Shown here piece by piece: positions 1-64,000 of a DNA stretch of 64,000 nt. The DNA is taken from positions 46,128,001 through 46,192,000 of the forward strand of contig NC_135820.1 of assembly GCF_964213995.1 (NCBI RefSeq), in the 5' to 3' direction. The translations under genes and the position numbers were made by a program. Below the pieces are notes generated by a model. It did no database searches. It had not been told where the DNA came from and saw only the letters and a program-made list of their open reading frames with translations. How positions within the stretch are numbered: the stretch's first letter is position 1; each line of letters begins with the position of its first letter. This DNA comes from Mustelus asterias (lineage: Eukaryota).

Positions 1-1770
1 ATGGCAGAGGGAAGTTATGTGTGGAACCGGAGGAGATTGGTGAAGCATTGAACCAATATTTCTCTTCGGTGTTCACGCAAGGGGACATGAATATAGCTGA
101 GGAGGACACTGGGTTGCAAGGGAGTAGAATAGACAGTATTACAGTTGATAAGGAGGATGTGCAGGATATTCTGGAGGGTCTGAAAATAGATAAATCCCCT
201 GGTCCGGATGGGATTTATCCAAGGATTCTCTGGGAGGCAAGAGAAGTGATTGCAGAGCCTCTGGCTCTGATCTTCAGGTCGTCGTTGGCCTCTGGTATAG
301 TACCAGAAGATTGGAGGTTAGCGAATGTTGTCCCATTGTTTAAGAAGGGGAACAGAGACTTCCCCGGGAATTATAGACCGGTGAGTCTCACTTCTGTTGT
401 CGGCAAGATGTTGGAAAAAATTATAAGGGATAGGATTTATAGTTATTTGGAGAGTAATGAATTGATAGGTGATAGTCAGCATGGTTTTGTGGCAGGTAGG
501 TCGTGCCTTACTAACCTTATTGAGTTTTTTGAGAAAGTGACCAAGGAGGTGGATGGGGGCAAGGCAGTGGACGTGGTATATATGGATTTTAGTAAGGCGT
601 TTGATAAGGTTCACCATGGTAGGCTTCTGCAGAAAATGCAGATGTATGGGATTGGGGGTGATCTAGGAAATTGGATCAGGAATTGGCTAGCGGATAGGAA
701 ACAGAGGGTGGTGGTTGATAGTAAATATTCATCATGGAGTGCGGTTACAAGTGGTGTACCTCAGGGATCTGTTTTGGGGCCACTGCTGTTTGTAATATTT
801 ATTAATGATCTGGATGAGGGTATAGTTGGGTGGATTAGCAAATTTGCTGATGACACCAAAGTCGGTGGTGTGGTAGACAGTGAGGAAGGGTGTCGTAGTT
901 TGCAGGAAGACTTAGACAGGTTGCAAAGTTGGGCCGAGAGGTGGCGGATGGAGTTTAATGCGGAGAAGTGTGAGGTAATTCACTTTGGTAGGAATGACAG
1001 ATGTGTTGAGTATAGGGCTAACGGGAGGACTTTGAATAGTGTGGAGGAGCAGAGGGATCTAGGTGTATGTGTGCATAGATCCCTGAAAGTTGGGAATCAA
1101 GTAGATAAGGTTGTTAAGAAGGCATATGGTGTCTTGGCGTTTATTGGTAGGGGGATTGAATTTAGGAGTCGTAGCGTTATGTTGCAACTGTACACAACTC
1201 TGGTGCGGCCGCACTTGGAGTACTGTGTGCAGTTCTGGTCCCCACATTACAGGAAGGATGTGGAGGCTTTGGAGAGGGTGCAGAGGAGGTTTACCAGGAT
1301 GTTGCCTGGTATGGAGGGGAGATCCTATGAGGAGAGGCTGAGGGATTTGGGATTGTTTTCGCTGGAAAGGCGGCGGCTAAGAGGGGATCTTATTGAAACA
1401 TATAAGATGATTAGAGGTTTAGATAGGGTGGATAGTGATAGCCTTTTTCCTCTGATGGAGAAATCCAGCACGAGGGGGCATGGCTTTAAATTGAGGGGGG
1501 GTAGTTATAGAACCGATGTCAGGGGTAGGTTCTTTACCCAGAGGGTGGTGAGGGATTGGAATGCCCTGCCAGCATCAGTAGTAAATGCGCCTAGTTTGGG
1601 GGCGTTTAAGAGATCCGTAGATAGGTTCATGGACGAAAAGAAATTGGTTTAGGTTGGAGGGTCACAGTTTTTTTTTTTAACTGGTCGGTGCAACATCGTG
1701 GGCCGAAGGGCCTGTTCTGCGCTGTAATGTTCTATGTTCTATGTTCTATGTTCTATGTTCTATGTTCTAT
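1..1770 (+). mobile_element. Young CR1-clade (HER1-like) LINE, 3' portion, inserted in Gypsy gag; runs off the left edge of the window
   Basis: Uninterrupted ORF 21..1652 with CR1 RT motifs (KSPGPDG, NYRPVSLTS, QHGF, YMDFSKAFD, GVPQGSVLGP, KFADD, RPHLEYCVQFW). 3'UTR ends GGGCCGAAGGGCCTG...(GTTCTAT)n at ~1729-1770. Confidence 0.95.
21..1652 (+). CDS. CR1 ORF2 reverse transcriptase domain plus C-terminus (partial; no endonuclease domain in window)
   Basis: 543-aa ORF with full set of non-LTR RT motifs including FADD. Confidence 0.93.
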   Translation: MEPEEIGEALNQYFSSVFTQGDMNIAEEDTGLQGSRIDSITVDKEDVQDILEGLKIDKSPGPDGIYPRILWEAREVIAEPLALIFRSSLASGIVPEDWRLANVVPLFKKGNRDFPGNYRPVSLTSVVGKMLEKIIRDRIYSYLESNELIGDSQHGFVAGRSCLTNLIEFFEKVTKEVDGGKAVDVVYMDFSKAFDKVHHGRLLQKMQMYGIGGDLGNWIRNWLADRKQRVVVDSKYSSWSAVTSGVPQGSVLGPLLFVIFINDLDEGIVGWISKFADDTKVGGVVDSEEGCRSLQEDLDRLQSWAERWRMEFNAEKCEVIHFGRNDRCVEYRANGRTLNSVEEQRDLGVCVHRSLKVGNQVDKVVKKAYGVLAFIGRGIEFRSRSVMLQLYTTLVRPHLEYCVQFWSPHYRKDVEALERVQRRFTRMLPGMEGRSYEERLRDLGLFSLERRRLRGDLIETYKMIRGLDRVDSDSLFPLMEKSSTRGHGFKLRGGSYRTDVRGRFFTQRVVRDWNALPASVVNAPSLGAFKRSVDRFMDEKKLV

Positions 1771-3393
1771 GCTCGACACCTTCGAGCCACTCGACGGCGG
1801 CAGCCCAGCGAAACGACGGAACAGTATGCGTGCGAGCTTCAGCAGCTAGTCAGAGCCTGCAACTGCAAGTCCGTGTCGGCAGCCCAGTACATGAGCGACC
1901 TAGTTCGAGATGCGTTCGTGGCGGGAATCGGCTCGTCGTACATCCGCCTTCGGCTGTTGGAGGCAAGGGATGAGATTGCAGAGCCTTTGGCGTTGATCTT
2001 TGGGTCCTCGCTGTCCACGGGGATGGTGCCAGAGGACTGGAGAATGGCGAATGTTGTTCCTCTGTTTAAGAAAGGGAATAGAAATGACCCTGGTAATTAT
2101 AGACCGGTTAGTCTTACTTCGGTGGTTGGTAAATTGATGGAAAGGGTCCTTAGGGATGGGATTTACGACCATTTAGAAAGATGCGGATTAATCCGAGATA
2201 GTCAGCACGGATTCGTGAAGGGCAAGTCGTGCCTCACAAATTTGATAGAATTTTTTGAGGAGGTAACTAAGTGTGTTGATGAAGGTAGGGCAGTTGATGT
2301 CATATACATGGATTTTAGTAAGGCGTTTGATAAGGTCCCCCATGGTCGGCTTATGATGAAAGTGAGGAGGTGTGGGATAGAGGGAAAGTTGGCCGATTGG
2401 ATAGGTAACTGGCTGTCTGACCGAAGACAGAGGGTGGTGGTCGATGGAAAATTTTCGGATTGGAGGCAGGTTGCTAGCGGTGTGCCGCAGGGATCAGTGC
2501 TTGGTCCTCTGCTCTTTGTGATTTTTATTAATGACTTAGAGGAGGGGGCTGAAGGGTGGATCAGTAAATTTGCTGATGACACCAAGATTGGTGGAGTAGT
2601 GGATGAGGTGGAGGGCTGTTGTAGGCTGCAAAGAGACATAGATAGGATGCAAAGCTGGGCTGAAAAATGGCAAATGGAGTTTAACCCTGATAAATGTGAG
2701 GTGATTCATTTTGGTAGGACTAATTTAAATGTGGATTACAGGGTCAAAGGTAGGGTTCTGAAGACTGTGGAGGAACAGAGAGATCTTGGGGTCCATATCC
2801 ACAGATCTCTAAAGGTTGCCAGTCAAGTGGATAGAGCTGTGAAGAAGGCCTATAGTGTGTTAGCTTTTATTAACAGGGGGTTGGAGTTTAAGAGCCGTGG
2901 GGTTATGCTGCAACTGTACAGGACCTTGGTGAGACCACATTTGGAATATTGTGTGCAGTTCTGGTCACCTCACTATAAGAAGGATGTGGAAGCGCTGGAA
3001 AGAGTGCAGAGGAGATTTACCAGGATGCTGCCTGGTTTGGAGGGTAGGTCATATGAGGAAAGGTTGAGGGAGCTAGGGCTGTTCTCTCTGGAGCGGAGGA
3101 GGCTGAGGGGAGACTTAATAGAGGTGTATAAAATGATGAAGGGGATAGATAGAGTGAAGGTTCAAAGACTATTTCCTCGGGTGGATGGAGCTATTACAAG
3201 GGGGCATAACTATAGGGTTCGTGGTGGGAGATACAGGACGGATATCAGAGGTAGGTTCTTTACGCAGAGAGTGGTTGGGGTGTGGAATGGACTGCCTGCA
3301 GTGATAGTGGAGTCAGACACTTTAGAAACATTTAAGCGGTTATTGGATAGGCACATGGAGCACACCAGGATGATAGGGAGTGGGATAGCTTGA
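1741..3393 (+). CDS. Chimeric ORF: microsatellite-derived ATG + ~65 aa Gypsy Gag + CR1 RT (550 aa)
   Basis: ORF track. N-terminal MFYVLCS repeats are the translated CR1 tail, followed by Gag, then CR1 RT in the same frame with no stop. Expression not shown. Confidence 0.55.
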   Translation: MFYVLCSMFYARHLRATRRRQPSETTEQYACELQQLVRACNCKSVSAAQYMSDLVRDAFVAGIGSSYIRLRLLEARDEIAEPLALIFGSSLSTGMVPEDWRMANVVPLFKKGNRNDPGNYRPVSLTSVVGKLMERVLRDGIYDHLERCGLIRDSQHGFVKGKSCLTNLIEFFEEVTKCVDEGRAVDVIYMDFSKAFDKVPHGRLMMKVRRCGIEGKLADWIGNWLSDRRQRVVVDGKFSDWRQVASGVPQGSVLGPLLFVIFINDLEEGAEGWISKFADDTKIGGVVDEVEGCCRLQRDIDRMQSWAEKWQMEFNPDKCEVIHFGRTNLNVDYRVKGRVLKTVEEQRDLGVHIHRSLKVASQVDRAVKKAYSVLAFINRGLEFKSRGVMLQLYRTLVRPHLEYCVQFWSPHYKKDVEALERVQRRFTRMLPGLEGRSYEERLRELGLFSLERRRLRGDLIEVYKMMKGIDRVKVQRLFPRVDGAITRGHNYRVRGGRYRTDIRGRFFTQRVVGVWNGLPAVIVESDTLETFKRLLDRHMEHTRMIGSGIA

Positions 3394-3477
3394 TCTTGGT
3401 TTCAGATAAAGCTCGGCACAACATCGTGGGCTGAAGGGCCTGTTCTGTGCTGTACTGTTCTATGTTCTATGTTCTAT
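1960..3477 (+). mobile_element. Second young 5'-truncated CR1 LINE nested in Gypsy gag
   Basis: Open RT frame to 3393 (EARDEIAEPL...KFADD...), CR1 3'UTR and (GTTCTAT)n tail ending 3477. Gypsy gag sequence flanks both sides. Confidence 0.95.
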
Positions 3478-3737
3478 GTAACCTCGATCTCACTAAAACC
3501 AGAGAGTTAGCTGACGCTCTAGAAACGGCCTCCAAAAGTCTGGAGATGTACCCTGACGACTGCGTGCAGACAGTGTGGCAGGGGCAGTCGCAGACTCCAC
3601 TTTATTCAGCGGGACCGAAAAACTGCGCGATTGCGTTCCCAGCCTCGGACCTGACGACGGCAGCAGCTCCAGGTGGCCCGCGGTGTTACTTCTGTGGGGG
3701 GGTGAAGCACCCTCGGCAGTGATGTCCAGCTAAAGCG

Positions 3738-6512
3738 GTGTTGTGCTCCGCCTGCGGCAAGAAGAGGCATTATTCCAAAGTATGCCGGTCCAAACCTCCA
3801 TCAAAGAACAGCAGTGCAGCGTGTGACTCCCCGGAGCCGGCCTCCTTGTCTTCTGCATCTTCAAGGTCTTCTACCACGTGCGATTCCAGGACGTCACCAT
3901 TCCGAACGACGGAGTCGCAAGACACGTGCGACCTGCAGGGGCTGCAGGTTTTGGCGCCATTGTCCACGTGCGACCTATGGGGGCAGCCATTTTGGTCGGC
4001 ACCGACCGCGAATGACCAGCAGGGGTCGTCATCAACCATCTCAGCTGCCTGCAGTTGCACCCACGAACCAACGGTGGCGTCGATCATCCTGGACCAGGCC
4101 AAGCCTCACAGACTCGACAAGTCCATGATGGACATACAGGTAAACAGACGCCAGATTTATTGTTTGTTTGACAGCGGGAGCACGGAGAGCTTCATTCACC
4201 CTGACACCGTGAAGCGGTGTGGTCTCCAGATTCGGACAGTCAAGCAGACAATTTCGATGGCGTCAAGGTCCCGATCTGTCACCGTGCTAGGGAGCTGCGT
4301 GGTCAATCTGACGGTGCAGGGCACGGTTTACGAGAACTTCAGGCGCCTTGTGTTACCACACCTTTGCGCGCCGATACTCCTAGGACTAGATTTTATGGTC
4401 CACCTGAAGAGTGTAACCCTGCAGTACGATGGGCCACTCCCTCCGCTTTCAGTGGGAGACCCGCAGCCTCTAAATTGCCCAACGCGCTCCACATGTAGTC
4501 TCTCAACGCTTAGGATTACCACACCCTCCCTATTCCAGAATCTCGTGCCAGGCTGCAAGCTCATCGCAACAAAGAGCAGGCGTTACAGCGCTGAGGATCA
4601 GATCTTCATTCGATCTGAAGTTCAGCGGCTCCTCAAGGAAGGGATCATCCAACCTAGCGCTAGTCCTTGGAGAGCGCAAGTCGTGGTGGTTAAGAATGGG
4701 AACAAACCCCGGATGGTCATAGACTATAGTCAGACCATTAACAGGTACACGCAGCTGGATGCGTATCCCCTCCCGCGCATATCTGACATGGTCAACCAGA
4801 TTGCGCAGTACCGGGTGTTCTCCACCATCGAATTAAAATCTGCTTATCACCAGCTCCCCATTTGCCCAGAGGACCGACAATACACGGCCTTTGAGGCGGA
4901 TGGTCGCCTGTACCATTTTTTAAGGGTTCCTTTTGGTGTCACGAATGGGGTCTCGGTCTTCCAGCGTGCTATGGACCGAATGGTGGACCAGAACGGGCTG
5001 CGGGCTACCTTCCCGTACCTGGATAACGTCACCATCTGCGGCCATGACCAGCAGGACCACAATGCCAACCTTCTTAGATTCTTACACACTGCATCTCGCC
5101 TGAATCTGACCTACAACAGGGAGAAGTGTGTATTTCGCACGCGCCGCCTAGCTATCCTCGGATACGTGGTGGAAAACGGGGTCCTTGGCCCTGATCCAGA
5201 CCGTATGCATCCCCTCCTCGAACTCCCCCTGCCCACTAGCATCAAAGCACTGAGAAGATGTTTAGGCTTCTTCTCATACTATGCACAGTGGGTTCCCAAT
5301 TACGCGGACAAAGCCCGTCCGCTCATCAAGTCTACCTCTTTTCCCCTAGCAACAGAGGCTCGCTTAGCCTTTGCAAGAATAAAAGCCGACATCGCGAAAG
5401 CCACGATGCACGCTATTGATGAGTCCATCCCCTTCCAGGTGGAGAGTGATGCATCTGATTTTGCCCTGGCCGCCACACTTAACCAGGCGGGCAGGCCCGT
5501 CGCCTTTTTCTCTCGCACCCTCCAAGGCCCTGAAATTGGACATTCGGCGGTGGAAAAGGAGGCCCAGGCCATTGTGGAGGCCGTTCGGCATTGGCGCCAT
5601 TACTTGGTGGGAAAACGGTTCACTCTGCTCACGGACCAGCGGTCCGTGGCGTTCATGTTCAACAACACGTTACGGGGTAAGATCAAGAATGATAAAATCT
5701 TGAGGTGGAGAATTGAACTCTCCACCTACAATTATGATATCATGTACCGTCCAGGGAAGCTCAACGAGCCCTCGGATGCCCTGTCGCGTGGAACATGCGC
5801 TAGTGTGCAGGAGAATCGATTGCAGGCTCTCCACAATGACCTCTGCCATCCGGGGGTCACTCGGCTCTTCCACTTCATAAAGGCCCGGAATCTACCCTAC
5901 TCGGTGGAGGATGTCAGTTCCGTAACCAGAAGCTGCCGGGTATGCGCGGAATGCAAACCGCACTTCTACCGACCTGACAGGGCACACCTCATTAAGGCCA
6001 CTCGTCCCTTCGAAAGACTGAGTGTGGACTTTAAGGGCCCCCTTCCCTCGACAGATCGGAATGTGTACTTCCTCAATGTGGTTGATGAGTACTCACGATT
6101 CCCTTTTGTCATTCCCTGTTCTGATATGACCGCTGCCACGGTTATCAAGGCATTTCGTGATCTTTTCACCCTGTTTGGTTACCCCTGTTATGTCCACAGC
6201 GATAGGGGCTCGTCGTTCATGAGCGACTACTTGAGGCAATACCTGCTCTCATATGGGATTGCCTCTAGTAGAACCACGAGCTACAACCCAAGGGGTAACG
6301 GACAGGTTGAACGAGAGAATGCTACAGTCTGGAAGGCTGTCTTACTGGCGTTGAGGTCTAAAGGTCTTCCAGTCTCCCGTTGGCGAGAGGTACTCCCTGA
6401 TGCGCTCCACTCCATACGCTCACTCCTGTGTACGGCAACCAACGCTACTCCTTATGAGAGAATGTTTTCATTCCCTAGGAAGTCTTCCTCTGGGACCTCA
6501 TTACCGTCTTAG
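3738..6512 (+). CDS. Gypsy gag-pol remnant: aspartic protease, RT, RNase H, integrase
   Basis: LFDSGSTESFI (PR); SPWRAQVVVV, RMVIDY, PFGVTN, YLDN (RT); ESDASD, EKEAQA, TDQ (RH); HNDLCH..CRVC, VDFKGP, DEYSRF, HSDRG, NGQVEREN (IN). Bounded by in-frame stops at 3720-3722 and 6510-6512. Confidence 0.92.
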   Translation: MLCSACGKKRHYSKVCRSKPPSKNSSAACDSPEPASLSSASSRSSTTCDSRTSPFRTTESQDTCDLQGLQVLAPLSTCDLWGQPFWSAPTANDQQGSSSTISAACSCTHEPTVASIILDQAKPHRLDKSMMDIQVNRRQIYCLFDSGSTESFIHPDTVKRCGLQIRTVKQTISMASRSRSVTVLGSCVVNLTVQGTVYENFRRLVLPHLCAPILLGLDFMVHLKSVTLQYDGPLPPLSVGDPQPLNCPTRSTCSLSTLRITTPSLFQNLVPGCKLIATKSRRYSAEDQIFIRSEVQRLLKEGIIQPSASPWRAQVVVVKNGNKPRMVIDYSQTINRYTQLDAYPLPRISDMVNQIAQYRVFSTIELKSAYHQLPICPEDRQYTAFEADGRLYHFLRVPFGVTNGVSVFQRAMDRMVDQNGLRATFPYLDNVTICGHDQQDHNANLLRFLHTASRLNLTYNREKCVFRTRRLAILGYVVENGVLGPDPDRMHPLLELPLPTSIKALRRCLGFFSYYAQWVPNYADKARPLIKSTSFPLATEARLAFARIKADIAKATMHAIDESIPFQVESDASDFALAATLNQAGRPVAFFSRTLQGPEIGHSAVEKEAQAIVEAVRHWRHYLVGKRFTLLTDQRSVAFMFNNTLRGKIKNDKILRWRIELSTYNYDIMYRPGKLNEPSDALSRGTCASVQENRLQALHNDLCHPGVTRLFHFIKARNLPYSVEDVSSVTRSCRVCAECKPHFYRPDRAHLIKATRPFERLSVDFKGPLPSTDRNVYFLNVVDEYSRFPFVIPCSDMTAATVIKAFRDLFTLFGYPCYVHSDRGSSFMSDYLRQYLLSYGIASSRTTSYNPRGNGQVERENATVWKAVLLALRSKGLPVSRWREVLPDALHSIRSLLCTATNATPYERMFSFPRKSSSGTSLPS

Positions 6513-6996
6513 TTGATGTACTCAGGACCTGTCCCCCCGCAAGTCCGACCCTTTGGTTGAACAGGTCCATCTCCTCCACGCCAACCCTCAGTATGCCTAC
6601 GTGGCATATCCTGACGGGCAAGAGGACACGGTCTCAATTCGAGATCTGGTGCCAGCAGGGGGCTTGGAAACCTCTGTCGCTCCCACACCTCCTGTTAGGG
6701 ACCCCCCAACCATTATTTCCCCTCCTGACACAGCGCGGGCAGTATCGGGACCACCACTTAACCCTCTTACTCCCGTGTACAGCTTGCCTGAGTCCAGGAG
6801 ATGGTCGCCACTTCAAGGCGTGCCCGAGTTCAGCGGATTGTCACCACCTTGTGGTCTACCGGCCCGTGAGGAACTGGAGGAGTCGCTGGACACCGCCTTG
6901 GAGAGAACGTCACCGCGATTGCCTGAACCGGTGTCATCGCCGGTGTTGAGGAGGTCACAGCGACGGTGCGGTCCCCCAGACCGTTTGAACTTATAG
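6513..6996 (+). pseudogene. Gypsy integrase C-terminal tail, frameshifted
   Basis: VEQVHLLHANPQYAYV..DTVSIRDL and terminal LRRSQRRCGPPDRLNL*, typical of Gypsy pol C-termini. Confidence 0.8.
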
Positions 6997-7059
6997 ACAG
7001 ATGAACAATTGTTCTGTGTTTTGTACCCCACCGGCCTTTGTTTTCAAAGGAGTGGTGAA

Positions 7060-7356
7060 TGTGGTGAACCATTGTTGGTTCCCACCAGGTAGTGCTGAGC
7101 CATGGTCTGGCCAGTACTATGAGTCTGTAGATATGTTACTGTTGGGGTTAGGGTTGGGCTGTTCTACCTGTTAATATAGTCCTATGGTACACCCCAGTTG
7201 GCTCCGCCTCCTGGGAGAGGTATAAAGGTCACTGCTCTGCCTGGTGACCCTTTAGTCTGGGATCGTGTACTGTATATAGTAGCTCCGTTATTGTTGGCAA
7301 TAAAAGCCTTTATTTCCCGAGTACATCCTGCCTCTCGTGTGATATATCGCGCATCA
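7060..7356 (+). repeat. 3' LTR of the Gypsy element
   Basis: Starts TGTGGTGAACC right after the PPT and ends GCATCA. TATAAA at 7221, AATAAA at 7299. Matches the solo LTR at 18887-19217. Confidence 0.92.
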
Positions 7357-8390
7357 TATCTGTCGCCTACAACTGAGCTAAATTTGAATCCACTTTATCA
7401 AATTACCCTGTATCCCATGTGAATTTACCTTCTTTACAAGTCTCCCTTGTAGCACCTTGTCAAAGGCTTTGCTGATATAAACTGCATCGATTACACTACC
7501 CTCGTCGACACACCTGGTCACCACCTCAAAAAATTCAATCAAATTTATTCAGCATGATCTCCCTCTGACGAAGCCATGGTGACCATCCCTGCAAGCTTTG
7601 TCTCTCCAAGTGGAGATAGATACTTTCCTTCAGAAGTTTCTCTAATAGTTCCCCTACCACTGAGGTGAGAGTCACTGGTCTGTAGTTCCCTGGTTTATCT
7701 CTACAACTGTTCTTACATAACGGGACCACATTAGCTTCCCTCGAGTCATCTGGCATCTACTCCGTGGCCAGAGAGGAATTGAAAATTTGGGTCAGAGCCC
7801 CTGCAATCTCCTTCTTGCCTCCCACAGCAGCATAGGGCACAATTCATCTGGACCTGGAGATTTATCCACTTTTAAGGCTGCCAACACCTCCAATACCTTA
7901 TCCATCCCTCTGTCAATTTGCTCAAGAACCTCCCAGGCCCTCTCCCTGAATTCCATACATTCGTTCTCTTTCTCTTGGGAGAAGATGGATGTGAAGTACT
8001 CATTCAATACTCTACCAATGTCCTCTGGCACCACCCACCGATTGCCCCTTTCGTCCTAATGGGCCCTACTCTTTTTCTGATTATGCTCTTCCCATTGACA
8101 TACTTACAGGGTATCTTGGGATTTTCCCTACTTTCAGTAGCCAGAGCTTTCTCATATCCCCTCTTTGCATTCCTAATTGCTTTCTTAAGCTCCACCTTGC
8201 ACTTTCTATACCTCACTAATGCCTCCACTAATTTGCTCCTCTTGTAGTTTTTAAAAGCCTTTCTTTTCCTTCTCATTGTACCCTGAATACCTCTGGTCAG
8301 CCATGGTTCTCTGGGCTTGTTATTCCTACCTATCACCCCAGAGGGAACATGCTGGGCTTGCATCCTCCCCATTTCCTTTTTGAATTTTCC
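7357..8390 (-). mobile_element. Older decayed CR1 ORF2 fragment (host of the Gypsy insertion)
   Basis: Broken minus-strand ORFs: EANVVPLCK..PGNYRPVTLTSVVG, LNEYFTSIF..KVDKSPGPD, EPWLTRGIQ. Confidence 0.85.
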
Positions 8391-9570
8391 TATTGGAAAG
8401 ATAAACTCACACATCCACCAAAACATTTTCCACTTAAATAAAACTCCGTTCCATGCAAAGCCAATCATTCAAGGCACTTGCTGTTACACAGAAATGGTGC
8501 TATTCAGGTCATGCACCAGTCACCAATTAGAACCACATTCAAATCTGATGCTAAATGTAGTTACAAGGTACAAAGAACACGTCTACGTTTGCAAAAGAAT
8601 GATAACTGACACTCGGTATGCAAAGATGGCTGACCATAGTTCATTCATTCTTGCAGCCAAAAGCAGGCAGGGTGTGTACACAGCTTCATGGGGATTGCAG
8701 GTTTTTCACGAGTGCCAGAGATGGCACATAAATCACTCTACACACATTGCATTTCTACTCCACGATGTGTCATAGTCAGCCTTTTGGAGGTGGAATGCCC
8801 ACTTCTTTGACACTATTGTTCTTTTAATTCCAAAGTTATTTCAGGAAGAGACCCATTTATCCCTATTCTCTACTTCCTCTCCATGAAGCAATCCTCTATG
8901 CAAATTAATTTCTAATCCTACCTCCATGAACCTTTAATTTGCCTTTTAAACTGTTGAATGGCAAATGTCTTCTGGAAATCCAAGTATACGACATCTAACA
9001 ATTTCTCCTTATCTATCCAACTAATTATATCCTCAAACAACTGTAATAAATGTTTTTCGATTTTGTAAAATAATGTTGACTTTATCTGATTCCGCTATGG
9101 TTTTCTAAGGGTATTATTAAGACTTTGATCCTTATTCATAGATTCCAGCACTATCCTGATGGATGATGTCAGGCTATGGGCCACTAAGTTCTATGTTCTC
9201 TCTCTCTCTCTCCTTCCTTTCCAGGACATCTGTACTGCATTTACTAACTCAAATCCACTGTAACCATTCTAGAATCTTGGGAATTTTGGAAAATCATGAC
9301 CAGCAAGCACATCTACTATCTCTGAAGTTATCTTTTTTAGACACTTTGGGTGTAGGGAATAGGTCCCAGAGATTTATCAGATTTTAGTCCCATAAAGTTT
9401 TGCCAGTACTTTTTCCTCAGCTGGTGTTAATTACCCTAATTTCCTCCTCATACTACTCCCTTCATTATGCTACAATTTTCATATGCAAATTGTGTTTTTC
9501 ACCGTGAACACAGACACAATTTTTGTTCTCTGTCTCTGCTGTTTCCTCATACCACATTATAATTTCTTCT

Positions 9571-9696
9571 GGGAGGAATTTTTCCGTCCAGCCCACCACA
9601 GGAATCGTAGCGGGCTGAGGTGGATCATGCAAAGGTCCATTGGCCTTGGGCAGGATTTTCCTTTTTTGGGGCAAGTGTGGCCGGAACATCCCGCCC
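9571..9696. mobile_element. ~130-bp PIF/Harbinger-type MITE (representative; related copies at 17662-17788, 20218-20346, ~27126-27250, 27657-27782, ~28171-28290, ~31469-31603, ~35277-35380, ~35441-35566, ~45060-45259, ~55376-55502, ~59850-59940, ~62765-62967)
   Basis: Imperfect TIRs GGGCGG(G/A)ATTTT...AAAAT(C/T)CCGCCC. 3-bp TSDs: TCT at 9571/9696, AGA at 17662/17788, ATA at 27657/27782. Confidence 0.75.
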
Positions 9697-10185
9697 TCTG
9701 TCTCTGAGGGACCAATCTTTATTTAAGATACTAAATTGATCTGGAATGCACTGCCTGAGAGTAGTGTGGAAGCAGATTCATAGGATTACATTCGGCGTAC
9801 TGCACAGAAAATACTACTTTCCCCAACCAGTCCATGTCAGTGTCAATCCATTCAAGTTACAATTGATTGAATAGTAAAATTCCAGAGGGGAATAGGACAA
9901 ATACTTGAAAGAAAACACATTACAGATGTGGAGCAAGAGGGACTTATTCAAAAGCTCTACCAAAAAGCTGCTGCAGATTTGATGGCCGAATGTCCTCCTT
10001 CTGTGCTATACCATTTTAGGGATAGAAACATTTTGTGTTCATAGCTTGCTTCAGGAAATTCCTAACCCCATCTCTAGCGTTGATTTATTTTATTCCACAG
10101 ATGGATAATAATAGTGCCATTTTACAAGACATAAACAATACACTTGGCCATATATATTCCAACACAAAAACTATCCTGAATATTA

Positions 10186-10495
10186 GGTGGCATGCTGGCA
10201 CAATGGTCAGCACTGCTGTCTCAAAGCACCAGGGACCCGGGTTCAATTCCAGCCTTGGGTGACTGTGTGGAGTTTGCACGTTCTTCCCGTGTCTGCGTGG
10301 GTTTCCTCCAGGTGCTCCAGTTTCCTAGTCTAAAGATGTGCAGGTTAAGTGGACCGGCCATGTTAAATTGCCCCTTAATGTCAGGAAGGTTAGTAGGGTA
10401 AATATGTGGGGATAGGGCCTGGGTGGGATTGTTATCAGTGAAGGCTCAATGGACTGAATGGCCTCCTTCTGCACTGTAGGGATTCTATGATTCAA
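10186..10495 (+). mobile_element. HE1-like tRNA-derived SINE with CR1-type 3' tail
   Basis: A/B-box-like head (TGGCACAATGG...GGTTCAATTCC) and tail GAATGGCCTCCTTCTGCACTGTAGGGATTCTATG. Confidence 0.85.
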
Positions 10496-11350
10496 TACTA
10501 TGGTTATGACAAGAAATATGAGCATATGAAACAATGTTGGGGTATTTCTTTAAAGTTTACTTTTCATGTCAAATGATTAATCCAGCTCTTACAAAATTTT
10601 CAGTGCATTACAAAGTTAATGCAATAGCACCCATGTATGAGGCAACTTCCTTAATATTTTTTAAAAAGGAAAATAGACAAACCAGATGAATGATATTTCA
10701 TCCTTATTTTGGTGTCACCAAGTTCAATGTTATTCTGACGTCTGACAACTTGCAGAACTGGAGATTTCTTTGCCACATTAGAATGACTTGGAGCTTTGCA
10801 CTCAAAAGTCATGCCAGAATTATAGCACATTATAAGTAACATTTTCTTAATAAGTCTTATGGTGGTGTGAGTTTTTATGGGTTTTTCAGTAAGATAGAAT
10901 AGCACTATATCACCACTGTGATACAGTGATATTCTACAAGCTTCAACAACACATACACTAGCAGGAAAAGAACATAAAATATTCCTGATATGATATTCAT
11001 TTTATGGTTATCAAAGTCCATGTCAGAGAGATATCTACAGTACTTCTAGCTTCAAATAGTTTAACAATCTAATGCTACAATCACTCAGTGATTTGTGGCT
11101 CATTGTGACAAATCTCATTCACTTTTAATGGGACATCTAAATTTATACTTTATAGTGTTCATATCCTCAAGAGTTCTGCATACCCATAATACTGCAAGAT
11201 TCCAAAGCCTACCCCTATTGACAGATCATGAATGGGTTTAGTTAGAATGTTTTTACTTTATTCATTATCAGTGGGTCAAAATTCTGGAACTCTTTGCTTA
11301 ACAGCATTGTAGGAGTACAAAAAAGATTGTGGGATTAAAATGTGCAAGAA

Positions 11351-11545
11351 GAAAGAATGAAACTTGCATTTATATAGTACCTCAGGACGTCCCAAAATGC
11401 TTTATAGCCAAAGATGCATTTTACTGCTGTAAGTTAGGGAAACATGACAGCAATCTGCACACAGCAAGATCCCAGAAACAGAAATAATGACCAGATAAGC
11501 TGTTTATTGATGTTGGTTGAGGGATAAGTATTGGCCAGAACATTG
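11351..11545 (-). mobile_element. DeuSINE (SacSINE1-like) 3' half
   Basis: Reverse complement reads TGGCCAATACTTATCCCTCAACCAACATC...CTTGCTGTGTGCAGATTG...TTTGGGACGTCCTGAGG...TATATAAATGCAAGT. Recognised from memory of the family. Confidence 0.6.
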
Positions 11546-12036
11546 AAAAAAAAACTTCCTATGAAACAATATACTGTGTTCACTGTTCACCATGTGGTTT
11601 CCTCTATACCAGGGAGACCAAATACAGATTGTGTGGAGGCTTGCAGAATACTCCACAAGCAATAGCTCTGAACTCCCTTTGTCCACATTACGACATTCAG
11701 TATGAAGTCCAAGACATAGAAAATTCCTACTGGTGGTGGTCTTATAATACTTGTTTCAGCAAATCTGAGAATTGTTGACTCAAAGATCTGGGTTTTTTTT
11801 TCAGAGATTCATTTCATGATAATGAATAAATAAATAAAGTAAAAACATTCTAACTAAACGCATTCATGATCTGTCAATAAAGTTGGTTTTGGAATCTCGC
11901 AGGGTTATGGGTATACAGAATTCTTGAGGATACGAACACTATAAAGTATAAATTTAGGTATCCCATTAAAAGTGGATGAGATTTGTCACAAAGGACTACA
12001 AATCACTGAATGATTGTCGAATTAGATTGTAAATTG

Positions 12037-12203
12037 TCCAAAAAATGTGCAAGTTAGGTGCATTGGCCATGCAAAATTCTCCCTCAATGTACCCGAACAG
12101 GTGCCAGAGTGTGGCGACTAGGGGATTTTCACAGTAACTTCATTGTAGTGTTAATGTAAGCGTACTTGTGATTAATAAATAAACTTAAACTAAACTTAAA
12201 CTT
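12037..12203 (+). mobile_element. SINE 3' half, variant with ...GTAACTTCATTG..GTAAGC.TACTTGTGA..AATAAATAAAC(TTAAAC)n tail
   Basis: Matches the full copies at 29425-29729 and 32310-32622. Confidence 0.75.
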
Positions 12204-12525
12204 AATTGATGGTCTGCTCTATAAGGCTGCATCCTGAGGGATGGATTGCAGGACTGTAAGAAATCTGGAGTGCAGAATTCTCAATATCCCATGACTGTTC
12301 TAAGCCACAGCAAGACCGACCAACCAATTGTTTTCTTCAGGATTCCAGCCATTGCTGCCCCTGTATATTGCAATTTCCCTTCTGAAACACAACTTAATGC
12401 AGTTTGCAATTACACCAGAGTAGCAGCACAGCAGCAGTTTTAACATGCCTTCAGAAACTCAAAGTGCACATAAAAATCCGCATTTGGAATTTCCACAGGC
12501 AGTCCCACTTACCCACCACATCTTA

Positions 12526-14400
12526 AAGAACATAAGAACATAAGAACTAGGAGAAGGAGTAGGCCATTTGGCCCCTCAAGCCTGCTCCGCCATTCAATAC
12601 GATCATGGCTGAGCTTTTCGTGGTCTCAGCTTCACTTACCCGCCCGCTTACCATAACCCTTAATTCCTTTAACGTTCAAAAATCTATCTATCTATGCCTT
12701 AAAAACATTCAACAAGGCAGCTTCATTGGGCAGGGAATTCCACAGATTCACAACCCTTGGGGTGAAGAAGTTCCTCCTCAACTCAGTCCTTAATCTGCTC
12801 TCCTTATTTTGAGGCTATGCCCCCTAGTTCTGGTTTCACCCGCCAGTGGAAACAGCCTCCCTGCTTCTATCTGATCTAATCCTTTCATAATTGTATATGT
12901 TTCTATAAGATCCCCCCTCATTCTTTTAAATTCCAATGAGTATAATCCCAGTCTATTTAGCCTTTCCTCATAAGCCAACCCTCTGGAATCAAGGTAGTGA
13001 ATTTCCTCTGCACCCGCTCCAGTGCCAGTATATTCTTTCTCAAGTAAGGAGACCAAAACTGTACACGGTACTCCAGGTGTGGCCTCACCAACACCTTATA
13101 CAGCTACAACATAACCTTGCTGTTTTTAAACTCCATCCCTCTATCAATTCCATTGCCTTCTTAATTACCTGCTGCATCTGCAAGCCAACGTTTTGTGATT
13201 CATGCACAAGGACTCCCAGGTCCCTCTGCACAGCAACATGTTGAAAATTTTTAACATTTAAATAATAGTCCATTTTGCTGTTTTTCATACCAAAATGGAT
13301 GAACTCACATTTACCAACATTGTACTCCATCTGCCAGACCCTTGCCCACTCACTCAAACTATTTATATCTCTTTGCAGATGTTCAGTGTCCTCTGCACTT
13401 TGCTCGACCACTCATCTTAGTGTCATCTGCGAACTTTGACACACTACACTTGGTCCCCAGCTCCAAATCATCTAATAAATTATTAACAGTTGCGATCGCA
13501 GCACTGATCCCTGAGACACACCATTAGCCAACAAGAAAAACACCCATTTATCCCCACTCTTTGCTTTCTGTTAGTTAACCAATCCTCTATCCATGCTGAT
13601 ACAGAACTCGTAATGCTGTGCACCTTTATCTTACGCAGCAGCCTTTTGTGCAGCACCTTGTCAAATGCTTCTGGAAATCTAGATACACCACATCCACCAG
13701 TTCCCCGTTGTCCACCGTGCTCGTAATGTCTTCAAAGAATTCCACTAAATTAGTTAAACATGACCTGCCTTTCATGAACTCATGCATCCCCAAAGGGATA
13801 ACTTCTATCCAGATGTCTCGCTATTTCTTCCTTGATGATAGATCCAAGCATTTTCCCCACTACAGAAGCTAAGCTAACCAGCCTATAGTAACCCGCCTTT
13901 TGTCTACCTCCATTTTTAAACAGTGGCGTTACATTTGCTGTTTTCCAATGTGCTGGAACTGCCCCAGAATCCAGCAAATTTTGGTAAATTACCACGAATG
14001 CATTTGCTATTTCCTCCGCCATCTCTTTTAATACCCAGGGATGCATTTGATCAGATGGACTACCTTTAGCCCCATTAGCTTGCCCAATACAACCTCCTTA
14101 AGGATAATGATAGTTTTTAGATCCTCACCTGTCATAGCCTTCTTGTCATCAATTCTTGGCATGTTATTTGTGTCTTCCACTGTGAAGACCGAAATAAAAT
14201 ACTCGTTCAATGTCTTGGCCATTTCCTATTATTAAATCTTCCTTCTCATCCTCTAAAGGACAAATGTTTACCTCAGCCCCTCTTTTTCTATTTACATATT
14301 TGTAGAAACTTTGTAGCAACTTTTGCTATCTGTTTTTATATTCTGAGCTAATTTACTCCTATTATCTATCTTACTTTCCTTTATTTCCTTAGATATCCAT
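12526..14400 (-). mobile_element. Decayed CR1 LINE with (GTTCTTAT)n tail
   Basis: Tail AAGAACATAAGAACATAAGAAC at 12526. Fragmented RT ORFs ([35 protein letters not shown]). Confidence 0.9.
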
Positions 14401-14480
14401 GATTGTTACCATTTTCGAGTTTGAAAAGCAACCATTTACCACAGCTCTTATATGAAAAACAAAATACTACAAATGCTGCA

Positions 14481-15600
14481 AACATAGAACATAGAACATA
14501 GAAAGCCACAGCACAAACAGGCCCTTCGGCCCACAAGTTGCGCCGATCACATCCCCACCTCTAGGCCTATCTATAGCCCTCAATCCCATTAAATCCCATG
14601 TACTCATCCAGAAGTCTCTTAAAAGACCCCAACGAGTTTGCCTCCACCACCACCGACGTCAGCCGATTCCACTCACCCACCACCCTCTGAGTGAAAAACT
14701 TACCCCTGACATCTCCTCTGTACCTACCCCCCAGCACCTTAAACCTGTGTCCTCTCGTAGCAACCATTTCAGCCCTTGGAAATAGCCTCTGGGAGTCTAC
14801 CCTATCCAGACCTCTCAACATCTTGTAAACCTCTATCAGGTCACCTCTCATCCTTCGTCTCTCCAGGGAGAAGAGACCAAGCTCCCTCAACCTATCCTCA
14901 TAAGGCATGCCCCCCAATCCAGGCAACATCCTTGTAAATCTCCTCTGCACCCTTTCAATGGCTTCAACATCTTTCCTGTAATGAGGTGACCAGAACTGCG
15001 CGCAGTACTCCAAGTGGGGTCTAACCAGGGTCCTATAAAGCTGCAGCATTATCTCCCGACTCCTAAACTCAATCCCTCGATTAATGAAGGCCAGTACGCC
15101 GTACGCCTTCTTGACCGCATCCTCCACTTGCGAGGCCGATTTAAGAGTCCTATGGACCCGGACCCCAAGGTCCTTCTGATCCTCTACACTGCTAAGAATG
15201 GTACCCTTCATATTATACTGCTGCTTCATCCCATTGGATCTGCCAAAATGGATCACCACACACTTATCCGGGTTGAAGTCCATCTGCCACTTCTCCGCCC
15301 AGTCTTGCATTCTATCTATGTCTCGCTGCAACTTCTGACATCCCTCCAAACTATCCACAACACCACCTACCTTGGTGTCGTCAGCAAACTTACCAACCCA
15401 TCCCTCCACTTCCTCATCCAGGTCATTTATGAAAATGACAAACAGCAAGGGTCCCAGAACAGATCCCTGGGGCACTCCACTGGTCACTGACCTCCATGCA
15501 GAGAAAGACCCCTCCACAGCCACTCTCTGCCTTCTGCAGGCAAGCCAGTTCTGGATCCACAAGGCAACAGCCCCTTGGATCCCATGCCCTCTCACTTTCT
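14481..15600 (-). mobile_element. Young 5'-truncated CR1 LINE; open RT C-terminal ORF 14567..15595
   Basis: 342-aa uninterrupted ORF with GVPQGSVLGP and KFADD; (GTTCTAT)n tail at 14481-14503. It splits a Penelope-type terminal repeat (14458-14480 / 15601-15691). Confidence 0.93.
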
Positions 15601-15704
15601 CCTGAAACCTGAAATAAAATGAGAAAATGCTGGAAAAAAAGTAGTAAGTCTGACAGCATCTATGCGGAGAGAGAAATAGAGTTAACGTTTCATAGATAGA
15701 CAGA

Positions 15705-17236
15705 TATCATAGAATCTACAATGCAGAAGGAGGCCATTTGGCTCATCAAGCCTGCACCGACAATAATCCCACCCAGATCTTATCCACGTAACCCCACATA
15801 TTTACCCTGCTAGTTCCTCTGACATTAAGGGCCCGATGTTACCATTGTCATTCTAAGTGCCGAATCTGGGTGTAGTACAGATCCGACTTAGAAATCCACT
15901 TTCAGACACCCCCATACGCTCTCAGCCATCTCCAGTCCGATTCACGCTGTGGGCGGGGCTTAGCGCTGCCAGAATGATCGGAGCTCTGAACTGCGCATGC
16001 GCAGTTAGAAAAAAATTGGAAAAAGCACGCCCGTGTCGGTTCGCTCCCGATCTGCAGAAACCAGAGAAAGTGGCCCGGCAGTGACAAGCAGGAGCGAGGG
16101 TGTATCTTGGGGCGGGGGCGGGGGGGGGCAGATGGATCTCTGGTGGGGGGGGGGGCGCAGATGGATCTCTGGTGGGGGGCGCAGGGGTGTCCGCTGCCAC
16201 TCTGCGGGCGATCAGTGGGGGGGAGGGGGGCAGGGGTGGCGATCGGTCTGAGTAGCAGGGGGTGGTGGATAAGGGGGACAGTGATGTATTCACCCCTCCC
16301 CACTACCCAGACCGATCGCCACCCCTGCCCCCTCCCACCCCACCGATTGCCTACAGAGTGGCAGCGGACCCCCCTGCCCCCCCACCAGAGATCCATCTGC
16401 CCCCCCCACCAGAGATCCATCTGCTTCCCCCTCCCCGAGATACATCTTACCCGCCTCCCTCCTCTCCCCTCCAAGACAACGATCTGGCTTACTCCCCACC
16501 CCCCCAGACGATGATCTCGCCTCACTCCCCCCCCCCCCCCCGCCCAGAGAATGGTCTGGCCTCACTCCCCCTCCCCTCCAGAGGAACATCTGACCCGCCT
16601 CCCCCCTCCCAAATAGACAATGATCGGCCCTCTCCGCTCCCCCCCACCCGTCCCTGCCAGAGATACATCTGACCCGCCTCCCTCCTCCCCCCCACCACTG
16701 ATCTGGGCCAGAGAGCCGTTGGAAACACTGAACGCGCTCTTCAGAGGCTGTAGCACCCTCTTTAGACTTTTATTTAGCAGGTCGCTAAGAGCGCGGTTCC
16801 GGATCGGCAAACGCGGTTTGCCGATCCGGAACCGCGCTCTTAGCGACCTGCTAATGCATTTAAATCGTCGTTGTGCCCGATTTGGGCGCGGAACGGATCC
16901 CCGCCATTCGCAGGTCTCGGTAAAGTGGCGATCTGCGCGTTCGCGGGTGCAGATTGCGATAAAGGCCTCACACCCGACTTTACCGCGATTTCGTGCCTGA
17001 AAACGGGTGCAAATTGTTGGTAAAATCGGGCCCTAAGAGGCAATTTACCATGGCCAATCAACTTAACTCACACATCTTTAGCTTGTGGGAGGAAAACAGA
17101 GCACCTAGTGGAAACATACGCCGACACGGAGAGAAAGTACAAACTCCACACAGACTGTGACCCGAGGCCAGAATTGAACCCGGGTCCCTGGCGCTATGAG
17201 GCAGCGGTGTAAAGCACTGTGCCACCATGCTGCCTG
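15705..17236 (-). mobile_element. HE1-like SINE split by a Harbinger-type element (parts 15705-15828 and 17037-17236)
   Basis: SINE sequence ...CTGACATTAA | GAGGCAATTTACCATGGCCAATC... is continuous across the insertion. Confidence 0.85.
15829..17033. mobile_element. Non-autonomous PIF/Harbinger-type element, copy 1 (fold-back centre)
   Basis: TIRs GGGCCCGATGTTACCA / TGGTAAAATCGGGCCC, TAA TSD at 15826-28 and 17034-36. Confidence 0.9.
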
Positions 17237-18534
17237 TTTCGTGTCTGTATGACTCTTTTTTCAACTCTGTTTTCTGATTTTTTATCGACGCTGACACAGA
17301 CCCTCCTATTCCACTAGCCTCAATTTTGTTCATAGGCCTTTTATGTGATATTGTGTTAAATATTTTCTTAAAATCTATCCAGATGATATCTATTGCATTT
17401 CCTTCATCAAATGTTTCTGTTCCTTTATCAAAAAAATCAATTTGATTGGTCAAGCACAACCTGTCCTTGCTGATCTGACTATCCTTAATTAACTCAAACT
17501 TCTCCAAACACCCGTTGACTTTCCCTGATTATGGATTCCAAAACCTTCCCCAGCACTCATTAAGCTGACCTGCCTGTATTGTTTAGGAATGTCCTTACAC
17601 CTGTCTTAAAATCAGAGTGTTATCCTATATTCAGTACCCTCATCCAAGTCATTGACATAGAGGCCGGAATTTTACCAGCACGCCCACCCCGTTTCTGGAG
17701 GTGGGCAAGGCTCGGAGAATAGCATTCCACGTTGGCCTCGGGCGGGATCGTACGAAACTCAGGCGGACGTGCCGGTAAAATTCCGTCCAGATAGCCCGAG
17801 CAATAATTGTTGTGACATACTCTTGCCAGTCCAAAAATGGCTCCTTATCGCTACTCTCTGCTTCCTGTTCACTAACAAATCCTCTCTCAATACTAACATG
17901 TTGACACTTACAACATGAACTGTTAATCTGCACAGTAACATCTGATGTGACACCTTATCAAATGCCTTTTGGAAATCCTCGTACACCACATTTGCAGTAA
18001 TACCATATCTACAGGCTCCTCTTTATCCACATTGCATGTTGCATCCTCAAAGAACTCCAATAAATTGGTGAAACACAATTTCTCTTTCACAAAACCATGT
18101 TTACTCAGCATGAATACATTAAGATTTTCGAAGAGCTCAGCTATAATCTCCTTAATAATAGATTCTAGCATCAATCTCACTTTTTGGAGGCCTGTGGAAT
18201 GCATTAGCAGTGTCATAATACTCTTTTTGCATCTTGACTTGAAACAAATGGATTTTAATGTTGCCCCCTCAAGGATATCCTCTTTCCAACTCCACAACGT
18301 CTTCCCTAATCAGTAAAACTACACCACCTGCCTTTTTCCTTGCCCTATCTTGTCTGAACGTTTCATATCATTGAATATTAGGTGACCAGTCCTCACCATC
18401 TTTAATCCACGTTCCAGTTATTGCCATTGTATTATTATCCCACATGGCGATTTGGGCTCGTATCTTACTCATCTCCTTCTCCATGGTTTGTGCACTTGCA
18501 TGCATGCTTTCAAAACCTGACTTTGTATTCCTTG

Positions 18535-18698
18535 ATGTGGAGATGCCAGTGTTGGACTGGGGTAAGCACAGTAAAAAGTCTCACAACACCAGGTAAAAGT
18601 CCAACAGGTTTATTTGGAATCATGGGCTTTTGGAGCGCTGTTCCTCATGATTCCAAATAAATCTGTTGGACTTTAACCTGGTGTTGTGAGACTTCTTA
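18535..18698. mobile_element. Miniature palindromic Penelope-like element (inverted terminal repeats only)
   Basis: Same terminus as 57041. Inverted arms TCTCACAACACCAGG..CAACAGGTTTATTTGGAATCATG. 12-bp TSD TTG(T/C)ATTCCTTG at 18523-34 and 18699-710. Confidence 0.8.
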
Positions 18699-18886
18699 TT
18701 GCATTCCTTGCAGCTCGTCTTGGTATGGTTCAATCTGATATAGTGCGACTTCCTCCTCTACTAATATTCAACACTTTTATTGTGCATTTTATTCCTCATG
18801 ATGGTGCCCACCATCCTGTCAATTTAGCTTATATCCTCCTCAACTACACTTGTGAACTTCCCCATGAGGGAATTGGTCCCTGTTAT

Positions 18887-19217
18887 TGTGGTGAACCATC
18901 GTTGGTTCCCACCAGGTAGTACTGAGCCAGGGTCTGGCCAGTACTATGAGTCTGTATATATGTTGCTGTTGGGGTTAGGGTTGGGTTGTTCTACTTGTTA
19001 CTGTTGGGGTTAGGGTTGGGCTGTTCTACCTGTATTATAGTTATTATGGTACATCCCAGTCGGGCTCCGCCTCCTGGGAGAGGTATAAAGGTCACTGCTC
19101 TGTCTGGGACCCCTCAGTCTGGGATTGTGTACTATAGATGGTAGCTTCATTGTAATAGTAAATAAAAGCCTTTATTTCCTTGAGCATCTCTAGCCTCGTG
19201 AGTTATATCGCGCATCA
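18887..19217 (+). repeat. Solo LTR of the same Gypsy family as 7060-7356
   Basis: TG..CA ends, perfect 5-bp TSD GTTAT at 18882-86 and 19218-22, TATAAA and AATAAA, internal 35-bp duplication. Confidence 0.93.
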
Positions 19218-20744
19218 GTTATATTTAGGTGCAATTTGCCCTTTTTGAATATGTGCTTCCTGCCCCAGAACTGGTCCCAATGCCCCACGAATCTGAAGCA
19301 TTCCCTCCTGTACCATGCTTCAAGCTATGCACTGATTTTCCTTATCTTCCTATTTCTACACTCACGAGCGTGTGGCACTGGAAACAATTCTAGAAATTAC
19401 TACCTTCTCTCGGAGCCTTTAGAATTTTTGTCCACAGAGCAGTAAAGGCTGGGTCATTGTCTAACTCAGCCTTGAATATATTCAGATATTTAACTAACAA
19501 GGAAGTCAAGGGTTATGGGGAGTGGGCAGAAAGGTGGTGTATAGGCTACAATTAGATCAGCCACAATTTCATTGACTGGGAGAAGCAAGCTTGATGGGCC
19601 GAATGGCCTATACTTGCTCCTATTAATAAGGTCCTACTTTTTATGTTCCTCCCAGGATCCTGAAAATCTATCAATATTTGTCTTTTCTATTGGTACTGAC
19701 ATGTATCACAACCTCTGACTTACTCTCCTACCCCTGCAGAATTTTCTTCACCCTCTCTATGATGTCTTTAACTCTGGCACCAGGGATGCAACGTGCCATG
19801 TGAGATTCATAATGGTGGTCACAGAAATGTCTGTCTGTTCCCCTAACTATAGAATCTCGTGAGAGAACTGAATGTCTATTCTTTGGTGTTCCCTCCTGTG
19901 CAGTCCTGTGCAGTCACTCCCCAATTGGTGACTGCAGTCCTTCAAAGTGTTATCACTCCCAGCATATTTAATACTGTGTACCTGTTTGAGAGTGGTATAT
20001 ATCCTGCAGATACCTGCACATCTTACCCCTTTCTAATTTTACAGATGACCACCCATCTACTATCCTGAATACTTCCAGAGTGTGTGGGGTGGCCACCTCC
20101 TGGAACATACACTGCAGGAAACTCATCATCCTTGATGCTCCCCAAGTTGAAAAATCCAGAGCTTGCATCCTAGTGGCTGGAGACACTTCCTACACCTGTG
20201 GTCCTTCAAGTCACATGGGGCGGACCTTTTCTGTCCCACCCACTACGGGAATCATAGCGGGCGGAACACGGACCATGCAAAGGTCCCCGTTGACCTCGAG
20301 CAGGATTTACTAGCCTTGCGGTGAGTGTGGCCGGAAAATCCTGCCCACAAAGTGTCTTGATGCTCCCATATGAAACAGCAACAAGTCTCAGATGCCCATC
20401 CACGATTTAAAGCAAATGGCCTCTATTGCCTCTTTTAGAATCTAGTTATTGCCTTATTTAAATTATCCATTTTAATTAATGCCGCTAGACCTGATCAGTG
20501 TTAGTATTTTTATTAATTCAATTCCTGTTATACATACATTGATGGATTTTTTCAATTTCCTGGCTTCAATTTGAATGAATGCCCGAGTTAGAGAGCAAGG
20601 AGAAACACTCACACGCTGGTTAGATGCATTGGCCATGCTAAATTCTCCCTAGGTGTACCTGAACAGGCACCGGAGTGCAGCAACTAGGGGATTTTCATAG
20701 TAACTTCATTGCAATATTAACGTAAGCCTACTTGTGACAAATTT

Positions 20745-21873
20745 GTTTGGGGTAGGGTGCTAGCGTGGATTGGGGATTGGCTATCCGACAGGAAGCAGAG
20801 AGTCGGAATAAATGGGTGCTTTTCTGGTTGGCAGATCGTAACTAGTGGCGTGCTGCAGGGATCGGTACTGGGGCCTCAACTATTTACCATTTATATAGAC
20901 GATCTGGAGGAGGGGACTGAGTGTAGGGTAACAAAGTTTGCAGACGACACAAAGATAAGTGGAAAAGTGAATCGTGTGGAGGGCGTAGAAGGTTTGCAGA
21001 GAGATTTGGACAGGCTGAGTGCGTGGACGAGGATCTGGCAGATGGAGTATAACGTTGACAAATGCGAGGTTATTCACTTTGGAAGAAAGAATAGCAAATT
21101 GGATTATTATCTAAATGGAAAAAAATTACAACATGCTACTGTGCAAAGGGACCTGGGGGTCCTTGTGCAGGAGACGCAAAAACCCAGTCTGCAGGTGCAA
21201 CAGGTGATCAAGAAGGCAAATGGGATGTTGGCCTATATCGCAAGGGGGATAGAATATAAAAGCAGAGATGTCTTGCTGCATCTGTACAGGGCATTGGTGA
21301 GGCTGCAGCTGGAATACTGTGTGCAGTATTGGTCCCCTTATTTGCGGAAGGATATATTGGCCTTGGAGGGAGTGCAGAGAAGGTTCACCAGGTTGATACC
21401 AGAGATAAGGGGTGTTGATTATGAGGAGGGACTGAGCAGATTGGGTTTGTACTCGTTGGAATTTAGAAGGCTGAGGGGGGATCTTATAGAGACCTATAAG
21501 ATAATGAAGGGGCTGGATCGGGTAGAGGTGGAGAGATTCTTTCCACTTAGAAAGGAAGCTAGAACTAGAGGGCACAGCCTCAAAATAAAGTGGGGTCAGT
21601 TTAGGACAGAGTTGAGGAGGAACTTCTTCTCTCAGAGGGTGGTGAATCTCTGGAATTCTCTGCCCACTGAAGTGGTGGAGGCTACCTCGTTGAATATGTT
21701 TAAATCACGGATAGATGGATTCCTGATCGGTAAGGGAATTAGGGGTTATAGGGATCAGGCGGGTAAGTGGAACTGATCCACTTCAGATCAGCCATGATCT
21801 TATTGAATGGCAGGGCAGGCTCGAGGGGCTAGATGGCCTACTCCTGCTCCTATTTCTTATGTTCTTATGTTCT
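20745..21873 (+). mobile_element. Young 5'-truncated CR1 LINE; open ORF 20757..21776; inserted in a SINE tail
   Basis: 339-aa RT C-terminal ORF (KFADD) and (GTTCTTAT)n tail. Flanked by SINE pieces 20615-20740 and 21874-21896. Confidence 0.92.
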
Positions 21874-23534
21874 CAATAAATAAACTTAAACTTAAATCAT
21901 TTACCTCCTTTCCTATAGTCCAACACTTTCTTTTTGTTGAATGCCCTCAGTCCGCCTGAACCATCCCAGATCTTTTCTTCTCCTGCCGATCGATCTTGCT
22001 ATGTTCTCACAATCGGTGTTGTTCTGCCCCTGCTCCTTATTCCTCCTGTCGCCTCGCTATTCCCTCACTCTTGGTACTGCGCCAGTACTTTTTACCTCCC
22101 CTGCTGGTCTCACTGTGCTCCCGCTTGCAAATAAATATCACAACCTGAAAATAGAGGGAGAGAGAAAATCAATTTCCTAATGTTAAAGGAACATTGATGA
22201 AGCACAGTGCCACCAAAGAAATCAGTTTACTTGGCCTCAGGGCCATAATACAATGATTATCTAAACATTTTGCTGGAGTATTTTGGACTGGAGAGCAGTC
22301 TAAATGGCTAAGCCAAAGTGTAGCTGGCAACAGCAGTATAAAGAGGGCTAGGATGTGAATGGTAAAGGAATGGGCTCAGCAGCAGATCTGATTGTCGTAT
22401 CCACTTGACTTTCAGTTGGAGCAACCTTTTGTTCTGTTTCCTATCTGTAATATTCTTCTCTGGCAATCCCTTCCAAAGGTGAGGTGAAAATTATCCTGCA
22501 ATGTCATGTGGATATTGTTATCTGATAGTGGTCACATGATGGCCAATGTATCGGAAATGGCATTTCCACAAAAAATATTAAGCTAAGATAGACACCGCAC
22601 AAATATTAGCTTGTATATATCATTGATACAGTTCAGCAGGCTAAGCCAAACATATTGTGAAGATAACTTACATTTATTGCTCTCTGCAGAATTTTATCTA
22701 TGTTGAATATTTTTCTCTTTGTCATGATAAACATTGTTCATTCATCTCACACATGTATCTCTTGTCTCTTTTTCTTAATACAAATTTACCTTCTAAATCA
22801 GTTAGCTATCTAAAGTGAGTTCTTCAACACCTGCTGGTGGCTCTGGGAGAAACTGCCAGTGTTTCTTTCACAATAACTTCATTGCAGCATTAATGTAAGC
22901 CTACTTGTGACACCAGTAAATAAACTTAAAACTTAAATTCACCCCATCTGGTAATTTTCACTTGGGTTTCAGTGGGTTGGGGACATGAATGTTCACACAG
23001 AAGGTGTGCCACCTGCAGCAAGTTGTGATGGTGCATTTGCCTTCAATATTCAGTTTGCAATTATATAATGCATCACTATTGTATCACAAGCACAAAGTGG
23101 GCTTGTAGCATTGAACGTCATGTTCACCGCTCTTCTGTTGATGTGTAATCCTTTGACAGGCATTGGTCATTCATGTTCTTTGTGACATTCTGAATGATGA
23201 TATATTATAAAAGTAATCCATTTTCATTGTGTTCACCTTCCACCACCAATGCGGTTTAACCTTGCTCCAAAATGTGACTTCCAAAGCTTGGAAGCTGAGC
23301 CCATTATCGAAAGCTGCCAATTTCTCAACAGCACCAAATGTTGATGTAGATCAGAGGACGAAATATGGCAGAATAATCCAATTGTCTGAATATTTGATGG
23401 TAGAGGTTAGCAGAGCTAAAAAAGCCTAACATGTATAGAGTCTGCAATGTGAAATTGGTTACGATTTCCCTGGCCCGCTGTCCTGTCAAAGAAGGCTGTG
23501 AGGCTGGTTACACTAATTTGCAAATACTAATCGG

Positions 23535-25215
23535 GATCCCGATTTTACCAAACACGGGCGCGAAATTGTGGTAAAATCGGGCATCAGGCCTTTAACACAA
23601 TCTGCACCCGAATCCGAGCAGATCGCGGTTTTACCGACACCCAATTCGGACGCGGGTCCGGTCTGCGCCCGAATCGGGCGGCCCGACGATTTAACTGCAT
23701 TAGCATGCATTTAAATCGACTTAATGAACCGCGCGCCCAACTCTACCGCCAAACCCCACTTTACCGTCTTCTGGTCCGTTCCGGATCCGCGCTCTAGGCG
23801 ACCTGCAGAATAAAAATCCAAAGCGGATTTCTATTCTGCAGGGGAACCTTCGAAGCCCATCCTCCTCGACCATCCCCCGCTAACCACCCTGGCAGACACC
23901 CCTCCCCCCCACCCCCCCCCCTCCGGATCAGACCCCCTGGGAGGCAGGCCCTGCCCGGCAGATCACCCCCCCCCCCCCGCCACCCCCGGGATCAGACCCC
24001 CTGGGAGGCAGGCCCCCCTCGGCAGAGCACACCCCCAACCTACCTCGATCGCTGGTCTCCCTCCACCATCCTTCCGACCTGCAGTCCTTCGAGAGCCTGC
24101 AGCACCTTCTTGGCCTTCCGCTGGCGTCCGCCTGAGGAGGGGGGGTGGGCTCAGATGGATCTCTGGTTGCGGGGGGGGGGAGGATGGCGGGGGGGGGGGA
24201 GGATGGACTTGGGAGAATCTTGCAAACTGAAAATAATGTAGCATCGTCTTTGTGCTGCCTAATTATCTATGGGAAAGGTAATTAAACTACAGTGTCCTAG
24301 TGAGCAATTAGTGACCTGTATAATACATTTGTGATCTGTAACTGGATTGTTGATGTCCCTGTAGCCATGGGCCAGGTGCTCAAATGTTCAGAGTCATGTG
24401 GTGAACTTGGAAGAATTGTCCCCGTGGTGGAACTTGGTTGGAAATAAGATTCAAGGAGATTACTAAATCTGGGAAATCAACCATAGTGAAAAGAAGTTTG
24501 TATTGGCAACTCTTCTCTCACATTCCATGGCAGACGTGCCCCTACTTATGAATGTGATTTGCATGGGCAATGTTGGGTGCAGCTAATCTGCCTCTGGAGC
24601 AGCCTTGGATCCTTTCTTTCATCTTGTTTTCACCTGGACATTGCACAGAATTAGAGGAATTCCCTTTGGAAGATAATGTCAAAATTATAATTGCAGGAAC
24701 TAGAAACCTGACAGTCAAAACTTTGGGAAAATATTTCAAAATATACAAACCCCCATCCATATTTTGCAATATTTTCCCATGGCTACAGGGACATCAACAA
24801 TCCAGTTACAGATCACAAATGTATTATACAGGTCACTAATTGCTCACTAGGACACTGTAGTTTCATTACCTTTCCCATAGATAATTAGGCAGCACAAAGA
24901 AGATGCTACATTATTTTCAGTTTGCAAGATTTTCCCAAGTCCATCGCCCCCCCCCCCCCCCCCCCCCCCCCCCCACCCCTCTCTTTCTGCTGCTTTTCTC
25001 TTTTGCGCCCGGGCACGCTGCTTCAGAATTTTTTTCAAACTGCGTATGCGCAGTTCAGAGCTCCGATCGTTCCGGCAGTGCTAAGCCCCGCCCACTGCAC
25101 AGATCGGACTGGAGCCGGCAAAAAGCGGATGGGCGCGCTGCAAAGAAGATTCCGGGCTCAGATCTGCACTACGCCCGCATCCAACCCTTCGACTCCAAAT
25201 GGTAAAATCGGGCCC
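23535..25215. mobile_element. Harbinger-type element copy 2, carrying a 170-bp inverted repeat and an AT-rich insert
   Basis: Left end GATCCCGATTTTACCA, right end TGGTAAAATCGGGCCC. Subterminal homology to copies 1 and 3. Flanks CGG/TGG. Confidence 0.85.
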
Positions 25216-25765
25216 TGGGACTAGATTGTTTGGGCTTACTAAAGTTTCTGCCACCACCTGTGAAGGTCCACACCAGCGGGGATCTTAAGGCCCCCAGAGG
25301 TCAGGCTCAGGTACAGATGGAGGTGCCCTTTGCGTAATACCAGCCTGGCACCCTGGCACTTCTCACCGGTCACCCTGGTACTGCCCACTGGGCACCCTGG
25401 CACTACCAGTTTGGCACACTGGGAGTGTCCAGTGGACACCAGGCAGTGCCCTGGGGAGGACGGGGTCTCTGGGGCTGGGCCAGACACAGACGAGCCAGAC
25501 CAGAGAGTGGGGACATAGGACGGTGGGGAATGGAGGGAACTCTAAATTGGGGTTTGGGACTGCTGCTTGGGCCAGTACTAAAAGGCCAGCCATTGGGTTG
25601 ACAAGGGGGGTTCGAAGGTCAGCCATGGGGAGGCAGATTTGGGGGTGGGATCGGAGGCTGGCCATGGGGGTCGGTGGGGAATTGGAGGCTGGCCATGGGA
25701 GATTGGGGCATGGGGGAGGCGGCTATCGGGAGGCCAGGGCCGGTGATTGGGATGCCGGCAATGTT

Positions 25766-26109
25766 CATAGAATCATAGAGTAGAAACCCTACAGTGCAGA
25801 AGGAGGCCATTCGGCCCATCGAGTCTGCACCAACCACAATCCCACCCAGGCCCTACCCCCACATGTTTACCCTCTAAGGCCTCTAACCTACGCATCTCAG
25901 GATTCTAAGGGGCAATTTTTAACCTGGCCAATCAACCTAACCCGCACATCTTTGGACTGTGGGCGGAAACCGGAGCACCCGGAGGAAACCCATGTAGACA
26001 CGAGGAGAATGTGCAAACTCCACACAGACAGTGACCCAAGCCGGGATTCGAACCCAGGACCCTGGAGCTGTGAAGCAGCAGTGCTAACCACTGTGCTACC
26101 GTGCCGCCC
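25766..26109 (-). mobile_element. Full-length HE1-like tRNA-SINE
   Basis: Head GGGCGGCACGGTAGCACAGTGGTTAGC, B box GGTTCGAATCC, CR1-like tail. Confidence 0.9.
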
Positions 26110-29100
26110 GTTGGTGAGGAATGCGCTTGTCAACCAATCTCCCAGTATACTGGGTGATCGGCGCATGTGCACTAGCCCCTCTGCAATCCGATGTTGGCCT
26201 CTCTGGTGTGATTAGGCTCCCCTTCCTCCACTCACGGTGTAAATTCCCTGATGGACTCTGTGATGCACAGAGTACCGTAAATTTGTTCCATTAAGCTCGC
26301 CCAAAAAACAGGCGGGAAAAATTTCCATGTTCTCATTCGTTGGGCACTTCATTTTTTGGGGAAAATTGCCCCATTATATGATTAATGTGCCGGGTTGTGA
26401 TAACAACCTGCACAATCAGTAAAGGCTGTAATAAGAATTTTATAGAAACAAGGAATATTTTGAAACCAGTCGAATATGAACCAGAGATTCGTGATATTTT
26501 CGATTGGTTCCTATTTGATGTGGTTAGGTTTGTCAGTAAAGTGTTCAGTATGCGGCTAGACTACAGATTGTAACAGATACTTCATCAGAACATTTTTTTC
26601 ATTTCTATATGAAAGAATTTTTTCCCACATCATTGTAGCAGTGCAAATATTAAATTCCTGTTTGGGATAAATCCATCTGATTATGAGCACACAATAACCG
26701 TCTCCCTTATCCATGAGAAACACATCAGTCCCCCAACCTATGGAAACATTTCTGCGCAAACCTGGTTAGAATTTTATCAGCTGCTATAGTACCTAATGCA
26801 GTAATGCAGTTAGTATTCAAATGGACTCCCCCTCCATGTCCTGATATTATTCTCCAGCATCCTTCAAGAAAGCACATTCCCTGATTTGAAAAAGGGAAAA
26901 GATAGCAGTGATTTGTGCCTGCTTTCTGTGCCCTTTGCTTTCCAAAAATTCCACAGTTTACATCAGAAGCATACCTGGGCCTTTGCATGGAATGGAGGTG
27001 GGAAAGATCATCCCTAATCTTCCTATCCCATTTTTTCTCTACATGGCTGATGGCCCCCTCCCAGGCAATGATACGTCCAAAGAAGCTATTGGTGGAACTC
27101 GAATTGGGGTTCCTTCAAATCAGTCGGGTGGAATTTTATGGCCTGGCTTGGGCGAGAGCAGAAATTCCCACCTGAGGTCAACGGAGATTTCTGTTGCCGG
27201 ATCCTTGTCTGCGCCGATTCTGTGGTGGGCGAGGGGGTAGGGTTCCGGCCAGTGGGTCTAAAATCACCAGTCAGCAAAACAAAAGGAGGAAGTACTATCT
27301 GCTGCCCTACAAGTGTTAGGGTTAGTGACTTCTGCTGATTTCTAATAGAATGCTGCTAACCAATTAAAACCTATTCATCACTTTCTCACCTAAAAGGAGC
27401 AAGCCTGTTCCAGGGATGTAAACAAGCCATGTTAATGACTGGACCCGTACAATTCTCGTGTGTTGAGTGCTGGCCGACCTAATGCATTTCCCATCCACTA
27501 GTTTCTAAAGGAGAGTTGCATTGAACTCCAATCATTGACTTGGTTTCTCTCTTCAGAGATGCTGTTGGACCTGCTGAGTTTTCCCAGCACTTTATGTTTT
27601 TATTTCTCATCCAGTGTACCTGTAGTATCCAGGAAATGTGGAGAGGGAGAAACATAGGGTGGGATTTTCCAGCCACGCTCGCCCTGAAACCGGAAAATCC
27701 CACCCGAGGTCAACAGACCATTCCATGGTCCGCCCTTGCCCGCGACAGTCCCCGTGGCAGGCGGGATGAAAAAAATCGCCCCATAAGGTTACATTTGAAT
27801 TATTTTAGCATTCCTCGAATTGCATTATTTGCCCTCCATTAGAACTCTCTTCAGCTGACAACTTCCTCAAGCTATTAATGGGCAAAGTGATTTAATAAAG
27901 AGAACTCTTACGCAGTATTTTGTGGCTGTCTGCTTTGATATAGTACAGAGGATTGGTTACTTCAGTTTACAGGATCAATGCATCAGCTGTAACTCATTTT
28001 TTCTTTGGCCCAACAAGTTCTAAGGGTACCTCCGGTGCATGGCTGTGAGTCATCTTGTCTTCAAGTAGTTGGGTTGGATCAGCTGATACTAAGGCACTTA
28101 GTATCAGGCACTTAAACACCACAGATTCATGCTGGCAAAGACCTTAGATACTGGGTACCAGATCATGATGTGGGGTGGGATTGCCCCAAGACGAGAAATT
28201 CCTGCTCGAACTCAACGGACCTTTGAACGGTCCGCCGAATTTTCTGTCTCGCTCACTACGATCCCTGCGAGATGGGAGAATTACGGCCGTGAGGAGAGGA
28301 GAGGAAAATCCTTTTCATTAAAAGGAGAAACCAGCTTCATTTGAAAAGAGACTTCGCAAGGGAAACATCGAATTCAAATGGTGAAATAATGGATCATAAA
28401 ATTAGGGGAATGCAATTGAATTGATGGAGAAGAATTTTATAAAGCGATCAGTTACATGGTGATTCATGGCTGTCTGCTTAGATATAATGGTTGATCGGAA
28501 GAGGAAACACTTTATAACTTTGGATATCAACCAGCTCTTTAGCCGAGAAGTGAGGCAAAATTGTTTTGATGCTGCCTCGTTGTGCTCCTAGTCTATTTCA
28601 ATATATAAATTAAGGAAATGTGCTACAAAAGTTATGGGGCTCATCATTGTTCTGCAATTTTCCTTACGATAACAAATGTGGTAACATTTCCAAACATGCT
28701 GTTCCATACATTGTAAACACTAAACAGTATAAATGGAGAAGTTATCTGAGCACTGCGCATTATTATGTGAAGCTCATGATTCAATTCAGCTGTACAAATA
28801 AACTGAAGCAGTATGCTATTTCTTATCAAGGGTTAATTTGCTGTTTCATGCATTAAATAGATAAAGATTAATTGAATTTTGCTTATCAGGTATGCCGGGT
28901 AGGTATTATCGTCCCAGAAAAGCAGACAATTCTACACAATGTGAATTACCTTTCATATTTGTTACAATGTGTGGCATAGCCCTGAATGCTGTTTATTTCC
29001 ATGGCAACATATCGTCTTTAAAGTGCTGTCTGGTAAAACGCTCGCTGCTGTACAATTGTGTAAGTATTAATCCAAAAGGAAAATGTTTTTTTCACAATTG

Positions 29101-29424
29101 CTTTTCCATTACCTTCCGTGTGGTGCGTAGCAGCTTCACATTTTAAGGGATATATATAACGTGGGCTTGAAATCTATAGAAAGATTTTTGGATGAATTTT
29201 GTATCATAGTTCTCATCTAAAAGATTGACATTTTGTATTGTGCATCGATTATTTTATTCCAGATAAACAGTCACCATAAAATCCAGTTTATTGGCAATTC
29301 TGGTGAATAAGTTCTATTTGAGACATTCAGAGGGGGCGGACGGTGGGGGAAAGATTGAAGTGAGTCATGAGGTACCCCTTTCTCAAAGGCCACAGGTTGC
29401 AGAAACCCTCAACATAAAAGAAAA

Positions 29425-29729
29425 TTATTTATTAATTAGTGTCAAAAGTAGGCTTACATTAACACTGCAATGAAGTTACTGTGAAAATCCCCTAGTCGCC
29501 AAACTCCAGTGCTTGTTCAGGTACACTGAGGGAGAATGTGGCATGGCCAATCCACCTAACCAGCATGTCTTTTGGACTGTGGGAGGAAACCAGAGCACCC
29601 AGAGGAAGCCCAGACAGACACAGGGAGTCCGTGCAGACTCCGCACAGACAATGACCCAAGCCGGGAATTGAACCTGTGTCCCTAGCACTGTGAGGCAGCA
29701 TTGTTAACCACTGTGCCACCGTGCAGCCC
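29425..29729 (-). mobile_element. tRNA-SINE, alternative-tail subfamily
   Basis: Same head and body as the HE1-like copies, with a different 3' tail. Confidence 0.85.
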
Positions 29730-30887
29730 TGTTGGAAGTCCTCGAAATAAAAACAGAAAATTCTGGAAATATTCAGCAGATCAGGCAGCATCTGTGGAAA
29801 GAAGCAGTGTTAACAACAGTTCAGGCTGATGACCTTTCACCAGAACTCTCTGGAGTGATGCCATATCAATAATTTTTCAAATAAATGAGGACAAATTTAC
29901 ATTTCTGTTTTGCTTATAGCTAGCAGCACAAAAAAATGAGAAAACATTGACACACTTAATTTATCTTAAATTCAGCTAATGTACATAGATGTGTGCACTG
30001 GTTCTTTCCTTTTTATATCATTCTGGTGAGCTGTTCCAGAACCTTCTCAGGAGTTGGATGCAGCCATGAGGCTGCAAGCCTCTGTGTAGCCTTTACCAGT
30101 AAATAAATGTGAGGTTGTTTTCCCCTTAAATTGTGAAGAAGAATTATTACATTGGTGATGAGGGTAAGAGTGATCCTCGAACTATGAGTATGCAGCTTCT
30201 GTTGCAGTTGAATGAAGTTGAAACAAAGAAGAGTAATTACAAAAATGTCCCTATTTGGATGGATGGATCTTTTTGAAGCCTCCGTGCAGGACTGGACAGA
30301 ATAAATAGAGCATTTGGGCCATTACTTCCAGGCCAGTGGAATAGGAGGGGAAGACAAAGATAATCCACCTGAGTGGGTGTGAGACCCAGGCTTACAATTT
30401 GATTCACAGTCTCACGACACGAAGCATACTTGACTCCAAGCCATTCAGTGAGATTGTTGAATCGGTAGCAGTGAAGCAGGAAAGGAACTCTGCCACAATT
30501 AAAACAAGATTTAGAAGAGGAAATCAATAGGCAAAGATTTAAGCAAAATGTTACCATTGTGGGGCCAACCACTGCCCTGAATCCTGCAGGTATAAAGAGA
30601 CAGACTGTTTTTTTTCATTCACAGGAAATGCCATTTGAGGCATTGGTGCGAAAGCAAATCAAGTCTACACAGTAGCCAGTTAAGTAGAGTGTCACAAGTA
30701 TATACTGTAGAAGAAGCTCGCACCAATGATTTACTCCCTGTTTAATGTGAAAGCGGGCAAGATAGCCCCTATTTCTGTCATGTTCCTAGCAGATGGAAGT
30801 AGACACCAGGGTGTCCGTTATTGTGATAGGACAACATACGTTTCGGTATTTGAAAGGAGTGCAGCCATTTTTGAATTCATGAATTTA

Positions 30888-31107
30888 CAAAGTAAAAGTA
30901 AAGTTGCCATAGCCCCAGATGACCATAGGTTGCTCTTCCCTTTGAGGGGGAGAGCTGACTAATGGTGATTTAACCTGAGGATCAGCACACCTCAGGTGAG
31001 GGGCAAGTTTGAGAATAACCTCAGCTGGTGCGGGAATTTTATCCATGTTGTTGGCATCGCTCTCCTCATGAACCAACTGCTCAGCCAATTGAAATAAATC
31101 AGCCCCC
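30888..31107 (-). mobile_element. Decayed tRNA-derived SINE of another family
   Basis: Minus strand: GGGGCTG..TCAATTGGCT head; ...CCTATGGTCATCTGGGGCTATGGCAAC(TTTAC)n tail. Confidence 0.55.
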
Positions 31108-31129
31108 ATTTTACTGCAGCAAAGTTAAC

Positions 31130-31720
31130 AACATACATAGGAGAAGATTTGCGGGAAGGAGGACTACTCGAACTAATGAATAAATATGAGAGCACCTTCA
31201 GTGATGAGTTAGGCAAGATAAAAAGCCTGCAGATGAAGATCCATGTGAATACAAAGGCGACCCTTCATTTTCTTTTAGGGCAAGGATGCCTACGAGAAAA
31301 GGTGGATGTTGAATGAAAAAGATTGGATGAACTTCAGTTTGCGGAATGGACAGCATGTGTAGTCCCTGTATTGAAGCCAGACAAGACCGTCTGCATTTGT
31401 GGGGACTTCTTGTTAACAGTAAACCATGCTGTCAATGTTTTTCCACCCCCGGAATACATGAAATCATAGGCCAGAGTTTTCTGGCCATTCATGCCAACAG
31501 GATTCTCTGGTCCTGCTGCAGTGAATGGAGATTTGGCTGAGCGCCAAATCCTCCGCCCTGACTTGCCGCGGCAGCAGAGCATGAATGGTCGGAAAATCGT
31601 GCCTGATAATGGAACAACCTTTTTGAGTGCTGAGTTTCAGAACTTCACTGCCCTCAGTGGTATCAAACACATTCGGACTGCGCTTTACCTCCTACCTCGT
31701 GTTAATAGACCATCTTGAAA
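31130..31720 (+). pseudogene. Heavily deleted Gypsy pol relic
   Basis: FSDELGKIK..QFAEWTACVVPVLKPDKTVCICGDFLLTVN (RT N-terminus), then DNGTTFLSAEFQNF..GIKHIRTA (integrase) after a MITE. Confidence 0.75.
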
Positions 31721-32309
31721 AGTTGTGCCGAGTGAGTTCTTTTATTTTGTTTCCTTCCTTTAAAACATAAGAGATACTACCCCCTGACAAACATAACTCT
31801 GCATATGACTGCATACATTTGAAAAACTCATGGATGTTGAATTAGAAAATGACTTTCATTGTGAACTAATGTTATTTGTATATGGTGTCAGAGATTATAA
31901 GAACATGATTGAGGGAAGATTGTTGCTTTGTCAGCATTGTGCACTTCAGAAATTCATAAATCAAATAATGTTTTAAGATGTATTGTCCAGAACTGAGACT
32001 CTAATCGATTGAGTTTGCATTGCATTGCTTTGCAAAAATAAGCTGATAGATACTTACATACTGGAAGGATTCCATGATTTTATAGTACATTAAAGTTAAT
32101 ATTTCAATTTGTGTGTTAAAATGACGACTGAGAAGCAAACTTATTGTTTATCAAAATGCTGAATCAACATTACAGGGTTTGTTAAGTTGGGTATTATTCT
32201 TTTATTGTTGCAAGTCCGTGTTGGTTCAAATGCTGGCAGCCAGCAAAAGGGAAAAGAGCCAGAAATTGTGCATATCCGCAATCTTCAAAGGGCTTCAGCC
32301 GAAAGCCAA

Positions 32310-32622
32310 GGGCAGCATGGTGGCATAGTGGTTAGCACTGCTGCCTCATGGAGCCAGGGACCGGGTTCAATTCCCAGCTTGGGTCGCTGTCTGTGTGGAG
32401 TTGACACGTTCTCCCCGTGACTGCGTGGGTTTCCTCTGGGTGCTCCGGTTTCCTCCCACAGTCCAAAAGATGTGCTGGTTGGGTACATTGGCCGTGCTAA
32501 AATCCTCCCTCAGTGTACCCGAACAGACACCGGAGTGTGGCGACTCAGGGATTTTCACAGTAACTTCATTGCAGTGTTAATGTAAGCCTACTTGTGACAC
32601 TAATAATTAAACAAAACAAAAC
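32310..32622 (+). mobile_element. tRNA-SINE, alternative-tail subfamily
   Basis: GGGCAGCATGGTGGCATAGTGGTTAGC head, GGTTCAATTCC B box, tail as at 12037. Confidence 0.85.
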
Positions 32623-32964
32623 CTTGCAGGTGTGAGATGGTCAATGTGGCTTGGAGGAAAGAATTACTGCTTACCCCTTTCTGTAGATGACAATTATTTG
32701 AAATATATATTTTTAGCCTCTCCAAAGATGTAGGCGAGAAGTGGAGAATGTGGAAAATTCCCTGAAGTTAACAATGAATGAGGATGTCGTAAACTAACTG
32801 TCACCAAGTGGTCACAAAGTTCAGCACCCAAACTCCTTGCCTGGTGCATGGTAAAGCGGAAGAGTTGCTTGACATTTCAGCTTGGCACTCCAGCGCACTT
32901 GAAGATAGGGGAGATGATGCTACAATCGTGCTGTGCCTGGTGCATATCAAGCTAATCCAGGATA

Positions 32965-35250
32965 AAGGGCCTAAAAGAGGGCTTTGTGCCCGGCGCCAAA
33001 TGGTTTGTAATCATCCTTGTTCCATGCTACTTGGGGCAAACCGGATCTGACCCAGAAAGGGCGTGAGACTGATTAGTGTATTTGAAGTAGCATTTAAATA
33101 TGCTTAACCCATTCAACTCCGGAATCTCCCAGCTCTCAGGATCTTCTGACTCACAGGTGTGGCTAGAATCTGGCAAGAATCGCTAAAAGCATGATGGCCA
33201 TGCTAGGGAGGCGGGGTGGGGGTGGGGGGGGAGGCGGGGGGAGGATGGGGAGGGGGGGGCGCTGGGGGGGCGGTGTGGTGGTTGGTGTTTGTGGAGGCCA
33301 TTGAGGCTCCCAGGTGGTCAGGGACATCACTGGGCATTGTTCATCCAGCAGTGTCCACGTGGCACTGGCACTGCCACGAAGGCACGGCTTGTGTACCAGC
33401 GTAGTTCCAAGGGGTGGGGCCTGAGTGAAGGGGGCGCTATGACAAGGGGCTATGAAGTGGGGTGCTATGACGGGGGCTGTGATGGGGGCGCTATGAAGGA
33501 GATCATGAACGGGTGAGGCATGAAGGGTGGACTTGTGAAAGAGTGGGACATGAAGGGGGGTGTATTTCTGGTGCTCTGAAGGAGGAGCCATTGGGGGGGC
33601 TCCAGTGCCCCGATGCCAGCAATCCATGTTGGGGAGGGGGTAGAGAAACATGCTGCCAAAGGCGGGGTGGTTCTGATGTCTGTGGGGGTAGGAAGGGGGT
33701 GTTCCGTTGCACTGTGAGATCGGGGTGCCCTTTCAAAATGGTGCTCGATTGCTTTGCAATTGGGCTATTGGAAGGGACGTGTTTAGGCTTTGCCACTTCC
33801 ATAACCGGCCACTCGCCTCTCTCCCAAAGAATGACTGAGTGTGGGGCAATTGCGTTCCGGTCCGTGCTGGACAGACTGGCGTGGATTGCTCCTGTTTTCA
33901 TGTTTGGGAAAGTTCTGCCAGAATTCCTGTAAGGTGGTAGCAGCCAGGCCCACTCGAGGAGGATTCACGCAGCCTTGGAGCATAAATGGATGAAGTTGAC
34001 AGATTTTAGGGACACCTTTCAATTTAACAACACCCGTTCATAGTCACCAGATAGATAGCCTAAATGTACAAACCAGAAAATGTCCAATTATTATTGTTTT
34101 CATTGGCTTATGAAAAGCATTTACATCGCATGGTGAGGTCGTCTGGGATAACCGGGCACTATCTTTAAATCAGAACCAGACAGAGTGTTCCAAACTTCCG
34201 CCACTCATTATGGAAAAGAAGTTAGAAACACTTCTTCCATAATGAATAGCGGAAGTGTGGAACACTCTCCTACAAAACACAATAGATGCTAGCTCAGTTA
34301 AAATCTATCGATCCCAGATTGAATATTATGAGCGGGATTTCAAGGCCCTGTTTGCCACAGGTGCAAATCCCATTATGGCCACAAATGTTCATGAGTGGGC
34401 CAGAATGAGATTTGCACCAGGGAGATCTGAGAATGAGATCTGGCTCACCTCCTGCCGACTACATCATCAAGTTCACACCTAGCAAGGCAGTGTACCTGAT
34501 CATCATCAATTTAAATATACTTAAATATCCCTAAACAGCTGAACGCTGTTACTTCTGAGGGTGCCAGAAGCTCCTCCCCTGCCACCGCCAGTGTGATGTC
34601 ACAGCAGCAGAACCACTACTGGTCTCCAGCAGTCTAGATGATCATGCCGAGGTAACCCCCCGGTGGGCCGGCCCTGCCTCCTTGCACCCTGGCAGTGCCA
34701 ACCTGGCAGTACCAGGTTGGCACTGCCAAGAGGTGCAGCCTGAGGGCAGGACCCCTAGGGAACCCTATTGGGGGATTCCCATAATTTGGGTTGGGAATTG
34801 GATTGGCGATGGTGGGGGGAGGGGCTGTGCCTGCATAGTCTTATGGCTGGGGTGGAGGCGTAGGCCTGCTTGGCAGGGATGGGGATGGGATGACTCCAAT
34901 GGCTTAATGCCAGTGATGATAGCGAGGGGAGGGTCGAGTCATCCTGATGCCAGTGATGATGGAGGGTGACCTGTTCATTAGCTGTTGGGGAAGTTTGCTT
35001 TCTGTGGTTGAGGGTTGGGGGTGTTCCTCTTGTCAGTAGTTGTGATGTCTGTGGTGAGGGGGCTGGAGGGGAGTCAGTAACTTGAATTTGAGATCAGGGC
35101 ACCCTTTCAAAATGGCGCTCCAACTTCTGTGGAGCTGGTCTTGCCAGCGTCTTTAGGCCCCACCCCCTCAAAAATGACAGCACAAAACATACCTCCCTGC
35201 TTTTTTTAATGAAATGTCAGAAGATCTGGGGAGAAGTATGACAGTACCTG
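32965..35250. mobile_element. Decayed GC-rich non-autonomous DNA transposons (probably Harbinger-derived), at ~32965-33920 and ~34330-35240
   Basis: Share motifs (GGGTGCCCTTTCAAAATGG.GCTC, GGCACTGCCA, G/C runs) with each other and with 25240-26372, 54557-55347 and 60321-61453. No coding capacity seen. Confidence 0.45.
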
Positions 35251-36616
35251 ACGCTCTGGGTTGCACTCTCCCCAAAACCAGAAAATCCTACCAGAGATCA
35301 ACGGACCTTTGTATGGTCCTCCCCCCTCCCCCCAATCTGCTGCGATTGCCGTGGCAGGCGGCACGGGAAAATTCCGCCCTCTGCCATTTTTTAGAAACTC
35401 CCACCCTATCTTTTATTCGCCAAGTGTATCAAAGATTAAAGGATGCGATTTTCCAGCTGCGCTCGCCCTGAAACTGGAAAATCCCACGCGAGGTCAATGG
35501 ACCTTTCCATGGTCTGCCCCTCACCTGCTACGATTCCCATGGGGGCGGAATGGGAAAATTTACCCCATATCGTCAGAGCGAGTGGATGGAGCTAAGATTC
35601 AGATTTTAGAAATAGTGGAACAGGCTTAATGGCTTACACTTGCTCCTATGTTCAAAGCAGCTCTTTTATTGTGTACCATGCACTTTCATATCTAGCTGGG
35701 CATATACTCAAGCTACTATTGAAAACTTACATCCTTGGTACATTGTATACAAAATTGCTTTAAATGTGACCAACCTATTTGATGCGTGCCGTTAAGATAT
35801 TAAGTTAAGAACAATTTTTCACGATCAGTTATCCAGTCACCAATATAATAAGTATGTAGATAGAGTTTAATCAGAGTTTAAATTGGTTATAACACTAGTA
35901 ATACAGCAGAAACATACAGCTATGTCATGTAACGAGTACTGATCAAGGTTGAAAAGGATAGCTAGCATGAGCAAACTGCTCTTTTTTCCCTTCTTTCTCT
36001 TTTCTTCTCAGCGCCTTGCCTTTTCTCAAAGTCTTCCAAACTACCCAGCAGTGCTAGAACAAAGCCAGCATGCATCTACTCATATGCTATCCTCTTCACC
36101 ACCTATCCCAGTGGCTTCTTCAAAAACTGATCCTTTTCAGATTATTTTTCAGGTGTGTACCTCGGTGTTATGTTAATTATCCTGGAAAACATCTTGACAT
36201 AGTGTGCAATGGTATGTCAAGCTCCTTGCTGAAACTACAGAGTAAAAGCCTACCCTTAAGTTGCCTACCACCTTCCATGGCCTGTTAAAGCCATTGTATG
36301 TACATTCTGCCCTTGATCAACCAGGTCTTTACATCATTCTCCCTTATTTTATTTTATGGTATTCTTCATGATCAATTATCTTGCTCCCTCAAAACATTTC
36401 ATCTCTCCAAGTGCTCTCCCACAGTTGCAGAGGGCTCTTCCGACCATAGCCCCCTTTCAGGTTAGCTGCACCTGTTATCACTTGATAATAATCATTCCAC
36501 TCATGTTGTTTCCAGAGAAACAACAATCCTAAGCAGTTCCAGTGAAGTTGAAACTCATAGCACCAACTTAATCCAAAATGCTCACTTAATGACACACAAG
36601 CTGGTCTACAGCCTGG

Positions 36617-37382
36617 TGTGACAATACTTTGCCTTTAAGAAATGTATTTATATCATGTTTCTTGTAAAGGGTTTGTTCAGAATTCAATTCTGTTTAAACA
36701 GCGCCAATTTGTCAGTTCTAGGCAACCCACATGCTGAGAATGCAGAAGAATAACTTATCCTAGAAAATGGGGTGTTTTTAAAAAATCTGAGCTAGCGCAT
36801 TTTTGTATATTTTAGGCTTTCCCCTGGGGTTTCGGAGTAGAGTTTAATTAGGTTGATTGACATGAGGCAGAGTCATGTGAATAGGAAGGGCTATGCTTAG
36901 ACAGTCAAGTGGGCAGATTCTGCTTGGGTCTGCAAGAAACAAGAGGTATTTCTCTCGCTCTCTCGAGGTTGCTGCTTGAGTGTCAGAAGGCAGATGTCTC
37001 TCTACATATCTTTCTCCCGGGTCCTCAAAGGTTCTGGAAATGGTAACAAGTACAAATCACGCAAGCCTGTTGTTTCCTGACTGATGTTTGAAGAGGAGTT
37101 TAAGTCTGTTAGGAATATTGCTTAAATTGGAACTAATAGAGATAGGTTAGCAGTTAAGAATTGTATCTTGTCATGTTTAAGTATTTCAATTGTTAAAAGT
37201 TGAGCTAATTCATTTGTTGTATTTGAACTGTATTGTTGAATAAAGTTTGTTTTGATAAAAGCTTCCTAGTATGTCAACAGAATCACAGCTGGAGTGAAAC
37301 ACCTTATCCTCACACTAATGCCAAAATAAAAAATATTCGGGCTTTATAATATACTTTGGGGTTTCTGATCTGGCCCCTAACA
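36617..37382 (+). repeat. Solo LTR of a second LTR-element family
   Basis: TGT..ACA ends, 4-bp TSD CTGG at 36613-16 and 37383-86, AATAAA at ~37239. Confidence 0.7.
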
Positions 37383-38126
37383 CTGGTCATGGATGCCATC
37401 AATGACCCCAACCTACTTTGGAAAATATCATAGCTCGGCAACATGTTATCCTATTGCCCCAGTTTAGTGTGAAACGAATGAAGGTTTGTACTATGTTGAC
37501 CAGTCGCCTGTATGATATATGAGTAAGCATATATGAGTGGGTGAGTGTATGAGTGGGTGAAACTACCTAGCAATGGTACCTAGTCATAGCTCTAAAAGAT
37601 GTTCTTTCAGCTTGCTTCACTTCAAGCATGAATAATACATTTGTGGCCATTTGAGTTCATCCCGTCATTAATTTTAACTTGTCTTTGTTTGCCATCATTC
37701 ATGGGATTCTTCCCTGAGATACCTTGTCACTCGCTGAGCTGCTGTGCAAGTTGGTATTGTAAGGTTTCCTTTCTCAGAATCCCTATTTTTCAGCTGTCCC
37801 TTTTACTGCTGAAGCCTTGAAAATATTTCAATCTGTCAGTCTTCAAACAAATTAATGTATAATATTTGACTATTCTCGACTTCAGATAAACTTTACACGC
37901 TGTGAGGAGAAAAAGCAATCTAAAAAGAAAAAATATCTGCCAACAAAATATATTATACGATAAAAACAGAAAAATAACAAAAATGTTTCTGACTGTGGAA
38001 GTGAGCCATCACACATATGATTTTCCTTGTGTCTACTCCAGATGGGAAAATATAGCATTCAGCATAACTCTGTCTCAAATGGACAGAAAGTCATTGAATC
38101 TACTGTAATTTTGATATCAAACTTGA

Positions 38127-38960
38127 GCTTACGTGAGGTTTACTAGATTGATACCAGGTGAGACAGCCTGGACTTGTTTTCATTGGAGTTGAGAAGAGTG
38201 AGGGGTGACTTAATTAAAGGTAATAAGATCCTGAACTGTCTTGACAAGGTGGACTTGGAAAGGATGTTTCCTCTTGTGGGTGAGTCCATAACAATGGGAC
38301 ACTGTTTTAAAATTACGGCTCACTCTGATAAGGGAGAAGTGAGGAGAATCTTTTTCCCCCAGAACGTTGTGCGACATTTGTATTCTCTGTCTCCGAAGGC
38401 AGTGGAGGTGGGGTCATAGAATCCCTACATTGCAGAAGGAGGCCATTCAGCCCATTCAGTCCTCACTAACTCTCCCTCAGAGCATCCTTTTCCAAGCCCA
38501 AACCCCGCCCCATTCCTGATACCCCACGCACTTACCCCACTAATCCCCCTAACCTAGGGACATCTTGGGACACCTAGGGAAATTTTAGTATGGCCAATCC
38601 ACCTAACCCGCACACCTTTGGACAGTGGAAACTGGAGCACCCAGACGAAACCCATGCAGGCACAGGGAGAACATGCAAACTCCACACAGTCACCCAAGGC
38701 TGGAATTGGAACCCGGGTCCCTAGTACTGTGAGGCAGCAGTGCTAACCACTGTGCCACCATGCCACCCATTAATCATTGAATATTTCTAAGGAAGAGATA
38801 GATAGCTTCTTATTCAGCAAGGGAATCAAAGGTTGCCAGGAGTGAATGGAAATGTGGAACTTAAAACACAAACAGATCAGCCATAATCTTATCAACTAGT
38901 GGAGCTGGCTCAAGGGGCCAAATGGCCTACTTCTGCTCTTATTTTGTATGTTCGTATTAT
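38127..38960 (+). mobile_element. CR1 3' fragment with an HE1-like SINE (~38415-38768, minus) nested inside
   Basis: FSLELRRVRGDLIK..MFPLVGES..GHCFK and CR1 3'UTR. SINE head and tail are reversed inside it. Confidence 0.8.
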
Positions 38961-39880
38961 ATGTGAGTCCACTTTTGACTAATTTAAAAGGCACATTTGA
39001 AGATCATACTGGGAATAAACTAGCTGTACAGGTGTGAGAGATTTCTTCCAACTCCCCCAACATCTGCTCGACTCCAACGCTACCGTCCAGAATGGCTGTG
39101 GCTACAAATTTCAATTACTTATTTATAAAGCATTTAAATTATTATTTCAGCTGATATTAGTTGTATTCAGTGTATCGTGGTTTTATTATGCACATATAAT
39201 GGGGGAATGCAGCTTTATTTCAGGTAATGGTGTCTGCTGCCTACAAGTCTTGACCAAGGTTAATGAGCTGATGATGAGATGTATAAATAATGAAACGTGA
39301 GACAAAAAATATTATTGTGCATTCAAACCCTGTTTGTGGGGCTTGGGAAGGGCAGTGTAAAAGACGGAGGCATTGATTACATCAGAGAATTGCAAAGTCA
39401 ATTTACTGCTTCCTATAAATAAGCCAAACTGAAAAGAAATAATCAAGTATCTTGATAAGCATTCTCATACAGTCATATAAACAACTGATAGAGATATCAG
39501 CTTAAATTCTGTGCTTCACCCAAATGGAAATTGGATATGAGAGCATAGTAACGCAAATTGTCTAACCTGTGCTTCCAACATGGAGCATGGGATTGTGGAA
39601 TGAAATATACCTTCTGAATGCTGAACTAAACTAGCCAATGGTGGCAATTTTCAGTCACAGTATTGTGTTTCGTGCCTCAAAGTGGCCAGCTTGAAAATTG
39701 AGGTCAAAAGGCTCACTCCATCGCTTTTCAAAACTTGCCTGTCGCCTGGCCATTCAAATATGGTGGAGGGCTGATTGCCACACCCCAGGAATGGGCGAGA
39801 TTATGGATTAAAGTAGGTGATATTTAGGACAGGACGGCCATGTTGTTCAAAGGTCAGTTCGAGGTCAGACATAATGCCAC

Positions 39881-40368
39881 AAAAACAGAAAATGCTGGAA
39901 AATCTCAGCAAACTCTGACAGCATCTGTGGAGAGAGAATAGAGTCCAACGTTTTGAGTCTGGATGACCCTTTGTCAGAACTAAGAGCAAAGAAAATCAGA
40001 AGAGATTTATACTATGAGGGTGGCTGGGGGGGGGAGGGGGTTAATAGTGCAAAGGGAATGTAAATGATAATGAGGAAGGCCAAGAGAGGTGCTAAAAGTG
40101 TATATTAAGTGATCAGAATGTGTGAATGGCAGAACAGAGATACAGATTGTTATGGGACTGCCTGAGGAATGTGACAGTTGCCCTAAAGGGGGTTGGGTAG
40201 GGGGGTTGGCAGAAAAATGGAGAATGAGAATGGAGAAGTGGAAGAATAGAAGTGAGAATGAAGGATGATAAAAATGGAATGAAAAGTAGAAATGAAATAA
40301 ACTTGCTGAGATTTTCCAGCACTTTTTGTTTTTGTTTCAGGTTCCAGCATCCGCAGTATTTTGCTTCG
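39881..40368. mobile_element. Non-autonomous Penelope-like element (second family) with inverted termini
   Basis: Inverted AAAAACAGAAAATGCTGGAAAATCTCAGCAA ends, perfect 14-bp TSD AGACATAATGCCAC at 39867-80 and 40369-82, decayed hammerhead at 39942-39981. Confidence 0.7.
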
Positions 40369-40479
40369 AGACATAATGCCACGCCTGTGAACAAACTCAC
40401 TCCGCCTGAGAAATGGCAGTGGATGATAAGTTGAAGTTGCTGATGAAGGTATAGGAATTAGTATGACCTGAATATAATT

Positions 40480-41450
40480 GCCATCTTCTTCTTAATGTTT
40501 AGTGAGAGAAAATTACAATTCATCCGGGATCAATCGTTGGACAGTTTGTCTGATTGCACGGAGTGCAATGGAGACATCATGTTGAATTGTGGAAAGTTAG
40601 AACTGGTTGTCCTCAGTATTCAGAAAGTTCCATGAATGTGGTTGATAGCAACGGGTCTCAGGTCGATCAAGAAAAAGAGGGGACTTTGGATTGATATTTG
40701 GGAGCTTGCGAGAAGATGGTGCAAGGATGAGAACACAAGCCATTGCTGGATATGCTGTGAATACGATTCAATAAGTGCAGTGGAACCAAGGAAAGACAAT
40801 TCCCCCCCAAAGTTGACCATGCTGAGAGCTGCAAAGGGTTGAAGAGGGGATAGTCTACCATGGTCCTCATAGAAACTGTTGTTAGTCACTTTGTGAAGGA
40901 CAGTTTCAATGCTTTGGAAGTGGCAAAAGTCTGATTGAAACTTGATGCCAGGCAGATAGTCAGATGGTACAGAAACTGCCTTTAGAGTCAACTGGCCAGC
41001 TTACATATGGAAATTAACCCATGCTGGGGGATAATGTTGCAGATGGGTAACCTGTAGCTGAGTGATATGAGATGACCAAAGAATAGAAAACTTGAGCTCA
41101 GACACACATCTGAGTAATGAGAGGAAAATCTGTTTGAGGAAATGTATTGGCTGCATTCTGGGAAATAGAATCAGAACGGTTCAAGGACAGTGAGCCATAC
41201 TGCAATCTGGCAGGGTATCTTTAGTGATTTGAACCAGAATGGGTTTGCTGGTGTGCACTGGTCATAAATCAGATTTTGGGTACTCAAGCATGGAGAGAAT
41301 GTAGTACTGAGTACTTATGACTCAATCAAGGACCTTGGAGAGAGAAGACATGTTTTAAACAGCTTGGTGGTTTCCCAGAAAATATGAGTTTTTGTAAGGA
41401 CGGGTGGGTGATGAGAGTGATTTAAAGAAATATTTGGGAAAATGTTGCAA
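40480..41450 (-). pseudogene. Ancient L2/CR1-group LINE RT relic
   Basis: FQSDFCHFQSIETVLHKVTN..., resembling the FQSGFR..HSTETAL.KVTND motif. Confidence 0.55.
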
Positions 41451-41467
41451 AAATCAATAGATACACA

Positions 41468-43233
41468 GGGCCCGATTTTACCAAAGCTTCGCGCCCGAAA
41501 ACGGGCGCGAAATGGCAGTAAAGTTGGGCGCAGGCCTATGCCGCGATCCACACCCGATTCCTAGCGGATCGCAACTTTACCAACGGCCGATTCGGGCGCC
41601 ATTCCAGTGCGCGCCCAAATCGGCCAGCGCGACGATTTAAATGCATTTGCATGCATTTAAATCGACTTAATGAAGCGCACGCCCAACTTTACCATCAACT
41701 CCCCCTTTACCAGCGTTCGGCCCAATTCGCATCCGTGCCTTTACCGACCTGATAAATAAAAGTCCAACTTGTACTTTTATTCGGCAGGGGAATCGCCGAG
41801 GCCCACCCTTCGCGGACACCCCCTCTAACCACCCCGGCAGACCCTCCTCCCCCGGGATCGGACACGTCTGGGAGGCAGGCCCCCCGGCAGAGCACACATC
41901 TAACCTACCTTGATCGTGGTCTCCCTCCACCATCCTTCCTGCTCACCTTCAGTCCTTCGACAGCCTGCAGCACGTTCCTGGACACTGACTTTGAGCCACG
42001 GCTGAAGTGACCGGGCTTCACACAGGTCCACTGGCGTCTGCCGGAGGAGGGGGGGTGGGCCCAGTTGGAACTTTAGTGGAGGGTGGGGGGGGGGGGGGGG
42101 TGGGCCCAGTTGGAACTTTAGTGGGTGGGGGGGGAGGGGTGGGATGAGGAGAGGGGGTGGGTCCACATCGCCCTCTTGGGGGGGGTGCTGGGAGGGGAAG
42201 GGGTGTGACTTATCATCCCCTGGGGGGGTGGGAGGGGAGTGGGGGGGTGACGTCTCATCCTCTGGGTGGTGGGGGGGGTGGAGGGGGTGTGACCCTCATC
42301 CTCTGGTCGGGGGGTTCCGCTGCCTGTCTGCGGCCGATCCCTCCTGGCACCATTACTGGTACACTACCAGCCACAGCCATCTCTCCCGCTCTCTCGCACC
42401 TGCAGGGAAGAGTAATCTGTGGCTGGTAGTGTACCAGTGATGGTGCCGGGGGGATCAGCCGCAGACAGGCAGCGGAACCCCCCCCGACCAGAAGATGATA
42501 CGTCACACCCCCTCTCCACTCAGCACCCCCCCCCCCCCCCCGCCATCCCCCCAAGGAATGAGACATCACACCACCCCTTCCCTTCCCCAGGGAATGAGGC
42601 ATCACACCCCCTCCCCTCCCGCCCCCCCCAGGGAATGAGACGTCACACACCCTCTCCCCACCCCAGGAATGAGGCGTCACACCCGGCCCCCCACCCCCCC
42701 CAGGGAATGAGACGTCACACCCCCTCCCCTCCCGCCCCCCCAGGGAATGAGATGTCACACCCCCCCCCCCCCCCCCCCCGGGGAATGAGACGTCACACTC
42801 CCTCTCCCCCGCCCCCATCCCCCAGGGGATGAGACATCACACCCTCTCTCCGCCCCCCCCAGGAATGAGACGTCACACCTCCCCTCCCCTCACCCCCCCC
42901 CCCCCCCCCCCCCCCAGGGGATGAGACTTCACACCCCCTCTCCCCCCCACCCCCCAGGGAATGAGATATCACACCCCCCTCCCCTCTCACCCCCCCAGGG
43001 GATGATAAGTCACACCCCTTCCCCTCCCCCCCCCCCCCCCCCCACCAGAGGATGAACAGCAGAGAGGCTCTCTCCACTCTCTGCTTTTTGCTTCGCGCCC
43101 GGGCACATTCTGTCAGATTGTTCCGGCGGCGCTAAGCCCCGCCCATTGGACTGGCGCCGGAAAAAAGCGTATGGGCGCGGGCTCGGATCTATTTGACGCC
43201 CGCACCCGGCACTTAGTCTCTAAATGGTAAAAT
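41468..43233. mobile_element. Harbinger-type element copy 3 with fold-back centre and minisatellite; right TIR truncated
   Basis: Left TIR GGGCCCGATTTTACCA; right end ...TGGTAAAAT. Long subterminal homology to copy 2. Confidence 0.85.
42490..43030 (+). repeat. GC-rich minisatellite, ~13 units of ~35-55 bp
   Basis: Core (C)nAGGGAATGAGACGTCACAC(C)n is repeated. Confidence 0.85.
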
Positions 43234-44919
43234 GTCAGTAAGTGTGAGCTGAGAAAGGAAGATTGTGTTTCAAGAGTTGCACAGGAAGGGAGTTGAGGAA
43301 ACAATTATCTGTAGGAATTGAATCTGATGAATGTCGCTTGGGATGTGGAGGAAAAATGTGCAAAGAACGGTGACTGGGTTTAGAGGCTAGTCAAGAGATG
43401 CAGGAAGATGACTGGATGGAAGATGGAGGAGGCTTCATTTCAGCAAGAAATTAGACTCATAAATAGAATCTGAGGGGAAGGTGTGTAGAAGGAAATTGGA
43501 AGAGAAAAATAAAAGCTGTACTAATCCTTTTTCAAAATACCTGCAAACTTTTATTGCGAATTGCACGTTTGATGAAGATATTGATCCACTTTTGAATCTT
43601 TGTAACTAGGCACACATACTGTTTGCATGGTATTAACATTTCAACCTGATAATCTATGTATTGACACGCACTGCTCTTAAATTAACCAGCAACGTAGGGT
43701 TGGTTATAGTTATATCGATATTCAGTAAGAGAGTACATGTAAATGCAGTCGACCAGAACAATATTCAGCCTATATAGCTTGCAAGGTAAATCATGTTTGT
43801 ACCACACAATCACTACAGGACATAATGATAATAAAGTGGAGAGTTAATGATTACATCAGTTTAAATTCTTGACATAAGTTTAATCATTGAAAAAGGTTAT
43901 TCAAGGTTTGAAAGTATTATTTCAGCAATGACCTTTTCATGTCTTTTTGGCGTGTGCGTGCCTGTGTGTGTGTATATTACTCATATATTATTAGATCTGA
44001 CTTAAATATGGAGACTGAGTTCAATATATCCAAATTTGAAGGCTAAACAAAGTTAGATGGGGAATTCAGCTGTAATGAGGACATAAAGTTTTGAATATTA
44101 CCAGCCCTTAGGGAACAGCGGAGGCAGAAAATGATCCTTAATTGCCATTGAAGTGGTTCATTTGAACTCCAGACTGTCTGTCACCTTTTTGCACTGGTAA
44201 TATGGAATGATGCTTGGAAGAAGATAGACATACTACCCGCTGACTGTGCCATTTTGCCAATCTTCCCACATTCCAGCTCACACTTACTGACATTGTGTAC
44301 CTATTGCTTTTTGCAAACATTTTCCCAAATATTTTTTGAACTCACTCTCATCACCCACTTCCCACCCCCCCCACCCCACCCACCCAACCCTCCCACACCT
44401 TACCCCCTTTACTGTGCCGCATCCAAAAGTTGCCAGGTTGGTCATTTTGGAGGCAAGACCACTGTCAATTCCTTAAGATCAATGATATACAACATAAAAT
44501 AAGTGTCCAGAAAGCCCGAATGGCTTCAGGAAAGAAACAAAAGAACATTTCCAAAAAAGGGATCCAGAATCTGCTGTAAAGGTCCTCTTTGAGTCACCCT
44601 TCCTGTTTTCTGACTATGATATGTGGCGGAATTGACATCCCTCATGCTCCTATGGTGCAAGATGGAATAGGATTCTCCCATCACCATGTTTGTTTAATAA
44701 AATGAGGCATCGTCCTGCTTCAAATTCCCAGTAGCTCCCAGCAACCACCCCAGCCTGACATTCTACCCACTGGCCAGATCTGCTGTTGATACAAATCTAG
44801 GTCGGAAAGTAAGTTGTGAGGAGGATATAACGAGTCTGCAAAGGGATAGAGATATGTTAAGTGAGTGGAAATACATCTGACAGAGAGTATGATGTGGGGA
44901 AATTTGAGGTTGTCCACAT

Positions 44920-45900
44920 CGGCTGGTCTTATAGCCACTGTACACAGAGCAGATATAGCCACAGGTTCTTTACAATGGAAGACTCAGCCTTGGTAAGGCC
45001 ATTGAATGTGAAGGAGTGATAGCTAGATTCTCTGCTGTTGGAGATAATCATCGGTTGTAACTTTCTGGCTGTTTGGACCGGTGGGATCTTTCAGTCCCAC
45101 CATCGGCATACCCACACCTCGGGTTTCATGGCAGCAAGACATGCATTCAATAGGAAATCCCACTGACAACTGTGGCAACAAAGACCCTGTCGCCAACCAA
45201 TGGCAGATTGCCTCCTACAGCCACAAAACACGTGGCCGATTACACGGTAAATCCTGCCCATTGTCTGACACTTGTGTGGCATGAATGTTAAATGTCACGT
45301 CTCAGCCCAAGCCTGAATATAGACATGGATTACTTTAATACCTGAAGAGTTGTAAATGGTGATGAACACTATGCAATCATTAGCAAATATTTCTAATCCT
45401 GACCTTAGGATGGAGGGAAAGTCATTGATGGGATGACTGAAGGTGGTTGTGCCTGGGACACTATCCTGAATAATTTCTGCAGTGACATCCTGGGGTTGAG
45501 ATGATTGGCCTCCAACAAGAACAATGATCTTCCTTCATGCTGGGTATAACTCCAACCAATAAAGAGATTACTTCCTGTTTCCCAGTGACTTCAGTTTTGC
45601 TGGGGCTTCTTGATGCCATTTGGTGAAGTGCTGCCTTGATGTCAACAGCAGTCACTCTCACTTCATCACTTGAATCTAGCTCTTTTGTCAATGGTTGTAT
45701 CAACAATGTAATTAGGTCAGAAGCCAAATGGTCCTGCCCGAAATCAAACTGCATTGATGAGCAAGTTATGGCTGCAAAAGTGGCACTTGATAGCACTGTT
45801 AACACCTTCCATCATTTGCCTGATGAGTGAGACTAGGCTAATGGAGTGATGATTGGCTGGATCGGATTTGCCTTGCTTTTTTTATGACAGTAACTGCATA
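44920..45900 (-). pseudogene. Old CR1/L2-group LINE RT relic
   Basis: QFDFGQDHLASDLITLLIQ..KELDSSDEVRVTAVDIKAA, a decayed QFGF...LDIKAAFD region. Confidence 0.65.
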
Positions 45901-48119
45901 GAGTTCCCACAGCAACAGGTCTTTGCCCACTTTTCTGATTGCGATCATTCACTTCAAACAGAAAATATTCCCTTTGCCACTTTGAAGTCTACCAGTTCAT
46001 GAAGAACTGTCTGTCGGAACTGAAACATTTAATCAGAGGAATGAAGAATCATAGAAATTACAGCAAGGAAGGAGGCCATTCAACCCTCATGTCCACATGG
46101 CCATCAATTAACCACCCAGTTTAATCCCACTTTCCAGCTATTGGTTAATGACCTTGTAGGTTACCACAATTCATACGTAAGTTATTTTTAAATGTTCCAA
46201 GGGTCTATCACCCATTCAGAAATTTAGATCTTCCGTCACTCTTTGAGTCAGAAATTTGCCTCTTGAATCCCCTCTAAACCTCCTACCCTTTTTTCTTAAT
46301 ATATAACTAGAAGGTAATGCTTTATTCGGAGCTGAAGGCGGATGATCAGAGATTATGGTTGAATTTATAGTGACCTCCCTTCCCTGATTCATACGAATGA
46401 GCATTGTAGCTTCACAAATTGGTAGAAAATGTACAAGTAATTATGGTTTATTAAACTGGATGCCCAAACCATTTGTATAATGCTTTTATTTAGCCTTTGT
46501 ATTCTTATAGCACTGTGCATGCAATTGGCTTAAGCATATCAGCAATAGTTTGAAGAAAACTAATTTAACAAAAGCTGTCTAGATAATCCAATAGTCTTGA
46601 TTCTAGTTTTAGGACCTTAGCCGGTCAGATTTAAGAAAGATAACACTCTGGAAAAATCAGAATTAGCTTTGCAGGATTTGTGATTTTCTGTCCTTTGTAC
46701 AGGTGAATGCTTAACAGTTTCCTTCATTCTACAGCTTTTGAAAGATTGGAATTTTTAATCACGTTTTCAGTTATTAAAACGAGTCTGTTCCAAGTAGCAA
46801 TTTGATCAGGATCACATATCATCTTTTCAGAATGACATTTATGGCTGAGATTACATTGAAACAGCTGCTACACCGTTGTTTCAGCTCCACTATGGCTTGT
46901 AGTTTGCAGGTAGCAGCCAAGGGATGGGTGAATGTCGTTGACCTCGAAGAAAGCTACCCACAAAGATTTTGCGTATTCTTTGGCGTGGAATTCACCTATC
47001 ATGTTGCCAAATTCATTCTGACACCATCACAACAGGAAACCAGGAAGCTGAAAGCATTCATTTACATTCACTTTATAATCATTTTGCAGAGGACGGCTTT
47101 AATATTGGGACAGACACATGAAATCAAGGTAGAAATTGAAATATCATAAACATTTTAATGAATGGAGAGAGTGATGGTCCAGATTACTAAAATTAGTTTT
47201 TCATGGCCAGATCATAATCATGTTCAGTGATTATCATTTAGCAAGCTGCTAAAAATGCAATTACACCTTAGTCAATAAAGCTATCTTTTTTGATGATTCT
47301 TACAATGCGAATGATGTTTACATTCACATCAAGTCAGGGATTCAGTGCTGATTCCATCTATGAAGATTTAGAAAACTCTCCCTGCAGAGGAGCAAAAGTA
47401 TCACTGATGGAAACTTCTATTCCTGTGTTTAACTTTACTTGCACGAACCCCATAAGTTACTGTTAGCTTTGCATGAATAATGGCAGACAGTTTCACCATC
47501 ATTACAACCACACATTCCAGACCATTATGTTCTGAAGCGTTTATAAGCTAATTTTCTTATCTGCAGTGCTTTGTTCCCCATCACAGTTTCACCCAAAGCG
47601 ATCCCTCTGCCTTTGATGTGGATCTCTGTCCTTTTTGAGGCATAATTAAAGTATTACATAACTTTAATTGTAATGTATCAAACTACCTCCTAACACTTGC
47701 GCTGAAAGCATTTGTGGGGAATAATTCATATCTTTCTCATTTAATTGTATTGCATGACTCAGAAGGCTTATGCTTTTTTAATTAACGCCTATTCTCCAAT
47801 TAAGTTCATTTCAATATATAAGTTAGCTTTAATCACAAAATTCATCAATTTATTATCTGTAATAACACAATGATTAAACTCCTGAGGATTTTCTAAAGGT
47901 TGAAACTTGTGGGAGTATATTATTAATGAAAAATTTACACTGGCACTAATAATGATTTTTTTTCACCCATTCACTGTCAAACAGCAGAATCCCACTCATT
48001 CTCTGGATATGGCTGTGACGCTCTTTATAAAGGATTACTTTTTGTTCCACATTGGCTTCATTTTACTCACTTTTTAGAACCTTGAGTAAATGCATGTTTT
48101 TACATACTGCATCAATCAT

Positions 48120-48483
48120 GGGGAGGCGATGGCCTAGTGGTATTATTGCTGGACTAATAATCCAAAAACTTAGCTAATATTCTGGGGACCCAGGTTTGAA
48201 TGCCATCATGGCAGGTGGTGGAATTTGAACTCATTAATTAAAAAATCTGGAATTAAGAATCTACTGATGACCATGAAACCATTGTTGATTGTTGGAAAAG
48301 CCCATCTGGTTCACTAATGTCCTTTTGGGAAGACAATCTGCCATCCTTACCTAGTCTGGCCTACATGTGACTCCAGATCCACAGCAATGCGGTTGACTCT
48401 CAACCACCCTAGGGCAACTAGTGAGGGGCAATAAATGCTGGCCAACCAGTGATGCCCATGTCCCATGAATGAATAAAAAAAAT
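48120..48483 (+). mobile_element. tRNA-derived SINE, further family
   Basis: TGGCCTAGTGG A box, GGTTTGAATGC B-box-like, ends AATAAATGCTGGCC...ATGAATGAATAAAAAAAA. Confidence 0.6.
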
Positions 48484-50268
48484 CAGCATGACAGATTTAA
48501 ATATCAGTTTACAATTTGATTATGCATATTCATTATTAGAATGCAAAGCTACTAATGCAATGACCTTAATTTCCTACAATGTATGTTTTGCATAGAGCAA
48601 GTGCTTGAATGTAGAAGTTGCCCTTTGTAAAATTGAGTTTTTTTGCCATCCATGTACTGAGAGTCTGACACCTGAGTGAATGTTGCATGTCTGGTAGGAG
48701 ATTGGTAATAGTGCCTTCACTTATTTTGTCCTTTGTGTGGCCATTGATCCTCTTTTGCACTGTTACCTCCTGAGGTGGTGCAGTTTGCATTACTTTTATC
48801 ACTTGCCAGAAGGCTACACTCTCTTCACAGGATCATATCATTCAGCCCAGAAGGATGCCTTCCAGTCCATTGTGCCTGAATTGATGCTTTGACGCACTAA
48901 CAGTAGTCCCACTTTCCAACTCTTTGTCCATATCCTTGCTGGTGTTCCCCTTACCCAATCCCCTTTTGAAGGTTACAATTTAATCTATTTCTTCCTTCAA
49001 CTTTTCAGCAAGTGCATTCCAGATTTTAACAACTTGCTGCATAACAGAAGTTTTCCTCATTTCCCTTCTTGTTCTTATGAAAGTAATCTGCCACTCCTGG
49101 CCCTCACTTGCTTCCAATATTTACAGAGACATAGCTGAGAACCTGCGCACCTTGCAGATGATGACTACTCAAGTACCCTGCCCTTGAGAATGAGGATGCC
49201 GTTGCTTCAGACAGTTTCCTTATCCTCCTTCCTGCCTCTCAGAACTCTCTCTCTCTCTTTCTCCTAGCAACAGTAAACCCGTTAGGTGAAGCATTATTGT
49301 TCTAAGCCCCAGGAGGAAATTGCAGCAGGTTAGGAGAGGATTGACACGCTGTTTCTAACTCACCAATGCCAGAAAAATTCAGCTCAATATCTTTATTTAT
49401 TATCATTGCAATCTTAGGTTAATATCGTAGAATAATTAATCAAGTTGTCCAAAATGAAATTGTCTGAGTTCCCAGTAGTGTTCATAGAATGACACTAGTA
49501 GGAATAGAATAAATAATTTTGTACTGTAATAAACTTGTTTATTTTCCCAAGATTATCTTCTTCAACTCCATATATCAGCTAAGGAAATTAAATCACAAAT
49601 TGAGTTTACAATGAAGCAATGAATAAATAAATGGCTTTTAACCTCGATGGTGAATGTCATCGAAGTAAAGTTGCTGTATAATCACAGTAATAATAGCTCC
49701 TGCAGCCAGATATAATGTATGGCAGCGGTTACCACAAAGAGATTTTAGATGTGAAAGAGGCAGTGTAGCTTCAGTCTCTGATACCAATCTTGATATCTAA
49801 GTGTGATATGCCAAGTTATGCAAACTATCACAATCTACACCCCTCCAAGGGCATCTCACAGGAGAGTGATTACACACCAGGTGCAGTGTAACAATAATGA
49901 AGTGTAACACTGTACTTTAAATTTTGAATGGGATGCTTTTTAGCGTTTCATGGGACTAATCGCTTTAGCCTTCACTCTCCTCACCTCAAAAGATGCGGTG
50001 CAAGGAAAAATGGCCTCTCCATGCATCTCAGCATATGCTTGTGGATGACCCTGCTGTAATGTGATATGCAATTTGACCAAAGTGTTTGGTTAGAAATTTA
50101 AGGAATAGTGTAAACTTAAAGCATGCCTTGAAGAATTCATGGAATGCTGGTGTTGTGAGAAGCTTTGACAAGTTTTAGAGAACAAAAACTTGAAATAAGT
50201 TTAAATGTTTAAAATGCTTCTGTTCTTGGTCGTCATTTATTAGCACAACTGATGGTGGAACTCCAGTC

Positions 50269-51025
50269 CAGTGGTTTTCAACTGGTGTGCCGCGGCACAC
50301 TGATGTGCCGTGAGAACTGCTCAAGTGTGCCGTGAAATTTTGTACAAAGGTAATGAAAATCTATGTGAAACAAACATGTTGTTTCAGCTTAAACAATATT
50401 CAATCCAACCAAAATTACAATTCATAAAATTAATCACAAAATACTTTAAATGTGAGGTATCGATCTTTCAGTTCTAAAACATGAAACATGGGCAAAGGGT
50501 GAAATTAAGATGACGTGATTATTTTTATTAGTCGCCATAGAAACCGAGCAATGGCATCACACACTTTTCTAGCGATAATGAAACAAGACAAAACAAGTTA
50601 GCAGCAGTGAAATTCACCATATCCACATTTCTTTGCTGAATCTATTTTATACACCTTGATCAAAGAAGAAATCGATAAGTTTAATTCCTCCACTTATTCA
50701 ATTCATAAGTGAAAAGGTAAAATTCAGATGCCTAACTAAGTGCTGTGTGTAGACCAGGGCTATGAATAGTTAGATGTAGCTGAGTTGAGCAGATTTTGAA
50801 AATGCATGTGCTCTCTGTTGAAGACAGTGTATTCTGTGGTAGATTTGAATCATCTGATCCTTCCTTAGCTTGTTGCAAACCTCTCTAGTAAGACCATAAC
50901 CATAGTGAATGTCAGTAAATGCGACATTTACGAGCAATCAATTCAGCTTAAAAAAGTGGGTGTAGCCGTGGAATTGTTTGCCACATTGAAGTGTGCCATG
51001 TTTCTGAAAAGGTTGGGAACCACTG
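50269..51025. mobile_element. hAT/Charlie-type non-autonomous DNA transposon
   Basis: TIRs CAGTGGTTTTCAAC / GTTGGGAACCACTG, subterminal GTGTGCC repeats, 8-bp flanks CTCCAGTC/CTCTAGCC (6/8; NTCTAGAN-like). Confidence 0.8.
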
Positions 51026-51084
51026 CTCTAGCCTACTCGCAGAGCACCGTACTTCACAGATCTGAAACCAATACCAATACCAAT

Positions 51085-51549
51085 GCCAGGATGTTGCCTG
51101 CTTTGGAGGGCATTATCTATGAGGAGAGGTTGGAGAAACTTGGTTTGTTCTCACTGGAACGATGGAGGTGCGACCTGATAGAAGTCTACAAGATCATGAG
51201 GGGAATGGACAGAGTGGATAGTCAGAAGCTTTTTCCCAGGGTGGAAGAGTCAATTACTAGGTTGCATAGGTTTAAGTTCCGAGGGGCAAGATTTGGAGAT
51301 GTATGAGGCAAGTTTTTTACACAGAGAGTGGTGGGTGCCTGGAACTCGCTGCCGGGGGAGTTGTGGAAGCAGATACGACAGTGACTTTTAAGGGGCATCT
51401 TGACAAATACATGAATAGGATGGGAATAGAGGGATATGGTCCCCGAAGGGATAGGGGGTTTTAGTTCAGTCGGGTAGCCTGGTCAGTGCAGGCTTTTGGA
51501 GAGCCGAAAGGCCTGTTTCTGTGCTGTAATTTTCTTTGCTCTTTGTTCA
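51085..51549 (+). mobile_element. CR1 3' fragment
   Basis: RMLPALEGIIYEERLEKLGLFSLE..., CR1 3'UTR, TTCTTTG tail. Confidence 0.85.
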
Positions 51550-52108
51550 AAGTAAACAGCAACCTGAGCTGCATCTGAGATAAAAATGAACAAGATTGCA
51601 TTCAGGTGAAATCAAAGATAATGAGAGAAATGTCAAAGCAAGATCAGTTGCCACATTGTATAAAAGTGAAATTGGCATTTTCTGATAATCTTCTAAATTC
51701 TTGGAAATTTACAGGTCACATTGGTGCTGAAAGATTTCTCCAGCAAATCCCAATCTTCTGCCTCTTCCGTAGCCTTTTAAAATGTTTTGTGTCAAATATT
51801 TATTCCTTTCCTTTATAAAAGTTATTCTGGATTCTGCTACCACTACCACCGCCCCCCCACCCCTGCCACCGCACCCCCTTACCCCCTCTTCTCATTTCTA
51901 GTTGAGTGTTCCATATCCTAAACATCCTAAAAACCGTCTTCCTATTTCTCTCTTTGTGTTTCTGGTGGTAAATATATGCTATGCTGATAACAATCAAGTA
52001 GTAGAAAATAGTTTCCAAACATCAACTGCACCCAACACCCAATTTACTTTATCACAAGCCCCCTCAGAGTTTTGAATTTCAAAGTCTATTCTCTCTGTTA
52101 ATATTCTG

Positions 52109-52437
52109 TGATGTGGAGTTGCCAGCGTTGGACCAAGGTGGACCTGGGTTAAACCTGTTGGGCTTTAACCCGGTGTTGTGAGACTTCTTAGTGTGCCCAC
52201 CCCAGTCAAACGCATCTCCACATCATGGCTACCATCGACATCGCAAACCGCCGCCTCAAAGTGGAGAGGATCTCCAAGAAGATCATGCATATTGACACAG
52301 ACATCAAACTTCTACAAAAATGCAAGAAAGCAGACAAGATCTATTTATTTGACTCACCTGATGTAGGAGCAGTGCTCCGAAAACTCGTGATTCCAAATAA
52401 ACCTGTTGGACTTTAACCTAGTGTTGTGAGATTTCTT
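52109..52437. mobile_element. Rearranged mini Penelope-like element with ORF N-terminus and decayed hammerhead
   Basis: Termini as at 57041. MATIDIANRRLKVERISKKIMHIDTDIKLLQKCKKADKI follows the repeat. ~15-bp TSD-like flanks TTAATATT(C/A)T(G/A)TGAT. Confidence 0.7.
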
Positions 52438-53035
52438 AATATTATATGATTTCACTGTCCTGACTTTTATGACCACTTTTTATTACAGCATGTTCCAAAA
52501 ATAGTCAATGTCCTAAACGTTTCTTCCTTCAATTCCTCAATTGCCAACATGTGTTTAATTTGCATTAGTGCTTTATAATCTAATCTCCTTCAGTATCCTT
52601 AGAGTCATTAGATATTTCAGGTTCTTGAATTTTCACACTTTGGTATTTGTTAAATGTTACCCCATTTTCAAATGTATCACATTCCAATCTTACCAAACCA
52701 GGAAACTGTTAAAACATTAGGAGGTGTTAGTCTCTTCCCCAGCCCGCTACAAGTATCATTGAATAACAATGAACAGTTTTGTTTTTTCAATACACCATCC
52801 ATCACAATAGAGGGTAGTGCTGAGCCCACTTTGAGACTTTAGCAACACCAGGAGAAAGACTGAGAACAAATGCTTAACTATTGTCTTAGCATGCTAACAT
52901 ACTGTGTCACTGTGCCACATAGTTCTTGACATCTGAACAATTTCTTACAATCCCCGAACACACTGGTCTATTCATTTGTCTTTTGAGTCAGCATGTTGTG
53001 TATCGAAGGCACATAATCTAACCTGGCAATCTTGA

Positions 53036-53360
53036 AGGGGTGGCACAGTGGTTAGCACTGCTGCCCCACAGTGCCAGGGACCCGTGTTCAATTCCGGCCT
53101 CAGGTCACTGTCTACGTGGAGTTTGCACGTTCTCCCCGTGTCTTTGTGGGTTTCCTCCAGGTGCTCCAGTTTCCTCCCACAATCCAAAGATGTGCAAGGT
53201 TAGGTGTATTGGCCATGCTAAATTGCCCCTCAGTGTCAAGGGGACTAGCAGGGTAAATATGGGAGGGTTACAGGGGTAGGGGCTAGATGGGATTGTTGTT
53301 GGTGCAGGCTCGATGGGCCGACTGGCCTGATTCTGCACTGTAGGGATTCTGTGAATCTTC
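53036..53360 (+). mobile_element. HE1-like SINE (another 3' half at ~53762-53969; DeuSINE remnant at ~53450-53680)
   Basis: A/B boxes and CR1-type tail. Confidence 0.85.
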
Positions 53361-54739
53361 TAGATATATATTGTTGAAGCTACGAGCCTTTAGGTGTGAT
53401 GTTGACATGCTTTCTGGCCAATCTGGTGACTCCAGAAGTTGCAATTTGTGTGGCGCTTCTTGAAGATAAAGCATGAGTTTCTCCAGCTGTCCTGGCCAAC
53501 ATTCTTTCCACAACCATTAGCAGCAAAAGCAGATGAATTGCCTCACTTAGCTCATCATTTAGTGGGGTCTTGCCATGTGCTTGAATGGTTGCTGCAATTT
53601 CCATTATAGCAATAAACTTAAAAACAATTCATTGCGTGGTTTGTGCCTCGAGAAATTTCAATAGAAATCCAATATTCCCTTTTGTAAAAGAAAGGTCACA
53701 ATATTGATTGGATGAAAAAATAAACTGAGCAACTTTGCATAATTTAATCATAAATTCCAAACGCGTGCAGGTTAGGTGGCTTGGCCATGCTAAATTGCCC
53801 CTTTAATGTCCCAAGATGTATAGGCTAGGGGGATTAGCCATGCTAAATGTGTGGAGTTACAGGAATATGGCTGGGGTTGGGCCTGAGAAAGATGCTCTGT
53901 CAGAGAGGCGGTGCAGACTCAATGGGCCGAATGGCCTCTTTCAGCACTGTAGGGATTCGATGATTCTATAAATGCTTAAGGGGAATAATATTATCACTTA
54001 TTTTTCTGACTTCGGTCAAAAACCTTTTGAAGTTAAGTTGTGAGTTTATTGAACTTATTTTATCTATGCTCTTCTTTCACTCTAATCATGTTATATTGTG
54101 GTTAAATATTCGCTTACTCAGCGTCCAAATATATCATTTATACAATCCACTCATTGATAAAATAATGGAAAATAGTTCACAGCCTAGATGGACTGCAATA
54201 GCTTATGGAGCAGTCAAACTAAATAGCGGTCAGCAGAGGTTCCCCCTCCCTTTTATCAATATTACTGTTCTTGGTGAAAGGTTAATTGGATGTGTATTGA
54301 TTTGTTTTCTGAAACACATGTACATGATTTCTCATATGTGAAAATTGATCTTTTTTTCGGTTTTCCTGCATTTTCCTTTGCATTTTTGGAGAGATTACAG
54401 CCAGTGCAGTTTGACATAAATTGTTTCTCAGCATCAATCTATTTTTCTCAAATCAGGAGAACACATACGCCTCACACATATAAGCAAATTATTCAACACG
54501 ATTTTCTGAAAATGTATGAAAGGGATATAAAATTCAATGACTCTTAGTGATACAATGTGGCGATCTTACCAGAATTTGGCAAAGTGTCAGGACCTGACTG
54601 AAACCCGGGGTATTGGCCGGTTTTCTCTTTAGACCTGCTGACACTGCCAAAAAAAACAGGTGGGTGTATTTCACACCATCATGTTGAGAGGTGGGACCTA
54701 AACGCCCTTACCCTGCCAAAAATAGCCATCGTCGGCATT

Positions 54740-54982
54740 CCCGACAATAATCTCTTCCTGAATGCCAGTAAAATGAAGGAGATATTCATTGACTTCAGGA
54801 AGCGTAGCGGAGGACATGTCGCTGTCTGCATCAATGGTGGTGTAATGGAAATGGCCGAGAGCTTCGGGTTTCTAGGTGTCCAGATCACCAACAACCTGTC
54901 TTGGTCCCTTCATGCTGGCACTATAGTTAAGAAAGCCCACCAATGCCTCTACATTCTCAGGAGGCTAAGGAAATTTGGGACT
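54740..54982 (+). pseudogene. Rex1/Babar-type LINE fragment (RT C-terminus)
   Basis: NASKMKEIFIDFRK..FGFLGVQITNNLSWS..KKAHQCLYILRRLRKFG. Confidence 0.8.
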
Positions 54983-56224
54983 ATCCCTGGCACAAGTTGA
55001 CACTGCCAGGTTTGCATTGCGAGGTTTGCACTGCCTTCCGTACCGGAGGTAATGCCAAGAAACATTGCCAGGCCACTGCCTGGCCATGTCCCTCTCTCCC
55101 GGGGCCATGCTCACCTTTAAGTCCCTGGGTGGATCCCCAGAACAGGTTCACGTCTAGTGGGGGAATATATGGCAAAGGAGATGTTGGACGTGAACTTAAT
55201 TACACTGCCAGCGAGGGGTGGCAAAGGAGGAGTGGCAAAAATCGGAGATCGCGATCTAGTCAGTGAAATTAGTGATTTCTGTGTTTGCTGGATCTTGAGC
55301 CCCTGCCATCATTTCCGTGGATGGAGAGTGAGCTCAAGATCCTGCCCTATGTATAGAGTATTTTTAAATGAGTATGGATGGGATTTTATGGCCTTGCTTG
55401 TCCCAAAACTGTAAAATCCCGCCCAAGGTCAACGAACCTTTCCATGGTCCACCCCTCACCCGCTCTGAATCCCGTGGTGAGTGGCATGCTAAAATTCCGG
55501 CCATTGCTTCCAAAATGCAGCTTCACAATGCTTATTTTCCACACAGAATGTTCACCATTTTGGGACCATTTCATAGTTTACCACTGGTTCAGAGATGGGC
55601 TAACTGCAACATCATTAAATTACCATTAGTTTTATCCATTAAATGTCTGGTTGATTGCAAACGAATGTACAAATAATCATCTGCCCATGTTGACTGAATA
55701 GATTCAAGTTACTGAGGGACTGGATTGTGGTACCATAAACTTATGGCTTTGTCACCCCTTGGGGAAGTTTGGGTGTGTAAGACAAAATATAGAAGGCTTT
55801 GTAGAGGCAGACAGGAGGCGAAGTGTTTTTAAGGTTGCTGATTTGCACCAATGTGATGGATTGAAACTCATCTTGTGTACCGGGAGCTGTGATGAGGAGG
55901 AAGGAAGAGGGAACCTGCAAGTTGGGCTTCCTGCGTGTTCTGTAGTTTTTATGTGTGTGATGTCACCAACTGATTCCCTTTGCAGTTCCCTGATTGACAG
56001 GCTTGACTTCCAATCAAGTGGGAGCGTTTGGGCGGAGGCCACAGTACAAGGTAGGTCTGCCTCCTTGGCGGTGGTGAGGATTTGATATCTGAGGGTGGGG
56101 GGAGGGGTTGCTGGACCCCAAGGTGGTGACCAATCCCCGGGGCCATGGTCAGATTCTCGGGCCTGCAGGGATATCACGTACAATCTGTCTTTGTCCCCCC
56201 CATGCCGGCATAATAGAAAGGAAA

Positions 56225-56779
56225 GCCCTCTACTTTCTCAGGAGACAAGGAAATTCGGCATGTCCACTATGACTCTTACCAATTTTTACAAATGTACCAT
56301 AGAAAGCATACTTTCCGGATACATCACAGCGTGGCATGGCTCCTGCACTAACCAAGACAGCAAGAAACTACAAAGGATTGTGAACATAGCCCAATCCATC
56401 ATGCAAACCAGCCTCCCATCCAGTGACTCTGACTACACTTCCTGCTGCCTTGGAAAAGCAGGCAGCACAATCAAAGACCCCACGCATTCCAGATGTACTC
56501 TCTTCAACCTTCTTCTGTTGGGAAAAAGATACAGCAATCTGAGAACGCGTACCAACCGACTCAAGAACAGCTTCTTCCCTACTGCCATCAGGCTTTTGAA
56601 TGGACCTATCATATATTAAGCTGATCATTTTCTTTATCCTATCTGTAATTGCAAAACTATATTCTGTACTTTCCTTCTCCACTATGTACTCTATGAATTT
56701 GTCTGTATGGTACGCAAGAAACAATACTTTTCACTGAATCCCAATACATGCGACAATAATAAATCAAATCAAATCAAAT
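56225..56779 (+). mobile_element. Rex1/Babar-type LINE 3' end
   Basis: LTNFYKCTIESILSGYITAW..LQRIV..DPTH..RTRTNRLKNSFFPTAIRLLN*; (AAATC)n tail at 56761-56779. Confidence 0.85.
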
Positions 56780-57133
56780 TTTGTAAATGCAAATACTACT
56801 GCCACTGTTTGTCCATCATAAAAGGATTGAATGTTTGTGGAAGGGGTAACAATCAAGCGGGCTGCTTTGTCTTGGATGGTGTCAAGCTTCTTGAGTGTTG
56901 TTGGAGCTGCACTCATCCAGGAAGTGGGGAGTATTCCATCACACTGCTGATCTGTGCCTTGTAGATAGCAGACAGGCTTTGGTGAGTCAGGAGGTGAGTC
57001 ACTCATCCCAGAATTCCCAGCCTCTGACCTGTTCTTATATATGATGTGGAGATGCTGGCATTGGACTGGGGTAAACAGTAAGAGTTTTAACAACACCAGG
57101 TTAAAGTCCAACAGGTTTATTTGGTAGCAAATG

Positions 57134-57170
57134 CCATTAGCTTTCGGAGCGCTGCTCCTTCGTCAGATGG
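57134..57170 (-). ncRNA. Minimal type I hammerhead ribozyme motif (Penelope-associated)
   Basis: CCAU-CUGACGA-A-GGAGC(AGC)GCUCC-GAA-AGCU-A-AUGG: intact core, stems I and II pair, palindromic AGCU stem III. Confidence 0.8.
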
Positions 57171-58007
57171 AGTGGAAATCTGCTCTCAAACAGGGCACAG
57201 AGACACAAAATCAAGTTACAGAATACTGATTAGAATGCGAATCTCTACAGCCAACCAGGTCTTAAAGATACAGACAATGTGAGTGGAGGGAGCATTAAGC
57301 ACATGTTAAAGAGATGTGTATTGTCTCCAGACAGGACAACCAGTGAGATTCTGCAAGTCCAGGAGGCAAGCTGTGGGGGCTACTGATAGTGTGACATAAA
57401 CCCAAGATCCCGGTTTAGGCCGTCCTCATGTGTGCGGAACTTGGCTATCAGTTTCTGCTCAGCGACTCTGCGCTGTCGTGTGTCGTGAAGGCCGCCTTGG
57501 AGAACGCCCACCCGAAGATCAGAGGCTGAATGCCCATGACCACTGAAGCGCTCCAGGAAGACAGTCCTGCCCGGTGACTGTTGAGTGGCGTTCATTCATC
57601 CATTGTCGTAGCGTCTGCATGGTTTTCCCAATGTACCATGCCTCGGGACATCCCTTCCTGCAGCATATCAGGTAGACAACGTTGGCCGAGTTGCAAGAGT
57701 AGGTACTGTGTACCTGGTAGATGGTGTTCTCATGTGAGATGATGGCATCCGTGTTGATGATCCGGCACGTCTTGCAGAGGTTGCTGTGGCAGGGTTGTGT
57801 GGTGTCATGGTCACTGTTCTCCTGAAGGCTGGGCAGTTCGCCACGGACAATGGCCTGCTCGAGGCCGTGCGGCTGTTTGAAGGCAAGAAGCAGGGGTGTG
57901 GGGATGGCCTTGGCGAGATGCTGTTGGCTGTAGAGATTCGCATTCTAATCAGTATTCTGTAACTTGATTTTGTGTCTCTGTGCCCTGTTTGAGAGCACAT
58001 TTCCACT

Positions 58008-58044
58008 CCATCTGACGAAGGAGCAGCACTCCGAAAGCTAATGG
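58008..58044 (+). ncRNA. Minimal type I hammerhead ribozyme motif, inverted copy
   Basis: CCAU-CUGACGA-A-GGAG(CAGCA)CUCC-GAA-AGCU-A-AUGG. Confidence 0.78.
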
Positions 58045-58289
58045 CATTTGCTACCAAATTAACCTGGTGTTGTTAAAACTCTTACTGTTCTTATATCCAC
58101 AGTATTTATATTGCTAGTCCAGTTCAGTTTCTGATCAATGGTAACCCTCAGAATTTTGATAATGGAAAATTCAGTGATGGTAATGCCATTACCTATTAGG
58201 GAGAGAAATATGTTGGCTCTATTCTCTCGCCACAGATGCTGTCAGACCTGCTGAGATTTTCCAGCATTTTCTGTTTTTGTTTCATTCGT

Positions 58290-59665
58290 TTACAATACAT
58301 AACATCCCTCCCCCTTTACTTTCATAGCACGACAACAAACTTTAAACGTTAAACATTGACATTTACCCACTATAAACGTAAGTTACATTACCGAGTATTA
58401 TTGGGCTGGACTCTCCTACTTTGCCCAATACCAAGATTCTCCTATCCCGCTGCAGTGAATGGAGAATTGGCTGAGTGCCAAAGAGGTGATGGGGCATGAA
58501 CGGCCAGAGAATTTGTACAGCTAATACGAGAGTACTTTTGGTGAGTGTTGATTTCATTTTGGTAAGATACAACATTCTGGAGTCTTACTTTCAATATCTT
58601 CACTAGTCTGTTTCACTAATATTAGGTACTTCACCTTGTGAAGTTGCTTCCTTGTCAGCTTCCATGATGTGTGTTGTTTGGAGTAGAACCTGAAGTCAGT
58701 TCTGAAGTAATCAGTGGTTCAGGAATTTCACAACCTAGTGTGGCTGACATAAACCTTTCAGATACAGACTCCGCTAATTCACTCTTTGAAGCGAGGATTT
58801 ATCTGTGTATCTCCTTCAAATTTTCTCGCCATCAAGATATATGGTATACAAAATCAGATCTGATTTAGTTAGAATGGTTGCAGATACACTCTTCTCACTT
58901 GTAGAGTAATTTCTTGCTAAAACCCTTTTTCCAAGTTTAAAACTATTCTGTTTCGATCTTTATTCATGATGGGTGATTTGTACTTGTTGTTGTCACTCTA
59001 CTTTTGGAGTAGTATCAGGTGGTGTGAGCAAATCAAATTTGGTTCTCAGTTTCCTTCTCAAGAACAACATTACCAATGCATTTTGTGTTGTTGTGTGAGC
59101 AGTGTTACGATAGGATAGGAGAAAGTTGTTTACTCCCCAGATAACGAAACTTCATCCTTTGATGCTTCAATGGCATGTGGCTTTTCTTGCCACAGCTTCT
59201 ATATTTATCTTCTCTGCTCCAATGTTCATGTAGAGGTTGCACACCTATGGCATGCTTGCATTTTAAGAGATTATGTTCATCAGTCCCCATTTTGTGTATT
59301 TTGGCTCCGGCTCCAATTTGGGAAGTGTTTGCGGCCAATTCCATGGATACTGTCATCAATGGCAAGTTTTAGTGTTAAAGAACTTTTGGTGAGCAATCGT
59401 TTTTAATTGCTTCATTTCGACGTCCACAAACAAATCTGTCTTTGAGGGTCACGCCAAGTTCACGATTCTTTGCTAATCTTCTTAACGTTGCTCCAAATTG
59501 CGATATATTTTTGCCGCCTTCCTGCCTCCGCCGATGGAATCTGAATCTCTCAGCATTTATTAGTGGTTTACGTGAGAAGTGATTTTCGAGAATCTTGGTC
59601 AGTTCCTCGTAGATTTTTCCACCATACTTCTCAGGATGGACAAAACTCCATAGTGGTGTAAAGTC
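58290..59665 (-). mobile_element. Internally deleted Gypsy element (gag joined to integrase tail; PPT and LTR start)
   Basis: Minus strand ERFRFHRRRQE..TLKDRFVCG..IKKRLL (gag), SYRNTAHTTT...RKLRTKFDLL (IN tail), AAAGGGGGAGGGA followed by TGTTATGT at ~58304. Confidence 0.7.
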
Positions 59666-60229
59666 CCTGAGTGGGGCGAGGTTATTTTTTTGTTCTGGTT
59701 GGGGCGCCCTTTAGAAATGGTGCCTTGATCTCAGTGCAGCCAGCTTTGTCAATGCATTTAGGCCCTGCCCTTCAACATGATGGCATGAAAGAAGCCCACC
59801 TGTTTTTTTTTGACATACGCCGGAACTCTGCTACCTCACCCACCACAGAATCAGAGAGGACGAGGCGTGGACAATGGAAATGTCCATTGACGTCAGGCAG
59901 GAATTTCTGGTCTCGCTCAAGCAAGGCCATAAAATCCCACACAGAGTGTCAGAAGGTCTGGACAGAAAATTGGCCTGTTTCTCTTGAATGCATGCCCCAG
60001 TTTTCAGTCAGACCGACATTTTGGTAAGTAAGCTCTGTAAGATCACCACCACCATGCGCAAGAGATTCAGTCGAAAATATATTCGTGACATGATGTCTTA
60101 TATAGGAAATAAATCAAGTAAACATTTTCAGAGCATTCAACAACTGCTCACTGGATTCAAATCTAAGAAGGTAAATCTGCACAAACAAATCATTCCAAGT
60201 GGATATATAAATTAAGTGTTCACACTTAC

Positions 60230-60265
60230 CCTTATGCCATTTGGTGCTGTTTTATTAATCAGAAG
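60230..60265 (-). CDS. Candidate 36-nt phase-0 exon (LLINKTAPNGIR) of an unidentified host gene
   Basis: Acceptor TTCTTTTTATCAG, donor AGG|GTAAGT; only one of three frames is open; non-repetitive context. Confidence 0.35.
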
Positions 60266-60320
60266 CTGATAAAAAGAATTTGATAGATGCGACAGGATAA
60301 ATAGATTCAGTCAAATGATG

Positions 60321-61453
60321 GCTGGAATTCTCCCAAAAACATTCTGAGTGTCATGTGAAAAATGGAATAATTCACGTTGTATTTTCAGTGGGAGTTCAGA
60401 GAAGAATCTCCCACACTCTGTGCACTGCAGAGGCCACCAGCGTGAATATCATTAAAATCTAGGGTGTGGGGCCTATTCCCGCTGGAGAGGCTGAAAGCAG
60501 CATGCTGAGTGGGCCACTGCGCATGTGCCGATCTGTCAGTGCCAAGATCACCGCATTCGCGATGGCCCCACCTCCTGATTGCTGGCCATCTCGATTGCTG
60601 GCCAGCCCCGCAACCCAGCAATGCCAGCTCTCCACACACCCCCGCCCCTCCCCACAGCTCGATCACTGCCCCCTCCCCCCAGACCATTCCTGGGCCCAGT
60701 CCAAAACCCCCCCTCCTGGCCCTCCCCAATCTCCAGCAACCCCCCCCCCCCCCCACAGTCCTGACCTCCCTCTCTAGCTGACCTCGCTAACCCCCAGCCC
60801 GCCCTGATCGCTGGCCTCCCTCCTTCCCCCACTGATCCCCATGCAGAGTGGCAACCGGGCCACCCACCCCCACCAATCGCCCCCAGAACCTGCCCCCATC
60901 AGACCCCACCCCCTAGACCTGCCCCCTAGGCGCCACCCCCTTGCCTCTGCCCCATGCTCGATGGGCAGTGTCAAGGTGCCCGTATGCATTGGCACCTTGC
61001 CCTTTGGGCAGTGCCGGGAGCCCAGGCTGGCAGTGCGAGGGTGCCAATGCCCAGAGGGCACACCCCCTGCCCCTGCACCCGACCCACTGGGGGCCACCCA
61101 GAGTGTCCCCCTTCACTCCAACAGGGTTGGGCTTCTAGCTCTCCGAAAGTGAGGAGCTACTGTAAACCCTGCTGGAATGAATTACTCCTAGCAGGGTGGG
61201 AGAGTCTAATGGGCCTGGAGACTTCAGTCTGTGGCCCACTAAGAGGATTTAAAATATGTGGTAATGAACATTACTATGATTTATGCACCTCCCCTCCAAT
61301 TTCCAGTGCAAAGTTGACGTCGCCGGAAGCCCAGCAATGGGAGATACTAGCAGGCCAGGACACTCAGCATGGATCCTGCGCATTGCACGCCGCTGGAATC
61401 TCCCAGCCTGCTCTCCTAATGTTTTAGCGCAGTGGGATGGGAGAATCACCCCG
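60321..61453. mobile_element. GC-rich non-autonomous Harbinger-like element
   Basis: Ends GGCTGGAATTCTCCC / GGGAGAATCACCC; motifs shared with 25240-26372. Confidence 0.55.
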
Positions 61454-62989
61454 GATATATTCGATTGGAGAGATTGCTTATTCTAATGAAATGGTTATTG
61501 CAACAATTTTACACAATTTCAATCTAATCTAAAGAATGTAGACATCTTGTCATCCCACAGTTTTGTGTGAACATTTTTGAAAATGTGTTAATCTTGTAAA
61601 AGAATGATAGCACATTATCATGTCCTCTAATGTTGCATTGCTCCAACGTGGAGTTGTTTTAACTCTCACTTTGCCTCATTGTATTAATTATACTCTGTCA
61701 AAAATATAGAAATAAACATTTTGCCGTGCTCTCTGTAAGGCCTAGAAGATTAACAATCGCTGATAAATTAGAAATAAATTGACAATTAGTATAACACTGC
61801 ATAGGACAAGTTTCATTTGAAGAGAAATTGAACCTGGATTGATTTCGATATAAAGAATATTAAAGTTTGTGCAGTGAAGTATTCAAAGAAACTTAAATTT
61901 ATTCAGGTAAAATGGGGTTCCTTTCTCTTGGCAGGTGAATTGCCCACGGTGAAACTTAATGATCAATGGGGGATGGAAATTTCCACAATCTCAGCCCAGT
62001 GATACCTTAGACAAGCAGAATTGTTCTGAAATGTGGCTTGCCCTTTGGAGCGCATTGTAGCACAAATATATAAATCTGAATTTCTCTAAATTATATATTC
62101 AGTGGAAATAATCTTGCTTCAATGTTTGGAAAAAAAAACACTTACGTGGCAAACTTTTTAATTGAAACCATCCGAAGGGCTGTGCCATGACAATGGCATT
62201 AGGGCAAATAAAAGCCATTTGTCACGCAGACGCACAGATCACATTAATCATTTAATATTCATTAGAAGGACTACAAAAATAATATTAATAACACTACAAA
62301 AATGTACTAACAGCATAAATTTAAATTATTATTCTATAAAAAGTAATTAATTTTGTAAATTCTTGACAGGATAATCAATCAAATTCAATAAATAATCAAA
62401 TCATTTATTATCTATTCATACAGAAGGAATTTCCCATTCTTTACTGCCTTAAAGCACTAATAATTTTAGACTTTAGAACGGTGAGCCAATCATAGTTAAC
62501 TTGCAGAGTTTCATTTGTTTGTCATATCCATAATTGCATACACGGTAAACCTGAAAAAGTCATGATTCAATATTTAGCAGGTGCATATGACAAAAGAGCT
62601 ACAACATTTGGTTGCATAGTGCCCAGTTTTTTGGTGCTATGGGTGTAGTTGTGCAGCTGTAAAGTGGCCACGCTTTAGTGTTGACCTTCCCTGTGACAGA
62701 AGGACCACAAAAATAATATTAATAACACTACAAAAATGTACTAACAGCATAAATATAAATTTATGGGGGTATTTTCCACACAACCCACCACATGTTTCAT
62801 GGCAGCAGGGGCAGCTTGCCATTGGCCGACAGCAGGATCTTCTGGTCCCACCATTACTAATGGGGTTTCCCGCTGAATGTCCCTCTCGCCATCGGAAGCC
62901 TGCTGCAGGGGTGTGCTGTCAGCAGAACCAGAAGATCCCACCGGCATGAACAGCCTGAAAATGCCTATCCTGGTTTTCCTACACGGTAC

Positions 62990-64000
62990 TAATCCAGTCA
63001 TTGCAGCATGGCTAGTGGAAGGCTGTGACTTTCAGTGGGGAAGACTGCTGATAGTCTAGCAATGGTGAACTCGAGCAGCTCCGATGCTGGAAGACATGGC
63101 TGTGGACTGTGCCACCTTGATATGTGTAGCAATAGTCCCTGGGTTGGCTGGCTGGCTGGCTACAGCAAGGGCACTGTTCGAGTGGCAGGGTGGAATGGCA
63201 AGTGCTATCATCCCAGAGGGAGGACAGCAGATTCATGCTCCACGGTTCCAATGTCACTCCACCGGGACTGGCCTCAGCAATTGTAGCAATCAGTTAGAGG
63301 ACAGATTGTTGGATTGCTGTGGCAACTTGCAAACTACTTTGAAAACGGGTTTCACAGCTATGATGACAGCGGTCTCAGCTTCCATGGCAGCAAGCTGACC
63401 TTGCATGGCTTCTGTCTGCATTTCCATGGCAACATCCAGATTTTAGGTAGCTTCTGCTTGTGTTGCCATGGGAGCTGAGACGTCAACCATCAGATGTTGC
63501 ATCATGGAAGGATCTGCAAGTATTCTCATAGAGTTGGCCATCAATTCTACAATGAAAAGAATGATCTCCAAATTCTGCACAAAGCCCTAGGCTACGTTGG
63601 CCCTGGCTGCCTCCTTCTTTCTTGATGATATGTTCTCCGAGAGGCCTGCCAATGCACTTAACACAACATGCATACTCATCAGCATGTTTCAATAAATCAC
63701 CCGATCAAAGTTCCCATTTGAGTCCACTGCAACAGAACTCGTGTGAAATTATTGGTGAGCTGGCAGCTGTGTTACCCTGGTAGCGGGGCATGATCTTATT
63801 TGTACCAAGTTTCTCACTGTGTGCAGGCTCCACCTCGACACTACTCTCTAAAGCATGCATGTGCCAGTATTTGAGCTGGCGTTTGCAATAGTGAGAGTGA
63901 ATTAATCTGTTTCCTTTATGTAGTGGTCGTCCTGCCCTTCCACCTGTTTCTCTTTCACCACTGCCTGGCCAGTTTGGAGTTCTTGGTTATCTGAAAGAAG
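62990..64000 (-). pseudogene. Possible decayed Harbinger Myb/SANT-ORF C-terminal (coiled-coil) relic
   Basis: Minus strand MATQAEAT*NLDVAMEMQTEAMQGQLAAMEAETAVII heptad-like pattern. Family assignment is from recollection only. Confidence 0.3.

What the first reader, a model, noticed from the sequence alone, without database searches (positions are those of the whole stretch)
15829..43233. Harbinger-type family with conserved ends and a variable central slot that is a different long fold-back in each copy
Seen: three elements (15829-17033, 23535-25215, 41468-43233) share the TIR GGGCCCGATTTTACCA and homologous subterminal arms. In copies 2 and 3 homology stops at the same place (...GAGGAGGGGGGGTGGGC) and resumes at CTGCTTTT..GCGCCCGGGCAC. 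Between these points each carries unrelated sequence arranged as an inverted repeat, with G-runs on the left and C-runs on the right: copy 1 ~16099-16450, copy 2 24202-24945, copy 3 ~42170-43050. Inference: a Pack-type cargo element whose G-rich centre repeatedly triggers template switching, capturing DNA and producing hairpins. It could be a source of dsRNA, siRNA or cruciforms. I do not know of a description of this, but cannot search for one.
Basis: partly seen in the sequence, partly recalled or inferred. Interest (0 to 1): 0.7.

Follow-up and report, generated by a model that had tools for sequence, protein, structure and literature searches.

The report
Transposon mirrors and spreads host mRNAs
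These three repeats belong to a cut-and-paste transposon family with thousands of copies in a likely shark genome; their middles are not one-off captures but a few widely shared hairpins, some built from intron-free pieces of the host's own messenger RNAs (RPL39, OPA1) that were likely patched in from RNA and then mirrored, and they would yield double-stranded RNA against housekeeping genes if transcribed.

Summary
The three elements and their fold-backs are real, but the centres are not unique to each copy. Each centre has 916-2,631 candidate matches genome-wide. The family is PIF/Harbinger: 3-bp duplications in 49 of 68 closed copies, a transposase-bearing member with the same TIR, 4,195 exact arm-motif hits.

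Copy 1's hairpin is the element's own sequence. Copy 2 is a one-arm deletion of a 1.1-kb palindrome of an unidentified 540-nt sequence. Copy 3's hairpin tip is RPL39 3'UTR, left from a spliced, mirrored RPL39 mRNA (parent gene found; 1,055 exact exon-1/2 junctions). The 'conserved arm' beside the slot in copies 2 and 3 is itself captured RPS19. Sister lineages carry OPA1 and MRPL55.

The palindromes are reworked: both arms share private changes (13 seen, 0.3 expected), deletions pass from one arm to both, spacers lie in both orientations (21:25; non-palindromic control 41:0), and copy 3's tip sits in another lineage's arms.

Likely mechanism: cDNA patched into breaks, fold-back synthesis, then transposition. 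Transcription is untested. The scan found this family before on other DNA of this genome. New variant of Pack-type capture; interest 0.65.

The parts
15829..17033 (-). Copy 1: non-autonomous Harbinger, opposite orientation to copies 2 and 3, with a TAA target duplication, inserted into a SINE-like repeat
   Evidence: the SINE label is recalled, the repeat on the right flank is family D6/D17
16121..16431 (.). Copy 1 fold-back (82%), made of the element's own G-rich sequence; no listed cargo; 2,631 candidate matches
   Evidence: compared by eye with L118, L106, L135, L164
16774..16854 (.). 81-nt, 96% hairpin in copy 1's arm; copy 2 has only a 41-nt version at the matching place
23535..25215 (+). 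Copy 2: non-autonomous Harbinger; left TIR has 2 mismatches; flanking triplets differ by one letter
   Evidence: a public contig crosses the left junction (23400-23616, 2 differences)
24068..24132 (-). Remnant of captured RPS19 (one exon of the parent gene, antisense) at the edge of the slot in copy 2
   Evidence: 52 nt at 86.5% and 17 nt at 100% to the exon at C20:1523210
24206..24779 (+). Copy 2 cargo: full arm (about 540 nt), 14-nt spacer at 24745-24758 and the first 21 nt of the mirror arm; source not identified
   Evidence: source searches returned element copies in every locus examined
24776..24941 (-). Outer 165 nt of the mirror arm; the rest was lost by a one-arm deletion private to this copy
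   Evidence: 9 of 26 loci keep both arms at 500 nt or more, the others have deletions with differing breakpoints
41468..43233 (+). Copy 3: non-autonomous Harbinger with a truncated right TIR; arms closest to an RPS19-only lineage
41932..42043 (-). Captured RPS19 piece (antisense), 84.8% over 112 nt to the parent exon
   Evidence: Pfam S19e E 5.2e-4, 20.2 bits, below the 29.4 cut-off; longer spliced versions in sister loci
42348..42445 (.). RPL39 3'UTR hairpin tip: sense 42348-42416 (92.8% to exon 3), antisense 42417-42445 (96.6%); the coding part is deleted from both arms at the same junction
42480..43050 (+). C-rich minisatellite, unit 36-42 nt, with about 3 inverted copies at 42178-42314

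Best explanation
These are non-autonomous members of a PIF/Harbinger DNA transposon family whose centres are a few lineage-specific palindromes, some built from intron-free host mRNA pieces, which were likely patched in as cDNA at breaks in the hairpin-prone middle, likely mirrored by fold-back DNA synthesis, and then multiplied by transposition. Steps: (1) shown: the element's own G-rich middle forms a palindrome in some lineages (copy 1). (2) Inferred: such middles stall or break, and repair uses reverse-transcribed mRNA. Shown: RPL39 and RPS19 cargo joins three exons, OPA1 at least two; no poly(A) tail or duplication is seen at the RPL39, RPS19 or OPA1 junctions. (3) Inferred: a 3' end folds back and copies its own strand, which mirrors the cargo. 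Shown: the RPL39 turn-round point lies at a short imperfect inverted repeat of the parent 3'UTR. (4) Shown: amplification to hundreds or thousands of sites with distinct 3-bp duplications. (5) Shown as pattern, mechanism inferred: arms are copied onto each other, spacers lie in both orientations, one arm is often deleted, and tips move between lineages. The hairpins are most likely selfish passengers.
For: Parent RPL39 gene at C14:8582809-8590117 with introns of 1.7 and 5.3 kb; the cargo joins exons 1-2-3. The exon-1/2 junction 20-mer has 1,055 exact hits, control 0. Of 25 loci with the intact exon-2/3 word, 1 is the gene and 24 lie in elements. The distal 3'UTR 22-mer occurs once exactly, at the gene, so no full-length free retrocopy was found as a DNA donor. 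A non-palindromic sister lineage (67 candidates) keeps the parent states and a 51-aa ORF (Pfam E 4.7e-24) and shares the 5' junction. RPS19 exons are joined in L353, L354, L356, L358, L362. OPA1 has 608 candidates and a 2,384-nt palindrome in L301, and its parent exon with a splice donor was found. MRPL55 has 129 candidates. Arm copying: 13 substitutions private to one copy yet present in both arms against 0.31 expected in 17 copies, none at CpG. Copy 3's deletion is on no arm in 15, one arm in 2 and both arms in 25 of 62 spacer-bearing loci. Orientation: RPL39 21:25, copy-2 cargo 17:14, non-palindromic control 41:0. Copy 3's tip is 94-96% like the RPL39 lineage while its arms are 66-80% like it and 84-89% like L145. 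Break repair with spliced cDNA is documented in mouse zygotes (PMC4516963, abstract); fold-back priming in PMC7999016 (passages).
Against: No founding event is seen, so break patching cannot be told cleanly from ordinary LINE retroposition followed by deletion. Free RPS19 retrocopies exist, two with A-rich tails, and MRPL55 in L113 ends in the element's T-run. The source of copy 2's cargo, and of cargos B, C, D and E, was not found, so an RNA origin is unproven for them. 29 of 68 copies lack a long central repeat. Cargo C shows no arm sharing (0 in 25 copies, 69-nt arms) and almost no flipping (27:1). The two deletions shared by both arms of L092 mark a sub-lineage, not one copy. 15 of the 25 both-arm deletion loci were chosen by likeness to copy 3. 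On the arm tree of the copy-2 lineage, orientation is somewhat clustered (9 changes against 12.0 shuffled, 24-28 of 500 as low) and one origin is not excluded; for RPL39 it is unclustered (12 against 13.1) but well-supported branches force only 2 changes.
Confidence: 0.6

Rival explanations
1. Ordinary LINE-driven retroposition put whole mRNA copies into element copies, as for bat Helitrons; later deletions and fold-backs removed tails and duplications.
For: Free RPS19 retrocopies without element arms nearby (L355, L359, L363, L366) show retroposition works in this genome. SINE and LINE insertions in the elements are common. MRPL55 in L113 meets the element at its T-run. The family deletes readily.
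Against: No tail or duplication at RPL39, RPS19 or OPA1 junctions in the loci read. Unrelated pieces are joined directly (RPL39 with cargo D, RPS19 with cargo E). The OPA1 turn-round point is a patchwork of short switches (read by eye).
Confidence: 0.27
2. DNA-level Pack-TIR capture (gap filling or fork template switching) from processed pseudogenes that already lay in the genome.
For: Old free RPS19 retrocopies exist. This route is proposed for animal Pack-TIRs (PMC8277862, passages and section 9).
Against: 24 of 25 loci with the intact RPL39 exon-2/3 word are in elements and the 25th is the gene. The distal RPL39 3'UTR has one exact match, the gene; two 2-mismatch hits were not examined and the control gives 1. 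By eye the element-borne RPS19 is closer to the gene than the long free retrocopies are.
Confidence: 0.06
3. The hairpins are kept by the host as sources of regulatory dsRNA or endo-siRNA against RPL39, OPA1 and other genes.
For: Very stable predicted hairpins; arms are homogenised; hairpin lineages are more numerous than the non-hairpin RPL39 lineage (1,181 against 67 candidates).
Against: Most copies lose part of one arm (17 of 26 copy-2-type loci). Copy 3's lineage has deleted the RPL39 coding part from both arms. Homogenisation has a mechanical explanation.
Confidence: 0.05
4. First reader's per-copy capture, or separate MITEs nested in the centre, or long-read fold-back artefacts.
For: The three centres in this window are unrelated to each other.
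Against: Each centre is shared by hundreds of copies. 58 of 59 outer edges of copy 2's cargo adjoin element backbone, and the flanks are mirror images rather than direct repeats. The two arms differ from each other, insertions have 3-bp duplications, and contigs of two public runs carry the RPL39 turn-round position 31 letters from their ends.
Confidence: 0.02

Closest known systems
PIF/Harbinger superfamily (PMC2836001, passages; PMC9179366, passages)
   Same: DDE_Tnp_4 transposase in an element with the same TIR, a Myb/SANT-like frame on the other strand, 3-bp duplication, extended target preference.
   Different: TIR of about 16 nt rather than 25-50 bp; non-autonomous members carry host mRNA and long central palindromes. 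PMC9179366 found no Harbinger in elephant shark, whereas this genome has 10,689 transposase candidates (150 scored).
Turmoil-1 of C. elegans (PMC2572040, first of two parts of the text read)
   Same: A Harbinger that took up two host coding pieces at neighbouring sites and holds them mirrored in its inverted repeats; the authors tentatively infer a capture hotspot.
   Different: Its rsp-2 piece keeps the intron (DNA capture), the mirror is terminal, and there are 9 copies. Here the pieces are spliced, the mirror is central, and copies number hundreds to thousands.
Helitron-amplified nested retrogenes of Myotis bats (PMC4224331, passages)
   Same: Spliced host mRNA, including a ribosomal-protein mRNA, inside a DNA transposon and amplified with it; serial captures in one lineage.
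   Different: Rolling-circle carrier; four nested cases with 118 copies in all; poly(A) tails and duplications kept; no mirroring described in the passages seen.
Animal Pack-TIRs (PMC8277862, passages and section 9)
   Same: Host sequence between the TIRs of a cut-and-paste element; multicopy cases spread by transposition.
   Different: That survey discarded intronless copies of multi-exon genes, found most cases single-copy and only four multicopy cases in frogs and alligators, and the words 'Harbinger' and 'shark' do not occur in its main text.
Arm-to-arm conversion and spacer inversion in sex-chromosome palindromes (search listing and abstract starts only); MULEs with multiple long TIRs (PMC3310237, abstract)
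   Same: Arms kept alike by copying; inverted repeats carried by an amplifying TIR element.
   Different: Those palindromes are single loci with arms over 10 kb; here arms are 0.1-1.2 kb and sit inside thousands of mobile copies.

Membership tests
PIF/Harbinger | DDE_Tnp_4-type transposase in an element with the family's TIR | tested here: met
   L118 (3,948 bp, both TIRs, TAA duplication) holds a broken transposase 85% like the L071 protein; the 414-aa frame in L200 hits PF13359 at E 6.6e-41
PIF/Harbinger | Second gene with a Myb/SANT-like domain | tested here: inconclusive
   L205 frame hits PF13837 at E 6.8e-5, 23.6 bits, below the cut-off of 27; the matching frame of L118 gives no hit
PIF/Harbinger | 3-bp target site duplication | tested here: met
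   49 of 68 closed copies; 6 of 68 for 2 bp, 0 for 4 or 5 bp. The pairing script preferred matching triplets where several TIR pairs were possible
PIF/Harbinger | Extended, symmetric target preference | tested here: met
   Of 49 sites: C at -1 in 41, A at -2 in 39, A at -4 in 39, G at +1 in 39, T at +2 in 33
PIF/Harbinger | TIRs usually 25-50 bp | tested here: inconclusive
   About 16 nt here; the cited range is given as usual, not required
PIF/Harbinger | Mobilisation needs both proteins | not testable with these tools
   needs a transposition assay
Pack-TIR (Tan et al. 2021) | Non-transposon host sequence between TIRs, parent locus elsewhere | tested here: met
   RPL39, RPS19 and one OPA1 exon found without element arms nearby; not found for copy 2's cargo
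Pack-TIR (Tan et al. 2021) | DNA-level duplication; intronless copies of multi-exon genes excluded | tested here: not met
   cargo joins exons
Pack-TIR (Tan et al. 2021) | Multicopy cases share structure but differ in target duplication | tested here: met
Nested retrogenes amplified by a DNA transposon (Thomas et al. 2014) | Several exons without introns | tested here: met
Nested retrogenes amplified by a DNA transposon (Thomas et al. 2014) | Poly(A) tail and own target duplication | tested here: not met
   none at RPL39, RPS19 or OPA1 junctions read; MRPL55 ends at a T-run in L113 and its 11 other fetched loci were not examined
Nested retrogenes amplified by a DNA transposon (Thomas et al. 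2014) | Helitron carrier | tested here: not met
   TIR element with 3-bp duplication and DDE transposase
Separate MITE nested in the centre | Own target duplication and free-standing copies | tested here: not met
   58 of 59 outer edges adjoin element backbone; flanks are mirrored, not direct repeats
Hairpin-RNA / endo-siRNA locus | Transcription through both arms and processing to small RNAs | not testable with these tools
   only contigs could be laid
Named Dfam/Repbase family | Match to a curated consensus | not testable with these tools

The most novel reading that the evidence does not exclude
The middle of this family is a self-symmetrising, exchangeable cassette: breaks there capture germline mRNA as cDNA, recurrent fold-back copying mirrors whatever lands, spacers flip at individual insertions, and tips move between lineages. 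The genome thus carries well over a thousand mobile hairpin remnants of its own RPL39 and OPA1 messages, some of which are transcribed into dsRNA or endo-siRNA that act on the parent genes.
Probability: 0.15. Interest if true: 0.85.

Novelty: new variant of a known kind. Interest (0 to 1): 0.65.

Why it matters
Amplification of spliced mRNA by a DNA transposon was described for bat Helitrons at about a hundred copies, and the main survey of animal Pack-TIRs excluded intronless cargo. Here a vertebrate cut-and-paste family has done it at least four times, to hundreds or thousands of copies, and has mirrored at least two of the messages. Eight literature searches listed no paper on this; that library lacks most subscription journals, and Repbase and Dfam could not be checked. 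The family also offers thousands of natural replicates of short palindromes of known ancestry, so rates of arm copying, spacer inversion and one-arm deletion become measurable. It would also test how a vertebrate tolerates possible dsRNA against housekeeping genes, and it warns that such copies can be mis-annotated as RPL39, RPS19 or OPA1 genes.

Tried and rejected
Source of copy 2's cargo: five pattern searches built to exclude element context (1, 5, 9, 13 and 28 hits). All hits of the first four and 11 of the 28 of the last were read. None was a source locus; a few had lost one flank to other repeats. It is not part of the transposase-bearing elements examined, has no long frame in a majority sequence and two of its frames have no Pfam hit.

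Sources of cargos C and D: the 30 best loci of each lie in elements, as do four split hits of C; two frames of D have no Pfam hit.

Expression: no RNA holder listed. Two runs guessed to be RNA gave contigs: X1 holds one 234-nt contig over the spliced RPL39 arm and one 311-nt contig over 24401-24711 (6 differences), with no contig on the element arms; X2 covers arms and cargo. These are contigs of runs not on record as RNA, so they are a weak hint that copy 2's cargo is host-transcribed, and no evidence on hairpin transcription or editing.

My first idea that the one-arm deletion of copy 2 had a shared breakpoint was wrong. An insertion in the L077 transposase that looked like a mobile centre is a SINE-like repeat. 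The orientation count for copy-1-type tips is uninformative because the word occurs on both arms. Whether breaks or insertions are enriched at the hairpin tip was not tested on an unbiased sample; the tip insertions were selected by the pattern. The 17 loci, the 11 non-self loci and the two inexact hits were fetched but not examined. No supplements were read.
Full report
Observation. The window is G000:C20:46128001-46192000 of a 3.68-Gb genome. That it is a shark is my inference from recalled SINE and LINE types and agrees with earlier notes; no call names the organism. Copy 1 runs opposite to copies 2 and 3 and has a TAA duplication inside a SINE-like repeat. Copy 3 has lost most of its right TIR. 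All three centres fold back far better than shuffles.

Family. Exact arm motifs occur 2,134 and 4,195 times, controls 0 and 1. I fetched 94 regions covering 95 of the first 100 hits listed; 68 elements could be closed by TIRs, and unclosed ones were left out of the counts. 49 of 68 have an exact 3-bp duplication, none a 4- or 5-bp one, and the target is symmetric beyond the triplet. L118 has the same TIRs and a broken DDE_Tnp_4 transposase; a Myb/SANT-like frame in L205 scores below Pfam's cut-off. These features fit PIF/Harbinger as described in PMC2836001 and PMC9179366 (passages).

The centres are lineage features. Copy 2's centre has 916 candidate matches, copy 3's 1,181, copy 1's 2,631 (40 scored each, so these are rough). 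In the 68 closed copies, 39 have a central inverted repeat with arms of 60 nt or more and 37 carry one of nine listed cargos: RPL39 20, copy-2 cargo 8, RPS19 7, cargo C 3, OPA1, MRPL55 and cargo B one each.

Copy 1. Its fold-back (16121-16431) matches none of the nine cargos. By eye it is the G-rich sequence near the end of L118 and L164, doubled in reverse as in L106 and L135.

Copy 2. The full form is a palindrome of about 1.1 kb: two arms of about 540 nt and a 14-nt spacer. 9 of 26 loci keep both arms; the rest, including this copy, have one-arm deletions with differing breakpoints. 58 of 59 outer edges adjoin element backbone, and the flanks are mirrored, so it is not a nested MITE. An older relative at 76-85% identity has shorter arms and a longer spacer. 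The source was not found.

Copy 3. Its tip is RPL39 3'UTR. Sister copies hold the 5'UTR, the coding sequence and part of the 3'UTR twice, head to head (Pfam). The parent gene lies at C14:8582809-8590117, and the cargo joins its three exons across introns of 1.7 and 5.3 kb. The exon-1/2 junction occurs 1,055 times exactly. A non-palindromic sister lineage has the same 5' junction, keeps the parent states and in some copies a 51-aa frame, and continues into an unrelated 635-nt piece. The mirror begins next to a short imperfect inverted repeat of the parent 3'UTR (read by eye), as fold-back priming predicts (PMC7999016, passages). The 3'UTR beyond that point has one exact match, the gene.

The edge of the slot. 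Five sister loci hold a longer RPS19 piece that joins three exons. Further lineages carry OPA1 (608 candidates; 2,384-nt palindrome in L301; parent exon with splice donor in L340, 1 of 9 hits) and MRPL55 (129 candidates; parent not sought). Captures have thus been laid one after another in the same region, which is the true part of the 'slot' idea.

The palindromes are reworked. In 17 copy-2-type loci, 13 substitutions are private to one copy yet present in both arms, against 0.31 expected; none is at CpG. RPL39 gives 2 against 0.14 in 4 copies; cargo C gives 0 in 25 copies with 69-nt arms. Two deletions shared by both arms of L092 mark a sub-lineage. The deletion that removed the RPL39 coding part in copy 3 is on neither arm in 15, one arm in 2 and both arms in 25 of 62 spacer-bearing loci; the other 20 lack one arm or have other junctions, and 15 of the 25 were chosen by likeness to copy 3. 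The spacer lies in either direction: RPL39 21:25 (4 undetermined), copy-2 type 17:14, cargo C 27:1, non-palindromic control 41:0. On trees of the arms, RPL39 orientation is unclustered (12 changes, shuffled 13.1; at least 2 forced), while for the copy-2 type one origin is not excluded (9 against 12.0); both trees are poorly resolved. Copy 3's tip is 94-96% like the RPL39 lineage, but its arms are 66-80% like that lineage and 84-89% like an RPS19-only copy, which points to exchange of tips between lineages.

Artefact check. Arms differ from each other, insertions have their own duplications, contigs of runs X3 and X5 carry the RPL39 turn-round position 31 letters from their ends, and a contig of X4 crosses copy 2's left junction. 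These runs may come from the sample that was assembled, so they test the assembly, not a second animal.

Mechanism. I favour break repair with cDNA at the hairpin-prone middle, then fold-back synthesis, then transposition (0.6). Repair with spliced cDNA is known from mouse zygotes (PMC4516963, abstract). Ordinary LINE retroposition with later loss of tails is the main rival (0.27): free RPS19 retrocopies exist. That G-runs start the switching is not shown. Function as regulatory dsRNA is untested and, given frequent arm loss, unlikely for most copies.

Comparison. Turmoil-1 is a Harbinger with mirrored host pieces, but with an intron and nine copies (PMC2572040). Bat Helitrons amplify nested retrogenes, with tails and 118 copies (PMC4224331). 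The animal Pack-TIR survey excluded intronless cargo (PMC8277862). It works like a Pack-TIR but fails that survey's DNA-level criterion. Eight searches listed no description of the combination; Repbase, Dfam and supplements were not seen.

Earlier notes. Eight unreviewed notes of this scan describe the same family on other DNA of this genome. I had RPL39, OPA1 and MRPL55 before (note) and RPS19. I took from them the Helitron paper and the break-patching wording. In the summaries shown, none mentions arm copying, spacer orientation or tip exchange.

Verdict. Observation partly confirmed, interpretation partly supported, new variant of a known kind, interest 0.65.

Noticed in passing
window 11061-12033: AT-rich inverted repeat, arms about 205 nt at 88%, about 560 nt apart; no match to this family or elsewhere in the window.
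   Followed up: no
window 57089-58089: Inverted repeat, arms 147-167 nt at 92-97%; by eye the same repeat as an insertion in L156; resembles a Penelope-like retroelement piece (label recalled, not tested).
   Followed up: no
window 33218-33496 and 60635-60953: G-rich and C-rich tracts with short tandem repeats that did not match the family's backbone library; possibly other transposon families.
   Followed up: partly
L097, L103, L109, L121, L124, L128, L153, L155, L156, L160, L166 (right ends): The same variant right TIR ending in a C-run occurs in copies with different cargos, which suggests exchange between copies or a recurrent end error.
   Followed up: no
L164 element positions 977-1394: Two SINE-like pieces head to head form a 418-nt fold-back inside an element.
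   Followed up: no
L277 (G000:C6:90812000-90817000): An RPS19-carrying member of the family is nested inside cargo C of another member.
   Followed up: partly
L400-L405 (G000:C6, 39.05-39.95 Mb) and L422: A cluster of nearly identical copy-2-type elements, probably a local segmental duplication.
   Followed up: no
L180:1457-1609 and other RPL39+D loci: Some non-palindromic copies keep a full 51-aa RPL39 frame with its start context; they could be called as genes or even be translated.
   Followed up: partly
L173:802-1436; L125:914-1481; L121:2789-2864; L356 upstream of RPS19: Four more captured pieces without an identified parent: D (635 nt, repetitive coding-like, 67 candidates), C (564 nt with 69-nt mirrored ends, 40 candidates), B, and E (A/T-rich end like a 3'UTR).
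   Followed up: partly
G000 whole genome: 10,689 DDE_Tnp_4 candidates (150 scored), although PMC9179366 reports no Harbinger in elephant shark.
   Followed up: no
L355, L359, L363, L366: Free-standing RPS19 retrocopies without element arms within 1.5 kb, two with A-rich tails.
   Followed up: partly
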